Assembly (NCBI GenBank): GCA_037447605.1
Contig: CM074811.1
Location: 186,001 to 250,000, forward strand
Origin: Zygnema circumcarinatum SAG 698-1b
Lineage: Eukaryota > Plantae > Zygnematophyceae
DNA: 64,000 bases
Direction of reading: 5' to 3'
The position numbers and the translations under genes were made by a program. Within the stretch, counting starts at the first letter, position 1. Each line of letters starts with the position of its first letter. Below, piece by piece: positions 1 through 64,000 of this stretch. Under the pieces are notes generated by a model. That model searched no databases, was not told the origin of the DNA, and saw nothing but the letters and a program-made list of their open reading frames with translations.

Positions 1-3000
1 ACTGCTATCAGCAGCCTCTTTGACCCCCAAAAACAAAGCCCTTGGACTTGAAAGAGCTTCATCTCCATGATGCAATGGCAGTGCTCGTACATATGGATGG
101 ATGCTCCCAGTCTTCTGAAGCTTGTCTGTTTGTCTGTCTGTGATAGGCCGCGATGTTCCTTCTAATGCTTCACCGCGGGGAGACAAAACCTGCGTTTGAC
201 CTCCAGAACCGTCGCTAGCTCGTGATCGCTTTCTATCCCTACGAACCTCCACACCGTCTCCTATTACTTCTCCCCTCCTCCCAGCCTTCGAAGACTTTTG
301 TAAAATAGGTCCTCTACCTTGAACAGCCTGTATATGGGTCTCGGCAGGTGTCACATTCGTGCTCCCGCTTGCTGTTAAAACGGGACGTCCTCCCAACACG
401 ACTAACCCAGTTTGTTCCTCCCCCCATTCCTGCCCCTGATCCACTACCCCGGCCCTATCCAAGGAGGCGGCTTGATGTTGAGATTGAGCAGGATTCGATA
501 CCAAAGGTGATGGCAACTCCTCCTCTCCCATGACACTGCTGGGCTGTTCTCCTGTGGCATCCTGCAAAAGAAACTTCCCCGTAAAGCTCAGGATCAATGC
601 CTAAATATACGCTATATTGCAGCCGCGACCATGATGAACTCTCAAGAAGTGAATGTTTCCCATTAAAATGCAAAAGGATATCAGCTCATTGCCTCGACAA
701 AAAAGATACGGCCCTTAAGGATTAGGAGCTGATTCAGCACCAACAACCAGCTCCAAAGGGATCATTAGAAGTAATACAGATAACAATGAGCGCTCACAAC
801 TTTGCGGCCATAAAACGAACGAAAGCATCCACAAGCCACAGCAAGTGCCTGTTCAGAAGGTTAAGAAACTGCACCTTCATTTTAGGATTGCTCGACGTGC
901 TTGTAACTGAGGTAGACAAGACGAGGGAGGAGGGATTGATTCTAGCCTCTCCATCACGGATGATGTGACGGATACCGTTTTGTGCCGTTGTCTGTGTCTT
1001 GTGAGGCGTCGGAGTCAAATCAACTTCGGGTTGAAATGCGTTGGTCGATGGTGGCAGACTGAGGAAGCCATCCGGCTGTCCTCTCTGGAATGATCCGAAC
1101 TGACGTTCCAAAAAAGTATTGTTCCTTGACGTGCCAGCAGACACTCGTCCAAGTGATGCATTCGACTGGTTCATTGGCCATGAGGAGGTGCCCTCTGCGA
1201 TAGGAGCCCTACTGACACGACCTCGTAAATAAACCCTTAATTTACTATTCAGCGCAGCTTGGCTTGGTCTCTCCTTGCCCTGCACTTTCCAGAAACCCAT
1301 TGATTGACAATCTTAAGCGTCCTTATCAAACATAGGCTCCTACGGCATCAGTTACAGACGCTCTCGCGCTCGCACAACGAACTGCGAAAATGCAACAAGT
1401 TAAATTGGGTATGCGAGAGCTTACCGACAGCCACATGGAGAGCATGCTTTGAGAAACACCGGAGTTTGCGGCCACCAAGGTTTGCGTAGTATGAGTTAGA
1501 GTCATCACCTGTAATACGGCCCCAATGACCGGCTCAGGCTTTCCAGGATTCAGCATTTACAGGTAATAGTAACAGGAAGTGTTGCAAATTTCACTCACCT
1601 CCTTCACAAGTTCAATGAGATCTGCTGTTTCACTCGCAGCAAGGAGACGAAGTGTAATGTTATCGGCATCGGCGGCATTGTACTGCTCCTCAAGTGGAAG
1701 TACCTCCAACCTCCACTGATCAGAGGGGTCTCGATCGTCCATTGGAGGGCCACCATCAACTGGCTTATCCTCTGGCATTGCATTTTCTGGAAACCTACAA
1801 CCACTTACTAAGTTCTCTAAAGAATCTCCTTCACTTCCACCAGCCGTTTGCACTTCTGTGGAGACCGGAACCGGTGATGGAAAACTATCGACTGGTTCTC
1901 CGTCGTTCAATTTCCCTAAAGGCGCTGGCTCGAGCAAATCGGAAGCGTTAACTTCAATTTGATTAAGGTGAACTGGTGATGCACTGTTACCACTCACGCC
2001 CTCATTCGCGATCGGGCCATCCCGCTCGTCCGCATCCGAATCACCCGACCGCTGCTCAGGGAAATCTTCTCCTCCCGAGGATTCAATCTTCCTGGAAAAC
2101 GTCAGCTCTCTGCCAACTCGGCTGCTCGAATGCTTGAAACAATAAGCGCGCATTTCCACCTGCACATGAATGGTCCCTAAAGTTAGGTGATCCCAAACGG
2201 ATATGGTTTACCACCCAGTACAAACTATACAGCCTACACACAAAGTGAAATACAGATGCACCAATACATCAGGCAGCATACCCCAATCCAGGCTTGCGGC
2301 AGATCCTAATCGAGGATACTGGGGTTTCCAAATTATTCTCTAACATACCTGATCGCTCCCCTCCCGGCTAGATACTTCCATGCGCAATTTTGCTCTCATA
2401 GCGCATAGTGCGTGAAACGCAGTGGCACACAAACCTACGTCACAGCAACAAGGGAAAGCCAAAACATGAGCTCATATTGAATCACCCATCGCGCTGCAGA
2501 AGGCCTTTCTTTCTTCTTCTTTCTTTTTCAGTAGAAGAAAAAAATTGTGTGAGAAAACCAATGAAACACCTCAAATCCGCTCAGCAAGAACCTTATATGC
2601 CACTTCAACACGTTACAACAGATTTTAAATCATAAAAATACATGCTAAACAGCAGCCCTCTACATGCAACACATCGAGCTCTGGACAGAAAAAACATGAC
2701 AGCACAACAGCTGTTGCAGAGAGCAAGTGATGGAAGAGGGAGTTAGCAATGCACCATGGGCGCACTGTATGCAGGCGCCTTTCTTGTCACGACAGAGTGA
2801 GCAATGCAGGCGCCACCGCTCCTGACTGATGCCTTCCACATTGCAAATGGGCTCCATAGACTCTGCGTGTCGGACGAATGTCTCGGGAATCCACTGACAA
2901 CAAAAAAGATGCGCGAACTGCTGCTGCAGAGGTGACGGGTGAGACAATTTCCCTTCCAGTTCTTTGTCAGCAACCATGGAGTTCTCTACGGGCTTAAGAG

Positions 3001-3913
3001 CACCTCCCATGATGGGGCAAAGGACGCACGGAAGGGTCTTTGGTTGAGCGACAACGCATGCTGCACAAAGCCAAGAGCCCTCTGGGACCTGTCTAACTCC
3101 GTAGCATAGTTGGTGTACAGCTACGTCGCAAGAATCACAGAACATGATTGGATTGTTGTCTTCAGAGTCAGCTCCCCAGCAGACATGGCAAATTTCTTCG
3201 TCGTCACTGTCCTGCGGAGAAATAACTGTGGTCCATAATGCGGCAGCACCGATCTCATCGACCTTACGCTTCTTGTTCTCCGGACTTGCGTGAAGCAGCT
3301 TTCGCTTCACACCCACTCCACCCTCCCGTGCGCTTGCACCAATTTTCCTAGTTGATTTGTCATCCTCCCTCCACACTTCACGGTAGTCTTGCCCTAACGG
3401 GGGCACGTACAGCAAGCCCTCGATCTCAACCAGAGACAAGGGCCTCAGCAGTTCTATATCCTCTGCAACAAGCTCCCGGAAATAGTCCTCCACATGCGTC
3501 CATAGTGTCTGCGCGGGCGCAGAACTCTCACCTCCTCCTCCCTTTATCCCTCCAGTGGCGCCCTCTCTCGTCCTCAACGCCTGCTTGCCACGCTGCTTGC
3601 GCCTCCTGTCCTGCTGCGAACCACGCACAGGTGCAGGTAGCCCTAACCCTAATCCCTCAGTGGCAGGAAGTCCGTCCTTGTCACCCCAAAGTGGCACTGC
3701 CAGCACCTTCAGTGCTTGCGAGTACACGTCAACCCCTCCCCTGAGGCCCCCGGTCAATAAAGGCGGGTTGCTAGCCATAACCCTGCTTGCTGTAGACCCT
3801 GGACGGCCCTGCCGGCTAAGCATGGCCGCCGTTAGGTCGGGAGATTCCCCTCCGCCACTCGCTCCCTGCTCGCTGCACATGGCGCGGCCACTGCCAACGT
3901 CCCCTGGACGCAT
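1..3913 (-). CDS. PHD-finger/PZP (PHD + zf-HC5HC2H) chromatin reader, BRPF/JADE/NTO1-like; multi-exon, 3' end probably outside the window
   Basis: ORF 2660-3913 contains PHD 'CHVCWGADSEDNNPIMFCDSCDVAVHQLCYGV..WLCAAC' followed by the extended PHD 'CVLCP..GGALKP..AHLFCCQWIPE..CSLC..GACIQC'. Further minus-strand exons lie near 2440-2350 and 2160-1600; downstream exon limits are approximate. Confidence 0.8.
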
Positions 3914-4824
3914 GCAGATGCTTGGGGCATAGCAGCGACTCGGCCGACCGCCACAGCAGCTCCAGCCTCCCCTCCCTTACCTACACACCCTCACAGACCT
4001 CTCTCCCTCCTGCCACTACCCTCCCGTCCCCTCCCTCCGCCTCCTCCCTGGGAACGATTTAGGTCATCTTCCCGCCTCTTTCCAAAACGTGAACCCGCGG
4101 AGGGCGGAAGGACGCGACGTGGCGTGTGACGGTTACGGAAGGGTTCCATGCACAATCGTCCCGAGAAGCGTTATCGTAAGGGCTGAACCACGTGTACTAT
4201 GTGATGCTACGCGATCGTTAGACGTTGTAAAGTGGTAATTGCGTCGAACAGTCCAAACGGATTCAATTCATGGAGCTCTCTCCTCGGGTCCCGCCAGATC
4301 GTCGCCAATTTCCCGATAGGACAAAAAACGTGACGTCATAGTGATAATATTTGTTGGATCGTGCGTACGTGGCTCGCTCTCATTCGCTGTGCGAACCAAC
4401 GCCAATTTCTATGAAGCGCCCCCATTCTCTGTGGAGACAGTCGACCGATCAATGCAACAAATTTCGCTATGTAGCGACACCCCTCCCGTGCGAGAGACGT
4501 CTACCGCACCTACGAACGTGGATGAGAGCGAGCTCTCATCCACGAGGAAGAAGCGTGGGGGCTCGCAGGGCAGCGAAAAACGCTTCAGCACAGCTCACTC
4601 AACCTCAGCTTTGTCTGGTCTGTGTAACACCAGAGGGGTGGGTTGCCCAAATGCAAAGAAAGGAATAATATTCACATCCAGCTAAGAAGCACTGCCTTGG
4701 GAGACACTCCATCCAATCAAATGGCATGAAACAACACAGGACAGAGGGCAGCTTCGCCAAGAGACACCCCCCCTCTGGCAGCTTTGGCTTCGCTGGACAG
4801 GGACCCTTCCAATCGCGACTAGGG

Positions 4825-7800
4825 CTATAGCTTGAGAGAGCTTGGCGTGTGTTGTTTGCGCGATGAGTCTGCCGCCTTCTTGCCTGCTCCAGGCAATGAA
4901 CCTCGCTTGTCTTCCAAGGTGGCAAACACCTGCATGTCAGGAAACAAACCAGCATCAATACCTTCACCCTTTGGTTTGGTGTCCAACGAGCCTACTCGGT
5001 TGCCTGCTTCAACAGTTTTGATAAACGACCCTAACTTCAGCCGTTTCGCCACATTACTCTCATGTTTTGTTCTCCGGACAAGTTTTCACCGGTTCAGTCC
5101 CTATGCTATAAATCTCAATAGCTCGGCAAAACAGACATTGAAGATCTCATCTGAGCATTGGGGACTTAGCAAGGACTCCCAACATGGATTCCCCACAAGG
5201 AGCTTCAAGACCTCCAAGGCGGTATCCGCCTCCACATCATGCTGCAAGTAGAGTTCACGTGACAGACTTGCATCTCCCAGACCCAGCAGCACACGCCAGA
5301 TTCAATCCCCCTGGGACTGGGACTCTAAGTACCTTCGCAGAATTTGTGAAGTCCGACTGCTTGTCCCGTTTTGTGTCGCGACCTTCACTTGCTTGCGTTG
5401 GTGTCGTCGCCTTCTGTGACTCTGGCCGCCCTTCACGTCCTGTTGCACCAAAGAAGAAAAAGTGCAGTAAGTTAGAAGAAAGGTGCAAATACAATCAGTG
5501 CTACAATCTGTTCTGACGTCAAGTCCAGTTAACCAATTCACTCTTCACGCCCTTGCTGACCTTTTTTCTTCTGTCTGCGGCGCCGAGCTGTTCGGGTCAA
5601 GTCTTCACTTGAAGGCGCTATGGTCGAGTCTCGCTTTGCGTCAAACACGTCTTCTGGTGCAAGGAGAGACGCGTCTGACACCGCCATAGGAGCAACCTGT
5701 TCTCCATCCACCCAAGGGAGCTCATTACGAGCTATTCGACTAGGCATGTTGTAGTTGTGTTGACATTCAGGCATAATCAGACAAACTATTCAAACCTCGT
5801 TTTGCCATCACTCATATCATACCTCTGTTACAAGCACTGTCCTGGCTCAGAAATCCGCCAAGCTCATTGCCAGAGAAGTCAAAGTCACATCAACGCACTG
5901 ACATTGACGGAGACTTGGCAGCAATGGACCAGCCATCGTAATCCATTCTGATGCCTTGCAAGTACGGCATATTACCTCTTCCATCGCCAGTGCAGGAACA
6001 TCTGTCCGAGCAATCGTATCATCAATGACCTGCGGAGAGTGGTGAAGTACAGAAATGAGCATCAAATGATCGTGGATATGATGAAAGGAAAAAGCCACTG
6101 AGAACCTGCAGCTAGAGGAATAAGATGGCAGCAAACAAAGCTCCGTTAGGAAATGAAGCGGGAGTGCAGCCTACCAGTTTTGGAGCGAAATGGAAGTGAG
6201 AGAGCGCATCTAACTTCCTACAGAGATCGCGGAACACCTTTGCAGCCTGCAGTCTCCCATGGCGGACAGAGCCCAGTCAGCCAGTCCAATAGATTCGCAA
6301 CATGCATAGTGGCAGCTGCTCTGCACGCACAGCAGGCACAAGCCAACGCTCACCTCCTGCTTCAAAGCATCCGCAGAGGAAGCTGCCGCAGGTACTCGGC
6401 CAGCCGCCTGTGCATACTCCGCCTGCATACCCCTCGCTTGTTTTTTAGAGCCACATACTCGAGTTAATACTCGCGAGACTTGCTTCTGGGTTAAGGTAGA
6501 GAGTGTGCATGAGATACCCGAGCAACCCGAGCACAATATTATGCTGGCATCTTGAGTAAACGTGTTGCTGGCATACACTACTGATGACATTTACCCAAGC
6601 AGATGTATTTTCAATACCACCTCTTGAGGTTCTGTGACAAGACCCGCACGTAGGCAACTTAAATGAAGCGGTAAAGGCTCACCTCGTAAATCTCTGCCAA
6701 ACCCTTTTGGCTCTTGTTCTCATCCTGCAGTGCACCAAGCGGCTCATTCATTGCCGACACCTTATAAGTTGTTCCGCATACTACGAATATTTGTAATGCG
6801 CAATTTCTTATCTCATCACAAGAACTTCAATCACCAGTGAATAGTTGAGACATGCAGCATGATCATCTCAAAGGATCAATCATGAGATCAAATGCCACTT
6901 CACCATCCTGTCTAAGGAGAAACCAGCATGTACAAAGCTCCAAGTGATGCCACAACATATATCGGTGCCTAACGAAGCTCACCAGCTCAGGTAGCTCTCG
7001 CCTAATAGCAACAGTTGCTGACTCTTTCCGTTGGACATCATCAAAGCGGCTCTGCACATTCACACTAAAAAAAATGTCATTACCGTTGACAAGACAAGTG
7101 TAAAAATGATCATGAATGTGTACATGAGCCATTGACAATTCGCGAGTATCTCCACTTGGTACAATAGACTCTGTTCGCTTGCTATTCAAGCAAAAAAGTG
7201 CAAGAAACAAAGAGGGCAAAGAGAGGACAGGATAAGATCTCCGAAGCGAAATGGCAAAAGTGCTGCAGTACTGGAATTGGGCGACTACCTCCAAAATGCG
7301 TTGGCGTATTATGTCCTCCAATGATGCTGTCACCTCTTCAGTGATCACAGGAGGCGGACGCGCTGCATGTTGGAAATCCAGATCCACTTCTAGGGCACTG
7401 TTGCGCGGCCTATTGGGTGCCAGAATCTGCCAACCTCATTGCAAGCTGGATGATGAACACAATGAAGAGAGTTGCAGAAAAGAATCTAGCAACCTGACTT
7501 GAATCAAATCTACTCGTCTCTGTTGTGCGGAGTGATGCAGGCGTGAATACTAAGGCTTGAGCACTGGTAGAGTAATGCAAACTTGACGACAATACCTAGT
7601 CACACTGCAGGTGGGCCAACACTTTGCCACAAGCCATTCTTGTTTGTTATTTGAGATACACATTCAAGCCTACTGTTAAATTTCTTCTGGCTGCCGTTAC
7701 TGAAACCCATACCTCGACAATCTCCTTTCGCCACCGAGACTATCACATCCCCACGCAACTACAAACATAACCCTCCATACATTGACTTTGTGTGCCCCAT

Positions 7801-9570
7801 TGACGCTACATACATGTTTCAGGATGCAATGATGTATGCCTTTGAATAATGGCGAGAAATGCTTAATTTCAAGGTGAAATCGGCAACTTGTTAAACAACT
7901 CTAATTTGAACTGAAACCAGTGGAATGTAGTGTTCCACACCTCGCCACCCAAAGTCCAATCTTTCGGTGCCAAGTTTGCGTGCTCCAACTGTTCTATCTG
8001 TTGCTGCAGTTTAGCCACGCGCCGCTCGTGCCCCGACATCTGGCAACCAGCCAAGCTCACATAGCCCATTAGTTTCCAGCAAAACAATATTCTGCCAACA
8101 TCACGCAAACGCAAGAATTATTAGGACCTTTCACGCCTTCAAGAATAGGGCTCAAGTCTATTAGAATTCATCCTATGATAAAAAAGTTGACAAGGTCCTA
8201 ATCCCCCACTTGCGCTAGTTCGGCTGGATGCAGCTCCTCCATGGTGTCTTGCTTGTTTGGCCTCTCCTCATCACCCTCCTCATCAGCGTCCTCCGCTTCT
8301 TCTGCTTCATCATCATCATCATCATCTACATCATCATCATCATCTACACCATCATCTTTCGGTTTTCTGCCCTTTTTTGCAGTAGTTAGACCGTCAGAAC
8401 CAAAAAAATCGTCATACCTGCCAAACAATGAACAAAACCCACGATCAACAGCAAGAACTTATCGTAACTTCCTGGTGATGTTAAGTCATATCGAATAATC
8501 AAGATGGACACCTAATAAATCTACTGTATTTATGCCAACACGTGGAAGTCTTCCTCGTTTTTGTGTGCGTTAGAGTCAAAAAAAAAAAACAAAGAGATGT
8601 GCATGGGATTTAAAGTTTAAAACACCTCCTAAAAACTTCCAAAACAATTCACGAAACTTACTGAGACAGTCCTCAAACCACAGTAAATATCAAGGTTATG
8701 GTCAATGATTGTGAATACTTGCCGAATTTCAGTAGGATCCATCTGCCAGTTTTTTGCTTCTAATTTCTCCTCCTGCAGGCAGAAAAAGCACTGGGTATTA
8801 CCAAGAGACAATGATGGCTACGTTCTCACATCACTTAGGAACCAAAACGGCAACATTGAATGGCTATCTGTTCAGAATCAATGGGTACTGACCTCCGAGA
8901 GACCATCATCTTCACCATCCGTGCCAGATTCCTCCTCGTCCTCAGAGAGGATATCTCCTGCTTCATAGAGCTCTGGCATACGTTGCGAATTTTCTACATC
9001 ATTGGCTTCCGCGTCATCCAAAAACCGTTCCATGGCCTCCAAATCCAAAACATCTTCGCCGACTCGGCGCCGTTTGCTCCTCCCCCCTTCCTCCTCCTCT
9101 TCCTCCTCCTCCTCTCCTTCCTCCCCCTGCTGCTCCTCATTATCCTGCCCCTCACTCCTCACTCCTTTCCCTTTCTTCTGCTTCCGACCCTCCCCTTTCG
9201 TCTTCCCATTCCGAGCAGGAAGGCCGTCTACCAACTCATCCTGGGCAGCTGCAGGAGGGGCGGGCGCAGGCTTGTTGTCTTCCAACGCGCATAAACTGAG
9301 AGCATCTCCACCACTCAAACGGGATAATTTACGAATGCGGCGCTGTAACTTCGACAGCAGAGGTTGCCAGAACCCCTCCAGCTGAAGCCATATCTGCTCC
9401 GGGTCAAAGCCGTCGACATGCAGCTCCGCCTGCTCCTCCGTAGCCGCCTTCCGGAACAGCAGACTGACCGCCTCCCTTGCAGTGCGAGCGAGCTCGGGTG
9501 AAGGCGCGAGAAAACGAGGCGCGTCTGCCTCAGCGAGGTCGCGCAGTGGCGCCTCCCATGCGCCCGCCAT
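4825..9570 (-). CDS. MPP10: U3 snoRNP protein MPP10 (multi-exon)
   Basis: Exons encode '[15 protein letters not shown]', acidic tracts, '[19 protein letters not shown]', '[30 protein letters not shown]', 'RFDDVQRK', '[26 protein letters not shown]' and a C-terminal '..SSLKL*' (stop 4825-4827). Confidence 0.9.
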
Positions 9571-10201
9571 AGCCGCGGCGGGACCCTACAGCAGCAGCAG
9601 CACCTTGCTGCTAGTGCTCACTGAGAAGGTAGGGCCAAACTCGGAATGACTTCATAAAACTGGACGTCACACGGAACTGCGTAGACCCTCGTTCCATGCG
9701 CCGAACTGTGCAAGCTTTTCTGACGGTTTCCTTGTGAACAAAGTCCAATTTACAGTGCAGAGAGTTCCATGATTCCGTACTGTACGGCAGAAACGGTCGC
9801 TCGAGTTGCGCCGCTTTGCGGGAGAAAGTGATTCACCAAAGCGAGGTTTTGAAAGCGGCGGTTTTTTTCCCATGCAAGCAGAAAGGCACCCACATGCTTT
9901 TTTAGCAAAACTGAAACTCTTTCCTGAGCAGATGAGCATCAATCGTCCAGGCTTCCCCGCGCGAAGAATCTGAGGTACAACTCAAGATTCTTGCAGCAGA
10001 AGACTGGACGAGGGGAGGACCACAACGAGGTAAAACTTGCGGCGAGGCCAGCTGCTCAACCAGCGTAGATGGAAAGAAGGAATTTCCGTGACCTTGGGAA
10101 AAGTCATGCCGAAAGCATCACCTTGCTCATTATGATTTTTATCAAATGTCTTTTTCTTTTTTTTCTTTATTACAGAGATTCCCGCTTTCTGGTGGCTCTC
10201 A

Positions 10202-14314
<4,113 letters not shown>

Positions 14315-15793
14315 GGAGCTGCTTCTTTTCAGAATTTCTATGTTTTGATAGGAATGAAAGAAGACAGAAATGCATGAAAAGCAACCAAACTCCCCTTCCT
14401 TGCGGAATCTTATACCTGGAGTGTGCTAGCAATCCAACCCTAATCCTCCTTACGTGCTTTCTACTTCCTACTTTCTTCAAACCGACAGAGCCAAAACGTG
14501 AGCAGTGGGGACTGCTGTGGGATTTCCACATTCCAAACATGGGCCAAGCTTTCCAGTTTCCAACTTTCTGACGTCATCCTTGCGTCATTTGAACACATAG
14601 TCGAAATTCACTGTCAAGATTTCAGACTGCGAACTGTGAGGGTCAAAATGCGAGTGTTCTGTTCCAAAGTACAGTTTTTTGAACATGTAGCGGCCTTTCC
14701 AGTTAGGTTCGTACATGGTTTTTTTTCACAAACCTGGGTTTGCTGAAAGGCCGGTTTGTTGCCCCAAACCGAGCCAGCAAGCGCTCAGTTCTGAAGGCCC
14801 TGCAAGCGCGCTTCACTAGGGGAGGTTGAGCACTGTTGGTGCCACCATGGAAGGGTAAGGCGCTGCTGCTTCTGTGAAGAATGAGGGTTACTAAGATGGA
14901 AGGATGGAAGGAGCCACTCTTTTTCTCATGGTTTCCATCAATCAGTTTATGCAGCTTTAGTCGGTTATGCCCAAGTATTTCTTTAAGAGGTTCATTTCTG
15001 CCATTCGAAGCCCACCTGAGTTGTTCATAAGTTCTGGAATTTAATCTTTGTAGAAAGCGGTCACTCCAACATCTGTGTGGGCGTGCCAGAGGTTTCCGAT
15101 GGAGAGTCAATAACGCTTTTAGATCATTTAGCAATACTGTTGAGCTTTCCTGCTTCAGTTTATCGGGGTCTGGAGTTTGAATTCTTTTCTCAATTGTTTT
15201 AACAGAAAAATGTATGTGAAAATCCCTGCAGTGCGAATCGATGTGGGCTAAAGTAAGGAGCAGTCTGTGTTTAACTAATTTATACGAGAGAAAATAACTA
15301 ACTTTCGTAACTTTCGTACTCTAACAGAAAGCATCCAGGTATTGGATGAGTATTTTTGTATTAGGCTTCCTCTGAATGTTGTAGGAGAGAGCGAGGCAAA
15401 ATTCATCCTCACACGCTCTTTCCCATTTTGATGATTCGTTTTTTCAAGTTATAGCGTTGTTACCTCTCGTAGTAAAAGTCTGCCACGTGTTCCTTATTGA
15501 TTAAGAAATCTGTTTGGAACATCATTTATGGTGTTGGATGTTCTTCTCCGTAATTGTTTTCTGAACTCTTTCAAGTTTCGTCGGCGTACATCTCAGCTCA
15601 GGAGACTCCTTCAATTTCAATTCGTGTGTGTATAATGCCAAGAAAGAAATAAACAGGTTCCATTAAGACCGTCGGCTGCTTCAACTTTGTTGTTTGCGCT
15701 TCAATTGTACATGCATTAGGTGAAAGCTCGACCTTTCGAAACGACTAAGGTACGACGTCTATTGAATGAATAGGCCATACTGTAGGCAGAAAG

Positions 15794-18701
15794 ATGAGGT
15801 CAATCTATCGACAACATGCAAGTTTTCTTCTTATGTATGGCGGAGTTCTCTATGTTGGCAGGGAGGGCGTCGGCCAGTCAGGGAAAGTTGAGGGCATCGC
15901 TGCCAAGGCCGATGCCGCAACAGCTGCATTAGAGGTGGTGGCGGTGAGTCTTTCGCACAATTCTCGCCAGAGTCTATGAAAGGCTATGACCCGTTTCGAT
16001 TAGCTGACGTGTTAAGATGTCCTGCTTTGGACTGACGAGTTGGACACAACGTAGTTTAGTTTGCTCTCAATGTTTAGGTGCAGAGCCGGTCTGAGACTAT
16101 CGAAGTCATGAATATCTATCGTTCTTCCAAGGAAGTTGGTGCTGGCCAGTCCTCGACTGTTGATTCACCAGCGGGTGCACCGTCTACAGTTTGGCTGTTT
16201 TTGTGAAGGAATTTCTGGGGAAGGCCTGGACTTCAGGGCCTAAAGCCTTCGCCGAATCAAGTTGCAGGTCACCGTTTCGATGGTGAGCTCCTTCGAGTAG
16301 TAGTGATTCATTGCTTTTTGATGCCTAACATATTATGCGCCTTAGGTTCTCTGGATGTTTTCAGAGAACCTGTCTTTGTATGACAGCTGTTAGCGCAACC
16401 CTTCTCTTCGTGGCTTCCTTTCATTCCCCCCTATTAACTACCAAGCTGCTTTTTAATGGACAGAGGGAAGGCTTGGATCCCTTGTGGATGATAGTGGAAA
16501 GTTCTACAAGCCGCTTCAAGGCGGAGATCGGGGCGATAAAGAAACCGCGTTCTATGAAACTCTCTGGGCAGATGCTAATGTGCCACCGACCATAAAGACG
16601 ATATTTCCAAAGTTTTTTGGGACCGTCCTGGTGAATGCCGTCGGCGATGGCGGGCCGTGCAATATCTTTTAACAAGATACTATTCTTGCATTTGAGGGAG
16701 CTGAGCGGTGAGGCGTTGGGAGGGCTATCAAACTCACAATAGATTTATGCTACAAGGTCTTGGTATTCCGCCCGTTCTTTTCATTTGGCTCCGCCTGCTC
16801 TTGCTGATCCTCAAATTCAGACAAATGGTAATCAGATTTGCTTGATTACGAGCATGACTGAAAGATGGTACTCCCATTTTCAGCGACAAAGGGAGTACTC
16901 CTTGACATCCTTTGCAGCTACATCATGCAGTTATGGAGGACCTGACCCATGGGTATCAGCATCCATGCGTGATGGACATCAAGGTATTGGCAAATTATCC
17001 CTGTCGACCCGCTAAATTGGCTTTAGAAGTCGTCGTGAAGCCGATACCTGCAGAAGGGTTCATGCTTGCTTACTTCATCTGCATGAGCAGATGGGAAAAA
17101 AGACGTGGTATGAGGGAGCGCCGGAGAAGTACATCACAAAGTGTTTGTAGGCCAATCGCCCCCCCTCTGTTAATCTTTTCGCTGCCTTTCTCTATTACCC
17201 CTCCCCCCCCCCCCGCCCTTTCTGCATTTCGATACCGCGACCATTCAGAAACTGCACTCTGCTCTGAACTCTTTTAGGGTCGAGTCTGATTTGCCATTCA
17301 GTTAATATCAAACCGCTTGCAGTGAGGAGGTAAGTGATCACTATACCTTCAACATACACGCAGCCCCTCGGCGAGGACAGGATTCCCTTTTTGTTGTTTT
17401 TTCTTTCGAAGGAAAACAGCAGAACACGTTGCCTTTTAAACTCTTGTTTTTTTGAATTATACGCATCAAATTGTGACGCTTATTCAGAAGCCAAAACTCT
17501 AACTGGTTTCGAAGATGCATCTGTAGTTCAGGTCTTGACTTTGCCTTAGTTCATTGTTTACATCCGGAGAAGTGAGTGAGCCCTGTTGCCAAGTGCAGGG
17601 AGAAAGACGCCAGCACAACCTCAGGACGTTTAGGGTTCAGGATAGCAGGCATGCAGGTGAGCAAAACCCTCGCATGCATATGATTGTTGAAACGGCATTC
17701 CCAGTTAGGAAATGGAACAGCATACAGCTATGCCTATACAATTTCCCTTCCAGTTACCCTACAATTCAACATGTCGTAGAGGCGTCTGGCAGGTCTATGA
17801 GCCGAGCTCGGGAAGTACATGGAAAGCAGATCGCAAGTGGTGCAAGGACATTAGGGAGGAGGATGTGGAAGCAGTTTTGCAGCGATTTGTATCCCTTCGC
17901 CCCTTTGAGGAGCGGGAGGGGGACTGCATAGCATCTGAAGTGTACGGAGGTACGGGAGGGCTGCTGGAGAAGCTGCACGAGCTGCGGGGCTGGTAAGGCT
18001 GCAGCCTTTTTTTTTTTTTGCCACCAGCATCCTTCTCTGCCAGGGACGTATGTGCACTTTTTCGCAGTCTATCTGTTTCTGGGGCCAATCTTGTGGAAAC
18101 CTTGTGGAGATTGGACTGTAGCCGGACATTCTGGCTTTTTCGAATGTCGACCATGAAGCTTTGAAGTCGGAAAAGCTTAGGCAATGTATCCTGCATCCTG
18201 TTCGTTTGACAATATCCAATATTTTGAGTCAAAAACGCATGTTTTTCTATTGAACAGATGTTGAACTATGCAGCTCACGAAAGTCTTGCCTTCCAGAATT
18301 CGATCTCTAATGCTGGACGATCCGTTTCTTGTAGACGTAGAGCGTGTGCAGCAGTTGTGTAAGGTGTAGCAGGTGTGACGACCCATTTCTTTTTTGTACT
18401 GCTGAAAGTGATCTCATACGAAGAGCTCACAGCTGTTATTTAATCAAACCTACTTGTACTCTGGGTTATGGTTGGGCACATCAGGTTTTCAACTCAAACG
18501 AGTTACCATTTTTATTCCAGCTCTATATTGGTGGTCTACGAAGGGAAGCCCTCAAGCAGCTGTGCGTCTCGTAGGACGTCGCTGCGATTGGTGGATTTTG
18601 CCCATGTCATTGATGGCAAAGGGCAAATTGACGCCAATTTTCTGGAGGCCATAGACTCAGTCGAAGCCTACTTGACCAAAGTGTTGGACGACAGAGCATA
18701 G
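15794..18701 (+). CDS. IPK2: Inositol polyphosphate multikinase (IPK2/IPMK), multi-exon; start codon uncertain
   Basis: Contains 'NQVAGH', 'DDSGKFYKPLQ..RGDKETAFYE', PxxxDxKxG ('PCVMDIK|MGKKTW'), 'FYSSSILVVYE' and 'LVDFAH' motifs of the IPK family; stop at 18701. Confidence 0.88.
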
Positions 18702-21170
18702 CGAAACAAAGAGTGTGGCTGCTCGGCTCAGCCGGAGGGCGGCATTGCCCACACTCTGCCATTCAGTCCATCGCCCGCATGGGGCTCTGCTTTGGAGATA
18801 CATTCCTGCGTTATTGACAGTGCGTTGGGGGTGGAGGGGGGAGAGACGAGCATGGAAAATGTATCCTTTAGTAGTGGGGATCAAATCCGCAGCAAGTGCT
18901 GCAGTTGCGTAGTGTGAGGGGAATCTCCGAAGTACTTTGCATGTGGACTCTTCCACGCCCGCGTGTGTAACATTTCAGGGTTTTCAGAATTTCTAGGGCA
19001 TGTCCGTGTCGTTTCTTTGGTACTGGCATGGTACTTTTTGGTACTCTGCGTTCTTTTGCGGTGGCCCTTTCCATGTAAAGCCTCTTGCTCCTCAGCTATA
19101 AATCGGATTGGGTTTTCTGCAGAGAGAACGATCTACCTTCCGCTTATCGTTAGATTACTCGCGACTTCACAGCCATGGAGGATGCACAGTCCCTTCTCTT
19201 GTTGTGTACTTTGACTGACGAACCCGTGCACTGCCTCACGTAGATGCAAGCTTGCTTTCCACCTTCCCCGCCTTACATTGTCCACAATGATACGTGGTCG
19301 CGGATGGGTGGACGCGCAATTCCATTGACGTACTCGATGGAGCGGTGCGCTCTATGGGATATCACATGAATCAAGCCAAGTACAGACGAACATGCGTCAA
19401 CTCCTTTTATTCCACACGTCCCTCATTCTCACCAAGATATTAAACGCACGGAAAACTAGCAGCAAATTGCAGGGCCTCGTGCTCTAATAGACCTCATCCG
19501 TTCCGTTGAAAAAATGCCTCACCATCCGCGCTCGGCTTCCTCCTGATAAGAACGCAGTGCAATATCACACACGCTCTCTCGCTCAGAGATAGCCACATAG
19601 GGGTCAGGAAGCTTAATAAAAATGGCTCACTTGCTCCGTAGCAAGGGAGCCACCCAAGAGGGCCTCCTCTCTCTTCCCTCCCTCCTCCCCTACTCCTACT
19701 TTGCTGCTTATCAATAATCATTCTATTTTTATTGCAGCATTTTCTCCAAGTGATCTTTAATTAAGCTTTGAAAAACGGCTCACTTGCTCCGTAGCAAGCA
19801 AGCCACCCAAGTGGGCCTCCTTTCTCCCCCCTCCCCCCTCCCCNNNNNNNNNNCCCCTCCCCCCTTCCTCCCTACTTCGGCCCTCTCCCTCCAACCGTAC
19901 ACCGTGCCCAGCGGCGATGGGCGGCTCGGGCGGGCCGTGGACGCCGTACCGTTCGCCGCCACGGTAAACAGTACGGCCGCCATGGCCGCCGCGGCCTTAC
20001 CTTTTACGGACGAGTGTCGATCTGATCCCGCCGGGGGCCCTCGCCGGTTCCACCCGCGAGTTGGCCCTCCAGGTGGCGCGAGCCGCGGGACTGGCAGGCG
20101 CTGCTTGGGGGCGCGGGGCTCTGGGAGCTACTGCACGGGGAATGTTCTTCGCCAACCATCCCTACGATTTTCCGCCTTTTGCCTTGCTGGGCCCTTCTTG
20201 ACGGGACGCTCCCTCCCCTTCCGGCGCTGTCTTTCCTGACGTAGCGAACGAAGCGACCGGACACACCGCACCTCTTGGGTGAAGGGGGCACCTGCTCGCT
20301 TTGAATCAGCCTCGATCACCTTTTTGGGGCGATGTGCCGCGCATCGATCGGCGACCTTCGCGGCTGCTTCGAGCGAGGGCCTGAAGCGTTGTTGAGAGAC
20401 CGTAGCTTTCCGAAGGCAGCCCTCAAGAATGGAGCAGTCTGGAAACCTGGACAGGGGCCTTATCATCCATACGATCGCTGAGATGATTTTACAATGAAAA
20501 GTTGGGATTCTATAATTCACAAGGAAGATTTCTGTTGCATTACAGCTTGTATTACTGCATGAAAAATTACTGCGCAGAGACGACCAAACGAATATTTGAA
20601 CACTCTGGTGCGGGAAAAGCTTACAAATTATCACCCCGAATACTCGCAGATTTCCATTTACTTGAACAGAAAAATTGAAGAATTATTTCGCTCACAGTGG
20701 CCAAGATTCACATGCAAAAACTCCATTAAAAAACCTTCCAAAGCCAGCAAGCACGACAGGCGACACCCGCACCATGCAGATGGGCAGATTGTAATATCAA
20801 CTGCAAGCTCATGAGACGCCGCAAACGGAACTGCAAAAATGTTTCTGAAAATCTCGGTTCATCAGGATATTAGAAGGACCAATTTGAGTGTCCAAGGAGA
20901 TCAGGTGAAGAGCCACAAAAAAAATAGAGATAGAGAGAGAGCGCGGGGGGTTCAGGACTAAGCTGCCGATCATCGTCGATCTGTTCTTCCCACCCTAGTG
21001 AAGAAAGGTACACAAATATTTGCCAGCATTTGTTAATCGTACTGCATATTACCTATCAAAATTGCAGCGGATTTGGCATTTCTTTTCCCACCCTATGCCA
21101 TGTCCACCTATTTGAGCAAAAATACAAACTTCAGAATTTTTACGAAATATGTTCTATGTTCGCAGTTGCT

Positions 21171-22307
21171 CTAACCGCTGATGGTCTTGCCAGCGGCGAT
21201 ACCGGCGTCGCGGTACTTCTGGGGGAGGGGCGCCACGCCGGCGGGCTTCATGAGGTTCTGCACGGTCGCGGTCATGGTGAACTTCACCCACGCCTGCACG
21301 ATGGAGCTGATAGCGGGGTTGTTGTACGACTTGCGGGCGAACATGTAGATGATGGAGCCGATGGGGTACGTGGTGGGGCCGGGCTTGTTCAGGAGGCTCA
21401 CTCCGCTCCACACCGCGCTGTTGTACGCGGGGATGGGGTTGGGCATGAGCGCGGAGAGGTCCGTGGCGAGGTTCGTGGAGACGAACGCGCCGGCGGCGTT
21501 GTTCACAGCCACCACGGGGACGCCGTTCAGGGTGCAGAGCCCGCTCTGGAGGTACCCGATCCTGTTGGAGTCTCCCTTCAGCGCGGCAATCATGCCGCCT
21601 GACTTAAGAACGTAGGTGATCTTAGCGGACACTCCGGACTGACCGCTCCAGCTGTCGGTTGTGGTGAACGGCCAGGCAGAGACCTGGGTCTTCAGCCACT
21701 TTCCGATCACCTCGGTGGTGCCGGAGCCGTCAGAGCGGGCCACGGGCAGCACGTTTCCGGTGGCCTTGGAGACGTAGGTGGACCAGGGAATGTACGCATC
21801 GGAGGTGTAGATGTTGTACAGCTGGGAGCCGGTGAAGCGGAGGGTGGAGGAGCCCTTCTTCAGGGTGCAGAAGGAGTAGGTCGCCACGGCGAAGGGGATG
21901 GTGTACTTGCTGGTTCCACCGGCGGCGGAGTCATCGTTGGCATCGAAAGCAACATCGGAGTAGGCAACCTCGTACACCCTGTTAATGAAAGCAGTCTGGC
22001 CGGCGCCAGAGCCGACGGAGAGGTAATCTCCGATGGAGCCCTGGCCGAGGCCGGGAACGCTGGCAGCCAAGTCGGTGGCCTTCTGCACAATCTGCAGAGC
22101 GAAAAAAGGAATTGACAGAAGCGCTCAGTATAACGCGGAGACCACGTCAGCCGGGACCCAGCGATGTGGTGGAAACGGTCCCCACTGCTGCGGAAGTTCC
22201 AGACCACTCACCGGCTGGACGGAGCTGGCTCCTCCGATCTGGATGGTGCTCGCCTGGGCGGCGGCGGCGGAGAGGAGGACGACGGCAGCGAACACAAGGG
22301 CGGCCAT
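21171..22307 (-). CDS. PstS-like secreted phosphate-binding protein, copy 1 (intact, 338 aa; exons 22307-22212 and 22091-21171)
   Basis: Signal peptide MAALVFAAVVLLSAAAAQA; 120-nt GT-AG intron; PstS motifs GGASS, YLSVGSGAG, YSD, RSDGSGTT, IGYL, NAAGAFV, YPI, APLP. Confidence 0.9.
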
Positions 22308-22380
22308 TGCTTCAAAGTTTTCTGTGAGATGCTGGTTGCTTGAAGTGAGGCTTGAATTTTAATAGCTGTTGAGCGCGGTC

Positions 22381-22692
22381 TTTATAGCTCGCCACCCGCC
22401 GCCCGGCCACGGACGGACCCGCGGGCGGCTGGGGAGGGTGCCCACTGGCCGGCATCTTCTGCCCGGCGGTACGGCCCTGCCCGGCCCGCGCCAACGAGCG
22501 CCGCGGCATCTTCCGCGCCCCTCGGCGGCATCTTGCGCCGGGCGGCCAGCGCGCGGGCGGGCGGCCGCCGCCGTACGGCACGGCGCTGTTGGCGCTTCCA
22601 AGGCAAGGCTGCGGCGGGCGCTGTCGTCAAGCGCCGCCCGACCAGCGGCGGCCGCGCGTCAGCGGAGGCGCGGGATCTTCGCAGAGGCCGTA
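22381..22692 (-). promoter_or_regulatory. Promoter of PstS copy 1: TATAAA plus a cluster of AAGAT(G/C)C motifs
   Basis: TATAAA at 22386-22381 (minus); GCATCTTC, GCATCTTG and GGATCTTC motifs; near-identical to 38510-38815 in inverted orientation. Confidence 0.6.
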
Positions 22693-22865
22693 CAAATGCG
22701 TTAAATGGCGGAGGTACTGTACAGTAGGGATGGCCCGCGTTATAAAGTCCGACTACATTACTTACTTTACAACGGGTTTAAAAGTAGTAATATAGTATAA
22801 AGTAAAAGACTTTATTATATATATTATACCCACTCGTTTTGAACAATTAACGACCGAACGACCTA

Positions 22866-23869
22866 CTGCACCCCCGCGTTTTGTCTTTCGCACCCCCCCG
22901 TTTGAAAATTTTGCCTGCCCGTTTGGTTACCCATCCAGTTTTGAATATTTCGGGATTTTTTTTTTCCCGACCCTCCCGTCCCCTCCGCTCCCCTCCCCTG
23001 CCCTCTCCTCGCCTCCCCTCCCCTCCCCGCCGCTCCCCTCCCCTGCCCTGTCCTCCCCGGCCCTCCCCTCTCGCCCGCTCCCCTCCCCTCCCCTCCCCTC
23101 CCCTCTTGCAGTTTGGAAATCAGCCGAGACAAGAGCCATATCGAGTACGCTGAAGGGAAAAAATGTTTCAATTGCAAGCAGGCCACAACTTAAGATCTTG
23201 CCTTAATTAGGGGGTCTATGATCCTAACCTGAAAACAAAGAGTAATAGTTGCCCAACATTGGTGACTTTTGCAGTTGCGTTTAAAAGTGCGTTTTTGCGC
23301 TTAAGCTTAGTTTATTTTAGTTTTTTGCTCCTAGTTTTTTTATTTTGTGCTTAGTTCATTTGCGACCAGATTCTTGTGGTTCCCATGTTGACTTTGTCCA
23401 TGTTTATTTGATGGCCTCACCATATTGAGACCAATGCAAATCCCCTTTTCTTTTGTCGCACATTGTTGGAAGTTAGTGGTGAAAAGGAGAAAACGAGGGG
23501 GGTGGAATGTCCAGAAAAAGAGGAGGGGAGGGGAGGGGAGGGGAGGGGAGAGGAGCGGGCGGGAAGGGAGGGCCGGGGAGGACAGGGCAGGGGAGGGGAG
23601 CGGAGGGGAAGGGAGTGGAGGGGAGGGGACGGGAGGAGAGGGCAGGGGAGGGGGGGGAGCGGAGAAAGCACGGATAGTACCACACAAGTTGTGCGGGACG
23701 CAAGTTGGACGGGAGGGGCAGGAAAAAGATTTTTTCCCGAAATATTCAAAACTGGAGGGGTAACCAAAACGGGCTGGCAAAATTTTCAAACGGGGGGGTG
23801 CGAAAGACAAAACGCGGGGGTGCGAAAGACAAAACGCGGGGGTGCGAAAGACAAAACGCGGGGGTGCAG
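22866..23869. mobile_element. Non-autonomous foldback/MITE-like element with long terminal inverted repeats
   Basis: 22866-~23105 is the reverse complement of ~23520-23869 (CTGCACCCCCGCGTTTTGTCTTTCGCA... plus CCCCT/AGGGG tracts). A 22-bp subterminal unit occurs once on the left and three times on the right. No TSD found. Confidence 0.6.
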
Positions 23870-23908
23870 GAGAGTTACCCGGCGAATTTCTTGGGGACGC
23901 ACTTTTGA

Positions 23909-25750
23909 AGGTGGAAAATAATATGACGGGGTCCTACGGTATTACGGGGCTATCGTGGTTTCTCGAGACAGGCCTGCGGCCGTACTGTTTCTCTGTACGG
24001 AGTCGCATGGCCGCCCGGAGGGCCCTGTCGCGAGCTCCTATTATAGTGCCGTTCATATATCGTACAACCGACCGTACCGTTTCGCATCCTCATACAGTAC
24101 AGCACAGTACAGTAGGACACCATCATATTTTCCACCTCAACATTTGCGTCACCGATAAATTCGCACCAATTTTGCCGAAACCACTTTTTTGTACGGTAAC
24201 TTCGTGTTAGCCCTACAATTCGTACAATTCGTACAGCCCGTACTAGCCGTACTAGCCGTACTAGCTGTACTAGCCTTCACGGGCTTACTGTAGCGTAACG
24301 GAGCTGCGTTCGACGGATTTGCGTCAGTTCAATTGTACTTGACATATGCCTCTTCCGTGTCACGGATCAACGGAATCCAGGAGCTGCCAACGGAGATTGA
24401 GAGAAGGCGGCGCCATGCGTTGGCGGTCCACGGAACGGCACACTATCCAGCAAGGCGCACTCGGGAACACCGCCTAAGGCCGCCGATTATCATTCGTTGA
24501 CCTATCCGAAGGCTCCACGTAGTCAGTCAGGCCTCTCAGTGGGCAGTTGGCCAATCAGAGGCTGTCACTGCTAAGGCTCAAGATCTATTGTCAGTGTTAA
24601 GTAGATGGGATGTCAGTGATGCTTGTTTGTCTTTTAGTGCTGGGCTTAGTATTTGTATTTGCTGTGTGGTTTGTTGTCTTGTTCTTCTTTCTTCTTTTCC
24701 TTCCTCTTCAGTTACAGCAACAGATGCTAAGTAAGAGAGAGAGAGAGAGAGAGAGTTCCATGCCATAGATAGAGAGAGAGAGAGAGAGAGAAAGAGTCTT
24801 CTTGCTGATAGCATTTAGACGTCCCATTCAGCCCAGTTAGACAAAGATTTCAGTGAGAAGACAATTTCATTGTAATGACATTCCCCAGCCAACCGCTGGC
24901 TGGGGTGAGTTTCCAAAATACCACCTTTATCTAAGTTGTGTCCTGTTTTCCCTCTGCTGTCACTATGCCAAGCCCCTATCTTGCTCTATCCTGCCTTGCA
25001 TTACTCTCAATGACCAATGATCACTAGAAGCCTAGCTAAGAGACTAGCCGAGGAGAGGACAGGGGAAGAGGGTCCCCAAGGAAGGGCTCTTTGCGCATCA
25101 AGTCCAGCCGCCGGTGGGAACGTCTTCAGAATCCCTACGTCTTCCGCTGCGCGTACCTCTGAATCCCCCGGATCCTGGCTCTATGCTGCAGGCAGACCCA
25201 CAGCACCACCCCAACCCTACGTCAGTTTCAGCACGGACGCTCGGGTGGCCATACAGCATCTGCGACTAGCTCAGCAATCTCCTTTCAACCCCACTTATCT
25301 TGTGCTACATTACGCAAAACTCACCTATTCTCCCCGCACGTGCCGCCGTCAGAGGCGCTCGCTCTTCTCCCCTTCTTCTTGGCTTCGATACGATATGATA
25401 CGGTACGATACAATACGAAACTCCCCGATACGGTACTATCCGTACTAGCCGTACGAGCTGTAGTAGCCGTTACGGGCTCGAATTTAAACTCTCCGAATTT
25501 TCCCGCCCTTGCCGCCGCAAGAGGCCACCATAGTGTCAGTTGCCGCGATACGATACAGTGCGATACGGTACGATATAAATTCAAACGATACGATACGATA
25601 CGAACGATCCTACATGAACTCTAACAGAATTCCGCTCGTCTATTGGTAACACAGACCTAATATTTGCCAAAAACGATATTTTCGCCGGATATTCGCTTAA
25701 ACCAGGTGGAAAATATGATGGGGTCCTACTGTACAGTACAGTACTGTACG
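23909..25750. repeat. Degenerate DNA-transposon/MITE remnants with short inverted repeats and GTAC/CGATA micro-repeats
   Basis: AGGTGGAAAAT(A)ATGA(T/C)GGGGTCCTAC occurs at ~23909 (+), 24113-24137 (-) and 25704 (+). (CCGTACTAG)n occurs at ~24235 and ~25435, and (CGATA)n at ~25385-25600. Confidence 0.4.
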
Positions 25751-26148
25751 TTCAGTCAGACTGCACTGTGCCTGGCAATCGTACAAATGTAGATTGTATC
25801 CGTACTTTTCGTACAGCACGATAGCGCGACCCATGTTCAGAATTTGTATTGAAAAATGGATCAGGTAGGCTAATACTAATACATAAACATAAACATGGTA
25901 GACATCCGTTTTGAGGCTTTTACTTTGTCCTTTCGTCCATTGTGACCGCCCCTTTTGGTTCTCGATGTTGATTTTCTTCATGTACGTTTGATGGCTTTGC
26001 CATCGTGAGTTCAATATACCATCACCCCCCCATACAATACATGCTAATACATTAACACAGAATACAGTAAGTGGTTTCCTCCGAATCTGGGCGAATTTCT
26101 TGGGGAACGAAAGTGCCCGGGGAAAAAATATTATTAAGGGGGGGATAC

Positions 26149-26510
26149 TGTGTAAGGAAAGCGAGCTGTACTTTGAAAAAGATGTACGAACAGTGTACAA
26201 ACGAAAAGGGGACCGCACGGGAGAGCGTATTCGTGGAGGTACGAGCAGGACGTGAAGAGGAAGGCGAAGCGTTTTAGGAAGATGAAGGGTTCAGGAATGG
26301 ATGTTCTGGAAGCACAGGCTGAGAGTAGTAGAAGTAGAGCAAAGAAGAAGCTGAGCAGCAGAGTACGAGAGAAAGGAGGATGAACTGAAATGTATGAAGG
26401 CCTTTGATGAAATAAAGAATGTGTTTATGAGTAATGTGCTGACCCAATGGGACTGTGGAGTGTGTTCATCATTTGTATGCTGGAAGTGAGAATGTGACAC
26501 TTCCTTCACA
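26149..26510 (+). mobile_element. Orphan 3' LTR (family C, related to family B) with polypurine tract (PPT), immediately upstream of PstS copy 2
   Basis: TGTG...CACA ends; PPT-like AAG7A run immediately upstream (~26136-26145); shares 'GAGGATGAA..TGTA..AGGCCT..ATGAAATAAAGAA.GTGTTTATGAGT' with family B LTRs. Confidence 0.6.
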
Positions 26511-26835
26511 AACTCAAGCCTGAGTACAGACAATCAACATCTTACAGCAAAGCTGAAGCCATGGCCGCCCTTCTGTTCGTCGCTGTCGTCCTCCTCTCTG
26601 CCGCCGCCGCCCAGGCGAGCACCATCCAGATTGGCGGAGCCAGCTCCGTGAAGCTTGTGAGTGGCCTTCAACTTCCGCCGCAGTGGGGATGGTTTCCACC
26701 ACATCGCTGGGTTCCGGTTGACGTGGTCTCCGCGTTATACTGAGCGCTTCTGTCTTTTCGTGTTCGCTTTGCAGCTTATGCAGACGGCCCTCTCCGACTC
26801 TGAAGGCGTTCCCGGCCTCGGCATGGACTCCGTCG

Positions 26836-29800
26836 TGTTGTAAATTAAGGCCCGGTCCGTCTCACTCACTTCACTCACTGCCATGTTTGCAATCTGAATC
26901 AAGGAAAGCTCTCAAGTGCACACACTGAAAGATAACTGAAATCAAACGAGCAAAAACACCGTAAGGAAATGTAAGGAGAAAGCACCCGGCCTCAAAACTC
27001 CTTAATAAAGTAAAGGAAGTTACAAGCACAAGTTTCAGCCCTCAGGCTTCTACTTCAGCTCTGACTAACTCCCGACCCCCTGCTGCCCATACAGCCAGGC
27101 AACCGCACTCAGCAACACGAGCTAAGCTGCGGCTGTATTAGAATATCTATTACCTAAGCCTAACTCTACTTAAGTACTAAGCGTTGCACTACTCCTCCAC
27201 GTTCTAATGCATGCCATGTCTCGCCACCGCGCTGCACCGCACGCCGCCGCGTTCCACCGCGCACCTCCATGTCGCTGGCGACGCTCCACGTCTCCAGGTG
27301 CTCGCCTCTCTCCTCGCGGTAACTCCTCCTTAGGTCGCCATGGCCAGGAGGGGGAGTGTCCGTACAGGAAGCTCCTCCTCCGACTTGCCTTCCTTCGAGA
27401 AGCTTCCTCGACAACGCGCGCGCCACTCCAGCGTTCGTCCGTACGCACCGGACTAATGTACGGTCGACCCAAAGAAACAATAAGCAAACCTAAGGTGTTC
27501 GCGCAGCCTATCGCTGAGCGCCACGTGTCATAACTATCCTTAAGCGACTCTAAATATCTCCAGTGTCGACGCGGCCTATAGCCGCTCGCCACGTGGCCAG
27601 AGACTAATTCTGCGCGTTCCCACTACGAGACTAAGACTGTCGGTCAGTCCACATCCGGACCGAATCTCCTAAGGACCTTTGACAACTGCTAAGGACCGTA
27701 CGGTGTACAGTTCGGGGCTATACCCCTATTGTACACATCATTCCCCCTCTCGATCCTAGCCACGAAAAGGTCCGACTCCAATAAGAATACTGTTCCTCCA
27801 GACGATCTCACCGTTCGTCCCCTTGGTTAACATATCTGCCGCTTGATCTTTCGTACCGACAAATCCGACGGCCACCAGGCCATCCTCTACCTGTTTTCTG
27901 ACATAGTGATACTGCAACCGAATATGTTTCGACCTTTTATGAAACACTGGATTCTGTACCAACGCGATCGATGATTGGTTATCAGTAAAGATCTGTACCG
28001 GGATCTGAGGGCGTTCGCACTCAGCGAAGAAGTTTTGAAGCCAGATCGCCTCTTTGCTTGCGTGGCATGCCGCAATGTACTCCGCCTCCGTACTGGACAG
28101 CGCAATCGTCGCTTGCAGATTCGAGCTCCACGTCAGCGCACCTCCTGCGTTGACAAAAGCGTAGCCAGATGTAGATTTGGACGTATCCACGTCGCCGCCC
28201 CAATCCGAGTCGGTGTATCCGTACACCCGTGTCTCAACTCCACCGTCGAAGTTAATGCCGAACTGAGAAGTTCCCTTCACATAGCGAAATATTCGCTTAA
28301 CTGCTTCCCAATGTTCCGGGCCAGGATTCTGCATGTACCGTGAGACCGTACTGACAGCCTTAGCCAAGTCAGGTCGTGTTCCAACCTGTAGGTACATCAG
28401 GCTACCGATGGCTGACCTGTACGGAATTCTGTCCATCTGCCTCTTCTCTTCCTCCGTCTGAGGTGACATGTCATGGGAGAGGTGGATAGAAGGGTCCATG
28501 GGGCAGGTAACAGGATGGCAATCCTGCATGCTAAACCTGATGAGCACATCCTTGGCATATTTCTCTTGGCAAAGGAATAAGTTATTTTGACGCCCCCTCT
28601 TAAGCTGAATGCCTAATAAGTACTCAGCTTCTCCCAAGTCACTCATCTGAAATTTAGTCTTCAGAAGTTCTTTCAGACTCTGAATGCCTAAAAATAAAGC
28701 CCAGACAATAATGATCAGATCATCTACGTAGATCCCTACATACGTCAGTTCAACCCCTTCCCCCTTCTTATAAACTTAAGCATCCGTTTCAAACTTAATG
28801 AAGCCATTATCTCTCAAGAGGTTGTCAATTTTGCCATACGGTCCGTGGAGCTTTGTTTCAGCCCGTACAGGCTTTTCACAAGCACCGCATACCAAGTGTT
28901 CTTCTCCTTCATCACTTAGAATTTGGTCATGAAGATTCTTCCTCCAACTCTCCATATAAAAATCGTCTTTATGTCAATTTGGTAGACATGCATCCTTTAG
29001 AACAACTGCTGATGGATATCAAAGATCTGAGGGAGCTAAACTTGACTACCGGAGCAAAAGTTTCTGTGTAGTCAAGCCCATATTTCTGGCTAAACCCTTT
29101 TGCGTCCAGCCTAGCCTTGTATCTATCGACGCTCCCATCTGACTTCCTTTTCACTTTGAAAACCCATTTGCACCCTATAGCCTTCCTCCCCTTTGGCAAC
29201 TCTACCAGCCGCCAAGTCTTGTTCTCTTTCAAGCTACCCAACTCACTCTCAATGGCTACTCCCCATTTCTCAGCATCTGCCCCCTCTACAGCTTCAGAGA
29301 GAGTTTGGGGTTCACCGATGGTCGCCATCAAGACTTCAGCGACGCTGGCAAATTCAGCAGAGTCGGTCGGCATCCTCCATTCGCTTGCTCCATTTACCTC
29401 CCACTCGGAAGGGGGGTAGCGCCTGTTCGGTCTCCGGAGGCGAGCTCCTTCCTGCTGTACGGCCACCCTGGTTAGCGGCACTCTTGTCGTTACTGGTACA
29501 GCAGATAACAAGGGAGAAGGTACGGTAGGTCGTTTGACCGAAGGTCGGTCGAGTGACTCGAAAATGTCACTCAACGACCTCTCTCGTTGCGCCACGTCGT
29601 CGTGAACAGCTGTAAGTGTCGGTGAGTCGATCTCCGTTGATTCCAAATGATTTGAAGGTCACGCGCCAGGGCGCCATCGTAGCCATCCGATTTCAGAATG
29701 CGGTTGGTGACGGGTCTCCGCTAGCGCATCTCCGCCGTTCGGTTCGTTGTCTCGCACCACTGAATCGCCACCGTCTGATTCGTAGGAGATTTCAAATTTG

Positions 29801-32800
29801 TCGTTTTGCGAGAGTTTGACCTCCAAGTCCATTCGGATTTCAACCGGAGGATTTTCTTGGAATCTAACATCTCGACTCCTCTCTACCTGTTTGGTTAAGG
29901 GATTCCACACCCGATACGTGGGACTATCCTCATTATAGCCAATCAGGTACCCGAGAGTGGATCTACTCTCGAACTTGGAATTTCTCCTGGGCTTCAGTAC
30001 GGTCATGAAGAACCGTGCTCCCCATACTCTGAAGTAAGCCACTGAAGGCTTCTTTCCGCTCCACACCTCCTCCGGCACCCTGTCCTGAAGTGCTCTCGTC
30101 GGGCACCTGTTTCTGATGTGAGCTGCTGCCATTACTGCCTCACCCCAGAAGGTTAAGGGAAGTGGGGACTCACTCATCATGGTCCTCACCATGTCCCCAA
30201 GCGTGCGGTTCACTCTCTCCGCAGCTCCATTGCTTTGAGGTGAGTAAGGGGCTGAAAACTGATGCTTCATGCCAAGAGCTTCGAAGTGATCTTTGAAATT
30301 CTTGGAGATGTACTCCCCTCCATTGTCTGAACAAAGGGACTTCACCTTCAGCCCGGTTTCTCTCTCCACTTCCACCTGCAACCTTTTAAAGACATCAAAG
30401 GTTTCAGCTTTACTATCAATCACCCTCACCCAGATCTTCCTAGAGCAGTCGTCTAGAAAGGTGATGAAGTATTTTGCCCCTCCTCGGCTGGTGGGAGTGA
30501 TGGGTCCACATAAATCCGTGTGGACCAACTCGAGCCGTTCCTTGGCTCGGCTGTCCTCTGAATTCCGGTGGCTGAACGGCAGTCGGTGGGCTTTGCTAGC
30601 GAGGCAGTCCTCACAAAAGCCAGCCTCTGATTCCTTCATCTGCACGTCAATTCCTCTCACAAGGCGTTTGTCCACCAGTTTCTTCAGACTTTGGTAGCCG
30701 AGATGGCCCATTCGGCGATGCCACAACTTGGCCGCCGGATTTTCAGAGAGAGCATTGACTTGGTGTGAGAGGACCCCTCCTCCCTTTAAAAGGTAAAGGC
30801 CGTTCTTTTCTGTGCCTCTCAAAACAACCTTCCCGGTTAATTTTTCCACCACCTTGCACTCCTCTCCATTAAACCAAGAAACATATCCTCTTTTGCCTAG
30901 CTAGCTCAGGGAAATGAAGTTGCTTTGAAGACCAGGGGTAAGGAGAACGTTGCCCATGGTAACTGTTCTTCCCTTCTCTCCTCCATGAGTGATTAATCTC
31001 ACGGATCCTCCTTGAGTAACTTTCACTCCTTCTCCGGTCGCTACGTAAACGGATCTTGCCGCTTCCAACGTTCGCAACTCTGCAAAAGAAGACTTTTGGG
31101 AACACATGTGTTTAGAAGCTCCAGAATCAATTATCCAAGGCAGTTCGGGTTTCCCGGACCTGCATGGACCTTCTCGAATCCCACCCACGAACTCCTTGTT
31201 ATGCGCTTCTGAGCTCATCATCAAGTTTGTCTCGCTTGCTCCATCTTGACAAGCCACAGACTTGTGGCCCTTCTTGCCGCACTTAAAACACGTTCCACCG
31301 AAAGTAGGCTTCTTCTTCTTGCTCGGATCTCCACCTGAAGACTCCCCTTTCTTCTCGGGTCGTCCCTTGGTCTGGTAGCAGTCCGTTGACAGATGTCCAC
31401 GCTTGCCACACGTGTAGCATGTAGGGGGAGGACGATCTCCTCCATCTTTCTTCCCTTTGCTCTTGCCGAATTTCGCAGCCTGGAATGAGAGGACACTATC
31501 TGCAGTTCCTTTCCCACCCTCTAGCAACATTTCTGCCTCTCTGATTCTCCCTTTGATTTGCACCATAGACATGGGCAAGCTAGCAAGGTGAGTTCTTAAT
31601 GACTCTACAACTCTTTCATATTTGCTTGGAAGTCCTATTAAGAAGTGATGAATCTCGCTAGGCAAGGTTATAGGCTGCTTAGCAGCTATGCATTTCTGCA
31701 TCAAGCTATCATATTTTACAAAGTACTGAGTGAGTGTGTCCCCCTTCTCCATTTTGCATGCTCCTAATTCTGCATACAAATTTACAGGTAAACCACTTTC
31801 TGCTACTTCATAAACTGACTGCAAACTGCTCCACATAGTTGCTGCACATTTTATATCTAGCAGCATGGTGCCAGGACCATTTCCTACTGACATAGCAATA
31901 TAGCCTGCTGTTTTCTTATTGTTCACTTGCCATAGGTCGAAGACTTTCGTTTCCGCTGCGTTGGTTGGAGGAGGTGGTTCCGGCGAACTCCCATCGACAT
32001 ACTTGAACAGGTTCTTTGTCTCCAGCATGTAAGTCATCCGCCACCTCCAATGTCTGTACTGGGTCCCTTCGAAGGTCGGGACCTTGAACCTGGGTTCCTC
32101 CTCGGAGGTTGCTCTGATACCACTGTTGTAAATTAAGGCCCGGTCCGTCTCACTCACTTCACTCACTGCCATGTTTGCAATCTGAATCAAGGAAAGCTCT
32201 CAAGTGCACACACTGAAAGATAACTGAAATCAAACGAGCAAAAAACACCGTAAGGAAATGTAAGGAGAAAGCACCCGGCCTCAAAACTCCTTAATAAAGT
32301 AAAGGAAGTTACAAGCACAAGTTTCAGCCCTCAGGCTTCTACTTCAGCTCTGACTAACTCCCGACCCCCTGCTGCCCATACAGCCAGGCAACCGCACTTA
32401 GCAACACGAGCTAAGCTGCGGCTGTATTAGAATATCTATTACCTAAGCCTAACTCTACTTAAGTACTAAGCGTTGCACTACTCCTCCACGTTCTAATGCA
32501 TGCCATGTCTCGCCACCGCGCTGCACCGCACGCCGCCGCGTTCCACCGCGCACCTCCATGTCGCTGGCGACGCTCCACGTCTCCAGGCGCTCGCCTCTCT
32601 CCTCGCGGTAACTCCTCCTTAGGTCGCCATGGCCAGGAGGGGGAGTGTCCGTACAGAAAGCTCCTCCTCCGACTTGCCTTCCTTCGAGAAGCTTCCTCGA
32701 CAACGCGCGCGCCACTCCAGCGTTCGTCCGTACGCACCGGACTAATGTACGGTCGACCCAAAGAAACAATAAGCAAACCTAAGGTGTTCGCGCAGCCTAT

Positions 32801-33029
32801 CGCTGAGCGCCACGTGTCATAACTATCCTTAAGCGACTCTAAATATCTCCAGTGTCGACGCGGCCTATAGCCGCTCGCCACGTGGCCAGAGACTAATTCT
32901 GCGCGTTCCCACTACGAGACTAAGACTGTCGGTCAGTCCACATCCGGACCGAATCTCCTAAGGACCTTTGACAACGGCTAAGGACCGTACGGTGTACAGT
33001 TCGGGGCTATACCCCTATTGTACACATCA
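26836..33029 (-). mobile_element. Ty1/copia LTR retrotransposon family A, full length, internally disabled
   Basis: LTRs 26836-27740 and 32124-33029 (~905 bp, about 5 differences seen); TSD CGTCG; PBS TGGTATCAGAGC at 32122-32111; PPT next to 27741. Confidence 0.95.
27756..32172 (-). pseudogene. Copia-A gag-pol polyprotein split by stops and frameshifts
   Basis: Gag with two CCHC knuckles, protease 'WIIDSGAS', GAG-pre-integrase 'LWHRRMGH', integrase 'SDNGGEY..NGAAER', RT 'YKARL.AKGFSQ' and RNase H 'YTDSDWGGD..IFTDNQS', in copia order across ORFs 30901-32190, 29659-30852, 28969-29646 and 27756-28646. Confidence 0.92.
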
Positions 33030-34959
33030 CGTCGGAGACTACCTCTCCGTCGGCTCCGATGCCGGCAAGGCTGCTTTCATTAACAAGCAGTTCGATGTCG
33101 CCTACTCCGATGTTGCTTTCGATGCTAACGATGACGACGCCGCCGGCGGAACCAGCAAGTACACCATCCCCTTCGCCGTGGCGACCTACTCCTTCTGCAC
33201 AAGGAAGAGGGGCACCTCCACCCTCCGCCTCACCGGCTCCCAGCTGTACAACATCTATACCTCCAACTTCTACATTCCCTGGTCCACCTACATCTCCAAG
33301 GCCACCGGAAACGTGCTGCCCGTGGCTCGCTCTGACGACTCCGCCAGCACCGAGTTGATCGGAAAGTGGCTGAAGACTCAGAACGCTGCCTGGCCCTTCA
33401 CCACATCAGATAGCTGGAGCGGGAAGGCCGGAGTGTCCTCTAAAATCAAGTACGTAAGGAAAGAGGCTGGCATGGTTGTGGCGCTCTACGATGACTCCAA
33501 CAGGATCGGGTACCTCCAGAGCGGAGGCTGCGCCCTGACCGGCATTCCCGCGGTGGCTGTGAACAACGCCGACGGCAGGTTCGTCTCCACGAACATTAAA
33601 ACTGATCTCTACACACTCCTGCCCAACCCCATCCCCGCGTACGACAGCGCGGTGTGGAGCGGAGTGAGCCTCCTGAACAAGCCCGGCCCCACCACGTACC
33701 CCATCGGCTCCATCATCTACATGTTCGCCCGCAAGTCGTACGACAACTCCACAGTCAGCGCCGTTGTGCAAGCATGGGTGAATTTCTCCATGACCGCAAC
33801 CGTACAAGATATGATTCAATTCGTCGGTTTTTTACCCCTCCCCAAAGAGTACCGCGCCGCCGGTACGGCAGCGGGCAACACTATTAGCGGTTGAAACAAT
33901 TCCGTGCTGTAATCGTCTACAAAACATGTCAATTTTATACCACCATAGGGCAATTTTAACATCGTGATAGAATGGAGTGAAAATTGCTTCAATTTAGAAC
34001 AATAATATACTCCTTTTCATCGGGTAACTGGTGGAAACGTTTATAATTTTAGTAACAATTTCGACTTTCTTATCCCAAAATGTATGTAAATGATGGCTGT
34101 TATTCTGCATTGCTTATGTGCATAGCTACCAGCTGTCATCCTTTGCGTTTCTCAATGCCTTTTACGTGCTTCCATCTTTATCGATCTTCCGTATACACGA
34201 AAAATAGACAAATAAATAGTACACAGATAATAGAAAACATTTATGTGAACGAAGATCAGCACGCAGTAGAAATAACGTTTTGTACTAGTCGTTTCCCTCC
34301 CAGTCTTCCTTGCACCCTTCATCCTCTGCCTTCACCCAGTGCACGGCAAGGGACGTGTCTTGTGAATGCGCAAATCCAGCGCCGGTTTGCGATTAAACTC
34401 CAAGGGAGCGAATTTGGGCAGCTGTGCAGTGCAACCTATGCTTTAGAAGAGGGCTCCATTTTTGTGTTTTGTTCGAAACAGTCTCAGTTTCAGTTTGGCT
34501 TTAGTTCAAAACAAACATTTTCAAGTGGCTTGAGGATAAGAAACCCTCAAACGACTGATACGCGTGAGTTTCCTGCGGTTTTTTTCATGCGTGGTCAGTT
34601 ACAAGGGAGAAAAGTGCCGCGCCGCTTTCATAGCCCCACCGTCTGCACTGCATCAACTAAAAAACAGAGAGGGTTACTCAGTACTTTTCCAGGATTTCAT
34701 GGAGGGTGGACGGAGATCCACAGAGAAGAGTAATAGACAGAGCGGGAGAGGAGGGGAGACAAAGAGTGGGAGCGAGAGGATAGGGGTGCAAAACCAAGAA
34801 CATGATGTTAAGAAAAAAAGCAGAGATAACATTCGTGTAGACCGCAATTTTCTTCTTCAGACTTGCCTGCAATAAAAAAAAGGAAAAGGTAAGGATAAAA
34901 AATGAAAAACAATATAATAAAATGCAAACAATAAAGTCTGACTTACTTTCACTGTCACT

Positions 34960-35720
34960 CCCACCCCTCCCACTCTCGCTCTCTCCCTCTCTCTCTCTCT
35001 CTCTCGCTCGCTCGCTCGCTCGCTCGCTTTCTCGCTCTCTCGCACCCCTCCCCTCTGCCTTTCTCTATCTCTCTCTCTCTAGCTCTCTCGCTCTTTCGCT
35101 TCCTCCCCTCTGCCTCTCTCTATCTCTCCCTCTCTCTCTCCCCTCACTAAATACCTCTCCCCCCCCTCCCTCCCCCTTTCCCTCCCCCTCTCGCACCCTC
35201 CCCCTCTAACCCTTTCTATCCCTCCCTATATCTCGACCTCCCTCTTTCTATCTTTCCCTCTCCCTCTCTCCCTCTACATCTCACTACGGCCCTCTCTCCC
35301 TAACTCCCTCTCTGTCAACCCGTCCCCCCTCCCTCCCCCGTACCGCTCTCTCTCTTTCGCTCTCTCCCTCCACCCCCCCGCCTCACTATATCTCTCTTTC
35401 CCTCTCTCTTTCTCCATGCCTCTCCCCCTATACATCTCTCCCTGCATCCCTTCCTGTCCCTCTCGCTACCTCTCCCTCCTTATCCCCCCTCCCGCTTTCT
35501 CTTTCTAGCCTCTCCCTCCCCCCACCCCTGCCCCCCCTCCCACTCTCTCTTTCCAACCTCTCCCTCCCGCCACCTCTGCCTTCCCTCCCGCTCTCTCTTT
35601 CCCACCTCTCCCCCCCGCCACCCCTGCCTTCCCCCCGCTCTCTCTTTCAACCCTCTCCCTCCCGNNNNNNNNNNCCCCCCGCCACCCCTGCCTCCTCCCC
35701 CCTCTCTCTTTGTCCCTGTC
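34960..35720. repeat. Polypyrimidine/polypurine (CT-rich) tract with minisatellite units
   Basis: Near-pure C/T on the + strand; homologous to 42130-43700; contains an N gap. Confidence 0.8.
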
Positions 35721-35892
35721 TTCTTCCCGAAACCCCTCCCCCTTCTCTCTCGAGAAACTCCGAGACTGGAACCTCTGCAAAGACAAAATAATTGGACCTG
35801 ATCACAGACCTAATCCATACAAGAAGCCCAACAAGCCAGCAGCTTCTTTTTTTTTTTTTCCAAATTCACTCCGGCCCCCGCCCCTCCCCGGC

Positions 35893-36192
35893 CTCGCCAC
35901 GGACCTCCCCGCGCTGATGCCCAACCCCATCCCCGCGTACGACAGCGCGGTGTGGAGCGGAGTGAGCCTCCTGAACAAGCCCGGCCCCACCACGTACCCC
36001 ATCGGCTCCATCATCTACATGTTCGCCCGCAAGTCGTACAACAACCCCGCCATCAGCTCCATCGTGCAGGCGTGGGTGAAGTTCACCATGACCGCGACCG
36101 TGCAGAACCTCATGAAGCCCGCCGGCGTGGCGCCCCTCCCCCAGAAGTACCGCGACGCCGGTATCGCCGCTGGCAAGACCATCAGCGGTTAG
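35893..36192 (+). pseudogene. PstS-like 3' fragment (copy 3; last ~100 codons)
   Basis: 'LATDLPALMPNPIP...KTISG*' is fused directly to distal upstream sequence homologous to ~43830-43870. Confidence 0.85.
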
Positions 36193-37505
36193 AGATAGCA
36201 TCTCCGTTAGATAGCTGCTTACAAGACATGTCAACTTTCTCTTTTTGCACAATAAGTCGGTTTTAACACTCGAAAAAAAATTGGAGAAACTTGAAAATTG
36301 AAAAATTGAAAAATTGATACAAAATTTTAACTTCAAATTTTTTTTAATTGAAAACGAGGTGGAAATTTTAATATTCAAAAATCTTTTGTCCAAGATCTTT
36401 GATAATAATGAGATGTTCTGCATTGCTTATGTGTATTACTACCAGCTATCTCCCTTTTCTATGTTAAACTTTTACATGCTTTCATCTTTTTTCACCTTCC
36501 ATGAAATGATTTCTTTCTTTCTGATTCTTCTTAACACAGACAATAGACATATAATATACGGACAGATAGTAGACAGATATTTGAACGAAATTCAGCATGC
36601 AGTAGAGAAAACGGGCTCCTGTACATGACGTTCCCCTCCAAGTCTTCCCTCCACCCGTCATCCTCTGCCTTCACCCAGCGGACGGCAAGGTAAGTATTTA
36701 AGCAATCCGGCTTGCAAATTTTACTCCTGAGCAGAAAGGTTCACGGCTCCGCGAGAACTGCCTGCTGCTGTACGACAGCGACCATCTAACTGTCTGTATT
36801 CATCATTGCAATTATCTTACAACACTAATAGCAATAGCGAGAGTTGATTGGGTCACCTATCAATTTTTTTTTGACAGGTGACCCAATCAACCTATCAAAT
36901 TATTATTATTATTATTTTTTTTGGTCGAACATTTTCAGCAGGCAGTAGAATGATGGGGTCCGATGTATGTGTTCCTCTGTTCCCCTGCGGCCACTGCAAC
37001 GCAACTTTTTAATCAATTTGGCTGCAAAGAATTTGCTTTCAAGGGAAATTCAGTCTAAGTCTAAGGTCCGAGAGGACCGTCCTCTTGTTTCCAAATGCTG
37101 CTTAGAAAGCTGCGAGTGAGCTTCTGTTAGGAGTGACATGCATGTGCATGCAGGCCAGTCAGCCAGAGTCTGATCTCCAGTTCATGCACAGCACAACTTC
37201 ACTGACAAGTGGAAGTTGGAAGCTATTCTGGGTGCAGTGCAATGCAGTCACATAAGCAGTAAGTTACTTAAGTGTCAAGTCGCCAAGTATAAAAGAGTGC
37301 AGGAAACTCAAGCGTATCTATCGTCTGAAGGTTTCTAATCCCCGAGCCACTCAAGAAAGATTGATTTCAAAAATGTTTCTGAAATTTTGGTTCTTCAGGA
37401 TACTAGAAGGAATCATTTGAGTATTCCACGAGATCAGGTGAGGAATGAACAAAATCAAAAATAGAGAGGGAGAGAGCGTGAGGGGTTCAAGGTGAAGCTC
37501 CCGAT

Positions 37506-37931
37506 TGTGATAGATGATGATGCTGCGGGTTGTACGGACTGTTGTACGGAAGCTGTACGGACAAATGTACGGATACTGTACGGAATGTGTACGGGCGAAA
37601 GAGAGACTGCGCGTGTGAGAGAGTTCAGGAAGGTCTGTGCAGGAAGAGAAGTGTCAGGCGGAGGAGAAGCGTCTGGCGAAGCGTCGAAAATGTATGGTGC
37701 TCAGGAAGGAGGATTCAGAAAGGAGAATTCTGGAAGCTTAGACATTGGGTAGAAAAGAAGCGCTGCGCAGATGTAGAATACAGTGAAGAGAGAACAGGAA
37801 GAGAGAAGAGAGGATGAAGTGATCTGTAATGAGGCCTCATATGAAATAAAGAAGTGTTTATGAGTTGTGTGTTGATCTTGTGAGAACATGTGTTTTGTAT
37901 GTCAAGCTTGAATGTGTTCTCTTCTGTCACA
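37506..37931 (+). mobile_element. Solo LTR, copia family B
   Basis: TGTGATAG...TGTCACA; TSD CCGAT on both sides (37501-37505, 37932-37936); matches the LTRs at 53497 and 58370 minus one TGTACGG unit. Confidence 0.95.
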
Positions 37932-38367
37932 CCGATATCGTGGATTTATTTTGCGGGTAAGACGGCGATTATGCGGCGCCAATTTACGGTCACTTGCCGA
38001 GCAGAGCCACACCCGACAGGACCGCCATTCACTGTTTAGCACTTCGATGGCTACTGATCGCACCTCGAAACATCCCGAACTTGAATGAGCATTCTCTCCT
38101 CTCTCTCCCTCTCACGCTGTCTGTAAGTACACCCATCTCTCCCCCACTCCATCGTGCCTCCCATCTGCACCTCAAGCCAAATCCTTCCCTCCTACCCTCC
38201 TTCCCTCCCTCCCACCCTCCCGCCCTCCCACCCTCCCACCCTNNNNNNNNNNCCTCCCTCCCTCCCTCCCTCCCTCCCTCCCCGGCGGACGGAACAATCC
38301 CAGACTAGGACCAGCCGTACCTTCCCCCTCACCGCGCAGCGACGCACGGCCCGCGAGCGAGCGCGCG

Positions 38368-38815
38368 GAATCTTCGAGCGGCGGGCGGCGGCATCTTCCC
38401 GCCCTCCGCGCTGGAGGCGGCGGGCGCCCACCCGCCGAAGATGCCGTACCCGCCCGCGCCCGCCCCGAGAAGATGCCGGGACACATTCTTTTTGTCGCTA
38501 CCGTACGGCCTCTGCGAAGATCCCGCGCCTCCGCTGACGCACGGCCGCCGCTGGTCGGGCGGCGCGTGACGACAGCGCCCGCCGCAGCCTTGCCTTGGAA
38601 GCGCCAACAGCGCCGTGCCGTACGGCGGCGGCCGCCCGCCCGCGCGCTGGCCGCCCGGCGCAAGATGCCGCCGAGGGGCGCGGAAGATGCCGCGGCGCTC
38701 GTTGGCGCGGGCCGGGCCGGGCCGTACCGTCGGGCAGAAGATGCCGGCCAGTGGGCACCCTCCCCAGCCGCCCGCGGGTCCGTCCGTGGCCGGGCGGCGG
38801 GTGGCGAGCTATAAA
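38368..38815 (+). promoter_or_regulatory. Promoter of PstS copy 4: seven GNATCTTC/GAAGATNC motifs plus TATAAA
   Basis: Motifs at 38368, 38391, 38437, 38469, 38516, 38683 and 38737, with a near-match at 38661; TATAAA at 38810. Confidence 0.65.
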
Positions 38816-38888
38816 GACCGCGCTCAACAGCTATTAAAATTCAAGCCTTACTTCAAGCAACCAGCATCTCGCAGAAAACCTTGTAGTA

Positions 38889-39967
38889 ATGGCCGCTCTT
38901 GTGTTCGCCGCCGTCGTCCTCCTCTCCGCCGCCGCCGCCCAGGCGAGCACCATCCAGATCGGAGGAGCCAGCTCCGTCCAGCCGGTGAGTGGTCTGGAAC
39001 TTCCGCAGCAGTGGGGACCGTTTCCACCACATCGCTGGGTCCCGGCTGACGTGGTCTCCGCGTTATACTGAGCGCTTCTGTCAATTCCTTTTTTCGCTCT
39101 GCAGATTGTGCAGAAGGCCACCGACTTGGCTGCCAGCGTTCCCGGCCTCGGCCAGGGCTCCATCGGAGATTACCTCTCCGTCGGCTCTGGCGCCGGCCAG
39201 ACTGCTTTCATTAACAGGGTGTACGAGGTTGCCTACTCCGATGTTGCTTTCGATGCCAACGATGACTCCGCCGCCGGTGGAACCAGCAAGTACACCATCC
39301 CCTTCGCCGTGGCGACCTACTCCTTCTGCACCCTGAAGAAGGGCTCCTCCACCCTCCGCTTCACCGGCTCCNNNNNNNNNNAAACGTGCTGCCCGTGGCC
39401 CGCTCTGACGGCTCCGGCACCACCGAGGTGATCGGAAAGTGGCTGAAGACCCAGGTCTCTGCCTGGCCGTTCACCACAACCGACAGCTGGAGCGGTCAGT
39501 CCGGAGTGTCCGCTAAGATCACCTACGTTCTTAAGTCAGGCGGCATGATTACCGCGCTGAAGGGAGACTCCAACAGGATCGGGTACCTCCAGAGCGGGCT
39601 CTGCACCCTGAACGGCGTCCCCGTGGTGGCTGTGAACAACGCCGCCGGCGCGTTCGTCTCCACGAACCTCGCCACGGACCTCTCCGCGCTCATGCCCAAC
39701 CCCATCCCCGCGTACAACAGCGCAGTGTGGAGCGGAGTGAGCCTCCTGAACAAGCCCGGCCCCACCACGTACCCCATCGGCTCCATCATCTACATGTTCG
39801 CCCGCAAGTCGTACAACAACCCCGCCATCAGCTCCATCGTGCAGGCGTGGGTGAAGTTCACCATGACCGCGACCGTGCAGAACCTCATGAAGCCCGCCGG
39901 CGTGGCGCCCCTCCCCCAGAAGTACCGCGACGCCGGTGTCGCCGCGGGCAAGACCATCAGCGGTTAG
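38889..39967 (+). CDS. PstS-like secreted phosphate-binding protein, copy 4 (probably intact; N gap at 39372-39381); exons 38889-38984, 39105-39967
   Basis: Near-identical to copy 1 on both sides of the gap. Confidence 0.85.
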
Positions 39968-42129
39968 AGCAACTCCGTTAGATAGCCGCTTATAGGACAT
40001 GTCAAAGCGTTTTCTTTTTGCACATAGGCAGATTTTGATAGTGGGAAAATCATTTGAGAGGAAGTGAAAGTTGCTTCAATTTTGAGGAATAATGTAATCT
40101 TTTTGATTGGGAAGGTGGAAAAAAATTTCGACATACATTTTTGCAAACCGTATCATGATGATGAAAAATCTGTTCTGGCTTGCTTTCATGATTAACGATA
40201 CAAATTTCCCTTTGTTTCCTCCTAGCTTTCATTCATAGTAATATCTTTTCTGACCTATCGTATGTGGAAATGTACAAATAGCGATAAATAATAGGAAGCC
40301 TTAACCTGAACAAAGTGCACCTCATAGTAGAGTGAGCAGTTTCCAGTATGGTTCCACTCCCAGTCGTCCCTCCACCCGTCCTCTGCCCTCACCCAGTGAA
40401 CGGCCACCCAATTGCATAATCTCTCCGGCTTGCAGAGTTTACTTGTTTGAATAGAAAGGTTCCGGGAGAAGTGCCTGCCTCTGTACGGCACCTACAATTT
40501 ATCTTTCAGTATTGCAACTTTCTCATAGCACCGTGAGTGGAGTGGATCACCAGTATTCGAACAAGTTCAGCCGGCTCTGGGATTGATAGGCTCCGACGTA
40601 TGTTTTCCTCTGTTCCCCTGCGGCCACTGTAACGCAACAATTTATAATTCATATTTAGCGATTTGGCTGTAAAGAAATTGCTTTCAATAGAAATTCAGTC
40701 TAGCTCAATTCTCCGGGAGAATCGTACTGTATTTTTCAAATGCGTGCTGCTTTGAAAGCTGCGACTGCGCTTCTGTTAAGAGTGAAATGCAGGCGCATGC
40801 AGGCCAGTCAGCCAGAGTCTGATCTCCAGTTCATGCACTGCACAACTTCCACTGACAAACTTGCTCGAATAGAGGAAAAATCCAAAGACAAAAACAGCAC
40901 CGGGTGCGCCACTTGAAAAACTCCAATTACCGAAAATGAGGAAAGTGATTCCGACCTGTCCTCTCGAACCTTCCGACGATTACCCTCCCTCCAAATCCAC
41001 GGCCTTCAACGCCCTCATCCGTCATGGCTGTCTCCTATACCCACACTATCTAAAGACTAGTCGACAAACACTGAACTACATGGGTCAACCCGACATCCTA
41101 AAAACATTGCTGTGATGTTGGATCATGCAAACACGCGTATCATGGCAGCTATGTTTGCAATTCTGGGTGCAGTGCAATGCAGTCACATACGCAGGAAGAC
41201 ACGTACGCGTCAAGTGCCCAAGTATGTAAAAACTGCAGGAAACTCGAGCGTATCAGTCATCTGAGGGTTTTTACTCCTCAAGCCACTCAAGTTTGTTTTG
41301 AACTGAAGCCAAACTGAAACTGAGACTGTTTCGAAAAATATCACTAACATGGAGCGCACCTCTGATGCATAGGTTGCATTAAACAGCTCCCCAAGCTCGC
41401 TCACTTGGAATTCAAGCACAAAGCAGCGCTCGATTCGCGCATTCACAAAACAACTAAACAACCGTATCGTCAGAATAACAGCAGCAAAAGTGAATGGCGC
41501 CCAAAAAGGATCCTCGGGCTAACAAGTGGGTATATTATGAACTTTGCAGTTGTTCTTCAGTTAGTGTCAACAATTAAAGAACTGGGTACAGTGTTTAAAC
41601 ACAAAGAAGTTACAATGATATAGGGTACGAGAGAAAAAATGGAGTAAAAGAAAGGCTTTAAGCAGACTGTCATGTAATATACAAATGTAGGAATTTTACT
41701 GTCTGGGATCCTCCAACGTCACAACAAAAGTGATCCGCTCTAATTCCGCCGTTTTACATGCATATCCAGTTAAGAGGGAGACAAGGACCGCGCCGCTTTC
41801 GTAGCCCCACAGTCTGCACTGCATCAACTAAAAAGCCGATAGGGTTGCTCAGTTCATTTCCAGGATTTCACGGAGGGTGGACGGAGATCCACAGAGATGA
41901 GTTATAGACAGAGCGGGAGAGGGTGAAAGACAACGAGTAAGAGGGAGAGGACAGAGCTGCAGTACCAAGAAGATAATGGTAAGAAACAAAGCAGAGAAAA
42001 CAGTCGCGAAGACCGCCATTCACTTCCCAAGACTCGCCAGCAATAAGGAAAGGGCAAGGATAAGGACAAAAGAAAAATATATATATATATATATATATAA
42101 AATGCACAAAGTATAAGCTGAATAGCTTC

Positions 42130-42143
42130 CCCTGTCCCTCCCA

Positions 42144-42179
<36 letters not shown>

Positions 42180-43700
42180 CCTCTCTCTCTCTACATACCT
42201 CTCCCTGTTCCTCCACCCCCTATCCTGCCCACTCTCGCCCTCCCTATCTCTCAAAATCCCTGTCTCGCCCTCTCTCTCCCCTCCCTGTCCTCCCTCTCGC
42301 TCGTTCCCTCCCACTCTCCTTCCCTCTCTCCCTATACCTCTCTCCCTATACCTCTCTCCCAACGTCGCCCTCTCTCCCTACATCCTTCCTATCCCTCCCT
42401 CCCTCTTCCTCTCCATCTCCCTCTCCCTCTCCCTCTCCCTCTTCCTCTTCCTCTTCCTCAACCTCAACCTCACCCTCTGCCTCTGCCTCTGCCTCTGCCT
42501 CTGCCTCTGCCTCTGCCTCTGCCTCTGCCTCTGCCTCTGCCTCTGCCTCTGCCTCTGCCTCTGCCTCTTCCTTTTCCCACTCCCTCCCGCCCTACCTTCC
42601 TCTATCTCTCTCCCTCCCGCAAACCCTCCATCCTCCCCCTCTCTCTTTCCCCCTCCCGCCACCCCAAATCCCACTCACGCCTTCTTTCCCCGGTCACCCC
42701 CGTCTTCCCCCACCTCTCTCTTTCCCATCTATCCCTCCCACCACCCCTGCCTTCCGCTCGCACTCTCTTTCCTACCTCTTTCAACCGCCATCCCTGCCCC
42801 CCCTCCCGCTCTCTCTTTACCACCTCTACCTCCCACCACCCCTGCCACTTCTCCCGTTCTCCCTTCCCCACATCTGCCCCCCACCATCCCTGCCCCCCGT
42901 CCCTCTCTCTCTTTCCAACCTCTCCCTCCCGCCATCCCTGGCCCCCCTCGCACTCTCATTCCAACCTCTCCCTCACGCCACCCCTGCCAACACTCCCGCT
43001 CCCGCTTTCCATCCGCTCTCTCCCGCAACCTCTGGCCCCCCTTCCGCCACCCCTGCCCTCCCTCCCGCCCTCTCTTCCCAACCTATCCCTCACGCCCCCT
43101 TTGCCCCCCACCCCGCCCTCTCCTTTTCACCTCTGCACCCGTCATCCCTGCCCCACATCCTGCACCCTCCTCCTCCCACCACCCCTTCCCCCCCTCTCGC
43201 TATCTCTTTCCCACCTCTCCCCCCCGCCAACCCTGCCCCTATTCTCGCTCTCTCTTTCCAACGTCTCCCTCCCGCCACCCCTGCCTCCCTTACCAATATC
43301 CCTGCTTCCCATCCTGAAACCTCTCCTTCCAACCACCCATTCCCCCCTTCCCGCTCTCTCTTTCCCACCTCTCCCCGTGCCATCCCTGGCCCAAATCCTG
43401 CAACCTCTCCCTCCCACCACCCCTCCCTCCCTTCCCGCCCTCTCTTTCCCACCTCTCCCCCACGCCATCCCTGCCCCATCCTGAAACCTCTCCCTCCCGC
43501 CACCCCTGCCCCCACTCCCGCTCACTCTTTCCAAACTCTCCCTCCCGCCACCCCAGAACCCCCTCCCGCTCTTTCTTTCCAACCTCTTCCTCCCGCCAGC
43601 CTTGCCCCAACTCCCGCTCGCTCTTTCCCACCACTCCCCCCCACCGCCCCTGCCTCCTCACCCCTCTCTCTTTGTCCCTCTCATCTTCCCGAAATCCGTC
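42130..43700. repeat. Polypyrimidine tract, (CTCTGC)n and ~48-bp minisatellite upstream of PstS copy 5
   Basis: Repeated unit ~'ctctctttccaacctctccctcccgccacccctgccccc'; inverted homolog at 60120-60630. Confidence 0.8.
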
Positions 43701-44875
43701 CCTCTTCTCCCTCGAGAAACTCCAAGACTGGATCTGCTCAAAAAAGAGAAGAATTGGATCCGTTTCCACACTAATTTTCCATAAAAGAAGCTCAACACGC
43801 CAGCAGCTTGTTTCTTATTTCTTATTTTCCAAATTCACTCCGGCCCCCGCCCCTCCCCGCACTCGCCCTCTCATCGCCCGCGCGCCGCACCTCCGCCGCA
43901 GTGTACCGTCCGTTCGCGCCGCGTGACAATGTGTCACGACAGCTCCGCCTCCCCCTCGCCCTCGCATGCACCCGGAAGCACTGCCACGTGACCAGCGAGC
44001 CGTGACAGGACGTCACGTCGATCAGCAGCCCTGTCGGGCACGCGCAACACGTGCCCCGCATGTTCCGCGGGTTCACGTGCCACGTGTCGGACCGCGTCCG
44101 GTCGCACGGCGCGGCCTGTCGTATGCGCGCCGTCGTCCGCATCTTCCGCCGCTCCGCGGCATCTCGCGGGCGGAGATGCCGTCCGAGGGCGGGTCTGGCC
44201 GCGGCCCGCTCTAGCCGCGGCGCCATCACGGGGCGGCGCTCGGGACCGTACGTGAGATCAGGCGGGCGAACGGCGACCCCGCGGCGTATCTTGTCCGTAG
44301 CAGCGGCGTCGCATCTCTGTGGCCGATTGCGCGTACGGCCACGGACCGCTTTACGTGCGCGGTCCGCACGAACACGACGGCTGCCGGCCAGCACCCGACA
44401 AACTATTTTGCGGGCAGGACACGTGTCGGACAAGAATCGTGAGCGTCCGTTCCTTGTGTCGGGCAAGATCGACGGCTGCCGGTCTGTCGCTTTCCTGTCA
44501 CATGCGGTCCAAAACGTTTCATCGGTGGCCCGGCCCCGCCTCGCCCAAGCGCGCCGCCCGCCGCCCGCCGCCCGCCGCCCGCCGCCCCGCGAAAGATGCC
44601 GCCGTGAGGCGCGGAGGCCGCGGGCGGAGCATTTGTTTTTGTCGCGGTGCGGAGCAGCAACAATGCCGCGAGGCAGCTTCTGTCGGCCGCGGCCCCGCCC
44701 TAGATCGCCCGCCCACTCCGTACGCGGCGGTGGCGGGCCCCGCCGGGCGGCGGCTGGCGGCGGCGGTCGCTATAATACGGCCGCAGAGCGCCGAGAGGTC
44801 GGCACTCAAGCACCCACCGCTCCCAATACTCCCACTACTCCCACTCCTCCTCTGCCGCCTACTCACTCAGGAGCC

Positions 44876-46010
44876 ATGGCCGCCCTTGCGTTCACCGCCG
44901 TCGTCCTCCTCTCCGCCGTCGCCGCCCAGGCGAGCACCATCCAGATCGGAGGAGCCAGCTCCGTCCAGCCGGTGAGTGGTCTGGAAGTACCGCCGCTGTG
45001 GGGATTATTTCCTCTACATCCCTCATTTCCGGCTGACGTGGTCTCCGCGCTATACTGAGCCTTTCTGTCAATTCGTGTTCTCTCTGCAGATTGTGCAGAA
45101 GGCCACCGACTTGGCTGCGAACATTGCCGGCCTCGGCCAGGGCTCCATCGGAGATTACCTCTCCGTCGGCTCCGGCGCCGGCCAGACTGCTTTCATTAAC
45201 AGGGTGTACGAGGTCGCCTACTCCGATGTTGCTTTCGATGCCAACGATGACTCCGCCGCCGGCGGAACCAGCAAGTACACCATCCCCTTCGCCGTGGCGA
45301 CCTACTCCTTCTGCACCATGAAGAAGGGCTCTTCCACCCTCCGCTTCACCGGCTCCCAGCTGTACAACATCTACACCTCCGACTCCTACATTCCCTGGTC
45401 CACCTACGTCGCCAAGGCCACCGGAAACGTGCTGCCCGTGGCCCGCTCTGACGGCTCCGGCACCACCGAGGTGATCGGAAAGTGGCTGAAGACCCAGGTC
45501 TCTGCCTGGCCGTTCACCACAACCGACAGCTGGAACGGTCAGTCCGGAGTGTCCGCTAAGATCACCTACGTTCTGAAGTCGGGCGGCATGATTGCCGCGC
45601 TGCAAGGGGACTCCAACAGGATCGGGTACCTCCAGAGCGGGCTCTGCACCCTGAACGGCGTCCCCGTGGTGGCTGTGAACAACGCCGCCGGCGCGTTCGT
45701 CTCCACGAACCTCGCCACGGACCTCTCCGCGCTCATGCCCAACCCCATCCCCGCGTACGACAGCGCGGTGTGGAGCGGAGTGAGCCTCCTGAACAAGCCC
45801 GGCCCCACCACGTACCCCATCGGCTCCATCATCTACATGTTCGCCCGCAAGTCGTACAACAACCCCGCCATCAGCTCCATCGTGCAGGCGTGGGTGAAGT
45901 TCACCATGACCGCGACCGTGCAGAACCTCATGAAGCCCGCCGGCGTGGCGCCCCTCCCCCAGAAGTACCGCGACGCCGGTATCGCCGCGGGCAAGACCAT
46001 CAGCGGTTAG
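44876..46010 (+). CDS. PstS-like secreted phosphate-binding protein, copy 5 (intact, 338 aa); exons 44876-44971, 45090-46010
   Basis: Signal peptide, 118-nt GT-AG intron, all PstS motifs; TATA-like TATAATA at ~44771. Confidence 0.9.
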
Positions 46011-47927
46011 AGCAGGCAACGTCGTTAGAACATATTCGCCAAATTCTTTAAGTTTGTATTTTTGCACAAATAGGTGAACATGGCATAGGGTGGGAAAAGA
46101 AATGCCAGATCCGCTGCAATTTTGATAGATGATATGCAGTACGGTAATCAAATGTGGCTGGCAAACATTTGTGGACCTTTCTTCACTAAGAACACATTTT
46201 TGTTGGTCTTCCTCATTTATTGGTGTATTGGTACTTTCCACTGGTTTTGGTTAACTTCGACGCCTATCTTGTATGCCTCTTCCCATCTCTATCTGAGTCA
46301 AAAATTTCATTTAGAAGAATGGTAGCAGTACGCAGCTGCTCGTGTACCCCTGCTCTTGCTCTTGCTCTTTCATTTGGATCATTTCTTCCTTTTGTTCACG
46401 ACATCCTGTGGTGGGCGCGGCTTCTGACGTTTGCCTATGTACAGATACATATCCAATTCTGAGTCTCTCGCGAAAGAAGGGCAATATAGGGANNNNNNNN
46501 NNGAGGGAGGGAGGGAGGGAGGGAGGGAGGGAGGGAGGGTGGGAGAGAGGGAGAACATTCAAGAGTCGATATTCTATGCGATGCATGCAGGCGGTGGGAT
46601 TACGAATTTGGCACGGCCTTTGTCACTCGTTGAAACTTAAATGCATGTAAAACGACGACGCCTGGTTGAGCGAAACACTTTTCCAGTCGTTGGAGAAACC
46701 CTGAAAGTAATTCCTACATTTGTTTATTGCAGGACAGTCAGCTTAAAGGCTTTTTTGTACTTTTATTTTCACGAACTGTATGGTATTGGAAACTCCGAGT
46801 GTCAAAATACTGTGCCCAGCCCTCTCTATGCTAACAATAACTGAACAACTCATCTGTAATGTTCATAAAATTCTGAAAGTCGTCGAGGGAATCGTTTTTT
46901 GTAGCATTCTTGTTGCGGCTTTATATAGGCGATGGGGCTGTTTAGTGCTTGTGAATGTGCTCGTTAATTTTCGGTTTCGAAGCAGTTTGAGAACTTGGTC
47001 AGCTTTAAATCATAAGTTGACCATTTGGGATTGCGGATGATTCTCTTTCCTGGCACTGAAGCCATATGTTCAATGCTATCATGATTAATTTTTTAACTTT
47101 TCCCGACTGAGATTGAGAAATCTTCAGACGACATTCATTACAAAGAGATACACTTGCGTGTCCTCATTTTCCTTTTCACCCGTGGGCATTGGCCGCGTGG
47201 TGGATGTTCCTATCTATGTGATGCGAATAGGGCCCATAAATGCATGACTAGCCACCATGTCACGTGTTTGCATTCATTTAGTGTTTTGTGAAAATCTTGG
47301 CAGCGGTTGTTTCAGGATGTTGGGCGCATGGATTTGAGATTCATGTAGATCAGGCTTTGGCAATTCAACGTTACGAGTTCGAAATTTCAGGGTCTCACAA
47401 GATAGCGATAATGGGTGTGGGGTTAGTGGAGTGGGGAGGGGCCAAGGGGTAAAAGAAGAGGACGAGTTGGAAAGTTCAAGACAGGGCGGGAGAAGTTCGG
47501 ACACAGGGTGGGAGTGGAGGGAGATACAGAATAAAAAAATTCAATGAAAAACCGAACAGAGATAGCACTGGTGAGGGGCGCCAATTAAGGAAAATATAAG
47601 GAAGAAGAAAACCAAACAATTATAAATAACTATTAAAAAGAGCGGAATTTACCCTCCCTCCCTCCCTGCATTGCATAGTGAAGAAATGATCCAAACAAAG
47701 AAGCCGCAGCAGTAGTAGAAAGAGCAGGGGTACACAAGCAGCTGCATACTGCTGCCATTCTTCTAAATGAAATTTTTGACTCAGAAAGAGATGGGAAGAG
47801 GCATACAAGATAGGCGTCGAAGTTAACCAAAACCAGTGGAAAGTACCAATACACCAATAAATGAGGAAGACCAACAAAAATGTGTTCTTAGTGAAGAAAG
47901 GTCCACAAATGTTTGCCAGCCACATTT

Positions 47928-48365
47928 TGTGACAGAAGAGAACACATTCAAGCTTGACATACAAAACACATGTTCTCACAAGATCAACACACAACTCATA
48001 AACACTTCTTTATTTCATATGAGGCCTCATTACAGATCACTTCATCCTCTCTTCTCTCTTCCTGTTCTCTCTTCACTGTGTTCTACATCTGCGCAGCGCT
48101 TCTTTTCTACCCAATGTCTAAGCTTCCAGAATTCTCCTTTCTGAATCCTCCTTCTTGAGCACCATACATTTGCGACGCTACGCCAGACGCTTCTCCTCCG
48201 CCTGACACTTCTCTTCCTGCACAGACCTTCCTGAACTCTCTCACATGCGCAGTCTCTCTTTCGCCCGTACATATTCCGTACAGTATCCGTACACCTGTCC
48301 GTACATATATCCGTACAGCTTCCGTACAACAGTCCGTACAACCCGCAGCATCATCATCTATCACA
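47928..48365 (-). mobile_element. Hybrid solo LTR, copia family B (non-matching flanks)
   Basis: Reverse complement of the family B LTR; flanks are CATTT (47923-47927) and GGGAT (48366-48370). Confidence 0.92.
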
Positions 48366-49374
48366 GGGATTATTTCCTTTACATCCCTCATTTCCGGCTG
48401 ACGTGGTCTCCGCGTTATACTGAGCGTTTCTGTCAATTCGTGTTCTCTCTGCAGATTGTGCAGAAGGCCACCGACTTGGCTGCGAACATTGCCGGCCTCG
48501 GCCAGGGCTCCATCGGAGATTACCTCTCCGTCGGCTCCGGCGCCGGCCAGACTGCTTTCATTAACAGGGTGTACGAGGTCGCCTACTCCGATGTTGCTTT
48601 CGATGCCAACGATGACTCCGCCGCCGGCGGAACCAGCAAGTACACCATCCCCTTCGCCGTGGCGACCTACTCCTTCTGCACCATGAAGAAGGGCTCTTCC
48701 ACCCTCCGCTTCACCGGCTCCCAGCTGTACAACATCTACACCTCCGACTCCTACATTCCCTGGTCCACCTACGTCGCCAAGGCCACCGGAAACGTGCTGC
48801 CCGTGGCCCGCTCTGACGGCTCCGGCACCACCGAGGTGATCGGAAAGTGGCTGAAGACTCCAGGTCTCTGCCCGCCGCCCACCACAACCGACAGCTGGAA
48901 CGGTCAGTCCGGAGTGTCCACTAAGATCACCTACGTTCTGAAGTCGGGCGGCATGATTGCCGCGCTGCAAGGGGACTCCAACAGGATCGGGTACTCCAGA
49001 GCGGGCTCTGCACCCTGAACGGCGTCCCCGTGGTGGCTGTGAACAACGCCGCCCGCGCGTTCGTCTCCACGAACCTCGCCACGGACCTCTCCGCGCTCAT
49101 GCCCAACCCCATCCCCGCGTACGACAGCGCGGTGTGGAGCGGAGTGAGCCTCCTGAACAAGCCCGGCCCCACCACGTACCCCATCGGCTCCATCATCTAC
49201 ATGTTCGCCCGCAAGTCGTACAACAACCCCGCCATCAGCTCCATCGTGCAGGCGTGGGTGAAGTTCACCATGACCGCGACCGTGCAGAACCTCATGAAGC
49301 CCGCCGGCGTGGCGCCCCTCCCCCAGAAGTACCGCGACGCCGGTATCGCCGCGGGCAAGACCATCAGCGGTTAG
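48366..49374 (+). pseudogene. PstS-like copy 6: lacks promoter and exon 1; 3' part of intron plus exon 2 with indels
   Basis: Begins mid-intron at the LTR junction; indels near 48858-48880 and 48995 (may be sequencing error). Confidence 0.8.
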
Positions 49375-49850
49375 AGCAGGCAACGTCGTTAGAACATATT
49401 CGCCAAATTCTTTAAGTTTGTATTTTTGCACAAATAGGTGAACATGGCATAGGGTGGGAAAAGAAATGCCAGATCCGCTGCAATTTTGATAGATGATATG
49501 CAGTACGGTAATCAAATGTGGCTGGCAAACATTTGTGGACCTTTCTTCACTAAGAACACATTTTTGTTGGTCTTCCTCATTTATTGGTGTATTGGTACTT
49601 TCCACTGGTTTTGGTTAACTTCGACGCCTATCTCGTATGCCGCCTTCTAACTCATTCTAAGCAAAAAATATCCTTTACGAGAGGAGTAGCAGTACGCAGC
49701 TGCCGTGTACCCCGTTTCTGCTCTTGCTCTTCATTTGGATCATTTCTTCCTTTGTTCACGACATCCTGTGGTGGGCGCGGTTTCTGACGTTTGCCTATGT
49801 ACAGATACATATCCAATTCCTCTGAGTCTCCTCAAGAAAGAAGGGCAATA

Positions 49851-50670
49851 TAGGGAGGGAGTGGAGGGAGGGAGAGGGAGGTGAGGGAGGGAGGGAGGGA
49901 GGGAGGAGGGGGGGGAGGGAGGGGAGGGAGGGAGAGGGAGGGAGGAGGGAGGGAGGGAGGGAGGGAGGAGGGAGAGGGAGGGAGGGAGGGAGGGAGGGAG
50001 GGAGGGAGGGAGGGAGGAGGAGGGAGGGAGTGGGAGGAGGGAGGGAGGGAGGGAGGGAGGAGGGAGGAGGAGGAGAGGGGGAGGAGAGGGAGGGAGGGAG
50101 GAGGGAGGGAGGGAGGAGGGAGGGAGGAGGGAGGGAGGGAGGGAGGGAGGAGGGAGGGAGGGAGGAGGGAGGGAGGGAGGGAGGGAGGAGGGAGGAGGAG
50201 GAGGGAGGGAGGGAGGGAGGGAGTGGAGGGAGGGAGGGCGGAGGGAGGGAGGGAGGGAGGGAGGGAGGGAGGGAGGAGGGAGGGAGGAGGAGGAGGAGGA
50301 GGGAGGGAGGGAGGGGAGGGAGGGAGGGAGGGAGGGAGGGAGGGAGGGGAGGGAGGGAGGGAGGGAGGGAGGGAGGAGGGAGGGAGGAGGGAGGAGGGAG
50401 GGAGGAGGGAGTGGGAGGGAGGAGGGAGGGAGGGAGGGAGGGAGGGAGGGAGGGAGGGAGGGAGGGAGGGAGGGAGGGAGGGAGGGAGGGGAGGGAGGAG
50501 GGAGGAGTGGAGGGAGGAGGGAGGGAGGGAGGGAGGGAGGGAGGGAGGGAGGAGAGAGGGAGGGAGGGAGGAGAGAGGGAGTGGAGGGAGGGAGGGAGGG
50601 AGGAGTGGAGGGAGGGAGGGAGGGAGGGAGGGAGGAGGGAGGGAGGGAGGGAGGGAGGGAGGTGGGAGAG
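49851..50670. repeat. (GGAG)n polypurine microsatellite, ~0.8 kb
   Basis: Near-pure G/A run; the equivalent position in the preceding unit is an N gap (46493-46502). Confidence 0.85.
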
Positions 50671-52048
50671 AGGGAGAACATTCAAGAGTCGATATTCTAT
50701 GCGATGCATGCAGGCGGTGGATTACGAATTTGGCACGGCCTTGTCACTCAAGTTGAAACTTAAATGCATGAAACGACGACGCCTGGTTGAGCGAAACACT
50801 TTTCCAGTCGTTGGAGAAACCCTGAAAGTAATTCCTACATTTGTTTATTGCAGGACAGTCAGCTTAAAGGCTTTTTTGTACTTTTATTTTCACGAACTGT
50901 ATGGTATTGGAAACTCCGAGTGTCAAAATACTGTGCCCAGCCCTCTCTATGCTAACAATAACTGAACAACTCATCTGTAATGTTCATAAAATTCTGAAAG
51001 TCGTCGAGGGAATCGTTTTTTGTAGCATTCTTGTTGCGGCTTTATATAGGCGATGGGGCTGTTTAGTGCTTGTGAATGTGCTCGTTAATTTTCGGTTTCG
51101 AAGCAGTTTGAGAACTTGGTCAGCTTTAAATCATAAGTTGACCATTTGGGATTGCGGATGATTCTCTTTCCTGGCACTGAAGCCATATGTTCAATGCTAT
51201 CATGATTAATTTTTTAACTTTTCCCGACTGAGATTGAGAAATCTTCAGACGACATTCATTACAAAGAGATACACTTGCGTGTCCTCATTTTCCTTTTCAC
51301 CCGTGGGCATTGGCCGCGTGGTGGATGTTCCTATCTATGTGATGCGAATAGGGCCCATAAATGCATGACTAGCCACCATGTCACGTGTTTGCATTCATTT
51401 AGTGTTTTGTGAAAATCTTGGCAGCGGTTGTTTCAGGATGTTGGGCGCATGGATTTGAGATTCATGTAGATCAGGCTTTGGCAATTCAACGTTACGAGTT
51501 CGAAATTTCAGGGTCTCACAAGATAGCGATAATGGGTGTGGGGTTAGTGGAGTGGGGAGGGGCCAAGGGGTAAAAGAAGAGGACGAGTTGGAAAGTTCAA
51601 GACAGGGCGGGAGAAGTTCGGACACAGGGTGGGAGTGGAGGGAGATACAGAATAAAAAAATTCAATGAAAAACCGAACAGAGATAGCACTGGTGAGGGGC
51701 GCCAATTAAGGAAAATATAAGGAAGAAGAAAACCAAACAATTATAAATAACTATTAAAAAGAGCGGAATTTACCCTCCCTCCCTCCCTGCATTGCATAGT
51801 GAAGAAATGATCCAAACAAAGAAGCCGCAGCAGTAGTAATAAGAGCAGGGGTACACAAGCAGCTGCATACTGCTGCCATTCTTCTAAATGAAATTTTTGA
51901 CTCAGAAAGAGATGGGAAGAGGCATACAAGATAGGCGTCGAAGTTAACCAAAACCAGTGGAAAGTACCAATACACCAATAAATGAGGAAGACCAACAAAA
52001 ATGTGTTCTTAGTGAAGAAAGGTCCACAAATGTTTGCCAGCCACATTT

Positions 52049-52518
52049 TGTGACAGAAGAGAACACATTCAAGCTTGACATACAAAACACATGTTCTCAC
52101 AAGATCAACACACAACTCATAAACACTTCTTTATTTCATATGAGGCCTCATTACAGATCACTTCATCCTCTCTTCTCTCTTCCTGTTCTCTCTTCACTGT
52201 GTTCTACATCTGCGCAGCGCTTCTTTTCTACCCAATGTCTAAGCTTCCAGAATTCTCCTTTCTGAATCCTCCTTCTTGAGCACCATACATTTGCGACGCT
52301 TCGCCAGACGCTTCTCCTCCGCCTGACACTTCTCTTCCTGCACAGACCTTCCTGAACTCTCTCACATGCGCAGTCTCTCTTTCGCCCGTACATATTCCGT
52401 ACAGTATCCGTACACCTGTCCGTACATATATCCGTACAGCTTCCGTACAACAGTCCGTACAACCCGCAGCATCATCATCATCACAATTCCCCCTCTTGAT
52501 GCAAGGGTTGATCAACTC
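52049..52518 (-). mobile_element. 3' LTR plus PPT stub of a copia family B element
   Basis: LTR 52049-52485; 33 nt of PPT-adjacent internal sequence (52486-52518) fused to PstS exon 2; flank CATTT at 52044-52048. Confidence 0.92.
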
Positions 52519-53352
52519 GCCGGCCAGACTGCTTTCATTAACAGGGTGTACGAGGTCGCCTACTCCGATGTTGCTTTCGATGCCAACGATGACTCCGCCG
52601 CCGGCGGAACCAGCAAGTACACCATCCCCTTCGCCGTGGCGACCTACTCCTTCTGCACCATGAAGAAGGGCTCTTCCACCCTCCGCTTCACCGGCTCCCA
52701 GCTGTACAACATCTACACCTCCGACTCCTACATTCCCTGGTCCACCTACGTCGCCAAGGCCACCGGAAACGTGCTGCCCGTGGCCCGCTCTGACGGCTCC
52801 GGCACCACCGAGGTGATCGGAAAGTGGCTGAAGACCCAGGTCTCTGCCTGGCCGTTCACCACAACCGACAGCTGGAACGGTCAGTCCGGAGTGTCCGCTA
52901 AGATCACCTACGTTCTGAAGTCGGGCGGCATGATTGCCGCGCTGCAAGGGGACTCCAACAGGATCGGGTACCTCCAGAGCGGGCTCTGCACCCTGAACGG
53001 CGTCCCCGTGGTGGCTGTGAACAACGCCGCCGGCGCGTTCGTCTCCACGAACCTCGCCACGGACCTCTCCGCGCTCATGCCCAACCCCATCCCCGCGTAC
53101 AACAGCGCGGTGTGGAGCGGAGTGAGCCTCCTGAACAAGCCCGGCCCCACCACGTACCCCATCGGCTCCATCATCTACATGTTCGCCCGCAAGTCGTACA
53201 ACAACCCCGCCATCAGCTCCATCGTGCAGGCGTGGGTGAAGTTCACCATGACCGCGACCGTGCAGAACCTCATGAAGCCCGCCGGCGTGGCGCCCCTCCC
53301 CCAGAAGTACCGCGACGCCGGTATCGCCGCGGGCAAGACCATCAGCGGTTAG
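52519..53352 (+). pseudogene. PstS-like copy 7: 5'-truncated exon 2
   Basis: Runs from 'AGQTAFINRV' to 'KTISG*'; no signal peptide. Confidence 0.85.
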
Positions 53353-53496
53353 AGCAGGCAACGTCGTTAGAACATATTCGCCAAATTCTTTAAGTTTGTA
53401 TTTTTGCACAAATAGGTGAACATGGCATAGGGTGGGAAAAGAAATGCCAGATCCGCTGCAATTTTGATAGATGATATGCAGTACGGTAATCAAATG

Positions 53497-56400
53497 TGTG
53501 ATGATGATGATGCTACGGGTTGTACGGACTGTTATACGGAAGCTGTACGGATATATGTACGGACAGGTGTACGGATACTGTACGGAATATGTACGGTCGA
53601 AAGAGAGACTGCGCATGTGAGAGAGTTCAGGAAGGTCTGTGCAGGAAGAGAAGTGTCAGGCGGAGGAGAAGCGTCTGGCGATGCGTCGCAAATGTATGGT
53701 GCTCAAGAAGGAGGATTCAGAAAGGAGAATTCTGGAAGCTTAGACATTGGGTAGAAAAGAAGCGCTGCGCAGATGTAGAACACAGTGAAGAGAGAACAGG
53801 AAGAGAGAAGAGAGGATGAAGTGATCTGTAATGAGGCCTCATATGAAATAAAGAAGTGTTTATGAGTTGTGTGTTGATCTTGTGAGAACATGTGTTTTGT
53901 ATGTCAAGCTTGAATGTGTTCTCTTCTGTCACAATGTGGTATCAGAGCTGAGTGAGAGAAAGCTGGTTGATAATTTATTGAGAGAGCAAGTGAGTAAGCA
54001 AGTGAGTGATTCTGAGTGAGATCGAAAATGAGTAAGCGGAGTGATGAAGGGAAAATATTCTTCGATGGAACTAACTATGCAGCATGGGAGATATTCGCGA
54101 AGATCAAGCTGCAGAAGAAAGGATGCTGGAAAATCGTGGAAGGTACATCTGCTAAACCAGCGGCGGCAGGACCAGAGTTGGAGAAATGGCAGGAATTAGA
54201 CGATGAGGCAAAATATCAGATTGCTAGCTTAGTAGATAAGAAGCATCTTATTCTGCTAGGGGGCAAGGATACTGCGAAGGAGATGTGGGATAAGTTAAAG
54301 GAGATTTATTTGAAGAAGTCTATGGCTGTGAGAAATTCCCTCTGGACAGAATTGACGACCTTAAGTCTATCAAGGAGAGAGTCAATAGATGAGTTTATTT
54401 TAAGATTTGAAGTTCTGGTAAGACAGTATGAGGATGTAGGGGGAACTATCTCTGAGGAACAACAGGTCCATACGATCTTACGGTGTTGTGAAGAGAGAGC
54501 CTCCAGAGATGTCGGGAACATAAAAACTCAACAGTTGAGCGATGTAGAGTCAGTGAAAGCTATTTTAAGGGCAGCAGAATCTGAGCAGAACGATAAGCAG
54601 AGGTTTCAGAAGTTCATAGGTCATAGGCCTCAGACTAGTGAGGCCTTCCACAGTCAAAGCGGAGATGAGGATGGAGGAGAACAGGTGGAAGCCTACGCAG
54701 CCAACTACAGAGGCAGAGGACGTGGAGCAAGAGGGGGTGCCTTCCGTGGAGGTCCATCGTTTGGACGAGGACGCACAGGTCAGGCCCAGGCCCAGCAGGC
54801 AGCATGTTTCAATTGTGGAAAACCTGGACATCTTGCCAAGGATTGCTGGAGCAGTTCAAGGAGTTCTGGAGCAGGAAATGGTGCAGCTACCGGAAGAGGC
54901 GTTTGGAGAGGCGATAGTGGACAGAATGAAGACACAAGAGGAGAAGGATGTTTTGTGTGTGGAAAGCCAGGTCATTTTGCTCGGGATTGCTTTCATAAAC
55001 CGCAAGGTAGAGGAAGAGGCGGCTATGGTAGAAGAGGCGGCATTAGAGGACTTGCAGCTTCAGTGAGAAATCTTCAAGGAGGTGCAGAGGAAGATGAGGA
55101 GTCAGCTTATCGTTTGGAGGAGAAGGAGCAACGTGCAGATTGGATAGTGGATAGTGGCGCATCACATCATATTTGTGCAAATAGAGACGAATTTGTGGAG
55201 ATGAGGAAATTGGCAGTTCCAAAGATCCTTCGGACAGCCAATGGAGGAGAGGAGATCGTGGATGAAGTCGGGACAGTGAAGCTGAATTTGATGATGCGAC
55301 CACAACAAGAGGAAGTACTCGTTTCAGAGGTCATGTATGCTCCAAGCCTTGAAAAGAACCTAATGTCAGTGAGGCAGCTTGCTAGAAATGGCATGAATGT
55401 TAATTTCTTTGGAGATAGATGCATAGTGAGAATGCCAAATGGGCACTTGGCTTTGGAGGCATATGATGATGGGAATCTCTACAGAGTTAGATGTGCAAGA
55501 GGCAAGAAAGGAAGGAATTTTATAGAGTCACATGTGTTGAGAGCATACGCTGCAGATGCTGATTTATGGCACAGGAGGTTAGGCCATCTCAGTTGGAGGT
55601 CGTTAGTAGCAATGAGTAAGAAGGAGATGGTGGCAGGATTGGAGGCTTTGAGCAGTAAGGAAATGCAGCATAGTTGTAAAGGATGTGAGGAAGGGAAACT
55701 AAAGCAGAAAGCATTAAAGCGGCTGGATGAGACCATTCGAACAAGGAAACGATTGGAGCTTGTGCACATGGATGTGTGCGCATCAGATGTAGAGAGCATT
55801 GGCGGCAATCATTATTTCCTTACTATTGTTGATGACTACAGCAGGAAAGTTTGGGTGCGGATGATCCGGCATAAGCATGAAGTCTTCAAAGCTTTTCTGG
55901 GCTGGAAAGCAATGGTGGAGAGAGAGAGTGGAGAGTTAGTGAAAAGGATAAAGACTGACAATGGGGGCGAATTCAAAAACAGGAGTTTTGAACAGATGTG
56001 TGCAGAGACAGGTATAAGGCAGGCATTCACTGCCCCTTATACACCGCAGCAAAATGGAGTTGCAGAGAGGATGAACAAGTCCCTCATGGACATTGCAAGG
56101 TGCAACCTGGTGGAGAGTAATCTTCCAGAAAACCTCTGGGCTGAAGCAGTCACTGCAGCAGCCTACATCAAGAACAGGAGCTACAACTCTTTGCTGAAGG
56201 AGCAGACTCCACAAGAAAGGTGGGCAGGTTCAAAGCCCAATATTTCTCATCTTAGAGTGTGGGGGAGTAGGTGTACTGTTTGGATCCCTCAACATCAGAG
56301 AAGTTGGAAGATGGCAGCTAGAGGGAGAACAGGTTTTATGGTTGGCTATAGCCGGGACAGTTACCAGTACAGGATTTATGACCCTCAGATGCAGCAGGTT

Positions 56401-58807
56401 ATCACGAGCAGAAATGTGCAGTTCTATGAGGATGAGTATATTCAGAAGGAGGACAGGCAGCAGCCAAGGAGATTCAGTTATCAGCCCGCAGATGATAGTG
56501 ATGAGGAGGACACAGATGAGAGTGATGATGAAGAGACACCAAGGAAGTCAGCAAGGAAGGAGACAAGACCAGTGGAGACAGCGCAGGAGGAGCAGCCTCA
56601 AAGGGAGACAAGAGGAGATTCCAGCGCAACAGAATTGAGGAGATCAGAGAGACCAAAGAAGCCGGTAGTGAAGTTGACATCAGACAGAATTGGAGAACTA
56701 CATATGGCTGAGGAGAAGAAAGGAGGGAGACATAGACTTTCAATTGGGACAATTTACTGCAATCAGGTGGTAATTGGAGAACCACAGAGTTATCAAGAAG
56801 CTTTGGAAGGAGAAGATGGAGAGAAGTGGAAAGGAGCAATAGATAGTGAGTGGAACAGCTTGTTGGAGAACAAAACTTGGACTTTGGAGGAGTTGCCAGA
56901 AGGGAGGACAGCAATTGGCGCTAAATGGGTGTTCAAGAAGAAGCTGAAGGCAGATGGCAGCATTGAAAGGTACAAGGCTAGATTAGTTGCAAAAGGATAT
57001 AGTCAGATTGAAGGGATTGATTTCACAGAGACTTTTGCTCCAGTTGTGAAGATAGAGAGCTTGAGGAGCATGTTAGCTATTGCAGCTGAGAAAGGATGGC
57101 ACATTCATCAGATGGATGTGAAGACAGCCTTTCTGAATGGAGAATTAGAGGAGGAGATATTCATGGAGCAGCCAGAAGGAAAGGTGGAGCCAGGAAAGGA
57201 AAATTTAGTTTGCAGGTTGAAGAAATCCATCTATGGACTGAAGCAAGCTCCAAGGCTTTGGTATGAGAAGCTTCATCAAGTGTTGTTGAAGGAGCAATGT
57301 GAGAGGTTTGATTCAGATCATTCAGTTTACAGAAGAGGAGTTGGTGAGAAAATGGTTGTTATTGGTGTGTATGTGGATGACTTGGTCATTGCTGGACCAA
57401 GCTTGCAAGAAATCAAGAAGCTGAAGAAGACTTTGATGAGACACTTTAAAATGTCTGACTTAGGGGAAGCTGAATACATTCTCGGTATCCAGATTCAGAG
57501 GGGGACAGATGGATCTATATTTATGAATCAGAGGAAGTACATGGGGGAGATCTTGGAGAAATTCGAAATGAAGGATGCTAAACCAGTGAGTACCCCATTA
57601 GATGTGAGTGTGAAGTTGACAAGTGAAATGTGTCCCAGGACTGAGAGAGAAAGGGAGTACATGAAGGGGGTCCCTTATAGATCAGCAGTAGGAAGTCTGA
57701 TGTATCTCATGACTTCTACCAGACCAGATCTTGCAGCGGCTGTTGGAATGCTGAGCAGGTTTCTGAATGACCCAAGAAAGGCGCATTGGGAAGCAGTGAA
57801 GAGAGTCATGCGCTATGTGAAGGGGACTTTGGATACAGGATTGAAGTTCCAGAAGATTGAAGGAGAGCCAACAGTGATTGGCTATTGTGATTCAGATTGG
57901 GGAGGATGTGTTGATACAGGCAGAAGCACCAGTGGATATATCTTTGTTTGTGCAGGAGTAGCAATTTCATGGAACAGCAAACTCCAGGAGTGTGTGGCGT
58001 TGAGCAGTGCAGAAGCTGAGTACATGGCGGCGTGTCATGCAGCAAAAGAAGCTAAGTGGCTGCAGCAGTTGTTTGCAGAGTTGAAGGAACCGCAACCAAA
58101 GTTATTAATGTGGAGTGATAGTCAAAGTTGCATTGCTTTAGTTAAGAACCCAGTTTATCACAAGAGGACAAAGCATATAGATTTGAAGTATCATTTCATT
58201 CGTGAGTTAGTGACCAAGAAGGAGATTGAGCTGAAATATGTTCATACGACTGAGCAGGCAGCTGATATGATGACTAAGGCAGGGACAGGACCAATGATTG
58301 GTAGATGTTGCAGGCTTGTAGGATTGATGAGTGCTTGAGTTGTCCAACCCTTGCATCAAGAGGGGGAATTGTGATAGATGATGATGCTGCGGGTTGTACG
58401 GACTGTTGTACGGAAGCTGTACGGATATATGTACGGACAAGTGTACGGATACTGTACGGAATGTGTACGGGCGAAAGGGAGACTGCGCGTGTGAGAGAGT
58501 TCAGGAAGGTCTGTGCAGGAAGAGAAGTGTCAGGCGGAGGAGAAGCGTCTGGCGAAGCGTCGCAAATGTATGGTGCTCAGGAAGGAGGATTCAGAAAGGA
58601 GAATTCTGGAAGCTTAGACATTGGGTAGAAAAGAAGCGCTGCGCAGATGTAGAATACAGTGAAGAGAGAACAGGAAGAGAGAAGAGAGGATGAAGTGATC
58701 TGTAATGAGGCCTCATATGAAATAAAGAAGTGTTTATGAGTTGTGTGTTGATCTTGTGAGAACATGTGTTTTGTATGTCAAGCTTGAATGTGTTCTCTTC
58801 TGTCACA
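53497..58807 (+). mobile_element. Ty1/copia LTR retrotransposon family B, full length, recombinant
   Basis: LTRs 53497-53933 and 58370-58807; PBS TGGTATCAGAGC at 53937-53948; PPT AAGAGGGGGAA at 58358-58368; flanks AAATG and ATCCC do not match. Confidence 0.95.
54028..58338 (+). CDS. Intact copia gag-pol polyprotein (1436 aa)
   Basis: Single ORF with gag, two CCHC knuckles, protease 'WIVDSGASHH', integrase 'TDNGGEF..QNGVAER', RT 'YVDD' and RNase H 'YCDSDWGG..WSDSQS'. Confidence 0.95.
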   Translation: MSKRSDEGKIFFDGTNYAAWEIFAKIKLQKKGCWKIVEGTSAKPAAAGPELEKWQELDDEAKYQIASLVDKKHLILLGGKDTAKEMWDKLKEIYLKKSMAVRNSLWTELTTLSLSRRESIDEFILRFEVLVRQYEDVGGTISEEQQVHTILRCCEERASRDVGNIKTQQLSDVESVKAILRAAESEQNDKQRFQKFIGHRPQTSEAFHSQSGDEDGGEQVEAYAANYRGRGRGARGGAFRGGPSFGRGRTGQAQAQQAACFNCGKPGHLAKDCWSSSRSSGAGNGAATGRGVWRGDSGQNEDTRGEGCFVCGKPGHFARDCFHKPQGRGRGGYGRRGGIRGLAASVRNLQGGAEEDEESAYRLEEKEQRADWIVDSGASHHICANRDEFVEMRKLAVPKILRTANGGEEIVDEVGTVKLNLMMRPQQEEVLVSEVMYAPSLEKNLMSVRQLARNGMNVNFFGDRCIVRMPNGHLALEAYDDGNLYRVRCARGKKGRNFIESHVLRAYAADADLWHRRLGHLSWRSLVAMSKKEMVAGLEALSSKEMQHSCKGCEEGKLKQKALKRLDETIRTRKRLELVHMDVCASDVESIGGNHYFLTIVDDYSRKVWVRMIRHKHEVFKAFLGWKAMVERESGELVKRIKTDNGGEFKNRSFEQMCAETGIRQAFTAPYTPQQNGVAERMNKSLMDIARCNLVESNLPENLWAEAVTAAAYIKNRSYNSLLKEQTPQERWAGSKPNISHLRVWGSRCTVWIPQHQRSWKMAARGRTGFMVGYSRDSYQYRIYDPQMQQVITSRNVQFYEDEYIQKEDRQQPRRFSYQPADDSDEEDTDESDDEETPRKSARKETRPVETAQEEQPQRETRGDSSATELRRSERPKKPVVKLTSDRIGELHMAEEKKGGRHRLSIGTIYCNQVVIGEPQSYQEALEGEDGEKWKGAIDSEWNSLLENKTWTLEELPEGRTAIGAKWVFKKKLKADGSIERYKARLVAKGYSQIEGIDFTETFAPVVKIESLRSMLAIAAEKGWHIHQMDVKTAFLNGELEEEIFMEQPEGKVEPGKENLVCRLKKSIYGLKQAPRLWYEKLHQVLLKEQCERFDSDHSVYRRGVGEKMVVIGVYVDDLVIAGPSLQEIKKLKKTLMRHFKMSDLGEAEYILGIQIQRGTDGSIFMNQRKYMGEILEKFEMKDAKPVSTPLDVSVKLTSEMCPRTEREREYMKGVPYRSAVGSLMYLMTSTRPDLAAAVGMLSRFLNDPRKAHWEAVKRVMRYVKGTLDTGLKFQKIEGEPTVIGYCDSDWGGCVDTGRSTSGYIFVCAGVAISWNSKLQECVALSSAEAEYMAACHAAKEAKWLQQLFAELKEPQPKLLMWSDSQSCIALVKNPVYHKRTKHIDLKYHFIRELVTKKEIELKYVHTTEQAADMMTKAGTGPMIGRCCRLVGLMSA

Positions 58808-58937
58808 ATCCCCACAGCGACGGTACTTCCAGACCACTCACCGGCTGGACGGAGCTGGCTCCTCCGATCTGGATGGTGCTCGCCTGGGCGGCGGCGGCGG
58901 AGAGGAGGACGACGGCGGCGAACACAAGGGCGGCCAT
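58808..58937 (-). pseudogene. PstS-like copy 8: exon 1 (58937-58842) plus 5' part of intron, cut at the LTR; promoter extends to ~60100
   Basis: MAALVFAAVVLLSAAAAQASTIQIGGASSVQP|GTGAGT...GTGGGGAT joined to the LTR end. Confidence 0.88.
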
Positions 58938-60119
58938 GGCTCCTGAGTGAGTAGGCGGCAGAGGAGTGGGAGTAGTGGGAGCGGTGAGTGCTTGAGTGCT
59001 GACCACTCGGCGCTCTGCGGCCGTTTTATAGCGACCGCCGCCGCCAGCCGCCCGCCCGGCGGGGCCCGCCACCGCCGCGTACGGATTGTGATCTAGGGCT
59101 AGGGCGGGGCAGATCTAGGGCGGGGCCGCGGCCGCCAGAAGCGGCCTCGCGGCATCTTCGCTGCCCGCGCCGCGACAAAAACAAATGCTCCGCCCGCGGC
59201 CTTCGCGCCTCACGGCGGCATCTTTCGCGGGGCGGCGGGCGGCGCGCTTGGGCGAGGCGGGGCCGGCCACCGACGAAACGATTTGGACCGCATGTGACAG
59301 GAATGCGACAGACCGGAAGCCGTCGATCTCTCCCGAGACAAGGATCGGACGCTCACGATTCTCGTTTGAAACGTTTCCTGCCCGCAAAATAGTTTTTCGG
59401 GTTCCGGCCGGCAGCTGTCGTGTTCGTGCGGACCGCACGTAGAGCGGTCCGTAGCCGTACGCGCAATCGGCCACAGAGATGCGACGCCGCCCCTACGGAC
59501 AAGGAACGCCGCGGGGTCGCCGTTCGCCCGCCCGAGCTCACGTACGGTCCCGAGCGCCGCCCCGGGATGGCGCCGCGGCCAGAGCGGGCCAGGGCCAGAC
59601 CCGCCCGCGGATGGCATCTCCGCCCGCGAGATGCCGCGGAGCGGCGGAAAGATGCGGACAGCGACGGCGCGGATACGACAGGTTGCGCCGCTTAAACGCT
59701 CGCGGTCCGACACGTATCACGTTGGACCCGCCGCAACATGCGCGGCACGAGTTCAGCGTGCCCGACAGGGCCGCCAAGTGGTGTGACATCCTGTCACGGC
59801 TCGCTTGCCACGTTGCAGGGCTTCCGGATGCATGCTAGGGAGAGGGGGAGGCGGGGGCGGCGTGACACATGTCATGCGACGGGGACGGAAGGTACACTGC
59901 GGCGGAGGTCGCGGCGCGCGGGCAATGAGAGGGCGAGGGCGGGAGGGGGGGGGGCCGGAGTGAATTTGGAAATACAAAACTAAAAACCAAGCTGCTGGCA
60001 TGTTGGGTTTTGTTGTATGGAATAGGACAGTGTGAACGGATCCAATTCTTTTCTTTTTGCAGCAGATCTAGACTTGGGGTTTCTCGAGAGAGAAGGGTGA
60101 GGGGTTTCGGAAAGAAGTG

Positions 60120-60630
60120 AGGGACAAATGAGAGGGGGGAGGTGGCAGGGTTGGCGGGGGGGAGAGGTGGGAAAGAGAGCGGGATATGGGGCAAGGCTGG
60201 CGGGAGGGAGAGGTTGGAAAGAGAGAGCGGGCGGGGGGGGGGAGGGCAGGGGTGCCGGGAGGGAGAAGTGGGAAAGAGAGCGCGGGAGGGGGGGAAGGGG
60301 TGGCGGGAGGGAGAGTTTGGAAAGAGTGAGCGGGAGGGGGGACAGGGGTGGCGGGAGGGAGTGGTTGGAAAGAGAGAGCAGGAGGGGGGACAGGGGTGGC
60401 GGGAGGGAGTGGTTGGAAAGAGATTGCGAGAGGGGGGGCAGGGGTGCAAAGAGGGAGAGGTTGGAAAGAGAGAGAGGGAGGGGGGGCAGGGGTGGCAGGA
60501 TCGAGTGGTTGGAAAGAGAGAGCGGGATGGGGGGAAGGGATGGCGGAGGAAGTGGTTGGAAAAAGAGAGCGGGAGGGAGGGCAGGGATGGTGGGAGGGAG
60601 AGGTGGGAAAGAGAGAGCGGGATCGAGTGG
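60120..60630. repeat. ~48-bp G-rich minisatellite
   Basis: GTGGCGGGAGGGAG..TTGGAAAGAG.. recurs at 60300, 60348 and 60396. Confidence 0.8.
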
Positions 60631-61334
60631 GAGTTGCAAAATCAAGTACGTGATGATTGGTAACTGAACAAAGACAGCAATGCTGAGGGCCGCCAAACAC
60701 ATCAAACACTTGCCTGCACTAGGGAAAATACAAAGAGCACAGAACAGAAGTTGAGCAGAAGAGCACAGAACTAATCATCTACATATATATACATTTTGAA
60801 GTCAGTAATAAACTCTGAAAAACGTTCTCCCTCCCTTGCTTCACTCTCGCCCTTCATTGCCACTCTCTCTGGAGAGACACAGGAAATGCATCTGTACATA
60901 TGAAACATCATCGACAAGCCTACCACTCCGCATATTTTGAAATAAACATGCAAGTAAACCTAATGACAAAGAGGCAGCAGCAGGTTCAAGATAAGGAGTA
61001 CAGAGCAGCTGCGTACGTGCTACCATTCGTCTGAATGAAATTTTTGATTCAGATAAAGGTGGGAAGAGGCATACAAGATAGGCGTCGAAGTTAACCAAAA
61101 CCAGTGGAAAGTACCAATACACCAATAAATGAGGAAGACCAACAAAAATGTGTTCTTAGTGAAGAAAGGTCCACAAATGTTTGCCAGCCACATTTGATTA
61201 CCGTACTGCATATCATCTATCAAAATTGCAGCGGATCTGGCATTTCTTTTCCCACCCTATGCCATGTTCACCTATTTTTGCAAAAATACAAACTTAAAGA
61301 ATTTGGCGAATATGTTCTAACGACGTTGCCTGCT

Positions 61335-62390
61335 CTAACCGCTGATGGTCTTGCCTCAAGGGCGACACCGGGCGCCGCGTACTTGGGAGGGGCGCCATGC
61401 CGCGGGCTTCATGAGGTTCTGCACGGTCGCGGTCATGGTGAACTTCACCCACGCCTGCACGATGGAGCTGATGGCGGGGTTGTTGTACGACTTGCGGGCG
61501 AACATGTAGATGATGGAGCCGATGGGGTACGTGGTGGGGCCGGGCTTGTTCAGGAGGCTCACTCCGCTCCACACCGCGCTGTCGTACGTAGGGATGGGGT
61601 TGGGCATGAGCGCGGAGAGGTCCGTGGCGAGGTTCGTGGAGACGAACGCGCGGGCGGCGTTGTTCACAGCCACCACGGGGACGCCGTTCAGGGTGCGGAG
61701 CCCGCTCTGGAGGTACCCGATCCTGTTGGAGTCCCCTTGCAGCGCGGCAATCATGCCGCCTGACTTAAGGACGTAGGTGATCTTAGAAGACACTCCGGAT
61801 TGGCCGTTCCAGCTGTCGGTTGTGGTGAACGGCCAGGAAGCGACCTGAGTCTTCTGCCACTTTCCGATCACCTCGGTGGTGCCGGAGCCGTCAGAGCGGG
61901 CCACGGGCAGCACGTTTCCGGTGGCCTTGGCGACGTAGGTGGACCAGGGAATGTAGGAGTCGGAGGTGTAGATGTTGTACAGCTGGGAGCCGGTGAAGCG
62001 GAGGGTGGAAGAGCCCTTCTTCATGGTGCAGAAGGAGTNNNNNNNNNNGCGACCTCGTACACCCTGTTAATGAAAGCAGTCTGGCCGGCGCCGGAGCCGA
62101 CGGAGAGGTAATCTCCGATGGAGCCCTGGCCGAGGCCGGCAATGTTTGCAGCCAAGTCGGTGGCCTTCTGCACAATCTGCAGAGAGAACACGAATTGACA
62201 GAAACGCTCAGTATAACGCGGAGACCACGTCAACCGGAACCCAGCGATGTGGTGGAAATAATCCCCACCGCGGCGGTACTTCCAGACCACTCACCGGCTG
62301 GACGGAGCTGGCTCCTCGGATCTGGATGGTGCTCGCCTGGGCGGCGGCGGCGGAGAGGAGGATGACGGTGGTGAACACAAGGGCGGCCAT
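61335..62390 (-). pseudogene. PstS-like copy 9 (exons 62390-62295, 62176-61335); C-terminal indels and N gap; possibly a pseudogene
   Basis: Signal peptide and intron present; GGAS changed to RGAS; deletions near 61350-61400 disrupt the C-terminus (could be sequencing error). Confidence 0.75.
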
Positions 62391-62551
62391 GGCTCCTGAG
62401 TGAGTAGGCGGCAGAGGAGGAGTGGGAGTAGTGGGAGCGGTGAGTGCTTGAGTGCTGACCTCTCAGCGCGCTGCGGCCGTTTTATAGCGACTGCCGCCGC
62501 CAGCCGCCCGCCCGGCGGGGCCCGCCATCGCCGCCTGACGGGCCTCCCCGC

Positions 62552-64000
62552 TGTTGAGAATCCGACATTCTCAGTTTTGTCGTACTATTTTGTCGTTTTC
62601 CCAGCCACGTGTACTTACACCTGGCTGTCCTTTTAGCTTGTACTTTCTCTGTTAGTTTAGTTGTGCTTTTGCGGCTCTGTGCTTACACCTAGCCGCCCTT
62701 ACTCAGGCTAGTTCCACACTCTTTTGTCGTGTAGCTCTAGCCGCAATGTATATAAAACAGATTAGGACATTGTACTTTTTACCACGTTAATCACACATCT
62801 GTTTTTGTGTCAACTCTCTCTGTCCTCACTTTTGATCGTACAATGTCCACTCCGTCTTTTTCAATAGGTTATGGGCCCACTCATGCCTCAAATGCGCTTG
62901 AAAAATTTGATGGGACAAACTGGCACGACTGGAAGTTTCAGTGCTTGCAGCTTTTTGAGGAAGAGAATCTGTGGTCTGTCGTTATTGGTCTAGAGACCTG
63001 TCCTTTGCCACTTCCCTCCACCGCCGACGCGGCCGCCTTGGCTGCACGCGCGAAGGAGATCGCCGATTGGACAAAACGCGACAAGAAGGCGTTTCTCCGC
63101 ATCACACTCGGCATTCAGCGCAGTCTCATCGGACACGTCCGTGACGCCACCAGCTCCCACGACGCTTGGACTCTTCTGACCAATGCGTACGAACCTCGGA
63201 AGTGGTCTCACAAACTCCGTTTGCGGCGTGCCTTCACTAACTGCGTAAAGGAATCCTCTGAAACCATGCTGACATATACTGACCGCGTCAAATCCTTTGC
63301 TAGACGGCTTCGCAGCATTGATTGCGTAGTTCATGATGATGAGATCATCTGTAATCTTTTAGGCGGGCTGCCCGACTCTTTCCGGTCCTTCATCTCGTCC
63401 ATTGATGCTGCCTCGATCTCACTAACCGTCGCTGATCTGACCGACCTTCTTTTGAACGAGGAGGAAAAAGATTCCACCCCCTCCAGATCCTCCCACGCGT
63501 CCGCGCTTTTCGGATCTGGTCCTCCACCGCCCAAGTCTCCTGGCGCCCTCTTTTGTCGGTATTGCAANNNNNNNNNNCCTTTCTGGCCGCGGACCCTTTT
63601 GGGTATGACCCTTCTCTCCCTGACTCCACTTGGCTTATTGACTCGGGTGCCTCCCATCATCTAACTTTTCGTCGTGACTGGTTCTCTCGGCTCTCTCCCC
63701 TCCCTCTCCCCATGACCATTTTCTTAGGGGATAACCGCTCCTTGACTGCCACGCATGTCGGCCAGGTTTCCACTCTAATTGACGGCCAGCGCTTCATCAT
63801 CGATGACGTCTACCTGGTGGATGGCCTCGCGAAGAATCTGTTTTCAGTAGCCTCCATCCTGATTTTAGGCATTTCAGCTCTTTTTAGGCCAGACGGGGTT
63901 ACTTTCTTCACCCCAGACGCTGTAGTTGGGCACGGCCGCAAAACCGGCCGCTTGTTTTCCCTTACATCTTTTGCAGCCTCCCTTGGGCACGCCCATGCTC
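62552..64000 (+). mobile_element. Ty1/copia element family D (half-tRNA-primed, hemivirus-like), truncated by the window end
   Basis: 5' LTR ~62552-62866 (TGTTG...CAATA); PBS GGTTATGGGCCCAC at 62867-62880; gag 'KFDGTNWHDWK' from ATG 62843; protease 'WLIDSGASHH' at ~63632. Confidence 0.85.

Follow-up and report, generated by a model that had tools for sequence, protein, structure and literature searches.

A 64,000-nucleotide window of the Zygnema circumcarinatum SAG 698-1b genome (contig CM074811.1, positions 186,001 to 250,000) holds an array of PstS-like genes with eight distinct copies (A to H) in 41 kb. The best reading of the intact copies is that they belong to a family of stand-alone PstS proteins with a long history in algae, and we assign a probability of roughly 0.55 to the fuller proposal that this birth-and-death array encodes a basic protein that is secreted, works without an ABC importer, and binds phosphate in the wall or mucilage. 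Textbooks present PstS as a component of a prokaryotic ABC importer and, to our knowledge, describe eukaryotic phosphate uptake without any binding-protein step. That streptophyte algae, the nearest kin of land plants, have an old, expressed, repeatedly duplicated, and probably secreted PstS family suggests that a layer of phosphate capture or sensing has been overlooked in them. Interest is limited by what is already known (algal PstS genes are present in databases), by the array itself, which adds no mechanism, and by the broken state of most copies. Suitable candidates for a binding assay are at hand in copies A and E.

Structure, expression, and decay of the array

The PstS-like gene is nuclear, transcribed, and spliced. 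The gene model of copy A (21171-22307, minus strand), which is complete and gap-free, agrees with the 338-amino-acid product and single GT-AG intron of the preliminary description: exon 1 (22307-22212; 32 codons) and exon 2 (22091-21171; 306 codons plus stop) flank a phase-0 intron of 120 nt (22211-22092). Splicing was checked in read data, as had been suggested; three runs, each from a different study, showed the intron removed (joint 22091/22212), whereas a DNA run retained it. E-type alleles were also present in spliced transcript. The C/G third-position bias claimed for these genes was evident in copy A (GC3 of 0.88, versus 0.58 to 0.60 in two host exons), and the neighbors are indeed ordinary eukaryotic genes (PHD-finger, Mpp10, CNOT11, and IPK genes). 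The best match with a species name for the PHD exon came from a land plant (43%). Rfam and tRNA scans were empty. Purifying selection acts on A and E, as judged from a dN/dS of 0.22 between them (22 differences only); the value for B versus A was ~0.5.

At least nine copies had been claimed. We counted eight, the surplus being split pieces, with B, D, F, and H each in two pieces. No copy other than A and E is complete and free of gaps; B, C, F, and G are disrupted by Copia insertions, inversion, or deletions. Local amplification is supported, but the earlier "dosage-amplified" label needs correction: intact copies number only two or three, and at least four are broken. Copy E (44876-46010, plus strand) consists of exon 1 (44876-44971), a 118-nt intron, and exon 2 (45090-46010), the last 97.6% identical to that of A. 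Copy D (38889-39967, plus) is 99% identical to A and probably intact across its gap; the sequence on either side is in frame with A and stop-free. Copy B (26561-33895, plus) is a divergent paralogue (85% nucleotide and 77% amino acid identity) with the phosphate loop RSDDSAST. Its exon 2 is split by a Copia long terminal repeat (LTR) retrotransposon (26836-33029, minus) that has a tRNA-Met-type primer site, LTRs differing at 4 of 905 bases, and the target-site duplication CGTCG. Copy C (35892-36192, plus) retains the last third of exon 2 only, fused to an E-like upstream spacer, and is a deletion derivative as assembled.

The remaining copies lie among further Copia sequences. A second Copia family is represented by a solo LTR at 37504-37931 (plus) and by an LTR at 47927-48365 (minus) that adjoins the intron remnant of copy F at the duplicated site GGGAT. 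The 3′ piece of F (48366-49374, plus) contains the remaining intron and exon 2, with three one-base indels that give a net frameshift as assembled; the 5′ piece (58809-58937, minus), with exon 1 and the first 33 nt of the intron, is inverted relative to its own exon 2 and terminates at the same GGGAT site. Another LTR of the second family, with a short internal piece (52048-52517, minus), runs directly into copy G (52518-53352, plus), which is 99.9% identical to E and has no promoter, exon 1, or intron and is missing 86 nt from the start of exon 2. A full-length Copia element (53497-58808, plus) has an open 1,440-amino-acid polyprotein frame (54016-58338) and LTRs that differ at 10 of 438 bases. 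Copy H (61335-62390, minus) is E-type and gapped, with five indels clustered near its 3′ end. The start of a third Copia-like element (62552-63664, plus; gag open reading frame at 62807-63664) lies in the promoter of H, ~160 nt upstream of the ATG, with its left border read from the sequence. Duplication, both tandem and inverted, enlarges the array, and Copia insertions erode it, in birth-and-death fashion.

Five assembly gaps fall within the array (at 35665, 38243, 39372, 46493, and 62039) and a sixth lies at 19844. The gap in D exon 2 (39372-39381) stands for 68 nt absent relative to A, not 10, and that in H exon 2 (62039-62048) for 86 nt, again not 10; those at 35665, 38243, and 46493 are in low-complexity, noncoding spacers. 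The gap at 19844 separates the IPK gene from copy A. DNA contigs that overlap one another lead from the 3′ end of IPK into A with 12 fewer letters, but the spanning contig extends only ~16 letters to the left of the gap, short of a formal bridge.

The promoter region of A (22308-22700, minus) contains three AAGATGCCG motifs and a TATAAA that precedes the ATG by ~79 nt; it is ~98% identical to the sequence upstream of D. The promoter region of D (38368-38888, plus) contains six AAGATGCCG and seven GNATCTNC motifs. The canonical P1BS (GNATATNC), the promoter mark of PHR/PSR1 regulon genes, has three matches in the window, but no copy has one in its proximal promoter; a one-letter P1BS variant is clustered instead of the canonical form. 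This absence counts against the favored explanation.

Fold, phosphate site, and predicted export of the protein

Exon 2 alone served as the query in all database searches and as the input for folding. Pfam PF12849 (PBP_like_2) matched at 56 to 61 bits (gathering score, 27; E value of ~1e-15). The TIGR00975 model proposed as a check also matched (E value of 4e-24), but its score with exon 2 alone, 85 bits, lies below the curated cutoff of 205. A TcdB_toxin_midN match inside the PstS domain (16 to 18 bits; cutoff, 24.8) was set aside as noise. When the family profile was aligned with E. coli PstS (E value of 1e-52), the ligand residues fell into register. An alignment-based AlphaFold model of exon 2 reached a pLDDT of 91 and was used instead of a single-sequence run, which reached only 30. 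Its top Foldseek matches were all PstS (TM of ~0.8), a fold match that is not independent of the bacterial PstS rows in the model's alignment. Exon 2 is thus predicted to adopt the two-lobed (type II) binding-protein fold of PstS. Because only exon 2 was folded, the model is without the first strand, which carries the T10-equivalent residue.

All of the E. coli phosphate residues named in the preliminary description align in this protein: S28/S29, S60, D78, R151, D153, S155, G156, and T157 correspond to E. coli T10/F11, S38, D56, R135, D137, S139, G140, and T141. Copies A and E have the full D-type ligand set, in which a Ser stands in for T10; Synechocystis PstS1, which binds with nanomolar affinity, also has Ser there (PMC13614923). 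Copy B carries the changes G140A and T141S. Since ligands are altered in B and in several other family members, not all members need bind phosphate well.

By hydropathy and by eye, the N terminus is hydrophobic and signal-like; it has an A-Q-A|S site but neither a Cys nor a lipobox, in agreement with the earlier description. The predicted mature start is STIQIGGA, the product has no later membrane helix or lipid anchor, and its pI is about 9.3. The protein is probably secreted. A signal peptide alone cannot discriminate between wall and vacuole.

Relatives and origin of the family

In quick, bootstrap-free trees, the window proteins grouped with those of Mesotaenium and Spirogloea (SH-aLRT of 100 with 105 rows and 98 with 41 rows). 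The algal family has members from Mesotaenium, Spirogloea, and Netrium and is itself part of a larger algal group containing Mesostigma, Tetraselmis, and Coccomyxa. The tree of 41 rows separated the algal proteins sampled (diatom PstS proteins were left out of the trees) from all prokaryotic rows (SH-aLRT of 99). Placing the window proteins on the prokaryote side lowered lnL by 38.6 and was not formally rejected by the AU test (P = 0.069). Identity among family members is 22 to 38%, with a long stem to the window proteins. The best prokaryotic identity was 24 to 32%, compared with up to 38% for algal proteins, whose E values were ~20 orders of magnitude better. Most of the algal relatives escaped word-based protein searches and were recovered by an exhaustive one; database proteins close to the window copies were not found. 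A genome scan with a narrower alignment returned only bacterial PstS at 24 to 30%, most near a PstB-type ATPase motif, and one viral match at 25%. The ESM Atlas returned bacterial PstS clusters only.

The phase-0 intron position, eight codons past the start of the first glycine loop, is common to two distant relatives (L091/L092, 193 nt; L095, 59 nt), and L093 has a matching acceptor; the relatives' introns were deduced from GT/AG sites and reading frame. This shared position argues that domestication is old. Most family members have signal-like N termini and a pI of 9 to 11, duplication has also been repeated in Mesotaenium and Spirogloea, and ligand changes are frequent (e.g., D56 to T, I, or N and T141 to A or V). 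The genes had been described as horizontally acquired and domesticated, with a phylogeny suggested as a check. An ancient prokaryotic origin is plausible from these comparisons, with no donor resolved, whereas algal nesting and the shared intron contradict a recent or lineage-specific acquisition. Our literature search found no study of streptophyte PstS and no functional study of this algal family, only brief references to PstS for diatoms (PMC3237598) and in comparisons of picoeukaryotes (PMC11409870); those supplements of the Zygnema genome that we examined do not mention streptophyte PstS.

Proposed function, alternatives, and known systems

In the proposed mechanism, the signal peptide would bring a soluble protein into the secretory route, and its basic charge (pI of about 9.3) would let it adhere to an anionic, pectin-rich wall or mucilage. 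There it would trap HPO4(2-) at high affinity, and the pool held at the surface would feed plasma membrane PHT1/PTB carriers or endocytic uptake, with induction by phosphate shortage probable. By our own reasoning, a free binding protein at equilibrium leaves free phosphate unraised, so a hand-over step would be needed. A more tentative extension is that algae near land plants have a so far undescribed step of extracellular phosphate capture, in which a wall-bound, ABC-less PstS would act as a "phosphate transferrin," loaded at nanomolar phosphate, delivering to PHT1/PTB carriers or by endocytosis, switched on through the noncanonical promoter motif AAGATGCCG, and apparently absent from land plants.

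It is rather unlikely that the fold was repurposed so that the basic protein now serves in the wall or mucilage to bind anions other than phosphate (phosphorylated or sulfated glycans or organic phosphate esters), to control calcium phosphate precipitation, or to withhold phosphate from epiphytic bacteria. Fast evolution of the family, its frequent ligand changes, and the altered G140 and T141 positions and higher dN/dS of copy B all favor this idea, but A and E retain every ligand of the D-type site, the selectivity aspartate among them, and this persistence despite the long branch points to selection for phosphate itself. We consider it unlikely, too, that the protein is a soluble sensor or coreceptor signaling external phosphate to a membrane partner rather than a bulk scavenger. 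Bacterial PstS, with its sensing role in the Pho regulon (PMC11528361), offers a parallel, and wider relatives (Mesostigma, Tetraselmis, and other algae) have a receptor-like layout, multidomain with a C-terminal hydrophobic segment. The window subfamily, however, is single-domain and anchor-free, and the repeated duplication seen here and in Mesotaenium and Spirogloea, together with the very high GC3, better fits a bulk protein.

Assembly duplication or consensus error might account for much of the array, F, G, and H above all, in which case a real gene would have fewer true copies. Such errors would fit the five gaps, the near-identical blocks of 1 to 2 kb (99.4 to 99.9%), the indels clustered in F and H, and a summed DNA contig depth over the exon of only ~2 to 5 times that of the flanks (a rough figure). 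We nevertheless consider this quite improbable: A-type and E-type alleles both occur within one DNA run, copy B has diverged by 15%, and the target-site duplications match at Copia insertions, which assembly error would not invent. Recent horizontal transfer from a bacterium into this lineage, bacterial contamination, or identity with the missing gene of eukaryotic DING proteins is very improbable and largely refuted. The bacterial-type fold and the AU value lend it some support, but prokaryotic identities fall below algal ones, the intron is common to distant relatives, and DING features are missing; spliced transcripts, Copia insertions, and eukaryotic neighbors exclude contamination.

The secreted phosphate-binding protein that we favor resembles several known systems. 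The D-type PstS proteins of bacteria and archaea (E. coli 1IXH, Synechocystis PstS1, and cyanophage 7XG7) share its fold, its ligands, including the selectivity aspartate, its length, and an export signal, whereas the window genes are nuclear, intron-bearing, and tandemly amplified, and identity is 20 to 30%. The earlier statement that no permease lies in the window held in a tblastn search with open reading frames downstream of ten bacterial pstS loci, which gave no PstC, PstA, or PstB match in the window and returned only a second PstS. The Mesotaenium (ME000013S00797/S00800, ME000026S04527/S04530, and ME000351S05973) and Spirogloea (SM000365S13721/S13725) proteins belong to the same clade and are single-domain, with ~325 to 345 amino acids, a signal-like N terminus, a basic pI, a GGA[ST]S first loop, and local duplicates. 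They are known only as database gene models, on which we found no literature; identity to them is only ~26 to 36%, and the window copies stand on their own long stem, with eight in 41 kb. Coccomyxa BDA46413.1 ("phosphate-binding protein PstS"), Tetraselmis A0A061RD09, and Mesostigma Mv02212 are also nuclear PstS-domain proteins with signal peptides, and a diatom PstS with a signal peptide has been listed (PMC3237598). Such other algal proteins differ in being often multidomain and acidic, with a C-terminal hydrophobic segment and loop motifs (GSGTTN and R..GSSST) unlike those of the window copies.

A link to eukaryotic DING-like proteins, raised in the preliminary description, was not borne out. 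DING proteins (PfluDING 2Q9T/4F1U, HPBP 2V3Q, and Pseudomonas Psp) belong to the same superfamily, share the phosphate ligands, and are secreted and independent of a permease operon. They are defined by the mature N terminus DINGGG (PMC2225411), which is absent here, and the mature chain is shorter (~319 versus 375 to 380 residues). Profile and structure are both far nearer to PstS, with E values of 6e-28 for DING and 1e-52 for PstS and target-normalized TM scores of 0.63 to 0.66 and 0.77 to 0.83, respectively. Pseudomonas Psp nonetheless provides a precedent for a secreted phosphate scavenger detached from a permease (PMC2225411).

Gene model, copy number and turnover of the array

The list of open reading frames and a repeat scan revealed near-identical coding blocks on both strands between 21 and 62 kb. 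Exon-by-exon mapping resolved these into one gene model of 338 codons, in which the 32 codons (96 nt) of exon 1 are separated from a 921-nt exon 2 by a GT-AG intron in phase 0, 118 to 120 nt long. GC3 was 0.88 to 0.90 in the PstS-like copies versus 0.58 to 0.60 in two host exons, in agreement with the single intron and strong third-position bias noted in the preliminary description. That description had counted nine or more copies; multiple copies are present, but the pieces belong to eight genes (A to H), two or three of them intact.

No gap interrupts copies A (22307-21171, minus strand) and E (44876-46010), both of which are complete. D, 99% identical to A, and H each have a gap inside exon 2, at 39372 and 62039, concealing 68 and 86 nt, respectively. 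Both gaps are entered as 10 N, a length that does not agree with A, and the reading frame therefore cannot be followed across them. Copy H also carries five clustered indels close to its end and has a Copia-like element ~160 nt upstream. Copy B (26561-33895) is a paralogue, 15% diverged and interrupted by a young Copia element (target duplication CGTCG) whose LTRs differ at 4 of 905 positions. The strong divergence of B preceded this very recent insertion, and its upstream region differs as well. Copy C retains only the final third of exon 2, and G lacks its 5′ part. In F (region 47927-58937), a second Copia family was inserted into the intron (target duplication GGGAT, matching on both sides); a later inversion left exon 1 inverted at 58.9 kb and the frameshifted exon 2 at 48.5 kb, 10 kb apart on opposite strands. 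A full-length Copia element (53497-58808) has an uninterrupted 1,440-aa gag-pol ORF, and three more LTRs of its family lie within the array.

The spacers that precede C, E, and F contain a 48-bp purine/pyrimidine-skewed minisatellite (35400-35700, 42600-43700, and 60100-60620), and a 0.9-kb GA-rich tract occupies 49.8 to 50.7 kb. Such tracts, within which several assembly gaps fall, may promote unequal crossing-over; the gaps at 35665, 38243, and 46493 lie in low-complexity spacers. Copy A is flanked by short high-copy repeats (20347-20394 and 22725-22850), which have very high contig depth in DNA and in spliced runs as well, had no Rfam match, and are possibly MITE or SINE ends. The genes were earlier called dosage-amplified. 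Local multiplication holds, but the array looks like the product of birth-and-death evolution in a transposon-prone region, not of clean dosage amplification.

Host linkage, splicing and promoters

The left 20 kb of the window carries intron-rich PHD-finger, Mpp10, CNOT11, and inositol polyphosphate kinase (IPK) genes, and the best named relative of the PHD exon is a land-plant protein. Three contigs of the DNA run X1 overlap to form a path from the 3′ exon of IPK into the last codons of A; they have 12 letters fewer at the sixth gap (19844), between IPK and A, and overlap too little left of it to count as a formal bridge. The array is likely linked to the host genes. Whatever the linkage, bacterial contamination is ruled out by the Copia insertions and introns. 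IPK, the nearest host gene (~16450-19100), encodes an enzyme of the pathway making phosphate-signalling inositol pyrophosphates. Nothing was found to set its adjacency to PstS apart from chance, and a Coccomyxa PstS locus has other neighbours.

Nine studies of one organism contributed the 20 runs in which the stretch was present. Contigs skipping exactly 22092-22211 (GT..AG, minus strand) occurred in three runs from three studies, while the DNA run retained the intron, which bears out the expectation of spliced transcripts. Although the three runs are not recorded as RNA, the last IPK intron is likewise removed in two of them. The contig of one spliced run, X13, is E-type at every one of the 20 listed exon-2 sites, and those of the other two, X2 and X11, are A/D-like; therefore, both subtypes are transcribed. 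Contig depth relative to IPK varies widely among runs and is a poor measure that cannot show phosphate induction. The spliced contigs also appear mosaic (22212-22693): X13 joins an A-type 5′ end to an E-type exon 2, and X2 joins D-type far-upstream alleles to A-type proximal ones. Gene conversion, differences between strains, copies missing from the assembly, or chimeras of the assembly graph could explain this.

Canonical P1BS, the PHR/PSR1 promoter site, is absent from the proximal promoters of the copies. The nonamer AAGATGCCG (either strand), whose core differs from P1BS by one letter, occurs 12 times in the window, always within 600 nt upstream of a PstS copy: three times at A (22450-22534), six at D (38389-38746), once at E (44593-44601), and twice at F (59150-59224), against ~0.01 expected per promoter. 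This count is only a lead, since the motif was picked post hoc and A and D duplicate each other. The nonamer is a candidate non-canonical phosphate-response element.

Protein family and ancestry

Database searches and folding used exon 2 only. It scored above the cut-off for PF12849; against TIGR00975 it reached an E value of 4e-24 yet fell below the cut-off. For an algal-family profile, the E values were 1e-52 against E. coli PstS and 6e-28 against DING, and an alignment-based model (pLDDT 91) matched PstS structures at a TM score of ~0.8 and DING more poorly. As described earlier, the E. coli phosphate residues align in copies A and E by profile: S28/S29, S60, D78, R151, D153, S155, G156, and T157 correspond to T10/F11, S38, D56, R135, D137, S139, G140, and T141. 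Synechocystis PstS1, which is of the D type and binds at nanomolar affinity, also has serine at the T10 position (PMC13614923). The N terminus is short, hydrophobic, and signal-like, without Cys; downstream there is no further membrane helix, the pI is ~9.3, and exon 2 has no N-glycosylation sequon. Copies A and E are separated by 22 changes, 13 of them synonymous and 9 nonsynonymous (dN/dS, 0.22). Between B and A, dN/dS is ~0.5, and the phosphate loop of B is altered to RSDDSAST. B may be a relaxed paralogue or one of lower affinity; one relative (P0144) has a similar loop.

The top-ranked set in an exhaustive search consisted of proteins of 290 to 345 aa with 31 to 38% identity, named members coming from Mesotaenium, Spirogloea, Netrium, Mesostigma, Tetraselmis, and Coccomyxa; prokaryotic PstS reached 24 to 32%. 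Several named algal relatives are neighbouring duplicates, and many others lie on unnamed short contigs. The trees were built without DING or diatom proteins, and unnamed rows took their group labels from sequence features. The larger tree, of 105 rows (LG+C20, quick search), placed the window proteins in a 31-row clade that includes proteins of Mesotaenium and Spirogloea (SH-aLRT, 100). The sister group of this clade is a second zygnematophyte subfamily (97), and the enclosing algal group was supported more weakly (85 to 89). A 41-row tree separated all algal from all prokaryotic rows (99). Evidence that does not depend on the trees comes from two distant relatives, located on genomic contigs (L091 and L095), each with a GT-AG intron whose codon position and phase match those of the window copies; the gene was therefore nuclear and spliced long before the Zygnema lineage. 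On L091, an algal-type relative and a Copia integrase fragment adjoin each other (478-1344 and 3443-4483). A bacterial-looking 119-kb contig (L089) encodes a stand-alone PstS at 8001-9065 (P0167). This protein has no pstCAB genes in its vicinity and falls on a long branch among the prokaryotic rows, outside the algal family. Because the domain is otherwise prokaryotic, an ancient prokaryotic source is plausible; the searches and both trees resolved no donor, cyanobacterial or other. Of the proposal of a horizontally acquired, domesticated gene, the nuclear, spliced part stands, but recent acquisition conflicts with the algal clade and the common intron.

Possible role and comparison with known systems

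Gene structure, splicing, fold, ligands, and selection are established by this analysis. We favour, at a probability of roughly 0.55, a secreted, basic, stand-alone phosphate-binding protein of the anionic wall or mucilage. It would enter the secretory route, be retained in wall or mucilage by its charge, and trap phosphate, which would be buffered and handed to membrane carriers or endocytosis; phosphate shortage would induce the gene. Bacterial PstC/A/B queries had no match in the window, in line with the absence of a permease noted in the preliminary description. The weakness of this reading is that a free binder leaves free phosphate unraised, so the hand-over step is required.

A repurposed anion-binding wall protein is an unlikely alternative, and a sensor role instead of bulk scavenging is marginally less likely again. 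Inflation of the array by assembly is improbable, and would be compatible with the other readings. Recent transfer, or a DING identity, we consider very improbable: an AU test did not formally reject a tree with the window proteins moved to the prokaryotic side (P = 0.069), but distant relatives share the intron, prokaryotic identity is low, and the protein departs from DING as described below.

Algal PstS genes are already annotated in databases, and diatom PstS genes were listed in 2011 (PMC3237598). The literature covered, from which subscription journals are mostly absent, contained no functional study of algal PstS and nothing on the streptophyte family. The gene had also been linked to the missing eukaryotic DING genes, an explanation that fails on motif, length, profile, and structure. 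The defining features of DING proteins are an N-terminal DINGGG and a mass of ~40 kDa (PMC2225411); in contrast, the window protein lacks DINGGG, is ~55 residues shorter, and is nearer PstS by both profile and structure.
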